A stretch of 64,000 nt of DNA, from positions 29,884,001-29,948,000 of the forward strand of contig OZ004608.1 in NCBI GenBank assembly GCA_963924565.1, in the 5' to 3' direction. The notes beneath the pieces were generated by a model. That model was not told the DNA's origin. It saw nothing but the letters and a program-made list of their open reading frames with translations, and did no database searches. A program made the position numbers and the translations under genes. The DNA comes from Ascidiella aspersa. Lineage: Eukaryota. Shown one piece after another: positions 1 through 64,000 of the stretch (its first letter is position 1; each line of letters opens with the position of its first letter).

Positions 1-440
1 TGGGCCGTTTACAAAAATAGCGTCGCCGGCGTCTTGTCGAGGTAAAACTAATGCATATCTGAGTCGCTGCGTCGACAGTTCGCTTTTGCCATGGTTACTT
101 TCAGCTGTTTATTGCTGCCAACCTTAAACTTGTATGTGCATGTGGACTGGTAGACTAGGACTTGTAGATGTAAACATGGAATAGCTGAGTTGCTGGAGAG
201 GGACGTTGTGCGAGCAAGGTCAAAGCGTTAAGAAAGCATACTCTTTAGTTTTGTCAGGAGCCAAGAGTCCTGGTTTAGAAGGGAAATGTTAAAAGCAATG
301 ATAAGCTAAATTTTTAGAAACAAGGTGTCTTCTCTCCCTTGCAAGTGAAGCTTTGGGTTTTTCTTTTAAAATAAAATACAGTCATTTTATAAAATACAAC
401 GGGAAATATATTTCGCAAAATGCATCCTTTGTCTCTACAG

Positions 441-694
441 CTGCGTTTCTTAACCTTTTTAGTTCGTGGCGGTGCATCTGGCGAGCGCGAATATTTTGCG
501 GTATTTCCCTTTAATTGCTTGTAATTTGTTTTTCATTGGTTGCATAGTTGCAGTTCTAGAAAGTATTCTGTTGGTTCAATGCCCTAAGACGAAAAAAATA
601 TCTATCTCTTATATAAATGAGAAATTTTTTATATTTTAAAATCATTTTCCTTGTGCCTGGCAGCCTTGCATGGCGCACCGGTTAAAAATGGCTG
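441..694. mobile_element. Degenerate non-autonomous hAT (Charlie/Buster-like) element
   Basis: Ends ctgcgtttcttaacc / ggttaaaaatggctg; flanks ctctacag / ctctagac (imperfect 8-bp TSD). Confidence 0.55.
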
Positions 695-2449
695 CTCTAG
701 ACTAGAGACCAGGCAACATGCTTTTTTTTTTCATTTCAAGTTTCGCAAGCTGTTTTTCGGTTTCGACAAAGACTTAAACTGGCGCTGCCCTGAATTCGGT
801 TTCGCAGCTTGTTTTACCGGTTTTCTGCTCAGAATAAAATTGCCGGCGCCTTCGCAAAATCGAATGTGACGCGTGTCGCCGGTATTCCAGCGAATGCATT
901 GCTGGCGATTAATAACTCTCTCGAGGTTATTCCTGTAATCAGGCGAGCTGTCAAGTGATGCTGTTTGGAAATTTAAACCTGGTCTGTAAACCAGCCAATC
1001 GCATTCGAAACGTATGTCTCCCCGCCGTCTCTTGAGACACAACCGTGGATCTAAAAGCTTGTCAAAACGACTAGTGTTTTGCGACTTAGGTAAACGACTT
1101 GGCTGAAATGCACCTAAAATACTTTTTTCAAAAAAAAAGACCCGTCTTGACTCATAATTGCAAATAAAGTACATCTTTTTGTAAGTTTCTGCGTGAATAA
1201 TTCAAATTAATTCACTTTTTAAATTAGCTATACTCGGTTATAGATCTCAATTTTGTACACATAAAACGGTTTGGTTTTTTTAATTTATTTTTAATCTGAC
1301 TCGTAATCGTATGCATCTTCTTACTTGGGTGGTTTGCATTAATTTTCTTATGGAAATAACTTCATATGCTGTGCTTGACTTGTTTTATGAGTGATTTAGG
1401 CTAAAGGACTTTACTCCGTAACTGGAGACTCAACTTATTGTTTAATTTAGTTGGAACTGATGACTTGGCTATATGTTCGAAATTCTTTTCAGTGAATATG
1501 TTTCTGTTGATCGAAAATGTCATGGTGGCTGTATCGCGCTCCTGACAACGATACCTATTTATTTATATAGGCCGTGCCGCTTTATATAATCACCACAAGA
1601 TCTGAAACGCATCGGTAAGTCTTGCAAAGCGATAAAAAACGACGAATGTCAGATGTATACCGATACGTTTTTCGACGGCGGCGAAAACGTTTCTTCGAAA
1701 ATTTGCTGATCACCCAAAACGCGGTAGGAGAGAGGCGCGCGTTCCGTTTTCTTGCTTTTTGTTTACGCCGCGTGCATTTTTTGACGTCTGTGCTATTTTC
1801 GAGCGTCGGCAGCAGCTACTGCAAGCGCCTGTGCCTTCTTGCCCTTGGCGTTTCAAAGCGCCTTGATTGTTTGCCCGTTTCTGCTTGGCTAATTCGGCAG
1901 CGCGCAATATTTTATGGCCGTGGCCTTCTACGGCCATTTCTCGGCACCTTGGAGCGGCGCCCAACCCCTGTTGACCCGATTGCTGCTTTTTTGGCAATCA
2001 AACTCGCAAATTTGTTTTATTTAAACCGGGGAATTTCAAACTTGCAAGTCTGCGACCCCTTGTCATTTTTCCAAAAAAACTTTTCGCAAACTTTCATGTT
2101 TGACAGTGATGATCAAAATATTTTAGTTAACTGCTTTGCTGCGCGCAGTTGTTAAGGTAGCCTAATGTGCAATTCAGCTTGGGACCGTGTTTTACTAGTT
2201 TTTAAATTTGCCTATCGAAAGAAAAAGTGCAATTTCTATAGATGTAAGTTTGTACTACGTCGTGGGAAAATTAAATGTGAGCCTATTGGCGAACCGCGAA
2301 ACTTGTTGCATTAGTTTTGGACCCTGCTGTTAACAATGGGTCGGCACCTGGTGTTTTAAACGATAAATTTTTTCAAATATGCCACAGGAACAAAAAATCT
2401 CCTCCGTCATTTCGGCGTTTCAACTTTTAAACTGTGGTAATTGGCATCT

Positions 2450-3066
2450 AACAGAACTGCGACCCGCACTCCCGTTCAGATCTGGACGTCTGGGTAACTG
2501 TATCCGCTGCCGAAACGGCGACTCCTCAGGCCGACGCTTGTCGTGGCAGCCCGTTTGTCTATTTGTTGGCGGTCGGCCAGATCACGTAGCGGTCTGCGAG
2601 TAGACAGCGTCGCCAGCCAGCCAGCCAAGCAGTCAGCAAGCCTTCAAGCCAGCCAAGCGCGCCCAGACCTAGCAGCCGTGGGCTGTGGGCAGTCTTGCGT
2701 TGCATCCCGACCTTGACCCTCAGACAGTTCCAGTCGTTCGCCCTGCTGCTGGCTATTGGCTACTCTCGGGTATTGCGCCTTTCTTCTTTTTTTTCAGTTC
2801 TCTCGATCTCTCTCTCTTTTTCTCTCTCGCTCTCTCGTCCAAAAATCTGGAAGAGGTTTGAGCTTCTTTGTGTTGTAGCGATGTTAAACCGCCCGCGACG
2901 ACGCGCGTTTTTCCGTCACCCCTCTGTTGACTCGTGCCGTCAATCGTCGCCCTTCGCAAAGCAAACAGAAAAGGACGACGGCCGCGTGTTGATCGCCGGA
3001 CCCTCCCTCTCTCTTCTCGTTTTCTCTCCATTTTTGTAAAGTTTTCAGTAGCAGTCTGTATAGGCA
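2450..3066 (+). promoter_or_regulatory. Candidate distal promoter / 5' UTR with NFI palindrome TTGGC-N5-GCCAG
   Basis: CpG-rich island; TTGGCggtcgGCCAG at 2566-2580; GCCA(G/A) repeats at about 2611-2660; CT tracts at about 2780-2840 and 3001-3030. Confidence 0.5.
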
Positions 3067-3111
3067 ATGAGAAACCCTTTCGATCAAAATTTCCCTGATA
3101 TGTTTGAAATG
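3067..3111 (+). CDS. Candidate coding end of a distal alternative first exon of NFI (MRNPFDQNFPDMFEM)
   Basis: Three in-frame ATGs (3067, 3100, 3109) ending at a strong phase-0 donor ATG|GTAAGG (GT 3112). It is preceded by a CT-rich, UTR-like GC island. Phase fits a splice to the AG at 30690-30691, giving ...M-DEFHPF. Confidence 0.5.
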
Positions 3112-5133
3112 GTAAGGTTAAGGGAGGCTTGAAATTCAAAAAAAAGAGTGTCACTTTTACACTTTTAGCGTTCAGCCCATAAATTGCCTAATTTTTATAA
3201 ATAAACTGTCCTAGAAACATAAACGTACATACCGTAGGTCATAAGCACCACACGTCTATGAAATATATGTACATGAACACACACGTACTCTTGCCGTAGA
3301 CACACACAAATGTGTCATACCCTGAAGAAGGTACGTATAATCGCATAATTAGCTGATTTACATGGCCTTCACCATTCGCCTTTTGGTCCTTAAGTATATA
3401 AAAGTAAAACAATCTGGACAAAAACAACATGTGTCCAAAAAATTTATTTTCGGGCGACATAATTCCCTAAGAAAGCTGATCCATACGGCGAAATATTGCA
3501 GGAAAGCCACGGTTATTAATTGCCAAAAAATGCCCAGCAGGCAGGCCAAGTTTGGAGTGGCCTTGTACACAAGGACGGAACGGGCATAATCCCGTAAGTT
3601 CCACTTGTGCTAAACAAACTTTCGGGGATCATGGGCTTAGCGATTTATCGAACATCCACAAGGACCGCCACGCTTTTGTTGAATTACGCCGGAATGACCC
3701 CCTCGAAAACGCAAAGCCGATAATTATGTAATCAGACGAGCTGCCGACTATATACCGTTGGCAAATTCGCGCTGGTCAGCAGACAATGCAGTTCGAGGTT
3801 TAGGGTTGTATGCCAAGTATTTTCGGTCATTTTGAACTTGTGCGAAATTCTGATGTTATATAGACATATGAAGATGACTTATCGCTGGGATTTGTTTACA
3901 AGCAATAACTTTTAGGTGGTGTGTATTGAGCATGGTGGTCGTATATATGCTAATATTGTAATAGTGATAATAATTTATTATCGCCGAAAGAATACTTTTT
4001 CTTTTAAGCAATTTTAGCGTGTTGGTAAAAAAAATACATAAGGCGATGGTAAGCTCAAGTCATTATGGCCTTGAAGGGAAAAGTTAAATGCAGAGTGTAG
4101 TTTTGCTACTGAAACTTTTCAAGATCAAGATCAAATTTTACTTAAATAAACGAAAACAAGGCATAGTTAAAAAAAAGATGATCAGTTCATATTTGAAATA
4201 AATCGCTCGGTTGTAATGCGCAGCCTTTTGCTTCGCGAGTTTAACTAAATGGGATTTAAACAACAAGGGAGCATTTAATTTAAATCTGCGGAATCAGAAC
4301 AGGTCCGGAAATAAGGGCTCTTGACTGGATTATCCCGCTCATTGGCCCGACTGAACGACTTAAAGCCGCTCGCATTGGTGCTTGGATATTTCAATCTACG
4401 CTTTTTGGTTATTTCGAAGTTTAAGGAGCTAGCGCGCGATGTCATTTATCAGTATATATTAGCGCGATTAGCTCATAATTACATCGAAATTTGGCGCACA
4501 AGGGCGCGCGAACGCCGGGTGTGCGGGTATGGCGTTCAGGCAGAACCGCTCGATCGCTGCCAAAAGCGCAATCGCAACTACCCAAACCCTGCTGTGGGCC
4601 CTTGAACACTTTCAAAAAACAGTCGAGAAGCGTTTAGGGGGGGCTTGACTGGCCTTCGTCCGGGTCTGCGCAGAACGCGGTGCTTCCGAGGGCCCTCATT
4701 TAGTTCGAGTTAGGTGCGGCCCATTGACGGAACGGAGTTTACGTGGCCTCGGCGTATTGCGAAAGCGCCGGATCCTGTTCAAAGGACAGCGCGGGAATTT
4801 CCGCGTATGAGTTTTTTCTGCACAGCGCTATATATACACTTCACAGTTGGCCGAGCGCTTGACAGACACAGGAAGTGCGCCAGAAAAAAAACTTGGCCTG
4901 AGTCCGAGGCAGTTATAATGGCGCGCGTGCGCACGGCTTTTTCTATATTGGGATCAGACGAGGGCGCTTTGGCGATAGATTGGATCTAAGTTGAAGTAGC
5001 GGCAGGCAAACTCGCGAGGTATTCTTCGAGTGGCGTGCGCCGAAACCTTGCCGTTGGCCGTGATGTAATGCACAAAATTGCGTCGCAAGTTGAAAATAAA
5101 ATTCTCGCTATTTTACTAAAGTCACTCTTGTGC

Positions 5134-5493
5134 TAGGAAGTTCGATACTTGGCATTTGATTCCGATACCCGATACTTTCTACAAAAGGTACGGTCTTGCA
5201 ATCCGATATAACATGATATCGTTTTAGTGTATAAATAGTAAAATTTATGAAATGACCAAACGTGCCAAAATAATGTTTTCAGGTTGTCCATAGCCAAAAT
5301 TTCTGTACGCGATAAAAGTCGAGTTAGTTGTTAAAAAAATGTTTTTTCGGGTTTAAAACGTTATATAGAATTGCAAACGATGCCTAAAATGCACAAATCA
5401 ATTAGATATTCAGCACAATCCTATAGTTTCGGACGAATACCGATACCACCGCTTAGGCTTTCTTTTTCGATCCGATATTTTTGGACATCCCTG
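5134..5493 (+). mobile_element. MITE-like element with CCGATAC subterminal repeats
   Basis: Repeated ccgatac motifs at both ends and terminus ggacatccctg; homologous in reverse orientation to about 34504-35340. Confidence 0.6.
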
Positions 5494-6527
5494 GTTTGAA
5501 GTTACGTAATGCCCGGCGTTAAGAAACGATCGTTTTTTTTCTACTTTCGACTGGCGTTTGACACCCGACACCGACATCTTGTCTACGCCAACAAAATACC
5601 AACTTGAGAAAATCCGTTTTAGTGTGCGTGCCACCTAGAGCACCGAACAATTGTAACCGTTTCAGCTTATGCATTCCGCTTTTAGACACACATGGTGTCG
5701 AACTTGTCGTTTCAAGAGGGTGCTGACCTTGTTTCTTGCCGCAAAAACAACAACCTCTAGCCCTTGACCATACACTCATACAGGCAGGCTGCGCCGCGTA
5801 TGGCTTTACGCGAAAATCCTCTTCGCCGATTTTACAAGCGCGACCCTATCCGGTCGCGGCTGTCCATTTGGGTTGGCGCTAAATTGAAAATAAGGTATGT
5901 ATTGAGCAGTTTCAACAGGCCGAAGCCGCTTGTACCAACATGAGTGGCGGCGGTCGTCACCAAAAGCGAAAGCGACAGTTTGTTGTCTTGCTCGCACGAT
6001 GGCATTTCCGCCCTGACCTATTTGTGAAAAGCGGCAACTGTGTCTCTTGAAGGCAATCCGCTCAACGCCCGAATGTGTGCCCCCCACGCTGTCGCTATTC
6101 CTATCTTGCGATCTACTCCCGGCATTGTCGTTTTGAACAGCCGTCTGACCTAGATTCTAGCCGCGGTAAGACATCCCACGCGTTGGATTCCCATGCATTG
6201 TAGGAATTATTTTGTCGTAACATATTTTGATATTACGTTGTGATATATATCTCTGTAATAATTTTTGTGTTTATTCGTAATTCAAATTTACCTTTGGAGC
6301 ATAATGGTTGTAGGTTGTAGTAAGACGTAAAAGAATATCAAAGCCCATAGAGAAGTAGGTGTCACTTTGAACGTTTCGAATAACTCTTTATTCATTTTTA
6401 ACATAGAGAGAAGGCACTGATTATAAGCATTGACCTAGTTTTTTTAAAACTCATTATAAATTGCTGTTTTATCTTTGATAATTTACTTTCATTGTGTAAA
6501 TTAATTTTAAAGTTGCGGCTAAGTATT

Positions 6528-6865
6528 CGTATACGATGTCATTTAACCGCTAACTGAGGTAATTCGCAGTCGTGTGGTTTCGAAACCGCAAATGTACCAC
6601 ATTAAAAAAGCTGCTTTATTTTTTGGTGACTACCATTTTAGTGGGATAAGGGTTATATTCTGCTTACTGCATACTCAAGTACCAAGTGTTGCAACGTATA
6701 CGATGACATTTATCCACAAGCTGAGTTAAATCGTTAGGGGTAATGTGTTTTTAAAAACCACAATCGTACCGGGTTAAAAATTTAGCTTAATATTCGGCGA
6801 ATATGTTTAATTAGTTTAGTGGGGGTAAGGATAACTTTTTATGCTTGCTGCATACCCAAGTACCT
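6528..6865. repeat. Diverged tandem duplication, ~170-180 bp unit
   Basis: cgtatacgatg.cattta at 6528 and 6695; tgctt.ctgcatac.caagtacc twice. Confidence 0.8.
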
Positions 6866-7317
6866 TTTTTCACTTCCGCCCGGCCTCTGACACGCGGTTG
6901 TTCTGTTGTTTGCGGGACCACACATTCCACTTGAAACGGCATTGCGCTCGCTTATACAGTACAGTAAGTACACAATAGTTGCCACCATACACTAAGTTGC
7001 TTTGTGCGGCCAAGAAACCCGACCCACTCAATTAGCATCCGCCCGGTGTCGAGTAGGCCGACCCGGCGCCGAAGCAGCCATACGTGACCGTGACCTTGAC
7101 CTGTGACCCGGCGTTTCCTCGCACGACGTTCAATATATCGTGGCTTTGCGTTTTTGCGAAATTTGGATTTTGGCCGCCCGGTATTTTGGCTTTGCGCATA
7201 AATCGGCTTAACCACGGCGTTTTGGGTCGATTTCCTCGACAGGGTACAGAGGGTGTGTCTGTGGTTGTCACACACACTTGCGTAAAGCCTATACAGAGAT
7301 CCAGCAATACGCTATAG

Positions 7318-7637
7318 CAGGGGGTTCTTAAACTGGGGTCCATGGACCCCTTTGGCATGCGTGAATTCGTTTTAGAGGGTCCATGACGGCCTAGTTAAAA
7401 TATTAGTATATATTTAAAAATTAATCAAATTGTCAACGAACATAGTTTATTTAAAAATAAAACCTTTTCGCACTGAATGCATCAAGACTCCATTACACTT
7501 TCACATTTTTTTGCATTAGAAACAGCGGATTTTTAAAGTCCATTTGTATTGTGACGTAAATGTATGACGCCATCTCTAAAAATCTCCTTCGACACTGGTC
7601 TATGCGAAGCAAAAAAAAAAAAGTTCAACAACCCCTG
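7318..7637. mobile_element. Non-autonomous hAT (Charlie/Buster-like) element
   Basis: TIRs cagggggttcttaaact / agttcaacaacccctg; 8-bp TSD cgctatag / agctatag (7/8); internal similarity to 49556-49912. Confidence 0.8.
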
Positions 7638-7781
7638 AGCTATAGTCTGTAAGCTCACAAAGGACACAAATGATAAGTTTTATGGGCTTATGGAATCCAA
7701 ATCCATGGCGGTAGGTTTCTGCTTGTCGATCACTGTTCCTCTGACGCGTATATAAAAAATAAAACTCAAAGTTAGAAAATC

Positions 7782-7898
7782 CGAGTAAAACCAGGATGAA
7801 GGATTTTTAAAGGAATATATACTTCGACTATGCTGGCATCCTCAGTTCCTAAAGTAATATATATTCCTTCAAAAAACGTCGGATCCTGGTTTTACTCG
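7782..7898. repeat. Foldback (imperfect palindrome), probable MITE remnant
   Basis: cgagtaaaaccaggat pairs with atcctggttttactcg; inner aaggaatatata pairs with tatatattcctt. Confidence 0.8.
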
Positions 7899-10419
7899 TT
7901 TTTTTTATATTGTGCAACTCACGAGTAAATTTTTGACAGTTTAACATTTATGCATCTCAAGTCTAAAAGAATGCAATAAATTTATGGGTAAGACTTTGTG
8001 TAACATTGTTATAATCCTATTCGATTCGTTTCTAAAGCTTGTTGTGCGACCACCTACATGGTCACTTCACCACTAGTTTTCAAAGCCCTTTTGCACTGTA
8101 GACTGAAGTTTGTTTGCCGACAAAGCATAGAATGCATACATGGCAATATATAATGTGAAGGTGTTTGTACTAGCAGAATGTAGCAAGCATTGGCGTCTTG
8201 GTTGTTTCTGGACTCTCGCGCCTATGTAGCACAGTTGGAAGAGCAACGATCCCGCTATGACCAAAAGGTCGTGAGTTTTAACCTCACCGAATATATGTTT
8301 TTCTAGATTGAGGGCTTGCATCATTAACCGACAGATTCGGTTAGTATGCTATAGCTTCCGGTTTACTACGATACGAATGCCGTTATTGTTGCCAAAAAGT
8401 GACTCCAGAAGGGCTAGATCACAGTTGTTGTACAATGTACACACATGTGGGTAACTTTCATTACATGGCAACATGTTGCAATTTAAACATACAACATAAT
8501 ATAGTAACGAAGTGTGTTACCCGCTACTCGTTAAAGTCAAATGTAAAACACAAAATTCTTCAATTTCTCACAATATTAATCGTTAAAGTTGGAAACTCAA
8601 AATGACACTTATCAAAATGTAATTTTAAAATACGGCTCACGAAAGGAATTTCGATACACGCCGACCGTAAAAAGTCTCATTCACAGCGACCAAAACGATA
8701 TTTTCCGCTCTCGTAAATGTCTCTGGGTCGCGCCGCGGGATAGAATTTCCGTCCTTAACCACCCTTGTAGTCGGCAACTAAAATAACTTTGTTGCCGCGA
8801 GGACGATGACGCGGTTGTCTATGAAGACCTCGCTCGCTCACAAACCAGGCGTGCGGTTTTTTCATTAAAATCGAGTTACAGTGTATAGAAAAAGGATAAA
8901 GGGAAATAATGGAGGACAGTTATTCGTACCGTATGCCTATGCCTTTTTAGGGTATAGGGGTCATTTAAACTGCAGATTGGTATCATGACCATAATATAAA
9001 AAAAATCCATTTTTCTCTTCGATAGGAATCCTAGCTTATGCATTCGGTTCCATGTTTGCTAGGCGTTTCGCCATTTAAAGTTTAAGTTATTTGGTTTGAA
9101 TGTATTTACTGCATATCGGTAACAACGCTGTTCGATATAGTGGAAAAATCTTCCGTTTGCCATTTTTATTGGGATGCAAAATCACACTTTAAACAAAGGC
9201 ACGGTTAAGGTTGCTGTAAATCTAGATTAAGCTTGTTGAATTTAGGGATCTTAGACCAACTTAATCGCTTTAAACACTCTCAAGCAGCACGGAAAATTAG
9301 GAGTTTTATTGCCTGGCACTCCATGACTGTGCTTCTATATATGTTCGATAGGGTTCTTTAGCAATTATAAAGACTACTAAAATGGGAGCAGATGCCTTAT
9401 ATTTCGTAATGGAATACAGGATCGCATTTAACCAGTGGCAAAATGTCCTAAAACGGTGCTTTATATACATCGAGAAGCCTGCATTCTCACCCGCTCGCAT
9501 ATTGCTTGCGTTTTGATGCCAATTAAGTTGGAAGGCTTTTGTCTGATCTCGGTCATTGCCTTGGAGCGCCCGGCCCATGAAATATGCATGGCACGGTTTG
9601 TACACGCAGGAGCCTTCAAGTTATCGCCGGGCGCTTTTACACGAAAGCCTTGCGCGTACAATATGATGATGTATTGTAAAGGAAAAGGCGTCCAGATCTG
9701 ACCGATTTAGACAAAGCTAGTTAATGCTTTGCAAGATCGCTTTGTTAAAGATATCAGGCTGTAACAATTTTACTTTTTTATTGCCAAATGTCGCACGACG
9801 TTCAATATATCGTGGCTTTGCGTTTGGGGTCGATTTCCTTTTTTATTGCCAAATGTCGATAATTCAATTCGTTAAAGACATTAAGCGTTCCAAAGTCCTA
9901 ATATATATTATCAAGTGCCCACAATTCAACTTATGGAAAAATGAAACATTTCTATGTAACTTGTCTTGGCTTGAGGGCAACCCCTTTACGGCGCCAAGTT
10001 TGGGGTTTAAGAATGTCAAAGGAGGTAACTTATTTCCTTTTAAATTACTTTACATCGCTGAATCTTTCATGAGATTATTTTCACTTCAAGTTGGCCTTAC
10101 GTTTAACGTTGTAATACCAGCAAATGACGCTTATAATCCGCATTAAAACAATGGTAAATATAGTGTTTTGTGTTTTAATTATGCTGTGTCAGTCAACTGC
10201 AATACATAAAGATCGGTAGAAACAGTGTTTTGTAGTTCCTTTCGACTAAATAGATATCTAGAAATGTCGTGTTTTTTGCCATAGATAAAAATATAAACCG
10301 GAATTCTCGAGCTCACCAATCTATAAAGTTCAGGTCATGACGGTTCTTTCGAGATATTGCAAAGCGAAGATGGGAAAAATGTCATTTGTATACACTAAGG
10401 ATGTTTCGCATGATTTTGC

Positions 10420-11080
10420 CCAATTTCGCAGCGCGCAGAAACCTGCGGTGCGTGCATTTTCGAATACGCTGAAAATGGCGACGCTCAAAGGAACCCTAAA
10501 CCCGCCCCCCAACAGAGACCCCGCCCCTATTTGGTCGTCCACCTTTCCAGAGGGGATCAAGGATGTATTGCCCTTCTCTCGAACGACTGGCCTACTGCCA
10601 GAACGCGCCCAGAAGCAGTTCGCTTGCATTGTTTCCGGCCGAGGCTAGGTGCCTAATGTGGCACCGGGAACGCTTCGGGGCGATCGCTTCCTCTTCTGGG
10701 TTAAATATAGCCCCATGCTCTTGCCGTTTGCGGGCCGCGGGACTCTTGCCAGAACTTCCTCCTCAGTACACATGTTTATTGCTTGCACTTGGTTGCCGCG
10801 ACGAGCCTGATCCGATTTGGAACGCGGCTCGGCGTTTCTCTTTCTTCCTTTGTTCGCCTTTTTTCTTCTCTCTGTTTTAAACAGGTTCAAGTCGCTCTCT
10901 CTCGCTCTCCGAAGGAAGCGAACAGGAAATCAAGGTGCCGTTCTTGCTTTTCGCCATTCCTTGCAGGACTTGGTATTTTTAGGAGCCGAGGAGTGTATTT
11001 TTAGAAGCGGGGTGCAATAAGGACCGGGTATTTCTGTCTGACTTTGGTTATGTGTGCGTGTCCGTCCCCGGGATTCAGGT
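10420..11080 (+). promoter_or_regulatory. Promoter-like CpG island (GC boxes, YY1-like motif), possible non-coding exon 10885-11078
   Basis: CCCGCCCC at about 10501 and 10520, AAAATGGCG at 10472-10480, long pyrimidine tract ending acAG at 10884, donor CAG|GTACTG at 11079. Confidence 0.35.
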
Positions 11081-13319
11081 ACTGACTGGCATTTTGAGTG
11101 TTGCCTATTGTTTTGTCGCAGCATGTAATCGACGGTAGCTATAAAAAAACCTTGTCTATATACGGAAAAGCTACATGATTCGCATACTGCGGCAATAGCG
11201 CGCAGGCTGTATTTATTAGTGCTCTTTCAAAAACTGATCCAGCAATCAACTCGCTCGCGCATGACTCATAAAGCAATCGCGGCGCATTTGCACTTCCGCG
11301 CGATTCGGACAAGTTGAAATCGATAGCAACTCCCCGAAATGGCAGCGGAATGCGACAATCGTGCGCGAATTCCATGTTCGGACACCCATTCCCTTGTTTC
11401 CTGGTTTCGACCGCTTTCAGTCGACTCTTAAGGGCAGAGAACTCGTCTGATCCTGCCTAATCATTTTTCAAGCTTATTGGGATTGGAAGGTATTTTCAGA
11501 CTTTGATGTCGGCGTTGGGCCTACCGGGTGAGGTTTTCTGTTTGGGTAAACCCACACTGTAAATTGGAGTCCTGTTTTTGGGTTTGTCAAAGCGTGGGTA
11601 TTTCTACCCTTCAACTGATGTTGAACAAAAACACCGACAACCTTAGGATTGAATTTGCCATGCTTCGTGTTTTATTTAAACCCATCAAGCTGAGTAGATG
11701 ATGATTATTCCATGATGCACCAAATTAAAAAACCCTAGGATGGAAATTAACATGTTTTTGCAAAAGGGGATGCTAGAAGTTTATGGAGATTCCGTGTTAA
11801 AATGTGAGCGCTGGTCTAGAATTCAACCACTTTTTTACAGTAACGAAACGAGTTGGCAAAATTGAAATTGCAAGGACGAAATAAATGTTGTAGAATAAAT
11901 ACGTCAGTTATATTCAATGCAGCGGCTACCCTTGCTCTTTGGCAACGACAAATGAATTAACTAAGAAATAAGGAAGTTGACAATAAACTAAAAAAAATTA
12001 TCAATTAGCGAAGCATCACATTACGGACACTAGAATATAAAGAATCGATAGGCTACTATAGTCTAGCTTCGAATTAGCGGTGAATCTGAACTGGGAAAGT
12101 AGGCTATACCAATACCTACAGCTAGCACAATTTTACTGTCCCGTCAACTGATGTGGATATTTAGATTGATAGTTCATTACCCCCTAAAATGTGGAAATTT
12201 GCCCCCTGGGGTAAATTTACCCCAGGTTAAGAAAGGCTGTTCTAGACCAACATAAATGTGAGATTCTATTATTGACGTATTTCTATTTTAAATTAAGCGC
12301 AGTTGTATTTCAAGCGGCGATTGCGAACTAAAACAACTATTTAATTAAACGTTTTTTTCACACATCTATACTAATTTGTTTATGACGCTGAAAACACATT
12401 AGCGCTCAGGTTATGGCTTAATAGCGGTTGAGGAAACATTGGTATCCGGGACATGAAAAGTGCATTATGCTCCCAAGCGATTCCCGAGAGATTGGCTGAA
12501 ATATGTCACCTTGATCGTTACAAGTAATTATCCTGTAAGCCCCTTAACTTGTTGCCACTGAGGGCAGGTTGAACGCTGTCCTCCAATCAAGTACTTTGAC
12601 TATAAGGCACTTCGGGTTATTTTCAACAGGACGTCGGCTATTTTTAGAAAGCGCTTTGATTATTCAGGCGTACAATGCAAACAGCGACGCAATCGCTTTG
12701 GCAAAGGACAAATTACCTCATGTTTAAACCCATCGCTAATATTTCTTTCAAAAAAATAATTTATACACCCTTGATTATTTTTTTTAGGGAATGTACATTT
12801 TCAGTAACTTATGCTATTAAAAGTGTTAAGCGGTTTTATTAATTCGGGCCTCATTTTATATTAAAGGGGTGAAAGGAACGAGATAAAGCAGAATGTAATA
12901 TTCCGTAGGCAAACAAGTAGATTTTCAAAACTTCCATTTATGTATGTCATTCCAATTATTCAGGTACGGGGAAATGTCAATGAACAGACCCGTGTTTTTT
13001 GTTCTTTTTTTTTGTTTTTTGTTTTTTGAGCTTTTTTTGTATATATAATTTGTTGTTGACATAATATAACATGTACAAAGGCGGTCGGTCCGGTTTGGCT
13101 TTAACTGCGTTTCCAAATAAGTTCGGTATCTGGGAGAAATACGTCGACGTGGCCCATATTAAGAAAATTAGAATTTTGTCATAATATTTGTCTTATGTTT
13201 GGTTTACTTATAAAAGTTTAGCGTATAGACTTTGGTCGCCAGATCTTCGCTGTCATATTTACGCCAAGCATTCATGTCCCGGCGGCAAAAAGGTGGCCGA
13301 ACGTATACATGGCCTTACA

Positions 13320-13601
13320 CAGTGTTTATCAACCTTTTATGGCTAGCGGCATCCCTCAGAAATTATAAAATAGATTGCGGCACACCTACAAGACTTTTCC
13401 GTAGGTAATTCACCAGAATGTCACAATAAACGGAACTGGAACAACACACATCATCTCTACACAACGTATAGGAAGTTATAATTGGATTGATTTCAATCTA
13501 ATCGTTACAAAAAAGTTGCAAGAGTTAAGCAAAAATCAGATTCTTAAAGATTCTCAAAAACCCTTGAGCATTAGAAATGGAACCCCAGTTGAGAACCACT
13601 G
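13320..13601. mobile_element. Non-autonomous hAT element
   Basis: TIRs cagtgtttatcaac / gttgagaaccactg; perfect 8-bp TSD gccttaca (13312-13319, 13602-13609). Confidence 0.85.
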
Positions 13602-16600
13602 GCCTTACATGTAGCTGTTTGCAGGCGGCCTTAACGGTTGTATATAAACTCAATTCGACTTTGTGCCCAGGACAGGAAGTCATACTGGTCCGCCTATCTC
13701 CCGCTCTGATCTGCACCTTAGGCCAGGCATAGGGATCACCACAGGGCGGGCGGCAATGCCTTAAGAACTTGGGCAAGTCGATCGGAAAACGATCGATTCC
13801 TGTGTCGCCTTTAAAAATAGCGCCCGACTAGCGAACCTGTTGTTTTTGTTGGGCGGGCGCTGACACTCTGCCAGAATTGCGCGAGCATTTAAACGCATGT
13901 CGCTTTGTCGTCAAGTCCTCGCCTTCGGTTCTTGCGTTGAGCTGCTCCACTGCGGAAGCAATATGCCGCTCGTGAGATGGTTGGACGACATGTGAACGAG
14001 CGCGCTTTCCACGTTTGACATATTTTGTAAAGGCATTCGAATGTTGCCACTCAATCGAATTAAGAACTTAAACATAGCCTGGAGTAGACAATGCAAGCTT
14101 GTACCTTTGGCTAAAAAAATCTGGCATTTTAGTGTATTTCAAATAATATTTTAGCTACAGAATTGAAATCTTCCATTCTGATAAAGAAATCTATATATGG
14201 TTGAACAACGGAATGACAATGAAAAAACTTTGTCATTTTTTAACGTTACAAACATCTGCAATAAATCTTATCATATCTATGAGGCAAAAAATAGCCAAAA
14301 TTAATATTGTACTGATGTTAATATGAAATTAGGAAAATGTCTTTACTTGTTGGTTTGGCTTACTTTAGGTTTGCAAATCATCGTTTTGATTAACTGTGTT
14401 TTATTTCATTTGGTATCATACAAAAAATAAGTGAATGTTATAAAGTTAAAAACAAAACAAAAAAATGTAATGTTGCCGAGACGCGTTGCTCGGGACATGG
14501 TGTACCAAAGCAAGCTGCGCACTTACCCAGGAGAAGGCTTTCTTCTAGTATATAGGGTTAACTGTACCGTACTTTCTGGCCCTTGAAACTTTTAACGCTG
14601 CTGGCAAACGGTGTTTCTTCAAATTCGCAGCATCAAGATACCCCGAATACGGTTTACCACCTTACCCGCAAAGTTATGTATTTTCCTCTAATAAATCCCT
14701 TATAAATTTGTTTCGTCAGACAGGGTGCTCAAAATCGTGTCCCGTCAATTGGTGGCCTTAATGAAATAAAGGGAAGAGCATTTTGACCGGTGTACGGCTA
14801 GGGAGCGGAAAATAGACGAATCACCGTGTTACCTTGTCGGAGATTCAACGTTATATTCGTTAAAACTAATTGCATGATTTACGTTATGAGTCTGTACGTA
14901 GACACTCCTTTTTGTTGAGCCCTATGTACAGTGTAATTTCTTCACCTTGAAGCTGCTAGCCGAACGGGGTAAATACGTTTATTTTGCCACGTTGCATTTT
15001 CCAAATAAAATAAAAGCACTGGACAAAATTCTACTTAACTTTTTACCATCGGGATTGACCTTCAAACTGCAGTTCTAAACAGAGCTCTTTCCGAAGCTTG
15101 TTGTTTCAAGCCATACTCGCTTTCTTAAAAAGATCATAAAAATTCCCCGCAACTTAAAAGCAAAGAATTTCGCGGGGCGCAGAAGCGCGCAGCCGCCGAC
15201 CAGCCAAGAGCGCGCTTGTGAATCGTGGCCTAATCTAATTGGTCAATTAACTCAAGCGGGCCGACAACGGCTAGGCCCGGGCGCTGTGCGTCGATTCCCG
15301 GCGGAGCGTTTGGGCGTCTCGGGGCGCGTCGACCTTTTAGCTGATCAAAAGATTAAATGCGGATTACGAACCGCGGTGGAAGGAATACGCGACCGCGATA
15401 TAGCAGGGCTATAGAGGAAAAGCCTCGGGCCCCAGGGCCTTTACATGCAACTTTTTGCTGACAAGGCAGGACTACTTTGGTTTGCCGCTTTAACCTGCAA
15501 TAACCAAGTAAAATTTCAAATCATGTTAGATAGTATTCTGTTTTTTTTAATACAGTTGTTTTAGATCTTTCTTATAACCGTTGTGGTTCTGTTTGGATCT
15601 TACGATATAGATAAAAGATCAACAACTAGAAGTGTTGGAACAGCCATAGATCAAATATAAGCCATAAAAAATAATAACAATATCTTATTTTATCAACATA
15701 AAACATAAGACAAATTAAAACGTAAGATCGGACGTTGATCTGTATTTTACTACGTTATCTTTCAGTTGCAATTTTTATTTCTTACGTCACAAACATCGGA
15801 GTAGTCATTAAAGCAAAAAGCTCTTGTCAATCAAGGTTTTGGATTCCATAAAGACCTAATCTTTTATTTCTAAAACAAAGGCCAGTATCTTTGAAAGCCA
15901 ATACCAACCAAACAATACTGCTTTGGGGTTGCGTAACTTGACAACACCTTTTAGGTGCTTGTTGAAACGATGGCGAAAAAGCGGCCACAAAAGAGTGCCG
16001 GCCGGTTTGCAAAGCGGCCGCGAAACCTGGCCGTCGAGTTGGCTCATCTCGGCCCCGAGATTCCTGGAAAGATGCGCACACTTATTTGCAATTGCAATTA
16101 GACGGCGGCCGACTCTTGCTCGCTGCCTCCACAACCTCGCTAAGGTTTGCACTTCTCGCCAAGTCCCGATCGTTACGTCATCAAGCCAAAACGTCAGTCG
16201 GGAGCGAGCGGTCGCGGTTCTGGCGCTCTATATCTGCTGCGATGCTTGTCACAATATTCGTCGCGTTTTACATTAACTGACTGCCCGGCGGTTGATTTTT
16301 ACACTTTGTTATTCAGTTATGCCGCTGTATTTGTCTAAAGCCGCAAGAAACGTTTCGAGCATTCCTATCCCCAAAAGAGCGCTGTCGGAGTTTGCAGATT
16401 TCCCTAAATTATTCGTCCAAAAAAACAAAACTAACTCACGTGGGCCTATTTGCGAATTAAAAACGCACGGAGCCAAAAGTTGTCACAATCGCAGAAATAG
16501 TGATGCAACTTGAATACTTGTAGTTGCTATTTACGTTCAAGGGCTAAACTTTCCCGCGGCATTGTGGCCTTGCGACCAAAACAGCACGGAAGCCATTTGT

Positions 16601-19276
16601 TTTACAAACTATTGGGAAAATGTATTATACCTACGTGGAAATTTCGACAGGTGATGCCTTATGGTCGTTGCATTTTTAGAAGAAGAAAAATTCGATAATT
16701 GAACAACGTTGACTGAACGCGCTTCTTTTTCATCGGTGTGGTTGTATTTGATTTGAACCTTTCCGCCGTTCACGCAACGATATATTTAAAGAAGGGAATG
16801 ATGTTGTTTGGTTTTACCATTTCTTCTGAAATCAATTACACAAAAAATCAAAGAGGATATTAAAATAACAAAGCGACACGTTACGGTACGAATTTCAAAG
16901 CGTACACGAAATACATAAAAGCGGTCCGGGCCGTAATTTGTTTTCGGCTAAGCGCGCTTTTTACGAAGAGCCAAACAGTGAAATTTGATGACATCCGACC
17001 TTCGCGGTTTTGTCGCATTAAAAGTGCCCCGACTTCCGTTTATCTAAGGCCTCGCCGCAGATTAGACGCGGTTTAAACGGCGAAATGTATTCGGTGCTCT
17101 TTGAAGTGGCCGTTAAGGCGGGCAAATCGCATCCTGACGCGAATGTATTTTTGGATATCCAGCCTGAGTAAATTACCGATGTGAGAATTAAAAGGGTCAA
17201 CCCCAGTCTTAAAATCCTTGTTCCATGCTGATCAAGCCGTTTCTCGCCCGTATGCACTGTCATGTATTGTGGATCCGACATATTTCGGACAGCCGCCGGC
17301 GTTATAACTGTGCTTTTACGGTGCTGCTTGCAATCCTGTTTCGGGTGCTGCGGGCCTTGCTGAACTGACCAATCAGCGAAGTGGTGTCGCCTGCGCACCG
17401 GCATAAAAATAGAGCAAAGGTATCACCTAAGGCTGGGCGCTAAAAACGATACGCAAAGAGCTGACAACACTTAGTGAAACGCTAAAAAAATCGGCCGGGT
17501 TTCAAGGCTCGTTTTCCCGCGGGCTTGCGCTGATTTTTTTCCTGAAGTACCAACAAGCCGCTAATCGTAGCGTTGCAATGCCTTTTACGCATTGCGCTAG
17601 TCTGCTATGAGACCCGCCGATAGTCGTGCTGATTGAAAACCTGATGCAAATTCAATTGCGTAGCAGTTAATTGCGTTTATGTCGGTTTTGCTGTCCATGT
17701 CTATGTTTTTTGTCCATCATGATGTATCGCGGTTTAGCAGTGAATTACATTTTGTTTACTGCTACTTCCAGACTGCGGGAAAAATACAACAGCCAGCGTC
17801 TAATTTAAAAAAATGTTTTATTTTTCTTAAAAAAAAAAATTATGTGAAATTGGGCTAGTATAAATTGGCAAATGATGGAAGAAAAACATTGACCCCAATT
17901 GTACAACATTTCAAGTGCATTTTGCTCACATCTGTATACAAAATGTTATCTCTTTGGACTAAACGTTGTTAGTCTTGTGTCAGCAGCTTGCAACGCTTTT
18001 TTCCCGAGGCATGCCGTACATCAATTTCGGCCATTTCTCATCGAGCAAGCCGTTGAGGTTAGACGGTAATTTTTTTTACTAATCCCGGCCGGTCTGTGTC
18101 GAACACAGATTGGCTCAAGCGCCGATAAACACAAATAAATCAACTCGGTAACGTAATCCCAATGTTTTCCTCGCCTGTTGCGAGTTGACTGGCTGTTCTG
18201 TGTCTTGGTTTTTAAGCGGGTAAAGGTTATTTTTTGTGGGAGAACGCGTTTTATGTTTGCCCGCCGAACACAGCCCTGGTATGCGAGGAATTTTGAAACA
18301 AGTGTGTAATATTTATTCCTTTGGGCAGCAGTATACTCTAGCAAGGCTAGCTGTTGAGATCAATCACTAAAATTGCTAGCTTTGCTAGAGTATTGTGCTG
18401 TTACTGAACAGGAATTAAGGTCGACATTTATGTTACAAGGGTCGAGGTAATTTTAATTATCACATATTCAGTGCTACATTATTCATGTGGATTTTTATTG
18501 ATTGATGGACGCCTTTAAAACTGATGCGAACATTTTTTTATCGTGATTATTTAATTTTAATTCCTTTAAAGGATTTTAATTATTCCATCTGCTATATAGT
18601 AAAACAATCGAACCGTGAAACTGTGGTTGAGAATTTTTCAATAAAAAGGTACTGTCAAAAAACTGTGACGAACTCAAAGCAGCGTAAATTTTTGATAACT
18701 CTTTTTCAATTTCTCTGGCTTAAAAAATCTGAATCGGGTGCCTTAGTCACAAGTAATCGGCTCAAAATTGCCGAGCGCGACATTTCTGTCGCTGATCGCG
18801 CGTCGCAAGCCGCCTCGACGGAAAGGGAGGGCCTTTTATTGATGTCGCTGCGACGACAGCAGTTCTCGCGACACGCGCGCTCTCATTGTGAACAAGCGGG
18901 CAAGTACACCAGGGGCCCGATTAGGTTATCCGATCGTCGTTAAGCGGCGCACTTACGGCCGGGCATCCGGCGTTCCTACGCAAGCGCCACTCCAACCGGG
19001 GTTTCGAGTTTTGATGTCCACTCGTGAGGGGCATTGTCAAGGCGCCGCCGATTTTTTATTGCCCCTGATCTTTGGCTGGCAAACAGCTGCCGGCCCTTTG
19101 TCCGCGGCTCGAGTACGCCTTTGCCCGATTCCCGATTGCCCGCGCGCCATTAGCGGCCCATGCGCAGCGCCAATTTGTGTTGGGTGTCAAATCAATTACA
19201 CACAGCACTTTTGGGCGCGATTGACACGGGGAATGGAATGTACCTCTTCCGTCGCTCATGCCGCTCGTGTGTCTCT

Positions 19277-19745
19277 TTTTCGCTGGTTAAGGGCAGGTTT
19301 TGGGACGGCGAGATTATCTTTGTAGCAAGTTTGAAAACTTTACAGCCTGATGGAGTGATGGTTTTTCTTGCACTACAATTCTGATTACAGGTCAACTAAT
19401 TTCAATAATAACCTTTAGAAGGCATCCTTATATTATTATGAGTATGTTGCATTCGTTGTCTTCTTTTCGCTGGTTAAGGGCAGGTTTGTGCGGTTCGAAA
19501 TCCGGCGACATTATCTTTGGAACAATTTTAAAAAGCTAATTTTTTTAATCCTCATGGTCTTGCTTACACTACAATCCTGATTAGGCCAACTGACTTCGGT
19601 AATAGCCTTTTTGAAGGCATCCGTTATATTATTATGAGTATGTGACATTCGTTGTTTTCTTTTCGCTGGTTAAGGGTAGGTTCGGGCATTTTGATATCCG
19701 GCAAGATTATCTTTGGAGTAAAATTTTTTAGGCCTGATGGCCTTG
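19277..19745. repeat. Tandem repeat, about 2.5 copies of a ~190-bp unit
   Basis: cgctggttaaggg.aggttt at 19281, 19468 and 19664; gaaggcatcc.ttatattattatgagtatgt twice. Confidence 0.9.
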
Positions 19746-22700
19746 AATGTCGAAAATAGAAAAAACGATTTCAACGAATTCCGCTGCACAAAAACGTTGC
19801 CACCGAAATTTTACCTGTAAAATCTAGCCGACACCATTTCTAGCTTTGTTTTTGCACCTTGTTCGAACTCTAAATATTTGCAATTTTCAAGAGTCTATCA
19901 AAACGTGATATCTCAGGCACTAAACTGTTTAGAACAAGCCTATTCGCCCACACGAAAAACTCAACAAGTAGCGTGATGTGATCAACAAACACCTGATTGG
20001 GAGCTCATCGTGATCGCGTCGTTACGTAACATGTGGAAATAAATAAGAACTTTTTTAGTAAAAGGCGAACGATTTACACGTTGTGAAATGAGAACTTGCC
20101 GATATTACGCAACCTCAAACGACATGAAACGCTTAAAAAATGGAGCGGCGGGTATGAGTGGCGGTTTTAGTCGGCTCGCACACAAAAAAACTCGCCGCCG
20201 CCGCGCAGCGAAAAAGAACAAGCGGCGCTGCAAATGCGGGCCAGAAAAAAGCATCTACGACGGCCGAGCTCGATGCTTGTGCGTCTCTCTCTCTCGCGCG
20301 CCTCTCTCTACACCCATATGTGTATTGCTCCGCCCGTTTTACCCTGCAGTTGGCCGCCGGCGGGTGCGGCGTACGCAGGCCGCTCTTGAACCTTACTCGC
20401 TCGCCTGGGTGGAAACGCTGAGCTTGGTTTGGCCGCGGAATCCCGGGGAAGGTCGACGTTAGTTGGCAGCGCGTTCGGGCCGCAGCGGCGCGTTTGTTTT
20501 TGGCAAAAGCGCCCGCTGGCTGCTGGCCCTTTCGGTTTTGAGGTTTTCCGAATGGGCAGTCCAAGTGTTATTTGACTGATGTGCGTGTAATTGCGCGTTT
20601 GCGCTTGGCGTGGCGAGCTTAAAGAAACAAGGCAATATTTGTCGTTGGAAAGTGTCTTTTTTTCAGTCGTGTTGCGTATATTTTCTTTTGGAAATTATGC
20701 AGTCGTACTGCATATACAAGAGCAAAATCTTGTATTTTGTTGCTTAAATTACATTTTTGTCAATTAAACGTATACAGGATTTGCAGCCAACAGTTTATAA
20801 GTTTATTGCTGCTAGAAATGCTTTACAAATGAAATTAGTTACAGAAGGACTTGTAGGCGGTAGTTGATAAGCTGGTCAAGTGCTTTTTTGGTCAATTAAC
20901 TTAAAGCTGGACTTGGGTGGTAGTCTACAGTGTCTACACGATGTTTGTTTTCATCTTAGCAAAAGCAACGTTGCCGACCTAGCGATTCGGCGATAAGCGT
21001 CTTAAGCCAATGCACGCGCTTTTGGGCTCACATCCAAAATGGCGGCGCAACTCCTACGGTCCTGTTCTTAAGCTAGTTTATTTATTTTAAACACTGTTTC
21101 TGTAAACAAAAATGCGAGCGTTTCTGTAAACAAGAAAGTCAGCGGTTTGTTTCAATTGAACTTTTAGATACTTTTAGACACGATAAAGTTACAAAGTTAA
21201 GTTCCGAAAAAAAATTGATAACAACTTTGTTATGTCTTGACATCACCAGCGACTAAAAAGACAAGGTTGAAAGCTCGCCGGCCTAGAGTTACAGTTACTG
21301 AGTAGCAGCGCATTTTGCTTTTTGCAGCAACAACCGCGGCCGAGCAAGAAATACACGACAGAGTGCGTGGTTTGTTGTAGAGGGGCGCACGCGGTCGCCT
21401 GCGCGTTTTGTTTGTCGAAGGGCGCGCGCGCTATAGTCACTGGCCACGGTCCAATGTCAACTGTGTCGCGGACTCGAATCTCTCTCTCTCTCTGTGAGAA
21501 CTTACCGCTGCCGGTTCGACCTCTCTGTCTCTGTGTGGCTTCGAATGTGTGCCGCATTGGTTCACCGCCACTAAACTACATGGACATTGGACGTAGGTTT
21601 TTCCGGCGGTGCGGACGGCATGCTTTCCTTCACGGGAGTGCAAATTTTTAACTGGTGAAAACTTAAAAAGTGCCACGGTTTGCTTATTTGTTCGCGCAAC
21701 GCGTTTTTGCCTGTACCCTGCCGCTCTCCCCGCATTTTCACTAATTAAAACCGAGATTTATCCCCCGAAGGCTGCGTGCGATTAATTTTTTTAAGATATA
21801 CAGAAATGCTTTCATGCCGCGTTTAGATCGCCATTTTACGATGTTTGTAGTACATTGCTGCACATTTCTGCCATAGCATCATTTAACAAATTAATTTACT
21901 GTTTCAAATATAAAAATATAAAATTAACTTCCCAATGATTTTGTTTGTTTTGTTGAATTGCAAAACAACTTGCATTTAAACTTGAAAAAAAAACTGTTTG
22001 CATGATCCAATGAAAAACTGCAATAGTCAAATATTGTCCATGAATTCGTCAATTTAAAACGATAATTTTTTGTTTTAAATTTAGCAACTACCCGCGGTTT
22101 GATACTGATTGGCCCCCGGCCACACAGTTTTCTTTTAAAAGCAACTCCAAAAACTCAACTGCTATCTTTAAAGTATCTTGCCAAACCAAACCCCTCTTTT
22201 ACGACAATCAATATCTACTTCCAAAAGAAGTGCTTTCCTGTCCAAACTGAGAAATATCCTCCTTCAAGTGCCCGCAGTAGTTGCATGCAAATTTTGCCAC
22301 AAAGAGCTGTTGACTGTGCTCTCTAAAGCAACACAAAATGGACCGAGTTTCAGACAAAATGTCTGGTCAAATCCGGAGTTGTCAGAAATGTATGGGCGGC
22401 AAAAATACGTTTTCGCTTACAGTTGTCGCAAAACAACCGCACTTATCCTGCTGTCACGCTCCGGTGAGCACAGCCCGCTTTTGCTAGTTCACGTCTATGG
22501 TTTTTAACTTTAGCGGAATTTAAACAAAAACACAATTCGGTAGAAGTTTATGCGGTCAGTCGTTGTATAAACCGTTTTTTCCTAGTAGTTGTTATGGTTG
22601 TTTTTTTATCGAGTGTTTTAAATGCTACCTTAACTGCTCTAAAACATATTCAATGCTAAATGAAGGGCAGTACAATAAAATCAATACTATTTTTAACTGC

Positions 22701-25700
22701 CGGGTTAATTTAACTGCAATTTCAAGTCAATGATTATAGTAGAAACGGTTTTTGATTAAAGTCTGTGCATTTGTAACCAGCGCTTTGCCTGGTGTTTTTG
22801 AATTCACCTGTTGCAACTGTTCCCAAAGATATCGGCGAAAAATGCTGGCAAATTTGTCAACGATGCCCGGCTAGTTGTCCCGTGCATTTGCCCGAATTGC
22901 GCGGCGTACACGTTCGCCGTTCCCGTCGAGTGATTTCGCTATCGATCCGAAACTTGTTGCCGGTTGAATTGTTAAGCGTTAATAGAACGGTTTGAGCGCT
23001 GTGTAAGAGCCAAGTGCGTATTGGCAAGTTCGCCGCTTTTGAAGTGATTTAGAACTGTGCTGAGCCGACTACAGAAACTTGTGTTACATAACTGCAATTC
23101 GAATTATTGAAAGCAAATAATTTTATTTATTTACTTGTTTAGCATATTTCAAGTGAATATATGTCTGATAACTGAAAGAAAGCCTTCGGAAATTGGATTA
23201 TAATTAGTTTTGGCCTGAATGGATAAACGGCATTCTTCCGCCGCCATTTTTCGGTTTCTGCAAGTTAATTTAAGCGCCTTGTCTACCTTTATTGGACTCC
23301 CACAATACAAACAAAACCGAGTAGGGCAATTTGTCGTAAAACTAGGGAATGAAGTTACATGCAAGCAACAAGTGATACCCAACTTTGATATATCAATCCG
23401 TATTACGTCATAACCTGGCTCATAAAACGTCATTTTTATATTAAATTACCTACTCTCTAAGATTCTGCGTTTTAACAAGATTTTATGTTAATTAAAGTTT
23501 AAAAGCGTCATTTACAATCGCGTTGTCGTAAACTGTGTTTTGCATGTTCCTATAAATAATAACGTAAATACTTTTAAAGCCGATGTCAATTTGACAAAAT
23601 TAATTTTACATTAATGCGCGACCTCCGTGGCGACACCAAGCGTTAAACTTGTCGATGTCCTTTTTATATTCATTGCTCTTTCTGTGCGTAGATTGGCATT
23701 TTAACACGCCAAAACGAATGTTTACTTGACTGACTCGATGGCGTGTCGTTGGACCGGTTTTCGAATCGCAGTGTGTGGCAGTGCTGACAGGAGTAGGCTG
23801 TGGCGTGCAACACTTCATTTTTGCACGTCTTGTAACTTTGGATGGGACGGTGTAATAGTGACCCTTTTGTAGTACGCCATAGTATAACAACATAAATGTT
23901 TGCTTAAAACTTGTTAAGTTCGTTGCTGAGTTACTCGTTTGGGACCTAACCTGATAATAAAACGCACCGAAAATTTGAGTCATGTTTCAATTTGTAACGG
24001 TTTGAGATCTTTATAAGATAATTTATTTCTACTCCAACAAAAATATACAAAACGAGTTGAAGTTTCATCTTAACTGAATATTAGTGTTTTCAAAAACAAA
24101 AATGAACTTTAAAACGCTACACAGGCCAGACTGATGGGTAAATATACAGACCCTAAAGGAAAGGACTATTTTTCGTAAAAAACACAAGGTGGACGCCCGG
24201 CAAAATTTTCTCGAAAATATTCTGCTACACCAGGAATTGCTAAACATTTTTTGAACGCGAAGCCTCTCATTTTGGGGGTTTGCGTTGGCCAGGGTCGGCA
24301 TGGAATGTTTACATTTGACATCATAAAACAACTAGAGCCAGCTGCTTTGGTCCAACAAATGTGAAACTGAAATAAAGTCTAAATACATTTTTTTCTACAC
24401 CAAGATTTTAATTAGTCCTTCATGCAGCCTCTAAAGCTATCACGTACCCCAAAGGGGTCCAATAACTCCTGTGCTATACAAAAGATGAGCGCCTTTCGCC
24501 TCTTGTGGGTGTCAAGGGCGAGTTTGAATTCCTAGCAAACCACGCAGTAATATTAACGCAGCAAGCCGTAGTGCACCGTCTCGCCTGTGCGCATCGTTTG
24601 AGACTACCACCCTCATTGCCGCGGGAAGCGTGCCGCTAATGACAGCAGACGTTAATTACAAGCTAATAATCATAAATCCATCATCGGCGGCACCCTGGAA
24701 GTTTTGTTTTGCCCTTTTTTTGCGTCTGGCGCGATCAAACATCAGTGCGCGTGCGCGGAAATGACGTATCACCAAAAACCCAAGATGTGGGCTAAGCCGT
24801 TGCCGGATCGCGCAAAATTTACTTTAAATTTAAATTCAGTGTCAACCACGATGCTTTGAAATAAAGTTTTTTCCCTTTTAAACCCTTGTGGTTGAATTTG
24901 AAATTTTCCACATAAATACTTACAAAAAGTTTTTGAGTGAAATCCTTAATATTTTCGACTCTTTCAATAGCAAGCAGAATACGTGCCATCCCCGGTCTGC
25001 TCATCTCAAAATTGTTGTCGGTGACTCGGCAGAAAAGTATTTTCGCAGAGGCGGTTTTGGTGCTGCTGATTATATTTGCGTTGTTTACCTTTTTCGCGAT
25101 GGGACCGGGTCGATTTCGATTGCGACTTGGAATTGTTTTCGACATTAAAGTGCGCGTGACACAATTAGGCTGTGTTGGTTCGTCCGTGTGCAGACCCGAC
25201 CACTTCGCAGTCAAAATGAGGTTTATTTTAAGCCTTTCTGGCGGCCCTTGGAATGCGCGGATTAATGGGATAAAAGTATTAATCGCAAATGCGACAAATA
25301 ACAGACACGATTAAAAACGGAAACGTCGAACAACTGAAAACCGTCAAATAGCAATTAACGAACAAAAATAAAGGCGGTCATTCGCCAGGTCGTTTAAGTC
25401 GGAAACGTTTTAAAACGAAAACGTGTGATAATAAAACTATCAATCACGAAGCAACTATTTTGTTAAAGTGTTAGGCGTTTTTGTTTTTTTAAACTCTAAT
25501 TTTGGCTTTTTAAAATATTAATCTCTTTCACATCTTTGTTATGTACGTTATAATTGGTGGGCTCTTGCTTTTTTCACGTATGGTTGGCACGCAATCGAAA
25601 CGTCTTGGTTATACTTTTACTCTATGACTTGTATGAGAAAACAAAACACCACCTTAAAAAATATTCATGGAAACCTCGTCCGATGGCTGTGTGCACAGTG

Positions 25701-26879
25701 GTTATGCAAGAGTACATCCTACAGCTGCATATAGTACCAAAAGACTTTTGGCAACACTCAACTCAAGCAAGTGTAGCCCTTCACGGAGGTGTTTAAGCTA
25801 CGGGCCGCCCGGCGCATCCTGAAAGCGGTCCATTTGTCCCCCAAGCGACCCCAAGTTACGAAACAAATCAATGTCGTGTATAGACTGTATAGTTTTTGGC
25901 AGCCTTTCTTTGACTGCGACAGAAGCCTAGCAGACAGACGTCAAATCTGCTCGTCTCGAATGTAGTCCAAGTTCCCGTTTCTGAGACAGTTTTGTTTTTA
26001 GTTCAAGGCGGCGAAGGCGACCTTCCTCGACCGCCTTGTTTCGTTAGGACCGGTTTGAACCGGTTTCAACCTGCCCGCATTCGCGTCAGTTGTAATCTTC
26101 GTCTGAAACAATATTTCGCCAGCGCTTATCTCGGTTTTACATCGTTTTTACGCGCGGCAACTTTCTTTATTGCCTTAAGCAAGCGTTCCTTTAAGTAGAT
26201 TTACGTCCACCATTTTGCAGCGACGGCGTTCGTCAACGCGGCCAAGGAAAATACAGGACGATTTGAGATTCGCCGCCGCTGCCACTGTTATAACGCGCAA
26301 ATGACGTTGATTTTAATGCCAGACTGGACCCTTGTAAAACAGTCAAAAGTCCAACGTTTTAGTGTACATTTTGAGAATTACGTCATTATAGAAGGAACGT
26401 GAAGGAGAAACCTCTTATTTCCCGCAATCACACTCTCGCAAAAACGTGAATTTAAGAAAGCAAAACTATACATTCAAGTCGTGAGAAAATAAATTCAAGT
26501 TGTTTACTATCAACTTAGTCTTAGAATATTTGCGAAGGAAGCGTTTATTCTGGTTAATGACGGTGTAATTATCTCCAAACGCAATACGCATACAGATTAA
26601 AAAAAAAACGTTCTCAGTGCTATGCTCTTTATGCAGCAATGAGCGTCCAAATTATGCAAAAAATAATACAAAAAAATGACATATGACGCATGGGCGGCAA
26701 AATCCGGGTCACGAACGCTTTTTCACGTGGCCGTCACGTTTTCCCGCGTCCGGACAAATCGTGCCCCCACCAACCCTCCCCTGCTACCGAAAAACGCAAT
26801 AAAGCCAAAGTCGTGCTTGAAGTTGAAGCTCGCCTCCGGTTCCAACATTTTTTTACCTTGATTTAAGATAATAGTTTAA

Positions 26880-27220
26880 CCTTAAAAAAAACAGCACTAA
26901 AACAGGCTAAACAAAAGTGGCTTTAAATTTGGTCAAGGTGCGGTAAAACGGATGCAAAAATATTTTTGGAGATGCCTGGACCAGTCGGTTGTTGTGGAAT
27001 TCAATTGAAAAGTTAGAAATACTTTAAAAAAAATTGTAGCCTTTTGTAAACTTTAGTATCCATTACAAGAAAGCTGGGTTCACCTAACTACAGGTCGCGA
27101 CCAGAAAATTTGACCTAAAACCGGCAATAAAACAGGCTAAACAAAGTGTCCTTAAAATTGGGTCAAGGTGCGATAAAATTAATGCAAGTATTTTCTGGGG
27201 GACGTCTGGGCCGATCGGTA
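26880..27220. repeat. Diverged duplication, 230-bp offset
   Basis: taaaacaggctaaacaaa...ggtcaaggtgcg.taaaa at 26898 and 27128. Confidence 0.85.
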
Positions 27221-28549
27221 TCCCTTTCGCAGCTGCCAACAGCGCCCGCGCCAGATTAGTTGCGTTGTCTCGGCGCATACCATGACTTGTGCGCGCAACA
27301 AACATGACTAGTTCGTTTTCTTTCTTGTGTTTGACTGATTGCCTTTGCCCGTCTGCCCCGACCAGGCTGCCCCCAGCCGTTCGTTTGTCACTTTGCAACT
27401 TTGCGTCAGTTGTTCAGGTTTTCAGTCCGCGTTAAGGTTAAACACTGAGCACGCGCCGCAAGTCTCGTGAAGAGCGATTGCGCTTCACGCGAGCCGAAAG
27501 ACTAGCTTTCCCGTCAGAATCTAATCCGAGAGGATTGCATTTAAGACTTCGAGGTTAGGGTTTCGCAACTGGCTTTGTAAGCGCTCTCGTTGCGAATGTG
27601 CGCGTTGCTCTCTTTTACTGCTGGTCGCGCAACTTGAAGTTTGTCGTGCGCATTTTGAGCTGAAACCTGTCGCCTACCAATGATACGGCGGTTTTCTTGT
27701 AAAAACCGTTAGAAATAACATTGACAACCGAGTACAAAGCGTATTCAAAGGCTTTAGATTTTTAGTTAAACAGGTGGCCTGTCGTTTTCAGTTGTGTCGT
27801 GCTTTTTTGGCAATTTCGAACAAACCTTACAATACGTGTCGCGGATTTTCACTTTCGGATTGCGGCCGTGTTTTTTTTTTCTATTTACAGACAAAAAAAA
27901 TGGTTTAGCACGTTTGTGACAGTTGCCTTGTTGTATATTTACTTTAAGCCTATACTTGTAACGTCTGGCAATTTTTAGCCGATTCGATCGAGTCAGAGGG
28001 CGATTTTATTGCGACTTGCGCCATTGTTGAGATTTTAATCCCAGTTTCAGTTTCCAGCTCGTGATTTCGCGTCTTATTTTCGACGTTTTTATTTCACCTT
28101 TCGCCAGTCAACATAAACGAGCAAAGTTTGACCGTTTCTAAAGCAAACATCGGTTTCGAAAGTGATCTCGTTTCGTTGCAGTTTTATATTAATACCACAG
28201 CAACCGTTAGCAAGCATGTGGTTGTTGCACCAAGAGTTGACCCCAACGCGGAGTTATTGTCCACGTTTGCGCTTTTTAGCTTGGCCACATGACCCGATTT
28301 GTTTTGCCGTAAAAATAACACGCTCCTGACGTGGTTGGCAGCTTGCTTCCATTTTGTTCGCATCGCTTTTATCTTCTGCAATAGCGAAAGTACGTGGATT
28401 TTCATTCTCTCAGCGCCGTAGCGATATACAAGGCTTGATTTCGGACAAAATCTCCTTCGTTTTTCTTTCGACCTAATTTTTGACCGTTTATAGGGCGAAA
28501 TTTTGGCTGTAGTTCCAAAAATTGTGGAGCGCCAATTTCCTGTGAAGGC

Positions 28550-28690
28550 CAGTGTAAACAAGTCACTTTGTAATAATCTAATTTAAAGTCAAATCATTTG
28601 CGAAAAAGTTGAGTCGTTTAAACCCTTAGTGAGTCTAGTCCCTGCAAGTCAATTGCCATTAAAACTCAAATCCAAGTCAGGTCGTTTGTA
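28550..28690 (+). mobile_element. Fragment of the AAGTC-repeat element
   Basis: cagtgtaaacaagtcactttg... resembles the left end of 34807-35299. Confidence 0.5.
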
Positions 28691-29429
28691 TCAAATCGTT
28701 ATATCGCGAACATTGTATTTTACAATACAAATATTAAAAACTAAACATAACGCTGAAATCTATTTCGCGTGTGTGAAATAGGTGAGTAAGACACTTTGTC
28801 GAACAGTTATTGAACAGTATTTTATCTTTTTTTTTTTATCTTTTCTTTTTTAGCTTGATAGACAGTCTTATATCACTACGATTTTAAGAAGACCGTTACG
28901 CTTTGCAAACAGTTTTCCCTATAGTATAAAATATTCCTCATCAGCTAAGGGTGTTTTGTCAACACTTAAAATTGCAATATTATTATTGCAATAGCTTTAA
29001 AAGTTGATGGCGCGGAAATAATTAATAATAATTTTGCCTCTTAGACCACACCTGGGCAAAATACGTCCCGCCAAACAATTTGGTATAACCCTTCAATTTT
29101 AAAATACCTAATGAAAAATGACACTTGCAGAGCAACCACGCTTTTTCCTAGTCTCATCAGATTTTCAGCTTTCCATAAAGAGAGTTACACTTCATATTTT
29201 GTGTATTTCAGATCCGATTTTGGATCCAAAATATTTTCCTATACTCGTGGGGCCTCTATTCTGTATTGCATTGATTAATTTTTTCTTTTCCCCGTAATAT
29301 TTTCTTTTTACACTTGCCTTATAGCTCTCAAAAGAAAATTAGGCAACCCAAGGGGCCGGTTTTATCAAATCACAAAACATTTGTCAGAATATCGGCATAC
29401 GCAAATCATCGGGATTTCTTAACACAGAT

Positions 29430-29449
29430 GTCATTCGTTTTTTCTGCAG
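29430..29449 (+). other. Candidate splice acceptor for the long NFI exon (exon start 29450)
   Basis: ttcgttttttctgcAG ending at 29449, about 105 nt upstream of ATG 29555. Confidence 0.55.
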
Positions 29450-29554
29450 AAACAGTGTATCATAAAACTATTGCAAAAAAAATACTTTTGTGTAAAACTT
29501 CCGTAAACCTCGACGGCAGCGCTGGTCTCGAGACGCCGAAGCTTGTGATATGTA

Positions 29555-31039
29555 ATGAGCGCAACAATTGGCCTGTGTCAGCAGCAGCACCTAGCAGCAG
29601 TCGGTCCGAGCCTGTCCAAGAGCTGCGCACACCAGTTCTATAGAGACGAAAGGCGCGCAAACGACAGTAGCAACAGCAGCAGCGGTAGCCAAGGCCAGGC
29701 TTCCGACTTCAGCAGTCCCATTCCCTTGGCGGGACCTGTGAGCATTATCGGAAGGCGCCATTCTTCGGCTGTTTTCCCGGCACGTTCAGTGCGCGCGCGC
29801 CAGACTGTACAGCAAGGCGATCTCATCTCGGATACGGCGACGACGCTGTCGCAACAATATCCTGCCGGACAGTGCCTCCGCACCTCCGACAGCGCTTGGC
29901 AATCGCCTTCAACAGCATCAGCAGTCGTAGGCTTCAACGGCAGCCACGAGCCAGTTCGGCGCAGCTACAGCGCTGGCACAGTGGAGGCCAGCGCCATTCT
30001 CTCGTCCAATGAGCTGCAGCACTCTGTAGGCGCAGCGGCGGGCAACCACCATCACCACCACCCTCAGCTGCACAGGTCGTGGAGCTTCAAGGACGACCCG
30101 TACACCGCTTTCCGCACGCGCGGTCACTGCGCCTCGGTCGACGAATCGGTGCTGACTGCTGCCGAGTTCCGCAGTCGCCTCTTTCAAGACGCTCACCCGC
30201 GTGCGCGCTCCGACTGCGCGCTGGACGAGGAGGAGGCCAACTCACAGCAGAACCAGCAGCTGCAGCAACAGAACCAGCAGCAGCAGGGCGTGTTTTTCGC
30301 GCAGCCGCGCAACCACAGCCAGTTCCTGCAGAGCTTCGTAGGTAACTTAGGCGCCGCCGCCGCGTCGGTTGGCGGCAGCAGCTCGGACAACTTTAACGCG
30401 GCGGTGGCGGCGGCCGCAGCGGCACAGCGCTACCCGCAGTTCCTACACAACCCGGCTGCTGCGTTCGTGCACGGCGCCGGGCAGTACGACGACAAGCAGT
30501 CGGGCCACGCAGGACAGAACAATATACAGCAGCGGTTTGCGGCGCGTGCCGACCCCTACGTAGCGCCCTTTCCTTACCCGCGGCACCGGCACCAGAGCGT
30601 CGGCGGCGCCGCGGCCCCTGGCATTTGTCCTTCCACCGCCCAAGCAATGCTCGCGTACGACGCGCCGCCTTACTCGTTCTGTTCCATCCAGGACGAGTTC
30701 CACCCGTTCATCGAAGCGCTGATGCCGCACGTGAAGAGTTTCGCCTACACGTGGTTCAACCTGCAGGCGCGCAAGCGCAAGTACTTCAAGAAGCACGAGC
30801 GACGCATGAGTCCTGCCGAGGAGCGCGCCGTAAAGGAGGAACTGCTGCGCGAGAAGCCCGAAGTGAAGCAGAAGTGGGCTTCCAGGCTGCTTGCCAAGCT
30901 GCGCAAGGACATCCGGCCCGAGTACCGTGAGGACTTTGTGCTCACCATCACTGGCAAGAAGGCGGTCTGCTGCATCCTGTCGAACCCCGACCAGAAGGGC
31001 AAGATACGACGCATCGACTGCCTGCGCCAGGCCGACAAG
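29555..31039 (+). CDS. NFI: Nuclear Factor I family transcription factor, large coding exon (379-aa low-complexity N-terminal extension plus first part of the DNA-binding domain)
   Basis: Translation contains the hallmark NFI sequence [40 protein letters not shown]...[32 protein letters not shown]...[24 protein letters not shown] starting at 30692. It ends at a phase-0 donor AAG|GTACGT (GT 31040). An in-frame TGA at 29546 bounds the ORF upstream. Third codon positions are GC-rich throughout. The conserved part (30692-31039) is certain; use of ATG 29555 is less so. Confidence 0.95.
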
Positions 31040-31172
31040 GTACGTAAATGTTTTTTTCGTTTTACAGATAAAACACATAAATCATCATTTTTTTTGTTCA
31101 ATTTTTACTATTGTTGATTTTTTCTACTGTTTTTAAGAAAAAAAGTTGCACTTGTTTTCTTTTATCGTCGGC

Positions 31173-31236
31173 AAATTAGGTTCACTAACTGATTGTGATA
31201 AAAGAAATTAGGTTAACTAACTGATTGTGATAAAAG
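31173..31236. repeat. 32-bp tandem duplication
   Basis: aaattaggtt(c/a)actaactgattgtgataaaag twice. Confidence 0.9.
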
Positions 31237-33329
31237 AGATGCAGCGAAAAACAGGGTTTCATTTTGAAAGGTTGCAGATCACGACAAAAAATGATTAAAA
31301 CACAACCAAGCGGCGAAATACTGGGAATACGAAAACTGAATTTGCATAGCGTAAACCTCAAAGAAAACAAACTACTATAGCCGATCTTTGAACCCTTTGC
31401 CCAAGAGATTACTCCACACGGAACGATCTCAATTGCTAAACATGTTGCTTATCTCTAAAGTCCAATTATCCATGTCGCACATGTTTTTCCAAGTATTGCC
31501 GTTTGTTGTTTTAACTTGTGCAATGGGAATAGGAAAAACAACAGCATCAATATTGCAACTGCTGGTTGTATTGGTTCAACAAAATCGTTTGTTACGTCAC
31601 ATAGCGGGCATTGATTCGGCAAGGTCACCGACACTGAACTCTTAGCGCTGTAAAAATAAACTTGGCCAGTTTGGACGATTCGAAACCGCATTTATCCGCT
31701 TAAACTTCATAGTTGCATAACCGCTCCTACCACTTTTACGTAACGCCGTATTGCGCAACGCCAATTAGCAAACGTATAAAAAGCAATATTGTTGTTTGAT
31801 ACCGTTAAAGTCCAATTCAAGTAATTTGTAAAAAAAATGCAATGAGCTGTTTGGTTATCATGACGTTTGTTACCAAACAGCAGAGTAATCTAGCTAGCTA
31901 AAGATAAAAAAACAACGTTAAAATACTGAAATTCATTCGATTTCTAGTTATAGTTATATTTTGTTCAGCAAACGTCTAAATCTATGCATGTTGCAAGCAA
32001 ACTGTTTCTACCATTTGCAAATTTAAGAAAAATATTCAGATTCCAAAAGATTTTTTCAATGAAACCCAATTCCAATTTGCATTAATAACCTAAATGCAAT
32101 TCAGATAAAAATTTGTCTGAATAAATTTAGGTGCATCCTGGTTGTGTTTTGACACTTTGACGTAATTAAAAGTTCGACTATTCAAAGTCCCAAACACACT
32201 GTTCACTATTAATTTAATCTTGGTAACATTAATAATGCATAAATTTACCGACGGATTGATTTACGCGCAAATATTCATTCTGCAGCGAACGAGTGTCAAT
32301 TCAAGGGGAAAAACACATCCTAATTCTCACATCTACAGTATTTAACCTTCTAAGTGCATCAGTTACCTACACACACACCTTATACCGTTCTATCCTGAAA
32401 AAGGCCATCTGAAATAAAGTAGCAATCGATATTATTATAAGTGATAGTTGTAACCTGTAGAATAAACACTATATGCATTTTAACTGTAGTTCTCAAACTT
32501 TTTTTCTCGTTAAGCCTGTGGAAATATTTGTTAAACTTTCGACGCACCCATCGATAGAAGTTTCACCAACCTATATATGTGTTTGTAACGGAAAACCGAA
32601 ATCAATCCGTGTAGTTTTTTCGTAACAATGATTTCGAAATTACGTATCAGAGGTCATTCATTTACAAGCATTTTATGACCCATTTTGATTTACACACGAA
32701 GCGTAATCATTGTGCGGCGCCCTTGAAAAAATAAAACGACGCACCAGGGCGCCGCGACCCACAGTTTGTAAACTTCTGCCTTATAGGATAAAAAAAACTA
32801 CAGCTAAAATCAAAATTGGGCCTGTTACTTTGCCGCTTACACGTAAACATAAGACATAACTCGATTGTAAGTATAGTTGAACCTTTTCTATATAGGTGTA
32901 ATATAACATAATGTTGAAAAACAACTAGTCGCATTCTTAAACCCTATTTTAAAAGAAAATCAGCACGAATTGTATAATAATTAGAATCCACAATTGGCTT
33001 TATGGCAAATGATATACGATACACAAATGTGTTAAAAACAGCGGTTTTATACTTTACAATATAGGTGCACCAAACGACTGAGTGATTTACAGCAAAGGGA
33101 ATCGATATACTAAAATCCCAAGCAGCGGTGTGTGTATAACGCCTATATTCGATTTTTAGGGGCCTTTAGCCTGTGTTCAGCGTTCCGGCTTGCGCACAAA
33201 CGTTCACGGCGGTTGGGTCGGCGCGTGCCTTGCCCAATTAATTGCGCAATTGTCGGCTACCGGCGGCGCAATTACGGGTATTAGGGCAGCTCTAAGCCCT
33301 ATAGCGGGACTGGGCAGATATTCGGGAAA

Positions 33330-34430
33330 TTGACGGCCTGAAAATTGGGCGAAAAACAAGTTTGCGGAAAGTTCCGTGCTTTTGATTGTGGCTGCGTTGA
33401 TCGGCAATCAAAATGTTGAAATGCGTTTAAAATGCCTGTTTCAAGTTCAAAAAGTGACTCTGCATGTTTTCGCCTGCTTTTGCCCGTTGTAAAATTGGGC
33501 GAAAAACAAATATTTTCTCGATGAATAGCTGCTTTATGTTGATGGGCAAACAAAATGTTTAAGTGAATTCACAGTGCCTTTTTAGGTAAAGAGAACGGCT
33601 ATATTACTGTTTATTGTGACAATTTAATTTTGATCGTGAATCAAAATGTTTGACATCGTTCAAACATCAGTTTTTGGCCATTTTTTCCTGTAATTTTCCC
33701 GCTTAAAATCGAGAAAATACAAAGTTTGTGATAATTGTTCTATATACCTCTACTTGCCAGCTGCGTACTATAATCGGCAGTGAAAATGTTAAAATGCGCT
33801 TAACTAAATAGCGCTACAAATTAACGTTTATGTCAGTTTTCGATTTTTTGCCCGTCTTCAAATCGAGAAAACAAGAAGCTTGTGGTAAACGTTTTATGCC
33901 TCAAATTGTGACCGAGAAGCGTTAATCATCAGTAAAGATGTTTGAAAGCGATCGAAAATGATACCTGATTTAAGGTACAAAAAGTCGTCTTGCGAGTTTT
34001 CGCCTGTAATTGCCCGCCGAATTGGGAAAACGAAATTTGCTCCGGTATTGTGGTCGCGTTAATCGCCGACCAAAATGTTTAAATGCGTTCAAAAATGCCG
34101 GTTTGGTGTACGAAGAGGGGTTTCGTTGATGTAAGCCGACTATTTAACGTCGGGAAATTAGGCTATAAATAGGCTTTGCGGTATTCGTTTGATTCGCTTT
34201 GCTTTTCAAGTGGGTCCGAGTTGCGATAATCAGCCAGCAAAAATCTTGACGGCGTTCAAAAATGCCGGATGTTTTGTGCTAATCGGGTTTACATTACTCG
34301 CCGAAAACTTAGGCGAACACAGAATTTGCGAGAGTCGTATTGGGTTTAATATCGGACTGCTTTGAGATAATCAGCATCATAAAGTTTTAAAAGCGTTAGA
34401 AGACGCCCGGTATGAATGCGTAATATTTTG
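33330..34430. repeat. Degenerate minisatellite, about 7 copies of a ~150-bp unit
   Basis: Recurring aaaattgggcgaaaaacaa-like and aaaatgtt.aaatgcgtt.aaaatgcc-like blocks at about 33341, 33491, 33704, 33859, 34020, 34155 and 34305. Confidence 0.75.
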
Positions 34431-34503
34431 CAGTGTATTGTCCGATTAGCCAAATATAAAACGTGTATTCTCACTGTTTCTAAATTACTTTCTTCTGTAT
34501 TTT

Positions 34504-35340
34504 GGGATTACCGATAATATCGGTGGCAATGTCTGATGCCAAGTGTATGTATCGGAACTCGTCCGAAACTAGGAATTCGTGCATTGCAGCCATATTTTGC
34601 ACACAAACGTTTTCTACTTTTAAAGCTACATTTCCGAAAACGAAATATTGAAATAAAGATAAATATGTTTGCTAACACAAGAGCAAATTTGGGTCTAATA
34701 CCCTGAAAATCATTACTAATTCCCTTTATTTCTTGATTAATTTTGCCACAATTTAACCACAATAATGGCGCCATTTGACATTGGATCGGACAGCGATACT
34801 TTTTACCAGTGTTGTAAACAAGTCATTTTGAAACGACTTAAGTCCCAGTCAAGTCATTTGATAAAAGATTTAAGTCCAAGTCAAGTATTTTGCAAAAAAA
34901 CCAAGTCAAGTCCCAGTCCAAGTCACCGGTTGCCTAAGTCAAGTCCCAGTCAAGTCATTATGAGAGCAAGTCAATTTCAAGTCATGTCATTAACATAAAA
35001 GTAAATTGTTAAACTGGTCCGATCATAAGCAACAATTTAACTAAAAAAACACACAAACGCAATATACAGCAATAAAAGTGTTTAATGTGTAAAACTTGAG
35101 ATAAATTCTAATAAAAACACTTAATTAAATCCCAAGTTATTTGACAAAATGACTTGAGTCCAAGTCAAGTCATTTGTCGAAACGACTTAAGTCTAGTCAA
35201 TTCATTTTGGTCAAGGGACTTACGTCAAGTCAATTCATTTGAAAACAGTGACTTAAGTGCACTTAAGTCAAGTCAATGACTTAAGTCATTACAACACTGC
35301 TTTTTACCAAAATATCCGGTATCGGTATCGGAATGAAATA
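34504..35340 (-). mobile_element. Older CCGATAC-family element interrupted by the 34807-35299 insertion
   Basis: gtatcggaactcgtccgaaactag and ggtatcggtatcggaat are reverse-complement matches to segments of 5134-5493 and lie on either side of the inner element. Confidence 0.65.
34807..35299. mobile_element. Non-autonomous hAT element with (C)AAGTC subterminal repeat arrays
   Basis: Perfect 11-bp TIRs cagtgttgtaa / ttacaacactg; perfect 8-bp TSD ctttttac (34799-34806, 35300-35307); many aagtc/gactt repeats. Confidence 0.92.
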
Positions 35341-35344
35341 TGTA

Positions 35345-35400
35345 TAAAAAAACTAAAAAAAAAAAAACTAAAAAAAAAAAACTAAATAAAAAAAACTAAA
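35345..35400. repeat. Poly-A-rich simple repeat (A)nCT
   Basis: aaaaaaactaaaaaaaaaaaaactaaaaaaaaaaaact... Confidence 0.9.
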
Positions 35401-38107
35401 CAGCTTAACAGCTAAAAAAATTCCGTTTTGTGCGCAAATAGTTTTTCCAGCATTTAGACCCCCAAACCGCCCAAAACAAATTGAACCAATTTAAATAATC
35501 GACGAAATACGAGTTAACGATAGTGTATCGTCAGCGTCAGTCTCCAAAGCGGATGATAATTCGTTTCCAAAATCATCAAATCCGCTTCGTCGCGCCTATA
35601 TTGTGACTATAGGGCGGCTCGATTACGCTACAGCGCGCACAGGTAAATAGATCGAGCAGCTACTTTATTGCGGTGACTTTTGGGAGCGGCATATCGATCC
35701 CCTGGAACGCTTTAAAACCGCCCGACTGAGCTGCCTTTAATTAGGCGCGCGTTTTAAATCAGTCGCACGCGGCGATTTCTTCGATGCAAAATCGTTAGCT
35801 TCCGCGCCATATTTTTCTTTATGTGCGAGCGTATATTCTGGTAGCCGCAAAATTTCCTGTGGGTCTTTTTGTTTTGCCCATTTCCTTGGAAATTAATTTC
35901 GACGCGTGTTTTATGTTGGCGATTCGTTTTTTTACTAAATGAGAAAGCTTTATTTGTTTAGATTGGCGATCTTTGGGCTTTTAGTCTTACACAACAATTT
36001 ATTAATCTAATTAAAAAAAATAAATAAAGCTTCCGGCAATTTTTTGGCATCCTGTACACCACAAGAGTTGAACACAATTCTGAAAAGAAAAGCGTTCACG
36101 GAAAAATAGTAAAATCGAGTATGACATGTATTTTATTCGTTCTTGCAAAAAAAAAATTCAAACATTTTTCTTGATAACACGACTCTCCAGATTGCCACAC
36201 AAAACACGGGATGTGTATGTGTTGCAACTTGTTGCTTTATAAGAAATCTGTCTTACATGATATGCCATTATCCTGATGAATACGTCTTGTATAGGACATC
36301 GAAACGTCGATTGGTTATATAATACTGCTGGATGAGCAACACTCGGTTAAAACATGGCAAGTTTATAATATAAGCCTTCTTTCCATATGTAAGAAGACCA
36401 ATTCGAACGAAAAGAGGTCGCCCTATAAAACAAAGCGCTCTAGAGACCTCCCAAGTCTTCACACTTGGCTAAATGCGAATCTCTTCCGACTCACCTGCAT
36501 TGGGAGTAATGGAGTGGGGCGGCGGCCGTCTGCCGTCAAGAACGTCACAATGCGGCGCCGTCGAAGCGCGAGACGACATTGTGACGCAAGGCATCGATCC
36601 CAACTCAAAGCCGGGGACCTTTTAGGTCGGGATCTTGCAAAGAAGTCAAGTCGTCCGCCCCCTCACCTTTTCGCGAAGAAGCGAGCAAAAACAAAATGCC
36701 CTTTGGTTCGACGTGAAGTTGGGCGGTTGGCATGTGGCAGGGGGGATGGGGGTAAGGGACCGCCGCTGCCACCGTCCGCCGCCATTACCTTTCCCTAATT
36801 AGTGTCAAACACCGTCGTGCGGGCATCAGACTCGTGCTTTGCCCCGGGGCCCGATGCCAGTGGAAGAGGGCCTATACAACATACAGGCTTTGCAGGCAGC
36901 GGACGGCGGGCCGTTTGCGCTCTATTATTCATGGCCCGCGTCCCGGCGACCGCCCCATTATACGACAGCGGAAATTAGGCGGCGCCGCGCCTTGAATGAT
37001 ATTGCGACGGCGACTATTCGCGCCGAAACTCGTCACTGCTGCGCCGCCCATTCCACGCCTGCCAGCGCGCCCCGACCGTCAAGCCCGGGGCCCCGGCGGC
37101 ACACCCCCGGGGACCGCCGTCCGGCCTGCCCGCCCGCCCGCCGCACCTATTGGGCCACCGCGCCGCTTCGCCCGTCGACCTTGACCGCTATTGTCACGCG
37201 AACGAAATTCTCTAAAAAAATCGTTTTCTCTGTATACCAATGCTTTCCAAACAGTTGAGTGCATACGACACCTATTACATTGAAATAAAATTTCACGCAA
37301 CACGTTAGGTTTTGCGGTTAAACTAAAGATTAATCGTGGTCGGCTGTTGAACACATTTGCTAAAGTGACGCGCAACACATTTGGGAATTGTGCTTTTTTA
37401 GTTTAGACAATTGCCGATCGAATGTCATAAAGAGTACAATACATTAGGTTGAAGTAACTGTAAATAGCAGTGTTGTAAAAATTTGTTGAAGATAGCGAAA
37501 AGGAATGTTGTCTTACAATTGTAATTTATTCAATAATAATTTCTAAACGGTCGAAAAAGTGGTCAAAATGTTAGTTTTCACCACGTACCAGAGTAAATTG
37601 CTCACCGGGCTGGACCTGACCCGCGGGCCGTATTTGCCCAGACTGCAACATATTGCAACAGCGCAGTCGGATTCCAGGTTTAACGGGGCTTTCCGCCTTT
37701 TAATCTCCGCCCTATACTGACTGAAAAGGAATATATTCCCGCGCTGTTTTGGGAATAGCGACCGTGAACGCTCGGCTGTACAGCTCGACTTCAGTCTGAC
37801 AGCCCGTTGGGTCACCTTGGAATTAGCAGTCGCGTGGAATTCACAAGACACGGGGTCGAGAAGGAGATGTCAAAAGGATGCCAGCGCGAAAAATATTACT
37901 TTTATTATTTTCGGCGGATTTCAATCGCAAGACGCCATGTACTGAAACAGGCGCGCAATTCCGGTTACGCGTGTTAAGGCTTTTGACGTTTCCACCGCCG
38001 CTGCGCTAAATTCGCTCGTACCCGTATCAATTCGGATTGTGGCAGTAATGTGTTGCGCTAAGCTAACCCCCCATTAACATACACATTAAACAGCTCATGT
38101 ATTAGAC

Positions 38108-38449
38108 TAGTGGTTCTCAACCTTTTTTCTTTCGTGGCCCATTTTCGTTGCACAAAAATGATGTGGCCCAATACATTTTTATGAAAGAACAAAATATAAA
38201 AAAGGAGAAAAAATAGTGGAGCATATATCAAAACAGATTATTTATTCAACCGTGCATTAGTGAGGTACTTGCTTCTGAACAATAAATTCACGTTGATTTA
38301 CATTCCTTCTCAATTTCCTTCCAAGCCATTATTCCTGTGAAATTAGGTATAGTGACACAAATGAAACTAAATTCTTCAATAAATCTAGCTTTTTTAAATT
38401 GGTCTGTGGTCCACCTAAAAATGTTTGGCCCCCTGGTTAAGAACCGCTG
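38108..38449. mobile_element. Non-autonomous hAT (Charlie/Buster-like) element
   Basis: TIRs tagtggttctcaacc / ggttaagaaccgctg; perfect 8-bp TSD tattagac. Confidence 0.88.
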
Positions 38450-40926
38450 TATTAGACCATGGGCGACTATCGTCGCTTTTGTGGTATCGTGTTTTGCATT
38501 CTGGTTCTTCCGCGCTTGTGGTAAGCTGTGCGATAATAGATCACGACACACCTTCTTTAAAGACAATTTGTTCAAAAAATGTTAAGAGGATTTAACACGG
38601 CGACTGTGCCAGTTTTGGGTGGAACAAATGAGATAAAAAAAAACAGGGTTTTGTCATGGTCGAACACACGATTGTACTTTCATACAAAATATTAGTTATC
38701 AGTTGAGAAATAGAATACGAGTATATAAGGCTCCCCTAACTATTACTCTTTTACGCTTTGCTCAAATTGCGCCTAAAATGCGTGACGTAATCTGTTGCAT
38801 CACCCGGCGATGGCGGTTTCGAGTTATACCGGCTTCGCAGCATGAGCGAACTTTGATCCTATCGTGGAGAGCAGGCCACCAACGTCGAAAGTCGATCCCG
38901 GAACCCGATCGTCGATTTCCGAGTCGCCGCCGAATTCCGGCGTTTCGTGGTTCGTTCTTCCGGGCGCTTCGCAGGAGGTATGCTTGGGTTTTGAGGACGC
39001 GCTGTTTTGTTTTATTAATATTGGGTTAGGACAGTCAGATTTTCAGTCCTTTAGAAAGAGTTCCAAGGAAATGTATTATGCCTTTGATAAAGTTTCATCC
39101 AAGAAACCTTATCAATTTTTAGGAACGGCATAATGATATTAGTAAACAGCAGTGTAAAAGCAAATAAATTTAAAAAAAATATAAATTTCTCCAAAATTCC
39201 CGTCGAATGTGAGAACATGTTTGTGTGAGTATTTAAGATTGTAAGTTGCAAAAAAATGTCGACGGCGTTTATGGAATTAACCAGGTGCGTGTACATAGTG
39301 GATCTAGATAATTTAGAGCCATATATGCGTTAACCTCACAATCGGTTAGCTTTTTAAATGGTTTTTGTTTGCCCTATTCACGTGTTAGTGGATTTAAAAG
39401 CAGCTTTCTCTTATATTTCTTCATACCATTTTTTCATGCTGTTTGTCATCAAGAAAAAAAAGAAATTTAAAAAATAAAACTTAATTATTTTGGCATAAAA
39501 AAGGTGAGACGTCGGCTTTTGAGTTCAAACAAACAGGCTAAAATATACTAGGGATTCTGGCGACGTTGGTGTTCCGATCGAGTCCCGAGCGGTCGCGTAA
39601 TGGAATAGCGCTTCTCTTTTTATCGCGGCCAAGTCAGGGTTATACGTCGATCACAGCTGTGCAGAGCTCACCGCTGTATGTGTAGGGTGTCGGCCTTTGT
39701 CGAAACTTGCGATTTCGATTACCGGAAAGCCGCGGTTTGGGGTTTGAATTTGAGAGCAAATAAATGGTTTTAGGCTGACTGATCGGAATTTAGGACTTGT
39801 ACGTTTAAATGATATCAATTATCTGGCGGTGCTTCGGACGCTTTTAGCATACCACTTCTTGGGGATTGTTGTACCCTCTAAAACCGCATTTCTTCACGTG
39901 TCGTGTATCACATTTTCCAGATAGTTGATTTTTGTGTATGTTTTGTTGGCCATGTCCCGATATCCATTCTAAAAGATTGGCGCCCACGTTTTGCAAAGTT
40001 AAAATAGCATTTCGATCAGTTAAATGGTTAAAACGGGAAACCATTGGATTTCTAGCTAATTACAATTAAGTCATAGCGGCATGGGTATTGCAGCAACGAA
40101 AAAGTCATTAGTGGCTTAAAAACAAGGAAAACAAACGGTTGTACTCATTGGGAAACACTAAACCAGAGCTTCTTCAACTGTGCGTCGCGGCACCTGTTGC
40201 GTTTTGTGGTTTCGTGAATGCGTCGTGACTAAAAATTATGTTTCGTTTAAACTTAATTGTGATAAAAAAAAGATTGCAAAAAACATTAGCCTATATACCC
40301 CCAATTTTTTGTTAGGGAATAACTACAGCGGGCGATTATGATATTCTAAACAAACCAATATAAAAATTTGATTTGGTGTTAAACAAATTGCCAAGTGAAA
40401 TTCCGTAGTGCGTCGCAAGAAAATTCAAAAAAACTTTCCAGGGGCGTCACAAGAAAAAAGTTTAAAAAAAACTGCGCTATATATAGGCTTTCGTTACTCG
40501 AAAACCATCTCAGCAATCAAAGAGTTAAACTCGCCCAGTGTGGGAAAATCGGCATCGGGCGAGATTCGAGTCGGGCCCTAATGCGGCTATCAACTAAATT
40601 CCGCCGGGACCCGCGTTAGCTCGCATCTTAACGCTCTCGTATTTCAAACCTCTCTCAGCGCGGCGACAAATACGGCTCTCTGTTGTGCTGAAACGCGTTT
40701 GAAAACTTCGCTTTTTTCTGTATCGTTTTCGAGCAGGCGCGACCGTCAGGGCTCGTAATCCGATTGCGTTGATATGCGCCCGGCCCCGATTTTTATGTGG
40801 ATTCCTGCGTGTCGGGACCTTTTTCGCCGCTGACACTGATCTGCAACGGCTCTGGGACTTTTGCGCTGAACGCGCGTCGCAATTGATTACGCGAAATGAA
40901 ATCGCTGCAAAAATAGGCTTTCAATA

Positions 40927-41162
40927 TTGGTTTCCAACCCAAGTGCCGTTTTTAACGCTCCTGGGTGCCAGGTGATGTTTCGAATCCTTGTGGATTTCCA
41001 TTTTGCTCTATTGATGAGCCTCTTGCTAGATTTTTTGTGTGCAATTGTAGTAAAACAAATCAGGAATCTTGGTTTCCAACCTGGGCGCCGTTTTTAACGC
41101 TTTAAGGGTTTCTTAGTGATATTTTGAATCCTTGTGGATTTCCATTTTGTTCTATTGGTGAG
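40927..41162. repeat. Tandem duplication, 142-bp offset
   Basis: ttggtttccaacc...gccgtttttaacgct...gaatccttgtggatttccattttg.tctattg at 40927 and 41069. Confidence 0.9.
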
Positions 41163-44100
41163 TAAAAACGAACCGTCCTGGTATTGTCGAAAAATGTATT
41201 TAACTAAGTTTACTCGTTAACATAAGACTCAAAGTGTCTAAGTGCAAAAAACAACAGCAAATGAATATTTAGCAACAGTCCTCGATTGTTTAAAATGTCA
41301 GATTAACCCGCGATGGTCCTAAACTTTCCTTTACCACATTTCAAGTCGCATTTGTCGTTTGGGGTCACTCTTTGCTACCTGAAAGATTTAGCGTAAAACT
41401 TTTGCGTTGCCGCACCTAGCTGTGTCTTTATACACATCGCCTTAATTAAGAACTATTCCGCTAATTTTACAAAATTTTATTGACTTAATATGTATTTATG
41501 CATTCTATGACCACGCAATGAACCGCCAAAAAACGGTGGGATTCTAGCTATAGGTTCGCACAAAGGCGAAATTATTTAAAGCTACACTGTTTCGTTTGCC
41601 CACATTTCGTCCGTCGCCCGTCTGAATAAAAAGATACTCTTGGGGTTAAGAGGGTTTCGTCATTAGGCCGCAGCATCACTATACGCTATCGCGCCATTAG
41701 TGCCAAAGTAAATAAACCGCAAGTCTTCAAGGGGCAAATTGCATACCGCACATAATATCGAGCAAGGCGGATATAATGGTCTTCATTAAATTTTAACGCG
41801 CCCCTCGGTCGGTAATAGGGTCCCTCACAGTGTTTTTCGGGTCCTGTAAAAAATGCGACAGGCTGCGTACCGGCACTCTAAAACAGAGTGTCACTTGCCT
41901 AAAAATAGCACCTTTTTACCTGAAAATCAATGAGCCGCTGGCATAAAGGGTTATATTATGCCAAAATATAAAGGCACAGAGCGGGAAAGCGACCCTTTGT
42001 AAGTTCATGTTTCGTAAACCGTTGCAAATTTGCAGAAAACTTGTGGGTTGAAAAATGCTATCACGCCCCGAAACCAGCGATTTATTTTATTAAACAGATA
42101 GTGCTTCTGTTGATACAAAGAGCCATTCCTTTTATTCCAGACGGACTTTGATAGTCAAATATTATCCAAATCCAACATCGAAAACTACTTACTAAAATAA
42201 AGGTGGAGTGGTGAGAAAAAAAGGTTTGTTTGTTTTTCAAGGTATCTTTTTGAAATTCCTTGGAACAAACTTTTGCTACCTCTTGTAAAAAAATCGCGCA
42301 GTTAAGAAGTACGCTTTTGGCAAACTGTTTAGCAGCGAACGTTAAAACTCAATCAATTTCTACATTTCGTTTCAAATCAGTTAATAATTTAATGCGACAA
42401 TAAAATTAGAATCATCCTTAAAATCCAGAAATCCTGAAGAGAGATTTAAATTTTTTTTGAAGTATGCTGTTGTTGTTTTTTAAATTTTCTAAAAAACAGT
42501 CCATTCAGATAACGAAAAACCGCGAAATGTATAATAAGCTTGGTTTCTTCACGAATGTTGCGACATTTTTAAACCGTCGTCCATTTTCACGCCATTAATT
42601 AGGCTTTAATTTAACAGCGCCCTACTTACTTTCAAGTAATTTTTAATATCAGATTAGCTTTAAAGTGCCAACAATTGTGATAAAAAACGAGAGGCTTTTT
42701 CATTCAAGTATTCAGTATGTTTTTTTAAAGTCTTTTTTTAACACGAAGTTGAACTTAGGTATTTATTTAGATTTTCATAGAGTTGCATAATGCTGCAGTT
42801 ACGACATCAAAAAAAACAAAACCAAACACCTTGTAACATGTTGTGTTATAAAGAGGGCGCATTTTAACCGAGTTATCAGACTGCTGTTTCGTTTTGAATG
42901 CATTTTTGCCCATTTTGCGGCTTTTTAAAAACTAAAAAAGACACAGGTGTTTCGCCATTTATCTGAGGACGTCGTTTGTCCTTATTTGTGCACAAGCAAG
43001 AACAGCAGCAAGTATAGCCGCAGCAGTCGTCGCGACTTTGATTTTTATTGGGCGCGCAGTCGTTTCGCGTTAGCTGAAGCACGAGCGAAGAGGGTCTCTA
43101 GTTAAGTGCGACCCACTTACGGCCAAAGCCAACAAGCCGCCGCGGCACATGACGCTGTTTTGACAGCATGACGGCGGTCGGAACGGCACGACCCCGGTAA
43201 AAGCGAAGTTTTACAACCCACTTTTTGTGCGCCGGTTTTTTAACCTTGTCCAAATTTACAACTTGTAGAGAGTATATGTCTCAATTTACAACTTGTATTT
43301 CTCAATTTACAACTTTGTTCCTTCGCCTTTTACTAGACAAATAAATTGTGTATTTCAAATTTACATTGGAAGTTCAAAGTTCTTTCGGAATCATACCATG
43401 CCAGACCTAATATTGCTTAACTTGCCTTTTACCCCCTTTCGCGCTTTTTAAGCCTTGTTAAAACTTGGTATTAACGCAAGAGTGTGGTCTATACATATCG
43501 ACGAAATGCATGCTACACATTTCACAACAGGAAAATCTTTCACTTTTTTCTAGAAAAAAGTTTTTTTACCACAGTTACATTGGGGGTTCAACGTTAGTTC
43601 GAAATCAAACCATTCCAGAGATGGCATTGCTCTGTGTAAAACTCAAACTTGAATTTTGTCACATTTCCAAAAAACCCTCGATCGACAACCGGATGTCGTC
43701 CAAAAAGTAAAACACATTCTGCCCACATAAAAAATCGCCGATTGGTCAAAGAAAGAGGTCCGTTTCTTTCAAGGCAAACTTGCCCTATACCCAGTCCGAC
43801 GGTGCCGATAAATCAGCTCGTCGGCGCAATTTGAAAAGCCGGGGAGCACTCAGCTCGCTCGGCCAAACCGCAAAACCCCTCCGTTGCCATTTCGATCAAG
43901 TGCCCAGGAAACAACACTCCGACCGCATGTTTCGTTTTGTTGCGCCGTGCTTTGTCGACCGATTTTGAACGCGCGATGTTGCCATTCGTCGTTCGTTCAC
44001 CGCACTTGTTACTTATGCGAAAAATAGCTGGAAAAGCGCACCGCTTTGAACAAAAATTAGTCTGCAGGGTGTAAAACTTTTAATATGAATATGCATTTCG

Positions 44101-47100
44101 CCATTCGCGATATAAATAGCATCATCAGTTTATCTGTACAAATAAATAGTAAAAACTATTAAAATATTAAAATTTGATATAAATTAAACTTTTAACGTCG
44201 GCATTATGTGTTCTGTTGGAAGGCAAGAGGGGAAACACGTACTAAGCTTGTGCGAAAACAGTGTTTTTTATACTCGAAGCAAATTTTAAACTTCCAACAC
44301 GGCTGCACTTTTTAAAAGCTGGCCACATGACGGCATTTAAACTAAGACATTTAAAGCACAAACTCGTTTTTACGGGTATAACTTTTGCAGTAATTTTTTT
44401 TAGTAAGAACATAGATTTACACTATGCCTTTCCTAGGCATTATTTGTTTTTACAAATTGTTTAAAAATTTTCTGGAAGCTGGCATAATGTTACGAAACTG
44501 ATTGTATAACCAAACACCTGTTTTAAAGTTATGCATACTCAAACCAGTTAGTGAATTGTGCCTAAAGAATCTTTTGGCGAGAGTTTTTTCAGTTTTTTTA
44601 TAATGGCCTTTTGCATCACGCAAATTCCAAAAGTACACCTGTGGTTAGTTTCGCCTTATGAATTTACAACGGTCAATTTGCAGAGTTGCTTTAACCCTGA
44701 GAGGGAAATGATGGATTTTAAATGACATAATTTATAAATATATTTAAAACAATATTATTGTACTGGAAAAAATTGATGGTTAACAACACTATAATGAGCT
44801 AATAACTTGCATTCAAACATTCATCTCGAGTTAGACGATTGAGCGGCCAATATAATCCTTTATTATTTAGCGGTCAAAGGTAGCTTCTTGTATTACAGTA
44901 GGAATTGCCCTCGATAAAAGTTTGTCTCTTATAAGTAACTATACGCATATCAAGAACCATTACCTTGCGCGTATAGTAATACCGCTGCCAAAATGGCCAA
45001 GCGCAAGCTACTTGGTCGCTCAGCCTGTCAGCACGCATTTTACAGCGGGCGACATGAGTAGGCCTAAAAGCGACGCGCGACATTCTCGCCGCGACACAGC
45101 GACGGGTCAAACGTCGTATAAAGGGGTCGCTGGATTGCACTAGATGAACCTGAATTACCCACGCCTGCGCATAGGCCAATCGTTTTTTGGCCAACTTAAG
45201 AATAGCTACTGTTTAAAACAAAAACTTTCAAACGCTGTGAAGGAAAACGTGTTCAAATTTAAACGTAAGTCGTTGTTCTTAACCTTTGGTTCCGCGAAAA
45301 GAGTTTTTAAGTCCCCTATTTTTTTTCATAATTTTTTTGAAATAAAGGACGTCAAAAACTCTACACCAAAGGATAATTATTGTTGCTATACCCAAAACCA
45401 ACAAAAATAGCGCAAAAAGGAACATTCCTACAACGTCAACCGCAAGGCTTTTAACATCCTTGTTTGCCCATCGTTTAAGCACGCGCCGCCCAAACCGCAT
45501 CACGGCAGTCTCAACAACTTCCTACCACCGCCGAGTTCAAGTTCGGCCCCTAACTCACCCCAAAGGCCCCAGGCCGGATCGGGTTCGGGGTCCCCTTGTC
45601 GCGTGTCGCGTTGCAGCGTCAAAAAATCGCATCGCGTCACGCGGTAATTTCGAGCGGCCCACTTGCCTTTTTGGCAGCCCCAAGCCCCCGTTTAAAGCCC
45701 CCAGGGTGAACCCGCGACCTTGATCCCAACCGGCGCTAATTAAAATCGCGCCCAGCTGTTGGATTGCGCCTTGACTGGCCTGAAACAAAAGAGCCGCCGA
45801 AATTCCGCTCATTTCTACGTGCTTTATAAGACTGCTGGGAAACTTTGCGCCTGAGAAATGGAGATTCGACAATTAAAACTCTGTTTGTCAGGGAAACGCA
45901 AGAACACTGGTTAGCGCCACTTCATAGAAAAATGTGCGAAAACTTGAGTTTTGCGGCATTGACTATTTCTCACCGACTGTCGTTCGCACGCAGAAACTGA
46001 CAATCAAGTCGCATATATGTTTAATTACTGGCCGAGATAGCTTGTCCTTGATGTGTCCCGTTTCCCGCCCGCTCACCGCCTAATTGCATTCCTGTCATCC
46101 GGGCATAATTATTAACGTTACACCGACAGGAAAAGCCCGTATGTTTCATGGCGGGGCTTTTTGCCGTATTTTGTTCCGATATGACTCGGTCCAGTTTCGG
46201 TAGCTCTTTATGTTGGATAATCTTTGCATCGTTGTTGGAATTCGACCGTTTTGCATGCAAGAAGCCATACGCAGATAACTTAAAAGTCTCGCTGCAAATT
46301 ACTGCAGTTGCAGCGAAATTTATTTGAAAAAAGACAATTTTAAAACAGTCGAAATTCCAAGAGTTGACTTTAGACTCAAAACGAGCCTTTTTGTTGCCCT
46401 AAAAAGTGCTGTTTGTCGAAATAGACAAAATACTTGTTTTGCAGATACAAAATTTCCATAATCTTAATTTCGCATCTTATGCCAAATTGTATTCAGCGTA
46501 GGCCGCTTTAAGAGGTTGCGCGGGGGCACTATACTATGTCGATCAGGTTAGACTCAGGCGGCTAAAGGCCTGTAAACCTATAACCGCGGGGGCGTTACGA
46601 CAGAATCGCTTGGTCAGTGCAAAAAAACAGCAGCTACGATGTTCTAAAAGCCGAATTAGTCGTGTCAGGGCGAAAAAAGTGGGTGTCCGTCAGTCTGAGG
46701 CCGGTCATTTTAACTCTCGTACAGCCGCTTAGGTATAGTTGGCCTCGTGTAACCTGCAGTAGTGCGCTCGCTGGTACAGGCGCTATATTTAGCCTGTAAT
46801 GGATTTGAGCCGCACATCGATAAATGCCACTCGGGCACGGTATAGCTCCCGCCCGCTGACAAGTCATTCGTCCACCGCCTCTGCAGGCAATTCTCGCTAC
46901 AGCGAAATCGACGCAAGGAAGCGGACTTGGAAATTCTAAACGTTTTTTATATGTCCCAACAGAACCACAAAGGGTATAAAAGGATTCAAGGCAAATTTAT
47001 TCAAATGATTTTGAAATTAAGTTTTTAAGCAGAAATGATGATGTTGAATTAAGTTGCTTTAGAATATCTTGTCATACCCGTTTGGATCTACAACCATGAG

Positions 47101-48242
47101 TGTTTGAACGTAAGGCTTAGATCCCAATAAAAAAAATTAATAATAATATTATTAGTTTATTAACATTTTTTAAATTAGTTTGGAATTAAAATTAGAGCTT
47201 CTCGTATCTTTCACTTTGGATTGGAGTTGGATTTAGCGAATTCACACAAGCAGTTCACAGATACATTTAAAATTAGAATAGGATCATATTGCTCTAACTA
47301 TAACTCATAATATCGAAAACAGTTTAAATTCCAAGTTGTCGATGTCTGCTACAAAGAGACCAAGTGCTTTGAGGCACTCTAATCCCGTCATTAAAGGCAC
47401 TTCGCTCGTTCTAAGGGCGCAGTTTGCCTTCATGTGTGCCAACCGGTTTGGGTCAAACGCTTATTGCGCTTGACATGCTCATGTCTCGTTGTCCAGTCTG
47501 TCACACAGGGGCGATTTTAAAGTCCTGACCCTCGAGGTCCTTTAAATGGGATTGATCGATGATCGTGCCAAGTTGAACCACACACTTGACGCCGTTTTAA
47601 AGTATGGGTCCCCTTCGGACGGCGGCCTGTCGCTAAAATATTTGTAAAGCCTTTTTGTGCTGGATGTGGAAATTCCTCCATTCATTTTGACATGTACACA
47701 ACGAAGGCTACGCATTAGAAGTATACATAATCTGTAATTATACTCAAAAGTATAATCATGCCCTTTGGGGATTTTGACCGAATTGCTATCAAAATTTTGG
47801 CCTTGTAAATATATCAAACTGTTTTGGGAGTTTTTTCAAATTTTTACTGCCCATTTTAATTCCTCAACGCCAAATTTATCTACTATTTGTAGACTATAAG
47901 TAGCAAAAACTTTAAATGTTTTTATTTAAATTGGATTTAAATTATCGCCATTCTACGCTACGGGTTTATATAACTAAACAATCTGTGGAAATCAACACAA
48001 GTATCCATTGATTGATTGAGAAATTTTTTTTTTTACTGAGCAAAAAAGAATTATAATGCAAGCCTAAAAAGTTAAAAACTTAATAATCTCATTTCACTGA
48101 AAACCTTATTCTTATAACGACGGCGGTTGTTTAAAATACTGCATACGGCCGACAATGCCAAAAAGTTTGGCAAACACTGTCTTACCCTATTTCTTTTAAT
48201 AAAAAAGTTACACGCCCCCTAAAACTAAAACAAATTCTCCAG

Positions 48243-48429
48243 GTCTGGCGACTCGACCTCGTCATGATTATCCTCTTTCGGGGACTTCCCCTGGAGTCGA
48301 CCGACGGCGAGCGCCTGTCTAAGGCGCACTCTTGTGGCCAGAACGCGGGCCTGTGCGTCCAGCCCTACCACATCAGCGTCACCGTGAAGGAGCTCGACCT
48401 CTACCTCGCCAACTTTGTTAAGGAAGAAG
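48243..48429 (+). CDS. NFI: NFI coding exon, second part of the DNA-binding/dimerisation domain
   Basis: Acceptor ttctccAG (48241-48242), then [62 protein letters not shown], which directly continues RQADK. Phase-1 donor G|GTGAGT at 48430. Confidence 0.97.
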
Positions 48430-48728
48430 GTGAGTGTTATAACATATATAGTTGCTGGGTACACCGAAAACCATTGCAGACTCACCGAATCTGTCGATCA
48501 ATGATGCAATCATGTCGGGCTAGATCTGAGTCTACAATGCTTTTCGGTGTACTATTGTTACGTAAGCTGTAATCGTTGGCCAAAAAGCAGCTTAAGAATG
48601 GCTAAATCTCAGTTGTTAACACACATATGTGTGTGCAAACTGTGCATGTTTCATTAAATGCTTGCTGGTTTACGAACGATTGGGTAAAACAAATGTCTTG
48701 CATCGCTATTTGTCGCTATTCAGAGTTG

Positions 48729-49190
48729 CAGGGTTACAATAAATCAAGTCAATGACTCAATGATTGACTTAAGTACTCTTATAGGTCACTGTGTTTAAAT
48801 TACTTGACTTGACTCAAAGTCGTTTGGGCAAAATTACTTTACTTGACTTTACTCTTTTGGAGAAATGACTAGACTTGACCTGACGTAAGTCTTTTGAGAA
48901 AATGACTTTATTTGAATTAAATCATTAAACAGATTACTTGGGTTGCAATGAAGTGTTTCATCAAAGTATTGTTTTTTCATAAAACTTAGATTATTTATCT
49001 TCATTTTTTGAGTTTGCTTGCTATAGGTTGCATTTTTTATTTCTGTTTCGGACATAATCGATCTAGTTTCAATTTTTAATTGTTTAGCATTTGACTTTTA
49101 TGACAAGGACTTGACCTGGAATTGAATCTTTCTAATTATGACTTAATTGGGAATCAACTTATTGTTTATTCGAAAGACTTTCCCTTATAC
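48729..49190 (-). mobile_element. Diverged copy of the AAGTC-repeat hAT element
   Basis: Collinear with the reverse complement of the right end of 34807-35299 (gactt repeats); the right boundary is approximate. Confidence 0.7.
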
Positions 49191-49231
49191 AGTTTAAGTT
49201 TAAGCATTAAAATGTTTTCTGTTTCCTACAG

Positions 49232-49291
49232 ACACGACAGAGGAAGGGACCAGAGAAGATGACGACACATTGAGGGAGGAATCGTGCAAAG
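49232..49291 (+). CDS. NFI: Probable NFI 60-bp symmetric (phase 1-1) exon, acidic linker DTTEEGTREDDDTLREESCK
   Basis: Strong acceptor tgttttctgtttcctacAG (49230-49231), purine-rich open frame in the correct phase after the previous exon, donor AAG|GTGAAA at 49292. No homology support, as the NFI linker is poorly conserved. Confidence 0.7.
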
Positions 49292-49555
49292 GTGAAAAGT
49301 TTCTTATTTTTGATAGGCAGTCTACATTTATCACTATATACGAGTAGTTTCCAGTCGCTTTGCAAGTTTCCGCTCTTGAAAGCAAAATCGTATTAATTTT
49401 TATTCCAGACTTGATGTCTAACGCATTTCTCAAATAAATCCAATTGCCGACAAACCTTTTAAGTATTATATTAAAACAAACCCAAAACCGGTGGGTTTAT
49501 ATGAGTTCCGTTAAAATATTTACTCGATTACATTGAGTTCTGTAATAATTTACGT

Positions 49556-49912
49556 CAGGGGAAAACTGGGTTCTGTGAAGCACCTAGGGATACGTGATTG
49601 AGTTGGGGGCCGTAAAGACCTAATTTAAACCTTAATGTATAATTAGAAAAATGCAATTAACTTTAAAAAAAAATTAGGCTAATGGAAAATATTTTAGGCG
49701 CCCTCTTTGCCCTTTGTAACTGCATTCAGACTTTCCAGTTTTACATCGTTGAAACCGAAAACAGCGGGTTTTGTAGGTCCACTTCTTTTATGACGTCATC
49801 TGTAAAAATTCCGTGCCGACCTTTGTCCACGCGAGGCAAAATATTTTTAATGGGTCCACTCCGAAAAAATGTTTTTAGAAAAAAACTTTTTCTGAAAAAG
49901 TTTGAAACCCTG
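49556..49912. mobile_element. Non-autonomous hAT element related to 7318-7637
   Basis: Ends caggg / aagtttgaaaccctg; shared internal blocks aaacagcgg..gtcca and atgacg.catct.taaaa; TSD atttacgt / gtttaggt (6/8). Confidence 0.65.
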
Positions 49913-50333
49913 GTTTAGGTTGACAGAAACAAGATAAAAAGGCGTAATTTTTAATCACGTGTGTATTTTATTACACGATTTGGTACGAAAGAAAACTTTC
50001 CAATGGAAAATAATCTTGCGGCAAAAATCATATGGGTAACGTATCAATTTAAAAACCAAACGTCGACTTGTTCCTTCGCGTTTTGTCGAGTTTCGTGGAT
50101 ACAATCAGTCCGACGAAAGATGTACGTCCGCTCTCTTAACCGTCCGTCGCAAATCCGGAGCCGCGCAGAGCGATAACCATCGCCGTGGCGCGGTGCGCGC
50201 GCTTGACCCTTCGGACACGGATAATTGGTTGCGCGCGCAAATCTCCGTTTCGACACGGCGCGACACAAGAGTCGCCTGTCGCGCGCCGATCGTTTCGCGA
50301 TTTGGCGAGCGGAGTTAGACGCAACCCTTAGCG

Positions 50334-50626
50334 CAGGGGTTCTTAAACATTTTTTTACCGCGGCCCCTAATATATTTTTTTGCTTCGCGTGGACCATGGT
50401 AGGAAAGAAATTTCCAGAGATGGCCTTATAAAATGACGTAAAAATATAAATCAAATTTAGAAATCTGCTGGTTCGGTCCAAAACATGTTTGAGCTAAATG
50501 GAGTCTTAATACATTCAGAGCAAAAAAACGTTTTATTTGTAATTACATTTTTTTTTAAATTGTCTACTTCGTAAATATACTTTAACATTTGAATTAAGCC
50601 TCACAGACTCCGGTTTAAGGACCCTG
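50334..50626. mobile_element. Non-autonomous hAT (Charlie/Buster-like) element
   Basis: TIRs caggggttcttaaac / gtttaaggaccctg; perfect 8-bp TSD ccttagcg. Confidence 0.88.
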
Positions 50627-50791
50627 CCTTAGCGCGAACGGCGGCGGTTTGCCAGCTTTCGTCTGTCAGCGATCGTTATGACCTCCACTGCATTTCCTTG
50701 CCCATTGCCCAACCCGGCGGTTATCGCTCTCGCGTTCTTTCCTATATTTTTGTATATGGCCGTATTTGTTTAACTCTAAATCAATCAATCA

Positions 50792-51065
50792 GGAGGCACT
50801 GTATAAAAACAAATTCTATTGAATTCTCGACAAGCTTTCGCACAACCGTGTTTCATCCGGTCAAAGTATAACATAAAATAATTAAAATGCACGTAAAGCA
50901 CAAGCGCAAGTGAAATGCAATTATAATGGTGACGTCTAACATATCCACACACACATGCCCCTTTTTTACGTGCATTTTAATTGTTTTCTTTTATAACTGA
51001 TCTGATGAAGCATGCGAAAAGCTTGTCGATAAATCCAATGCAATTTGTCTTTATAAAGTGCCACC
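50792..51065. mobile_element. MITE with ~50-bp terminal inverted repeats
   Basis: ggaggcactgtataaaaacaaattctattgaattctcgacaagctttcgca versus the reverse complement of the right end, ggtggcactttataaagacaaattgcattggatttatcgacaagcttttcgca. Confidence 0.8.
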
Positions 51066-52394
51066 GGATTCATCTATTTCCTATTTTTGTGTGTGACATT
51101 TTTAGGGCGCGTATTCTAAATATGGCTGACGCTGTATAACGCGTTTTTTTCACGCTAGAAAAAGTATTGGTTTAGCTGTTTCTTCTTCAGTTTTGCAATG
51201 TGATTTATACCAAACTTTTCCAGTATGCAACAGAAATGTTAACAGCTATTCAGCCGCTCAGGTATATTTAAAGTTAACGAATTATTGTTTTTATGTAATG
51301 TTTAGCAAAATTTTATTTTTTAACTTGTACCAGTCTCAAATTCGTAGGCGTGAAATTTCTTGCAAAATTTCAGTTTTACAAAACAAAAAAACTTTGGGTG
51401 TTTCGGGTTAAATATCTACTTTCCTAAAAAGTCACTTTACACAACAGGTTAAATTTTATCAAGCAGTTCAAGTGCAAGCCCTGACTTAATTTTAGGCGGT
51501 GTGTTGAAAAGGTTAACTTCAGCATCGACCTTATGTGTCGAAATGCCAACATGCCACACACTGCCCACACACTGCGTTATTTGTATGGGGTTTACCTCTA
51601 CCGCGTCATTTTTAGCCACCATGAAACTTAATTTTGACGTACTTGCCAATAAACGGCCACTGGAGATTCTCTTGCGGCCATTTTAGTCATCTATAGCACG
51701 TTTTACATACGTGGAAAATAGTTTTTGATCTTTTTTTAGGCGACTAACTTTATAAAAACCTATTAACGGCCTCCAGACCCTTTGACTAATGCTTTGTCAT
51801 TACGCTAATTAACATACAAATAAGAAGAACTATTTTCTAAAAGAGCTTATATAGCCTGTCGAATGAAAAACACGCATTAAATCCATCCATCCATTGGCAT
51901 ATTCAAATTGAACATTCTAGAAGTAAACTATACCTTTCGATGTTTTTTTTTTAACTTTTAAAGATTAATTGTGTATACAAGTTTTACGGGATAATGCCAT
52001 TTTCGTAACCGTGTTATTATGGTTTCTTGTACTCCATTGAACTCGTGTAGTCTGAAAAAAGAAAAACTGAAAAGCACTACTTTAATTAAACAATCAAATT
52101 AGATTTTTTCTGCTAACTTTTTGAAAACGCTTTCACATATTTTATTATTATTTTTGATTTAAATGAAATAAGTTAAAATGAACTAAAACAAAATGGCGGA
52201 TCAGGGCAGTCTTATTCAAAACAACGTCGCGAAAACATATGCGTGGACGCGTTTCAAGGTTGGAGCAATTCCAGGCTGTTCGCTTGTTCTTCTGGCTTTG
52301 ATTGGGGCGAGCAAAGTAACTGCACGCTGCGTAAAGCCGCAAATATAGGTTTTTGTATCTAAGCGACAAAGCTTGACAAACAGATATCTTACCC

Positions 52395-52664
52395 CAGTGT
52401 TCCTTAACATTTTTTCCGCTGCCACCCAAAATAATAAGCATGAGAATAACAGCGAAGCTTTGCCCACGCAATTCTTTTCACTAAGCTTTTTATAAGTAAA
52501 CAAAGCATAACAAAAATAGCAAAAATAAATTCGAATTTGACTAATATAAGCCGTGACTTCGTAATGCTTCCGCTAATGCAGAGTGTACTATCTGCACTCG
52601 GCGACCCGTTTAAATCAAATCGCGCCTTAATTTTGGCTTGCAACCCGTAGGTTGAGAAACACTG
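52395..52664. mobile_element. Non-autonomous hAT element
   Basis: TIRs cagtgttccttaac / gttgagaaacactg; TSD tcttaccc / tcctagcc (6/8). Confidence 0.7.
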
Positions 52665-53184
52665 TCCTAGCCGAACCGTAAAAAAACCTTGCTGAATAAT
52701 AGTGTGATAAATACAATTGGCATATAATTTGGGTCGAAAACCAAAGCACATTAGATTCTACCAAAAGGTAGGAGGTTTCTCTTTTCTCAAAAATTGCAAC
52801 GGGGCAAGTATACAAAAAGGCCCTTTAGGTAAAGCGAGCTTTGCAATCATACGAGAATTCCTCAACCTTTACCCTGACATTTCGTGCACAGCCGTGACGC
52901 GGTGGCATGGGACCGTTCGGCGTAGGACTGGGGTTCAAGTTCGCCCCAGTTTGCGGTGAAGGGTTCCGTTGTTGTAGCGGAACCCTTGCGTTTCGCCCCC
53001 TGGGTCTTTGACATTTTATCCGGTACAATGAATTATTGCGCTCTCGGTAAAAAAGGCTTTTCTTTAGCCTAAGTGCATCGGCCTGTAAATAGTTCTGTAC
53101 GCACTGTTCACTCTTGGGATATCTTGACTAGTGGAGCCGCTCTTCTTGAACTTGTTTCCAGCTGACCGACCGCATTTCGTTTCT

Positions 53185-53256
53185 CGTGCGCGCGTGCGTG
53201 TGTGTGTGAACGCGTGTACTGTACGTGTGTGTGTGTGACTGTGTGTATGTGTGTGT
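53185..53256. repeat. Interrupted (GT)n/(GC)n microsatellite
   Basis: gtgcgcgcgtgcgtgtgtgtgtg...gtgtgtgtgtgtgactgtgtgtatgtgtgtg. Confidence 0.9.
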
Positions 53257-53498
53257 TAAAACACACAGGTTGGCCTTCATCTTCGGTTACCTTGTTGCGC
53301 CCGCTGTTGTTTTCGGTACACAGTCTGCAGGCATGAAAGAACACTTTGCAAATCGTCATCGCAGACAAAACTTTTACCTATTTTTCTATCTTTCCTGTTT
53401 GGGACACGCTGTTCGTTGCCCATAACCCATTTCAACAGATTGTAGTTGATAAGCCACTGGCATTTTTAGGTACACTATGCACTGATCGGTAATGTTGC

Positions 53499-53661
53499 TT
53501 GATAAATGAATTGTAAAGCCAAAAAGGTCGAGTAAATCGAAATCAGCTTAATTAAGACGTTTAACATTAACTCAGGATGATACAAGTTCGTATTGAAACG
53601 TATTATCAAGATGGTGTCGATTTACTCGAATTTTTGGCTTTGCAGTTAATTACATTATCAA
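53499..53661. repeat. Foldback / palindromic MITE remnant
   Basis: aaagccaaaaaggtcgagtaaatcga pairs imperfectly with tcgatttactcgaatttttggcttt; outer ttgataa / ttatcaa. Confidence 0.8.
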
Positions 53662-55724
53662 ACTGGCTTTCTTGTTTTAAAAATTTCGTAACTTAGTTTA
53701 ACTCTTCTTTTAACATCAAGTTTGCGTGATTGTCTTGAAGCCAGTCACCTGTGTAACTTAGTGTATATAGTTGTAGTAAGATGAGAACTGCCTCTTTTTT
53801 GTCGCGGCCTCTAAGTCGCGTTAGGCTTCGGCCTAAACGTGGATCATTGACTCCTAACGTTGCTGTCTCTTACTGCATGGAGATTATGTATGCGTTATAA
53901 CAGTTTTGTCGCATTGTTGGTAAAAAAGTGGTGTTTTGAAAAGCATATGTCAAAATACAATCGTATGAAACGGCAATCAAAGCGATAAGGTTTGTTTAAA
54001 ATACTGCGGAATCTTTCTAAAGGAAGGGCCTAGCGAAAAAAGCATCACTGTACATGGCGCTTTTTATTATGCCACGTCAAACAAAAAAAACTCGTGCAGC
54101 ATTTATAATGCGAAAATTGAACTGTTCGCCTGTTTTTATGTTCGATGAGTTTTCTGATTACCGCTCCTTAAACGGATTGCGGTATCTTGTTTAAACTTGG
54201 AAAACTGGCACAATTCAGTGGCGCGGAAAATAAGCTTCTGTTATGCAGTGCGGTAGGGTGCAGCTGCATAACTCAATGGTGTAGTTAGAAAAGAAGCCTT
54301 GTACTCACTTTGGGCTGGGTTGCAACTAATTGGACGCCGCACGCTTTAGCTACCAACGTAGCCTAAATATAAATGGCTGTCGAAAAAACACTCTCTTTAT
54401 ATTCAATTGCCTTATTACTGTTCTTGGGCGAAACAGAACAAACACGAAAGCCCAAACAAACACTCCCTCTTGTTCAATTTTGTGGTAATGTATATTATTC
54501 TTTATGCGTTGATGTGCTTAAGACGATTTTGATTTCACATTTTGATGTAAACCTGATATATGTTTTAACTATAGTATTGTTTTCCAATTGGTGTTTCCCT
54601 TTTGTCGTATTTAACAAATACTTTCTTTTATTTTATTTTTTTATTAACGCCTTAATTTTATATTTTATGATTAGTAATAATTTAATCGACCTAAAACACA
54701 ACTTTAATTGCAATATTTCACTTTTTTTGAAAAATGCCGGTTCAGGGTTTCTATTATTTCGTCTGAATGATTTATATTTACTGTTTCCTAATAAGTATAT
54801 GAAACATATTTTTTTCTGAAAATTTTATAACATCGTAATTATAAATTATACCCTTCTGACATATAGTTTTCGCAAGCGTTATCCTCTATTTGTCACATCA
54901 GACGCATACAACACCGCCATTTTTAGCGAACTTGTTCAAAATTCAGAAACCCAAAATAACGTAAACGCGAGCGATTGAAAATCAAAAGCGTTTTAAAAAT
55001 TGCGACCAAAACAAAAGAGGCAAAAATAAAGGACCTTTTGGCAAATAAGGAACCGAGTCTAAAGCGCTAAACATATCGCTTATGCTGCGCCGACAACAAG
55101 CTAAAGACACAGCAGAACCGCGCTCCCTTTGCGTAACATAATCCACCACCCTCCAGCAAAGCTGCTGTTGCTGCTGTACATTGCTTTGCGCGAAGGCGCA
55201 ATTAGCGGCGCCGACATGAAAGGCGGGATTCCGGGCGCTTGGGACCCGCCAATTTCGCGCGGCCGACTCGGGGCCGGTTTTCGCGCGGCGCCCGGTTCCC
55301 GCGGGACTCAACGGCCTTAAATTAAGCCGCTTACAGGCAATTTGCTGCCGCTAATTCGATTGCGCGCAATTTGCGGACAAGACCGGCCGACGCCGTGTAT
55401 TTTCGGCCTGTGGCGCCTAATTGCGAACGGGATCTGACAATGTCGTGCCGCTGCTAACGCGAAAACAACGCCCCCGCTACGAACGTGTTGTTCTGTTTAC
55501 GCGTTTCGCTTTCGATTCTGCATTATCCGGTGATTATACGAGTGTTCGGCCATGTGAATGATGTGTGTGAAGCACTAGGCCTCGACCGCGAGGTCTGACA
55601 TTTGTCCGTTTGCTCTTTTCGTGCCGCTCGTTTTGTGCGGCGTTTCTGATAAAGCACGGTTACTTAATAGCACTTCATTCTTGGATAGGGCCATTGCAAT
55701 TTGTTTGTGTTTTTCAAGTTAGAC

Positions 55725-55830
55725 CGAAACGAAACTGAACTTTGTCGAGCTTATCGTGTTTCGCGAAACTAAACTTAGAGCTTATCGTGTATCCCGAAAT
55801 TAAACTTGGAACTTACCCTGTTTCCCGAAT
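55725..55830. repeat. Short tandem repeat, about 3 copies of ~31-34 bp
   Basis: cgaaactaaactt..agcttatcgtgtttc.cg-like units. Confidence 0.75.
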
Positions 55831-57264
55831 TAGGATTATCGAATTGGCGAAAGCTGGGAGTTCAAATTTACTTAATTACCCGGTTTTTTAAGTTCTCTCT
55901 TGGGTTTCGATCCTCAGACGCTAAGAACATGCTTTTCCATAGGTTTAGAAGATAAAGTTATATATATCGCCCATATACGTCATCTTGTCAAGCCCTTGGG
56001 AATGCGATGATGTAGGTTGATATCGCTGTAAAGCGAATCCGTTTTTGAACTTGTCAGTAAGGCATGAAGGTTTTATTGTACGATTCTTACAGCTATATGC
56101 TTTGAAATGCCAGCCAAGTCTCAGGAACTGATGATCACGTATTCTCGATTCTTTCCATAGTTACCGGTTTGGTGGGTCGTTAGCACTCAATTTTATCAAT
56201 TTGCTGAAGCCTTATTTCATGGCGTAAATCAGGCCTACACAACTAAAAATAGTACAAGTGCCGCCACAAGAAAAAATAACTTCTCGGTTCACATACTGAA
56301 GTTACATAACCATAGTAAACGATGTGTGATTCATTAGGTACATAAATCGAGGCCCAATAATAGTTTTGTTTAACATAAATTTTGTAGAGTTTGTGCAACA
56401 TATTTGCCCCCCTGATTCCGTCACTGTCTGCATTGCCATGTTTTTCCAAACTCACGGTCTCGTAGCCCGGCCATTTATTAAACACAAGTAATAATTTGGT
56501 GATTGCAGTAATTATGTGTGCGCAAGTCCGTACATATATAAAATAGAAGTACTGTAGTAAATCGAAAAATGTTATTAGCTCTTGAGCCGCACGTAAACTG
56601 AGTTTTTTTGGTTTAAATCCGAGAAAACGCTGTACTTTTAATGCGTAACATATACGCAAAATATAGCATCTCCTAAGCGACCATTGTGTTCGATTCAATC
56701 GTCGGTTTTCCTAAATACAGTATCGCGTGGCGAAAATACAAAATTCGCCGCATCGCATTTAAATTCAAGGAACCCGCCGCATTTTTTAGGAGTCTTTCCA
56801 GGAACGCGCGGCAAAAAAACTCATCAGCGCTTTAGGGCTGGTATTTCCGACGCTTCTAATCAGGGGGAAGCCCCGACTATTATCAACATTCTGAGCGAGT
56901 TTTGAATACGTTGGCAAGCGCTGAATGAGCGCTTCGCCTCGCCAAGATTTTCGAAAACTGACAGAACGCGTGACGTCATCTGACCGATTGTGACGTCGAA
57001 GTAATTCTGGTGACGCGACGGTTGGTATCAGGTGTACGCAATTTTTTTGACAGACAACTTAAGCATGCATTCTGTACAGTAACAATAAACGTTATGTAAA
57101 TTAACAGACACTTTTTACCTCTATATAGATTAGAGTTACGTTTTTGCTTAGGTTAAATTCCGAATACGTCCCGATTCATTACAATAGGTACATATTTCTT
57201 AACATTTAGCAGACAATTTTACGTTTCGACTTTTGTGGAGGCAAAATTCTAAGCAGACATTTTT

Positions 57265-57780
57265 TACGTTGGTATGGATTAGCGTTACGATTTCTGATTT
57301 CTGATGAGCAACATTACAGGATGCATTCCCATATAAAGCACAGCCCGTCTTTTTTTTAATAAATGGATTTATTCGTTTTAGAAACACCATTTAAAAATAG
57401 ATTTACGCAAGCCACAGTAATAACTCCACGGTAAAAGACATGCGTAACGTTGATATGGATTAGCGTTACGATTTCTGATGAGAAACATTACAGGATGCAT
57501 TCCTATATAAAGGACAGCCCGTATTTTTTTGATAAATGGATTTAATAGTTTTAAAAACACCATTTAAAAATAGATTTATAGTGTTACGATTTCAGAGTAG
57601 GCCAAATTCAGTACGCCTTCTAAAAAGTCGAAATAGACATAGACGCAAGCCACGGTATTAAATGGACAGTTCACAATAATATAGATTGGCGTTAGCATAG
57701 AAAGGCGAAATATGGAATGCATTTCCAAAGGTCGCTATTTAAGCTCACGTCATTTTTCAGATTTTTCAGTTACGATTTTT
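57265..57780. repeat. Tandem duplication, 181-bp offset, with a degenerate third copy
   Basis: tatggattagcgttacgatttctgat at 57273 and 57454; acattacaggatgcattcc and acaccatttaaaaatagattta twice. Confidence 0.9.
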
Positions 57781-58694
57781 TAAATGGGCATAAATTCGTG
57801 CTAGAGTCCTACTGCAGCGAACATATACACAAATTATCCGGGACATGTTTTTAAAAATCGGCTCATACGGCTATCTATGAGTGCTGTCCAATTGGCAGCG
57901 ACACCCAAGATTTTATTTGAAAAACGTGTCGCGCCGTTCGCGACAACGGGGATTTTCCTTCCTCGCAACGATTATGGAGGTCGTGCTCGATTTACGTTTT
58001 TGCCTTGCTTTTGTAGCGCGCTGTCCGGTCGATTTGTTGCAACGTCGCTAATGCAAAGAGGGTTTGGATATTTGCAGTTCTCGATTTTTTTGTTGCAATC
58101 ACTCACATGTTGAACATGTAAGCTTTATGAAATTTTTTCTTAAAACTTGCGAAGACCCAGACATCTGCAAAGCAAGTGCTATTTCGTTACTGTACCGCTT
58201 GAACTAGAAACTATACAATACTTGAGTATCGTTAGAACATTGTTTTACCCATAAACATTTTTCATAAAACACATGCAGTTATTTTCTGCATGGAAATATT
58301 TTATTTTATTATAGACGGGATTGATTTGCACTTAAATCGTCAAACACGCAATTGCGTTAATTTGACGGTTTAAAGCAAGGGTCACCTAATTTGATTGACG
58401 ATCGTGTACCTGTTATAAATTTTGTGGTAAACTTTATTAACTCGACTATTATTAAACGAAGTAAACGTTGACAAATATTTTATAAAATGTATATAGCGAG
58501 TGTTACGAAATTGTCGTTATGTTTAAAACGCTATATGAATTCAGCTTAGTTTTGCACATGCCCTTTTTGGTTGGTAAACTATTAAACACCGTCTTTTGGT
58601 AAATATGCTGCTGCGGGCCGAAATAGTTAAACCTGCGGCCCATTTTTTGGAGAACCCTGTTTAAACCGAAGCATAAAAAATCGAAGGATAACAA

Positions 58695-58778
58695 CCACCT
58701 GGCCCGGGACTCGAACCGAAAACCTTCAGATCTTTAGCTTTCGTGATGCAGCAAAACCTCATTCGCCATTGGCGTGCC
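58695..58778 (-). pseudogene. tRNA-derived (SINE-head or tRNA pseudogene) fragment
   Basis: On the minus strand, A-box-like TGGCGAATGAGG and B-box GGTTCGAGTCC; no convincing cloverleaf. Confidence 0.5.
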
Positions 58779-59269
58779 TCGTACCCCAAACTTCTCCCGA
58801 CATTTACAGTAAAACCGAAGCTGGCGCGCACACAGAACGGAACCTGTAACGGTGACACGGTGGCCGTCTCGAGTCTACGCACGTAAAGCTAGACACGAAC
58901 GAAAAAGCAACAGCAGCACTAGCAGACATGTCGTGATGTCCCATCAACCAGCAAGCGCCTGATTGCTTTTGGAAGGCTTCCAGATTCCCTCGCCTAACGT
59001 TTCCGGCATGCCAATTCCTCGTGCGTGGGTCTCGTCTGGGCGCGGCGCTCAACCCTGTGCCGAAATCCGAGGAAATTGCCTAGACACGAACATGAAAGTG
59101 CGGGGATGCCCGTTTATTCACAATAAAAATTAAAAAAACGGCAAAATAATCCGATTGGGGCACGAACGTTGTGATAGATTGAGTCGTTTGATTTCTCCCG
59201 AACGTTAAAGCCGACTCTTTCTCAAACGACGCAAAAAACGTGTGAAAAATTCGCTACATTATTTAGTCC

Positions 59270-59550
59270 CCAATTCTCGACTCCGGTAAATTTGTCGAAT
59301 CCACCGAGTCCCGAGCTGGGCGTCGATTATACAGAAATCCATCAGTAGGGCTGGTATAACTTATCCACTTACAAGGTACGTGGGTGAAATGTTTTACCAT
59401 ATGTTTTTCCATCTTAACAACTTAAAGTTTATGGCCTCATTAGTTTCGAAATTTGGTATTCAGCATGCGGACTGTATAGTTTCATGTAGTCTTACTCGAG
59501 TTCCGAGTCCGACTCTGGCGAAATAAACTCCGACTCCGCAGCTCCGATTT
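59270..59550. mobile_element. Degenerate MITE with CGACTCC/GAGTC repeats
   Basis: Clustered cgactccg / gagtcc motifs at both ends of an AT-rich core; termini unclear. Confidence 0.45.
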
Positions 59551-62500
59551 AGCCAGGCAAAAAAAATACTACATATTTTTTACCCATAAACATATGAAAA
59601 TTCCCAAGTAAAAATCCTAAGGAAAAAAATATATAGGCACACACAGAGTTTTTCATACTTCAGAAAGAAAACTTCAGAAGTGCGAAACACTCGTTTTTAC
59701 GCGTATCGTTCGACGATTCTAAAAATGTAAAACTTAAGTCTGACTGTTTAACATATCGGTATGTCCCGCCTTTCGGTTCTGCATAACAGAAAATGTTAGC
59801 AGCTGTTTCACGTCGTTGATCGTAAAACTCCCGACGACCTGACATAACAATCAGCAGAAAAAATCAAGAAGACAGTGGCGTCTTTTATGGGATAGCTTTG
59901 GTGTTTCTATAAACATCAGGCAACGTTTTCTGTCTCGGCTCAACCGATCGACAACGTTTTGCTTGCGGCGTTTTGTGTATAATTGTTTCTGCATAATCTC
60001 TATCGTGATCACCTGTTTTACATTTAACCCTGGGTTTTGAACAAAATCGGTTTCGTTCGTTGACAGTTACGAAATGGCTTTTTGAGGTGATGTCATTTCA
60101 ATTTTGGATTTTTTAATTCTTTAGGAAATAACCTTCACTATCAAGTTTAGTCATATTTGCATAGGACTTGTTTTAAATTATGTAGTTACTTCCCACCTGA
60201 CAGTGTCACGCAAGGAGGGGAGAGGTCATTAACCTAGGGGGTCTTACGTAATATTTACAAACACATCACAGAAAAACTAGCAAACTGCAGAAAAAAGTTT
60301 TTTTGTCCTATCAAGTTTTTTAGCGATTTTTTAAAGTCAATTAGCCTACTTAGGGAAAGCAAGAAGGATTTTTACTTTCTAACGGCACACCTGTATTTGT
60401 TGGTGATCCTTATGACAATGACAATCTTACTACCCTGTAGGAATCAATTGGTAGCGCTAATTTACGAAATCTTTCGCGATAAGCTGGTAATGTTTTTTGT
60501 TTATAAATTTACAGAAAATTATTTATTTTGCTATTAAACTTTAAAGGACGTCTGTCGAGGTGTCTTCTGCACACTCTTGGTAGTTCAGTGCAAACCGAAA
60601 AGTTTGGTAAAGGAATGTATAAACCAAATTGTGATTCATAGTAGAAAATTTCATCTCACACTGTGTTTTCTATAAACTTAGATAAGAAAGAAGTTAATTA
60701 ATCGGTTATGTCAATGCAGGCATTTTTACATAGGTATAAAATTGAAACCTATACGACATTTGTCATACGTTCAAACAAACTTAACTTTAGGACGATTAGT
60801 GCATCCTAGTTTGTAACAAGTCTTGGCTTATGGAAAAGATGTGTCTATTACAGTTTTACATATTTTTGTTTAATTTTGTCGACTATTTTTCTGTAGGTTT
60901 GATTTTGTGTTAGCAGGGTACATCGAAGTAATAGATAAAAAAGGTCAATTACTTCGTGGGTTTTGCTGGGGAGGAATTTACTGTGTTTGAGCTTGTAAGG
61001 AAGGAATATGATAAACTTTGGGAACCACTGGCCTAGATTCAGTCCACGTCAGCACCGACCCGGGCCCGCCACCTAACGGTCGCTTCTAACGCTCCCACCA
61101 TAGTGCTTATCGACAAACATTTGCCGATTGTATCGCGCGCAAAAAAACAGCGCCCGCTTCCAATAACCAGCGCACACGGTTTCTCTAAATTCCTGGCTTT
61201 GCCCACCGGCCAGAAAACGCCTCTTCTGCCAGAATATACGCGATGGCTTATTGCACCAACAAACAAAGCTCGGTGCTTTATCTCGGTAGTAAAACGCGCG
61301 CTGTTTTAGATTTCGTACGTTCGCTCGCTCGTGCTACTTGCTTGTGTTTATCACGCCTGGAGGCCGCATTACACTGAAACGCGCTCACCTCTCGTTTGTT
61401 TTGGAAAATCGCGTTTGTGTTGTGCGATGATAGTGCGATTAGAGTAACAAAATGCTGATTCGACCTTTTTATCTTACAATGATTTATTTTCGTCGCTTGA
61501 TTTTTTATGTCAGGGTTTATCAAATTTTTTTTAAAGAGCCAAGTCATGGTCAAAACGAATAGCGTGGGCCGTATAAATAAATATTTTTAACATAATATGT
61601 AATTAGATTTTTTAATTTGTCGTTTAGATTTAATTAAAATTTAGTTCATATTTGCACCCAAGAAACATTTCCGTTAATAAACTAGCTATTATTAACCGTG
61701 CCTTTAAAAATATGTCTTTCCTGTTTTAAGACCCATGATCCTACACTGTTTTTATCTCTTGGTTGGATGAGTAGCGTATGACAATGCAAAATGACCACAT
61801 GTCAATATGTTCATGTTTTAATATTTGTTTCATCCCACCCGTTTCATGCATTTTCGCGGTTTTTGATTGTTTGCGTGTATATGAGGACGCTTTGACCACG
61901 AATAAGCCAACGCCCCTAAGCGCAATAAGATTATTGCGTAAAAGTCGTTTTGGGTGAACACAAATACTACGTTGTATACACGTCCAATGGAAAACATTTA
62001 AAAGCGTATTAAAACAGGGCTTAAGGTTAACAGTGTGCCTCACTAAGACTTTGCTCTGCCTGATTTTATCGCAATGAACGCCACAATGATCGCCAAATGA
62101 TCTTTGGGTGCTACGAGCGTTTCAACGTTGTCTGTGCGAAACCGCAAGATTGTTCTGTCAAATACCTGACTTGCCGGTTCGGCAGCCTGACAAAGTTTCG
62201 CACAGATAACAGTACGGTACTGCGCGTTATGGCTGCCTACTAGGCCAGGTTGAAAGACCAATTGGCACAATTTTACTCAAACTGTGTGTCGTGGAAGTTG
62301 CCATTTTGAGCAGAAACCAATTTTTATTGTAGACAATATATTATTTACTGGATAATTGAATTTATAATGTGTTTTTTACAATTGCCTTATCGTTGCTGTC
62401 AACCTATAATAGAATCGTTTTGTAGAACGTACCTCATTTTTTTATCTTATGTGGAAAAAGTCAGATGTTTGCTTTTTTAAGGACATCTTTGTGCCATCTT

Positions 62501-64000
62501 TCGATCTTGTGAAACAGTTTTTTGTTCCTTAGGACGACGATTTGCATTTTTTAACACTTTTATTGCCCTAAAATGGCTCGAAATAGAGTTGAAAACGTTA
62601 TCGCATATCAAAAACTGAGCGGATTGAGTGCATTTGCCAATATTATTGTTTATCTACACTGGTGCTTATTCGGTCTACATATTATTCAATTTGTTGTGCC
62701 GCACTGTATTTTTATACTTCAATTTCAGGAGTGAATCCAAACCCAGTCGGAAATTTTTGCCCGTTTATCCCCGGGCCATCACGGAAAATATTTATATCCG
62801 GCTAAAGGTATATAACCCTGACAATAATCGGTGATATATGACATATTTTTCTGGGTTATTTCTGTCGAAGCTTCATAATCATCGGCGCTTCCCAGAATTT
62901 TGGTGATAAATGTGGTTTTCGTAACTTATTCGGCGATTACCATATTTTCTGGGAAAAATCGAACCTAACCACAAGTTGTTTTTTTTTACTTTGTAGACTC
63001 GCCTATTTTAACAGTTTCTTTGCTAAACCAAAATTTTAACCTATATCATACACATATGTAATAATGTTTTGGGGGTTACTATTTTTACTTGGGTATAAGT
63101 TAGCTGTTATAATCTTTATAGTTTTCTTGTTTAGGCAACATATTTAGCAAAGTTAAGAAGGTATATTTAGATATGCTGAAAAAAAAGATGTTAATTGATA
63201 AAATTTATTACATTAGTAAAGGTTAAGTTGCCTGAACACAAATCTTTTGGAAAAGTACTATTCGTACCAACGCTATACACATAGTTTCCTACTTAAGGCA
63301 ACAATACTGGCTACCCGATGCTTCAACTTCGCGCCGACCTTTCCCCGCTCTGTCCTTGCAATTTATTATATTGCGTTTTTTTTTATTTACAAACGGCGCG
63401 CATATTTTTGAACTCCAGACGTCCGATTGGCCGATATGCGGATGACATCACAATCGAGTTTGAACGTTTATTGTTAAGACAATTGAAATCACAAATCAGT
63501 TGAAAGCTATAGGGCAGCTGAGTGTTAGACTTTTTCGTCAGTTGTTGTTTTCTTTTTTTACCTGCCCTAAAATTTTTACCTTAGCCCTAAAGATCAGGTT
63601 AGCTATCAAATATATGTTTAGGATAGTGTAGGCTAAGCTATATTTGAAGTTTTATATCAGAATAAAAAAATAAATTCATTGAATAAAATAACTTTTAGCA
63701 AGAACTAAATTTGTATCTAAACAAAGTAGGAAACAAGCTCCATTTTTACACCTGTTGACAAGTTTATTTCTGTGGCAGGTGCACATCCCAGATTTTTTAC
63801 GCAATCTAAAGTCACATCTAAATATTTGTATTAAGTGAGCATAAAATCCTGACTAAATACCTGGAAATCTTAAAAAAACTAAAGATATCGACATAAAGTG
63901 CCAATAAATGCCAACACCAACATGGCCTCTGGGATTAAAAGCTGATGGATGTTAAAGATTTTCCTAATTGGGGCGGCTGCTTATCAAAATTTGCAGGTAA

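Follow-up and report, generated by a model that had tools for sequence, protein, structure and literature searches.

Across the 64-kb window analyzed here, short GC-rich blocks alternate with AT-rich gaps, and the rhythm of this mosaic consists of short-range order only. The roughly 60 single-copy blocks of ~0.3 kb are probably cis-regulatory modules, and their dense packing probably yields the 0.9-kb rhythm; we give this reading a probability of about 0.6. A kilobase-scale rhythm is not unique to this locus, although the window is among the strongest cases that we found.

GC-rich blocks around the first exons of NFI

The window (Ascidiella aspersa OZ004608.1, 29,884,001-29,948,000 of the forward strand, 64,000 nt, assembly GCA_963924565.1) is, as judged from its predicted coding exons, the 5' region and first introns of the ascidian gene for NFI (nuclear factor I), a developmental regulator. 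The large exon encodes a tunicate-type N-terminal extension and then the start of the DNA-binding domain, its product being 58% identical to Clavelina and Ciona NFI; the remaining NFI exons fall outside the window, at 65.5-75.7 kb. Blocks and gaps were called with a two-state HMM on GC across the window:

1..28360, no strand: array on the 5' side, lying upstream of the first NFI coding exon, with 32 GC-rich blocks separated by AT-rich gaps (HMM)
29555..31042, + strand: large NFI coding exon, boundaries putative (ORF; PF10524, E=7e-26)
31060..48224, no strand: NFI intron in which 16 GC-rich blocks (32701-47640) alternate with AT-rich gaps (HMM)
48225..48443, + strand: second NFI coding exon, with the remainder of the DNA-binding domain (tblastn, 82-87% identity)
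48444..64000, no strand: NFI intron containing 14 GC-rich blocks (50061-63360) (HMM)

The model returned 63 blocks (GC 53%, median length 280 bp) and gaps with a GC content of 34.5% and a median length of 520 bp, at a median block spacing of 880 bp. With the main exon masked, the variance of GC in 200-bp windows was 6.3 times the value for independent bases. All 31 block centres listed in an earlier note on this DNA (mean GC there 0.52) coincide with an HMM block or lie no more than 100 bp from one, zones that make up 52% of the window; the centres are true blocks, but the list covers only 31 of the 63. The stretches that it skipped include irregular ones (spacing CV 0.57 at 7.5-15 kb and 0.47 at 45.3-55 kb) and also the most regular one (CV 0.18 at 22-29.4 kb).

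The blocks are not copies of one another, as had been noted: an all-against-all BLAST gave one 41-bp match. That they do not code had also been claimed, and this needs an exception, since block 48241-48520 is an NFI coding exon; otherwise, no Rfam or tRNA match was found in the blocks, and Pfam matched 0 of 37 ORFs, a weak test that missed the true second NFI exon too. Without matches or shared sequence, a repeat family, tRNAs and Rfam RNAs were ruled out as the identity of the blocks. One block (50061-50340) sits within an inverted-repeat element, and some gaps of the intron at 31060..48224 contain local tandem repeats.

Spacing of the blocks in the window and at other loci

The autocorrelation of GC dips to -0.11 at 400-550 bp and rises to +0.10 at 850-900 bp, a bump close to the 0.9-1.3 kb at which the earlier note expected a peak. 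This contrast was matched by none of 500 memoryless simulations, and the CV of the spacings was 0.47 against 0.61±0.07 in the memoryless model (1 of 150 simulations as low), so that the blocks are more evenly spaced than expected by chance. The description of the array as quasi-periodic holds for a preferred distance between neighbours and fails for long-range periodicity: there was no phase coherence (Rayleigh P=0.62) and no second harmonic (P=0.16 raw, 0.35 after repeat excision), and shuffling the real blocks and gaps reproduced the raw rhythm signal (P=0.12). A true periodic array, either a tandem repeat or a phased lattice, was rejected on the first two grounds and for want of a common unit sequence. 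No nucleosome-scale ruler was found: the spacings showed no quantisation at 160-210 bp (P=0.76), and there was no 10-bp AA/TT periodicity. The lengths of blocks and gaps did not compensate each other (rho=-0.14, p=0.29).

Positions 1..28360 form the most regular half of the window, with an autocorrelation contrast of 0.24 that was exceeded by 0 of 42 control blocks. Rhythm was present in three of the four flanking 50-kb blocks (P=0.006, 0.017 and 0.041), and both flanks have the same bump at 0.85-0.95 kb; the fourth block lacked it (P=0.88) and has a lower CpG o/e and more frequent repeats. For comparison with other loci we used 20 control blocks at fixed positions, minus a GC-rich tandem array (C5:10M) and a ~325-bp satellite (C6:15M), together with four of five planned HSP70 blocks. 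Eight of 20 homeobox and Fox loci passed their own memoryless null, against two of 22 controls (Fisher P=0.03); among the 18 random blocks, two passed. Power at 750-1400 bp was 7.8 in homeobox loci, 9.7 in Fox loci, 5.1 in random blocks and 4.1 in HSP70 blocks. The excess of Fox over random blocks in band power (p=0.004) was one of three statistics chosen beforehand; for the Fox loci the other two gave no support, the trough tending the wrong way (p=0.065) and the contrast showing no difference (p=0.98). The spectral shape ratio was alike in transcription-factor and control loci (p=0.62), and the class effect may thus be one of amplitude and not of rhythm. The position of the bump also varied with class, at ~1.2 kb in pooled homeobox loci and ~0.85 kb in Fox loci.

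Repeats, CpG content and the origin of the mosaic

Repeats occupy 2.3% of block bp against 13.6% of gap bp (~6-fold denser in gaps), and their overlap with blocks was below that of all 2000 circular shifts, in agreement with the earlier observation that recognisable MITEs sit mostly in gaps; AT-rich repeats, however, fall into the gap state by construction of the HMM. Examples in the window are:

7307..7619, no strand: interspersed repeat in a gap, with copies on other chromosomes, presumably MITE-like given its size
11891..12250, no strand: interspersed repeat located in a gap and present in many copies across the genome (80-84% identity)
13303..13619, no strand: interspersed repeat located mostly in a gap, likewise with many copies across the genome (82-89% identity)
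18371..18479, no strand: short very-high-copy repeat in a gap (depth of its 334-bp bin ~815, against ~5 for single-copy DNA)
34794..35315, no strand: repeat with a unit length of 32-33 bp, within a long gap; a related repeat is at 48729-49180

Gaps with a detected repeat (25 of 61) have a median length of 630 bp and the other 36 one of 480 bp. Excising the repeats sharpened the rhythm, to 0.267 against 0.174±0.035 when equal lengths were removed from random gap positions (P=0.01), and the result slightly exceeded the block/gap shuffle (P=0.03), with the CV falling from 0.43 to 0.38; these P values come from scan statistics, which replaced lag windows picked post hoc (0/400, P=0.005). Excision did not sharpen the pooled homeobox signal or that of the pooled 20 loci.

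Large segments skipped in read contigs of runs X2 and X6 all fell in gaps (6 of 6, P=0.005), although indels are commoner in AT-rich, repetitive DNA and some skips may represent other repeat copies:

15652..15988, no strand: large gap segment skipped in a contig of run X2
14173-14298, 14330-14399, 15439-15572, 16482-16677 and 23477-23597, no strand: further skipped gap segments

Several motifs were more frequent in blocks than expected (observed/expected TAATTR 25/12, CAAGTG 16/9, TGACGT 13/7, GGATTA 9/4), with ratios in gaps of 0.92, 1.28, 1.35 and 0.67, respectively, in a panel of 13 uncorrected tests that was partly picked after k-mer counts were known. The enriched AT-rich words in the GC blocks we take to be homeodomain- and Fox-like; other AT-rich words (AAATTT, WGATAA) were not enriched there. 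Among the results that count against a regulatory reading, the motif excess was similar in the blocks of control loci, and no depletion of SNPs was seen among the differences listed (40 of 388), nine of 25 falling in a block that makes up 286 of 906 bp, while eight contig pieces gave rho=-0.26 (p=0.53). The earlier suggestion of regulatory, constrained modules as opposed to drift is supported indirectly, by a pattern that is non-random, enriched at developmental transcription-factor loci, poor in repeats and large indels and rich in motifs. No close relative turned up for comparison, and six more distant NFI loci (of 61 metagenome loci) showed no non-coding homology, with matches only to exons, repeat ends and low-complexity DNA; between ascidian genera such a lack is to be expected, which makes it uninformative. 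Run X3 (organism B) yielded nothing but short pieces of near identity, which cannot serve as an outgroup. Single-copy read depth rose with block fraction (rho=0.44, p=0.03, 24 bins), which library GC bias explains equally well. In RNA run X7, depth over 14001-24000 was confined to seven of 30 bins, which contain or adjoin repeats; this run had no positive control and is not evidence.

If the blocks are packed regulatory modules, each would keep a size-limited GC-rich footprint through selection on binding sites and on local composition, and the DNA between them would turn over through insertion, deletion and AT-biased mutation. With modules near saturation, block plus gap would give a typical pitch, liquid-like and not crystal-like; transposon insertions would be tolerated only in gaps, lengthening them randomly and blurring the pitch, and the entire region would form a single unmethylated domain.

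A neutral patchwork, raised by local mutation bias or by GC-biased gene conversion (tracts of a few hundred bases) in unmethylated, gene-poor DNA and with most patches functionless, is an unlikely alternative. It accords with the absence of SNP depletion in our small sample, with the random blocks that passed the rhythm test, with the spectral shape common to all classes, and with band power that rises with CpG o/e (rho=0.47) and falls with repeat content (rho=-0.44) over 28 blocks; however, three random blocks (C4:10M, C4:20M and C1:12M) have a CpG o/e above 1 and yet little patchiness, word enrichment in the GC blocks was selective, and published data on open chromatin in ascidians show it to be rich in GC and conserved (bioRxiv 10.1101/371005). 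Quite improbable, in our view, is a maintained pitch, with a chromatin or factor ruler of ~0.85-0.9 kb (about five nucleosomes) selecting module spacing and gap indels compensating. The gain from excising real repeats and the common bump in both flanks speak for such a ruler, but removing any recent insertion cuts variance even without one, the pooled loci did not sharpen, the bump depends on locus class, and phase coherence, a second harmonic, nucleosomal quantisation, AA/TT periodicity and length compensation were all absent. We are correspondingly doubtful of the broader proposition that ascidian developmental loci have an intrinsic ~0.9-kb pitch set by selection or chromatin geometry, with transposons as noise and a module map readable from GC alone in any ascidian genome.

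Transposon-derived spacers, which the earlier note had held to keep modules ~1 kb apart, are very unlikely to set the distance. The concentration of repeats in gaps and the greater length of repeat-bearing gaps favour them, and old or low-copy elements will have been missed because the repeat library was built from only 2.0 of 308.6 Mb; but detected repeats make up only 16% of gap bp, in most gaps none was detected, whole-genome reads at 80% likeness showed excess depth in only six of the 30 bins that span 14-24 kb, gap DNA outside repeats matches the repeats themselves in GC (0.345 vs 0.344), excision made the array more regular, and control blocks richer in repeats are less patchy. We regard as extremely improbable that the blocks are vertebrate-like CpG islands, unmethylated amid methylated, CpG-decayed spacer. 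CpG islands are defined by a length of at least 200 bp, GC of at least 50% and CpG o/e of at least 0.6, values reached by 31 of the 63 blocks; blocks slightly exceed gaps in per-element CpG o/e (1.29 vs 1.13, p=0.02), and a PF00145 search of the genome found only DNMT1-type and DNMT2-like matches, which we do not take as absence of DNMT3. Against this, CpG o/e is 1.26 in blocks and 1.17 in gaps, so that the CpG richness stressed earlier mostly tracks GC and the blocks are not CpG islands. TpG in gaps is 1.06, and only one of 58 gaps has a CpG o/e below 0.6, against values down at 0.5-0.77 in some 4-kb bins of the flanks; the spacer thus appears free of methylation decay. To call the blocks "unmethylated islands" was misleading, since CpG depletion is absent from the entire 64 kb, gaps included, which suggests one unmethylated domain.

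Relation to known systems

If the blocks are regulatory, a simple two-state model of GC content suffices to predict candidate enhancers in ascidians, whose non-coding DNA does not align between genera, and NFI gains ~60 elements open to testing. Whether enhancer spacing is selected or a by-product of packing also becomes testable, through the preferred distance between neighbours and the sharper rhythm after excision. For ascidians or invertebrates we found no literature on mosaics of GC and AT, on spacing or on periodicity, in a search mostly without subscription journals that is weak evidence of novelty, and the mosaic remains a modest extension of known ascidian architecture.

The closest likeness is to ascidian COREs, which, in the available part of their description (bioRxiv 10.1101/371005), are short GC-rich non-coding elements clustered at developmental regulators; the underlying ATAC peaks of Ciona and Phallusia are short, exceed other non-exonic DNA in GC content and cluster near regulatory genes. 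The array contains NFI exons and its blocks are likewise short and GC-rich (0.53 vs 0.345), and their density of ~10 per 10 kb is comparable in order of magnitude to the five or more peaks per 10 kb that define a CORE. COREs differ in being defined by ATAC-seq; their peaks have median lengths of 119-219 bp, against 280 bp, and regular spacing is not described in that part of the source. Conserved non-coding elements are also single-copy, a few hundred bp long and near developmental regulators, but they are defined by conservation between species and number ~10 per locus (Meis), against ~60 blocks. Vertebrate CpG islands share high GC and CpG o/e with the blocks but lie in a CpG-depleted sea that is lacking here (gap o/e 1.17). 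Ascidian developmental regulators lie in unmethylated domains, with 94 of 103 Ciona regulatory genes unmethylated, and the methylation mosaic is at the scale of genes and not of 1 kb, according to the accessible portion of PMC3827831. Finally, Drosophila conserved elements have, in the sections available (PMC3671938), GC raised in a zone that extends about ±300 bp and a divergence maximum 400-500 bp away; such zones around dense elements would result in a block-and-gap scale like that at NFI. The Drosophila pattern was obtained by averaging aligned elements, which have an AT-rich core of 20-30 bp, and from substitution data, whereas at NFI the contrast is visible in the raw sequence (53% vs 34.5% GC).

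Composition and setting of the blocks

With the main exon masked, the variance of GC in 200-bp windows was 6.3 times the independent-base value, and a two-state HMM divided the window into 63 GC-rich islands (GC 0.53; median 280 bp, range 60-1140) and AT-rich gaps (GC 0.345, median 520 bp). The mosaic is therefore real: all 31 island centres read by eye in an earlier note fell on an island or within 100 bp of one, although that list covers about half of the 63 and leaves off two stretches of irregular spacing and a third that is very regular. As the note had held, the islands are not copies of one another, since no sequence kinship was found among them; they also gave no Rfam or tRNA match.

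The window (contig C2, 29884001-29948000) lies at an NFI locus:
29555-31117: ORF carrying the NFI pre-N domain, the only large ORF in the window
48225-48443: second NFI exon (tblastn)
65.5-75.7 kb, past the window end: other NFI exons (tblastn)

The window thus comprises 29.5 kb of 5' side and about 33 kb of intron. Over its full length, the ORF has Clavelina, Ciona and Styela NFI proteins as its nearest named relatives, which makes the host an ascidian. An N-terminal extension of about 380 residues (29555-30690), encoded together with the DNA-binding domain on one exon, is common to these three genera (47-58% identity across the exon); vertebrate matches span only about 23% of the query. Against the note's view that islands do not code, one of them is the second NFI exon. 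None of 37 scanned ORFs had a Pfam match (42 were listed, five of them in or overlapping the main exon), a weak test because it also missed that exon.

On the + strand, window islands show a mild asymmetry, A dropping and T climbing across the island; gaps directly 3' of islands (T 0.34, A 0.30) are T-richer than those directly 5'. An exact 35-bp duplicate (7119-7153 and 9791-9825, 2.67 kb apart) has one copy inside an island and the other inside a gap, with unrelated flanks.

Spacing of the blocks, here and at other loci

GC autocorrelation dipped to -0.11 at 400-550 bp and peaked at +0.10 at 850-900 bp, a contrast matched by 0 of 500 fitted memoryless two-state simulations, and the spacing CV was 0.47 against 0.61+-0.07 under the memoryless model (1 of 150 simulations as low); both P values are optimistic because the lag windows were picked after viewing the window and flank curves. 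Among four flanking 50-kb blocks, outside the earlier reader's view, the contrast was significant in three (P=0.006, 0.017, 0.041) and not in the fourth (P=0.88). Shuffling the real islands and gaps yielded the raw signal again (P=0.12), and the window had neither phase coherence (P=0.62) nor a second harmonic (P=0.16). The claimed quasi-periodicity of about 1 kb therefore survives at short range only, as a preferred neighbour distance and not a lattice.

We compared 40-kb blocks from 10 homeobox, 10 Fox, 18 fixed-position and 4 HSP70 loci, leaving out two further fixed-position blocks, both tandem arrays. Median power at 750-1400 bp was 7.8, 9.7, 5.1 and 4.1, respectively; the window halves reached 12.4 and 11.0, exceeded by 1 and 4 of the 42 blocks. 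In the Fox comparison, set in advance for band power, trough and contrast, band power replicated (p=0.004 against random, 0.036 against HSP70), and trough (p=0.065, in the opposite direction) and contrast (p=0.98) failed. Eight of 20 transcription-factor blocks passed their own memoryless null, against 2 of 22 controls (Fisher P=0.03); the spectral shape ratio did not differ between these classes (p=0.62). The mosaic is thus not special to the NFI locus, the window standing near the top of the compared blocks, and what can most safely be said is that patchiness of GC content on the ~1-kb scale is stronger around developmental regulators.

Elsewhere in the assembly, contig C5 at 10.00-10.04 Mb (loci L049-L052) holds a tandem array of 56% GC, possibly rDNA, and C6 at 15.00-15.04 Mb (L053-L056) a satellite with a period of roughly 325 bp. 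At C2:33.16-33.26 Mb, a span of about 100 kb with strong GC patchiness contains one homeobox gene and three Fox genes.

Repeats, methylation and constraint

With a repeat library built from 2.0 Mb of the 308.6-Mb assembly, repeats made up 2.3% of island and 13.6% of gap bp, and their overlap with islands was below all 2000 circular shifts, an avoidance that is partly by construction because repeats are AT-rich. The location of repeats mostly in gaps is as the earlier note described. That transposon-derived spacers set the spacing is very improbable: repeats occurred in only 25 of 61 gaps and 16% of gap DNA, and gap DNA free of them was as AT-rich. Read depth over 14-24 kb agrees with this low share (excess in only 6 of 30 bins; whole-genome reads, 80% likeness). 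When repeats were cut out, the spacing CV dropped from 0.43 to 0.38; the contrast then exceeded that after random-gap excision (P=0.01) and, by a small margin, that of the island/gap shuffle (P=0.03), still with no second harmonic (P=0.35), so insertions appear to blur the rhythm; this sharpening was absent from the pooled homeobox and pooled 20-locus sets. True CpG islands, in the vertebrate sense, are the least probable account of all, CpG o/e being 1.26 in islands and 1.17 in gaps, with 1 of 58 gaps below 0.6. The window (mean 1.28; some 4-kb flank bins 0.5-0.77) would instead be a single unmethylated domain, consistent with Ciona, where PMC3827831 describes 94 of 103 regulatory genes as unmethylated. 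A DNMT1-type gene with CXXC, two BAH and methylase domains is present in the genome.

A chromatin ruler under selection is unlikely; neither nucleosome-length quantisation of spacings nor 10-bp periodicity was found. Somewhat less unlikely, but still doubtful, is a neutral patchwork from mutation or conversion. For constraint or a regulatory role of the blocks, the support is mixed and of an indirect kind. All six non-redundant large skips seen in contigs of sequencing runs X2 and X6 fell within gaps (P=0.005; 15 of 24 joints listed), and some of these skips may come from other repeat copies. Among the differences listed, SNP density showed no island effect: an island making up 286 of 906 bp took in 9 of 25 differences, and across eight pieces rho was -0.26 (p=0.53). 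Four word classes, which we take to be homeodomain-, NK2-, CRE- and GAGA-like, were 1.7- to 4.8-fold over second-order background in window islands (gaps 0.7-1.4) in a panel selected partly after earlier k-mer counts; GATA-, T-box- and AP-1-like words were not enriched there, and islands of control loci had a similar word excess. Distant NFI loci aligned with the window in exons only, with no non-coding match, as bioRxiv 10.1101/371005 leads one to expect across ascidian genera.

Several local features were also seen. Imperfect 89-bp inverted arms (49786-50433) surround a very CpG-rich island (50061-50340), possibly the inside of a mobile element. Degenerate local duplications of 140-230-bp units lie in gaps at 6528-6733, 19270-19717, 26887-27219, 33391-34409, 40972-41162 and 57106-57570. 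The DNMT1-type gene (L022:1-2934, C2 near 20.08 Mb) has at least 977 codons in a single unbroken frame and is thus apparently intron-poor.

Preferred reading and a possible ascidian enhancer cluster

We favour, at a probability of about 0.6, a reading in which modules would be densely packed, each with a bounded GC footprint, the DNA between them would be AT-rich and of fast turnover, and this packing would produce a pitch near 0.9 kb with liquid-like order. In fly conserved elements, PMC3671938 describes GC raised over about +-300 bp and faster divergence 400-500 bp off. For ascidian open chromatin, bioRxiv 10.1101/371005 describes short GC-rich stretches that cluster around regulators and show conservation within a genus. 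The mosaic, correctly described in part by the earlier note, is most likely a visible form of this known regulatory landscape. A narrow literature search did not find its spacing regularity quantified, and module spacing becomes a question that can be put to test. By analogy, the window would work like a CORE, a published kind of ascidian cluster of short GC-rich ATAC peaks around regulatory genes.

Follow-up and report, generated by a model that had tools for sequence, protein, structure and literature searches.

The NFI gene and its long reading frame

The window, by which we mean the whole 64-kb stretch of Ascidiella aspersa DNA that was analysed, carries part of a gene for an NFI/CTF transcription factor. 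The gene is identified by the NfI_DNAbd_pre-N and MH1-like DNA-binding domain of its predicted protein, with PF10524 (NfI_DNAbd_pre-N) found at residues 378-415 (E 7e-26, 90 bits against a cut-off of 27). PF03165 gave a partial match of 13 bits, under its cut-off, and the domain is split by an intron. Residues 380-495 matched the structures of NFIA/B/C/X with E values of 3e-66 to 3e-62 (NFIA, E 2.6e-66 in the PDB). The DNA-binding domain is shared with vertebrate NFIA/B/C/X (E 3e-66), but the intron that splits it after QADK sets the A. aspersa gene apart from them. NFI exon structure was reportedly treated by Fletcher in 1999. Eight further exons beyond the window, at 65.5-75.7 kb, matched Ciona NFI (E 4e-5 to 5e-24) and account for the Ser/Pro-rich C-terminal region of NFI/CTF. 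The coding features within the window are listed below.

29555..30691, + strand: 379-aa leader of the long NFI isoform, predicted to be disordered, single copy in the genome
30692..31039, + strand: first part of the NFI DNA-binding domain (DEFHPF...QADK), the predicted internal exon of the short form and 3' part of the long first coding exon
48243..48429, + strand: next exon, remainder of the DNA-binding domain (VWRLDLV...KEE)
49232..49291, + strand: small following exon starting at 49232 or 49241, from a weak tblastn match and splice signals

An ATG at 29555 (+) starts 379 stop-free codons, the last of which is Q379 (30689-30691). This frame is in phase with DEFHPF at 30692 and stays open until a GT donor at 31040 after ...RQADK. 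It is the sole stop-free stretch of more than 212 codons in the window; the other two + frames have 9 and 6 stops across the leader, and a run of 379 open codons was reached in none of 5000 base shuffles (longest shuffled frame 325). The leader is composed of 12.9% Ser, 10.6% Gln, 15.3% Ala and 5.0% His, with tracts confirmed at residues 165-169 (HHHHH), 231-244 (14 residues) and 282-290 (AAVAAAAAA). The original prediction of a stop-free frame rich in S, Q, A and H and fused to DEFHPF was thus borne out. Its further descriptions, codon-biased and low-complexity, applied to parts of the leader. Codon bias was strong after codon 130 (GC3 0.80, GC at 4-fold sites 0.75) but weak over the first 130 codons (0.62 and 0.55, respectively), and low-entropy windows held 23-41% of the residues, depending on the cut-off, while the remainder carried conserved motifs. 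Over its whole length the leader had a GC3 of 0.74 and the DNA-binding exon 0.87; total GC was 0.36 in the sequence immediately preceding the leader and 0.33 in the intron that follows. A genome search returned a single NFI locus, with the leader present once.

Several other features were seen in the window. GC-richer patches at about 2-3, 20-21 and 36-38 kb could be regulatory. Self-inverted, MITE-like elements of about 300 and 150 bp lie at 50778-51079 and 53505-53651, and a divergent copy of the sequence immediately preceding the larger one (50375-50600) lies in inverted orientation at 7388-7617. A similar 32-34 bp unit, rich in CAAGTC/GACTTG, forms dispersed arrays at 34819-34897, 35133-35258 and 48797-48915, and other 31-32 bp repeat arrays lie at 31173-31237 and 55730-55829.

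Two probable first coding exons

In RefSeq, the NFI of Ciona intestinalis (XP_078484863.1/XP_078484864.1), Clavelina lepadiformis (XP_076812296.1/XP_076812297.1) and Styela clava (XP_077969715.1/XP_077969724.1) is represented by isoforms X1 and X2, which are predicted models, those of X1 being titled 'uncharacterized protein'. The X1 leaders are 325 aa (Ciona), 378 aa (Clavelina) and 383 aa (Styela) long and share the islands of the A. aspersa leader described below. Isoform X2 has a different leader of 74, 71 and 105 aa, respectively, that is attached exactly at DEFHPF; from that point on, X1 and X2 do not differ in any of the three named species or in one further cluster. The term isoform in the original prediction held up; the leader matches X1 of all three species, where it is already annotated.

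We searched 164 kb with the Ciona X2 leader by tblastn and found a distal first coding exon (E 1.5e-6) outside the window, about 10.1-10.3 kb before its first base and about 41 kb upstream of DEFHPF. Aligned with X2 leaders, the peptide of this exon scored z 20.6 for Clavelina and z 14.8 for Ciona, but the Styela X2 leader was not alignable to it (z -0.9). Used as a search query of its own, the distal exon gave no match among the three candidates scored. The Styela X2 leader (P0184) ends in its own R-R-H-S motif, which resembles island 1 of the long form and may be there by chance. The features that bear on the two starts are as follows.

G000:C2:29873732-29873950 (L009:9732-9950), + strand: distal first coding exon, 73 aa, with a phase-0 donor GTGAGT
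1..29439, + strand: downstream part of the putative first intron of the short isoform
29440..29449, + strand: acceptor-like site read from the sequence, a T-tract and CAG lying 105 nt ahead of the ATG of the long form, which may serve as a trans-splice or 5'UTR acceptor
29450..29554, + strand: likely 5'UTR of the long isoform, with one RNA read pair over about 29460-29605

Use of the distal exon would make the window's first 29 kb, together with a further 10 kb outside it, intron 1 of NFI. The NFI binding consensus is TTGGC(N5)GCCAA in an excerpt of PMC1277823, and a site with one mismatch (TTGGC-N5-GCCTA) lies at about 9053-9067 of L009, 680 nt before the distal ATG, as a possible autoregulation site; such one-mismatch sites total 13 in 164 kb.

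Spliced to 30692, the distal exon would read through in frame, a joint that is predicted. The acceptor at 30692 has the highest pyrimidine share (0.8) among the 68 YAG sites in the leader, and the same bases also encode the conserved YSFCSIQ. Since the X2 models of three species join at DEFHPF, the distal donor is in phase and the 3' splice site at 30692 is retained inside the exon, the exon at DEFHPF probably serves as a hybrid first/internal exon that gives a long and a short NFI. Hybrid first-internal exons, as an excerpt of PMC11797052 describes them, are first in some transcripts and internal in others and keep a strong 3' splice site, the same dual use that we propose here. The starts of the exons in that excerpt are typically centred on the 3' splice site, whereas in A. 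aspersa the putative start is some 1.2 kb upstream of that site, and what is added is conserved coding sequence for 379 aa.

The 5' end of the long form could be made in more than one way. Ascidians use spliced-leader trans-splicing, and either this or a non-coding upstream exon could make use of the candidate acceptor ending at 29449. A distal exon spliced to this acceptor would run into an in-frame stop at 29546-29548, and its fusion with the long leader was rejected for that reason. The invariant Met365 (30647-30649) stands 15 residues ahead of DEFHPF in all 11 aligned leaders, and a third isoform of vertebrate size could begin there.

Transcript evidence was sought in one RNA run, of which 7.8 million records (about 6% of the run) were searched, and four reads matched the region 28600-30745. 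One read pair, 99% or more alike, covers about 29460-29605 and spans the long-form ATG, in the orientation that a sense transcript would have in most stranded libraries; the remaining two reads were partial and lay in an upstream repeat. A short repeat-like stretch (29182-29228), about 250 nt upstream of the putative long-form start, is matched at 90-95% identity by several partial contigs of high depth. In this 6% of one run there was no read over 29608-30745 and no splice joint, so that RNA coverage of 29450-30691, which had been proposed as a check, was obtained at its 5' end but not over the rest. Contigs from sequencing run X4 cover 29423-29608 and 30101-30349, but they also cover upstream non-coding DNA at a depth of about 2 and were therefore attributed to DNA rather than to expression. 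X4 also shows a loose end ahead of 29423, which matches nothing in the genome and was not accepted as an upstream exon. A search of sequencing runs listed none of RNA type; three runs of unstated kind contained 86-94% of the sampled words, and of the two whose reads were aligned, run X1 gave no contig along the leader and run X2 short partial pieces only, possibly as a filter effect.

Among relatives, P0016 carries the leader and a whole 883-aa protein on a 3323-nt contig. In one cluster, a contiguous 242-aa leader of unrelated sequence (P0165 of genomic type; P0166 and P0167 of spliced type) stands beside a leader of the distal type (P0021); the long (P0166/P0167) and short (P0021) forms are both on mRNA-sized contigs of 2.5-2.9 kb, and the leader of P0165 is contiguous in DNA. 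The coding exons span 46 kb in A. aspersa and these contigs are too short for such a span, which suggests that P0016, P0166, P0167 and P0021 are spliced transcripts. A further cluster, with Oikopleura dioica, has a leader of 76-80 aa ending in SFCSLQ beside another leader (P0176). By these sequences the two-leader design extends past the ascidian motif set, and the long leader of P0166, with none of the six motifs, indicates that some tunicates do without them. A tree built from the DNA-binding domain, with 3 of 24 branches starred, is too weak to place such sequences.

Conservation and islands of the leader

With residues 1-385 as the query, 7999 candidates were scored and 8 matches obtained, of which Ciona intestinalis NFI isoform X1 ranked first. 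Two further leader carriers came from a profile search across 1.84 billion representatives, among the 150 matches listed of 704, and one of these, used as the query in turn, found the X1 isoforms of Styela clava and Clavelina lepadiformis (8 matches among 7991 scored). Over the leader only, identity to X1 was 45% for Clavelina (386 columns), 43% for Ciona (355) and 35% for Styela (290). We take these three genera to represent the three ascidian orders. The alignment to their X1 isoforms places the window in an ascidian NFI gene and makes the leader ascidian-wide. By this comparison the leader is real and coding, and it is already in RefSeq for three genomes. Homologues, which the original prediction proposed to look for in related genomes, came from all three orders, and the frame was kept across them through numerous in-frame differences in length (291-423 aa).

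Across the 11 aligned leaders of 291-423 aa, 32 invariant columns clustered in about seven islands, and the spacers varied freely in length. All 10 other leaders scored z 33-67 against shuffled sequences. A profile of the leader only matched 15 of 162 proteins, all of ascidian type, and no vertebrate or protostome NFI. The leader is thus lineage-restricted as had been supposed, but the lineage comprises all three ascidian orders and not one species. The His and Gln tracts cited in the original prediction are present but are the least conserved parts, in contrast to the Ala run and six other islands. The Gln tract was found in 1 of the 11 leaders and is private to A. aspersa, the His run had no alignment to the His runs of three other leaders, and the Ala run was present in all 11; compared with the three RefSeq X1 leaders, A. 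aspersa adds private Gln and His tracts. A metagenome scan for related loci gave 598 pattern matches, none confirmed. P0019 (UniRef F6XS01, Ciona) is a gene model that fuses a piece of island 2 straight to DEFHPF and looks like a mis-drawn intron within the long leader.

29720..29764, + strand: island 1, residues 56-70, with the R-R-x-S site S70; S/T at this column in 8/11
29945..29977, + strand: island 2, residues 131-141, with the putative basophilic site S139; S/T in 11/11
30113..30178, + strand: island 3, residues 187-208; RxRxxCASVD in 8/11, also in Styela and Clavelina
30314..30349, + strand: island 4, residues 254-265, amphipathic pattern; HSQLLQNIVGN in relatives
30389..30445, + strand: island 5, residues 279-297, conserved Ala run; Ala run in 11/11
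30647..30691, + strand: island 7, residues 365-379; the internal acceptor takes its pyrimidine tract and CAG from these codons

Island 7 is the most conserved block, with a mean of 9.2 of 11 over residues 361-379. The motif patterns were derived from the alignment of the 11 leaders, so their 11/11 counts hold by construction; in an independent check on leaders outside the pattern-making, Clavelina had six of six motifs and Styela five of six, and the island 2 pattern recurred in both, neither having been used in writing it.

Arg stands at -3 of a serine in three islands (RRHS70, RRSYS139 and RHRHQS348), with S/T kept in 8/11, 11/11 and 10/11 leaders, respectively. Conservation was higher for serines with Arg at -3 than for the remaining Ser/Thr (7.1 vs 3.9 of 11; 7 vs 54 sites; permutation p 0.011), and Arg at -2 yielded nearly equal conservation (6.5, 4 sites). 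R-x-x-S enrichment reached p 0.025 for the A. aspersa protein and p > 0.05 in the other 8 of 9 proteins. As seven patterns and eight offsets were examined, these p-values are weak.

AlphaFold2 on Ciona X1 gave no helix or strand over residues 1-328 and a pLDDT nearly all below 50. The alignment was shallow (34 sequences) and the second half of the DNA-binding domain was also low, so pLDDT is soft evidence of disorder here. The description of the leader as disordered held up as a prediction at this strength. Conserved islands in a disordered, length-variable chain suggest short binding motifs. No family name was found for any island in Pfam or in a feature and structure atlas queried with the Ciona homologue; the atlas showed one feature match, to the NFI cluster (0.75, under the lead mark), and structure rows with TM at most 0.23. 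Judged by eye against the known patterns, a calcineurin PxIxIT site in island 1 was rejected, the ISIT variants being without Pro at position 1, as was a PP1 RVxF site in the same island. A match to OsmE among PDB structures (E 0.018) was taken as chance. Docking of the leader onto the DNA-binding domain scored 0.00, and no verdict was drawn from it.

Proposed isoform choice, leader function and origin

The best explanation of these results is a single NFI gene with two first coding exons, from which two proteins sharing one DNA-binding domain are probably made, the long leader likely serving as a phosphorylation-gated cofactor arm; we put this reading as a whole at roughly three chances in four. 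The architecture itself, a long and a short NFI from two first exons, is very probable, and the phospho-gate on the leader is a conjecture to which we would give a little under even odds. The short form would arise by splicing the distal 73-aa exon to the acceptor at DEFHPF, as is presumed for A. aspersa, and the long form would start at a putative second promoter just upstream of 29450 and read the 379-aa leader directly into the DNA-binding exon. The conserved R-x-x-S serines may then be phosphorylated by basophilic kinases and bound by 14-3-3, the step that we hold least firmly; the motif classes of PKA/AMPK/Akt-like kinases and of 14-3-3 underlie this reading. The amphipathic and Ala-rich islands may recruit corepressors, also among the less firmly held steps, and the choice of promoter would switch NFI between a plain and a signal-controlled form. 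NFAT, FOXO, CRTC and the class IIa HDACs are known to have phospho-gated disordered regulatory arms, and the NFI leader would likewise be a long disordered region with isolated basophilic serines adjoining a folded effector domain. No sequence homology between these proteins and the leader was found, however, and a calcineurin PxIxIT site is lacking. The regulatory role given to the leader in the original prediction is likewise putative.

Other readings of the leader have to be weighed against this one. The long isoform may be real and its leader a constitutive repression or activation and condensate arm, made of Ala, Gln and His tracts and an amphipathic patch, with the R-x-x-S sites incidental. 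In favour of such an arm, conservation is among the highest in the Ala run, flanked by NF..YPQFL, and in the HxQLLQNIV patch; the R-x-x-S enrichment is weak, and Ala-rich repression domains occur in transcription factors. But all 11 leaders, and both named leaders found later, retain [VL][RK]RSxS[ATS]G, isolated amid unconserved sequence, and we give the constitutive arm about one chance in three. It is highly improbable that the leader stays untranslated, as the GC-rich end of an intron or as a UTR, and that only the short isoform, or a form started at Met365, is made. The near lack of RNA coverage in A. aspersa would fit this, as would the invariant Met365, which would give a 15-aa leader near vertebrate size. 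Against it, three orders retain both the reading frame and the amino-acid islands although in-frame changes of length are frequent, the leader has a GC3 bias and full-length long proteins occur on mRNA-sized contigs.

The direction of change at DEFHPF bears on the origin of the leader. Among the non-tunicate matches many unrelated leaders join at DEFHPF, so a coding extension upstream of an ancestral acceptor is the simplest reading, with a presumed direction of change. The claim that the leader was made by coding sequence directly upstream of an old acceptor stood; exon borders at DEFHPF were read from the A. aspersa genome alone. In vertebrate NFI, too, many different leaders join at DEFHPF among the matches, as alternative first exons would give, the commonest being 1-10 aa, and none fits the ascidian leader profile. 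The converse, that a contiguous leader ending in Y-S-x-C-x-x-Q is older and that vertebrates shortened it to a 9-aa first exon (MYSPLCLTQ) by an intron at CAG|G, would explain why Cys at -4 and Gln at -1 precede DEFHP in 12 of 94 distinct leader ends (tunicate, vertebrate-type MYSPLCLTQ, lamprey VCAHQ and mite SCSMQ), and the SFCSLQ ending of the Oikopleura cluster agrees with it. However, among the 162 proteins compared the leader-only profile found ascidian-type ones only, and Gln is forced by the CAG at a donor or acceptor and Cys, Ser and Phe by the pyrimidine tract, so the likeness may be convergent. We regard an ancestral leader as unlikely and retain the coding extension as the simplest reading.

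A bolder version of the preferred reading, which as a whole we find doubtful, is that tunicates made their single NFI two-mode. A promoter in intron 1 would have given an ascidian-wide signal-sensing arm with kinase/14-3-3 sites and a corepressor patch, NFAT/FOXO-like and lacking in vertebrate NFIs; isoform choice would stand where vertebrates used four paralogues, and the last nine residues of the arm may be the ancestor of vertebrate exon 1. Excerpts of PMC1277823 and PMC11193209 give four NFI genes with alternative splicing for vertebrates and a single NFI for several invertebrates, respectively, and A. aspersa has one.

NFI is a long-studied developmental regulator, and its DNA-binding domain is taken as N-terminal. 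By title and abstract, no description of a tunicate NFI leader was found in the literature, and ascidian transcriptome papers or their supplements may mention the isoforms; the leader is apparently unstudied though annotated in three genomes. The sequence is already in RefSeq, and the news is the comparative reading and not the protein. In the closest invertebrate relatives of vertebrates, NFI can bear a leader of 290-420 aa across three ascidian orders, beside a short form. The end of this leader is a clear case of a coding region doubling as a splice acceptor, and Ciona offers a ready test of regulatory variety from one gene.
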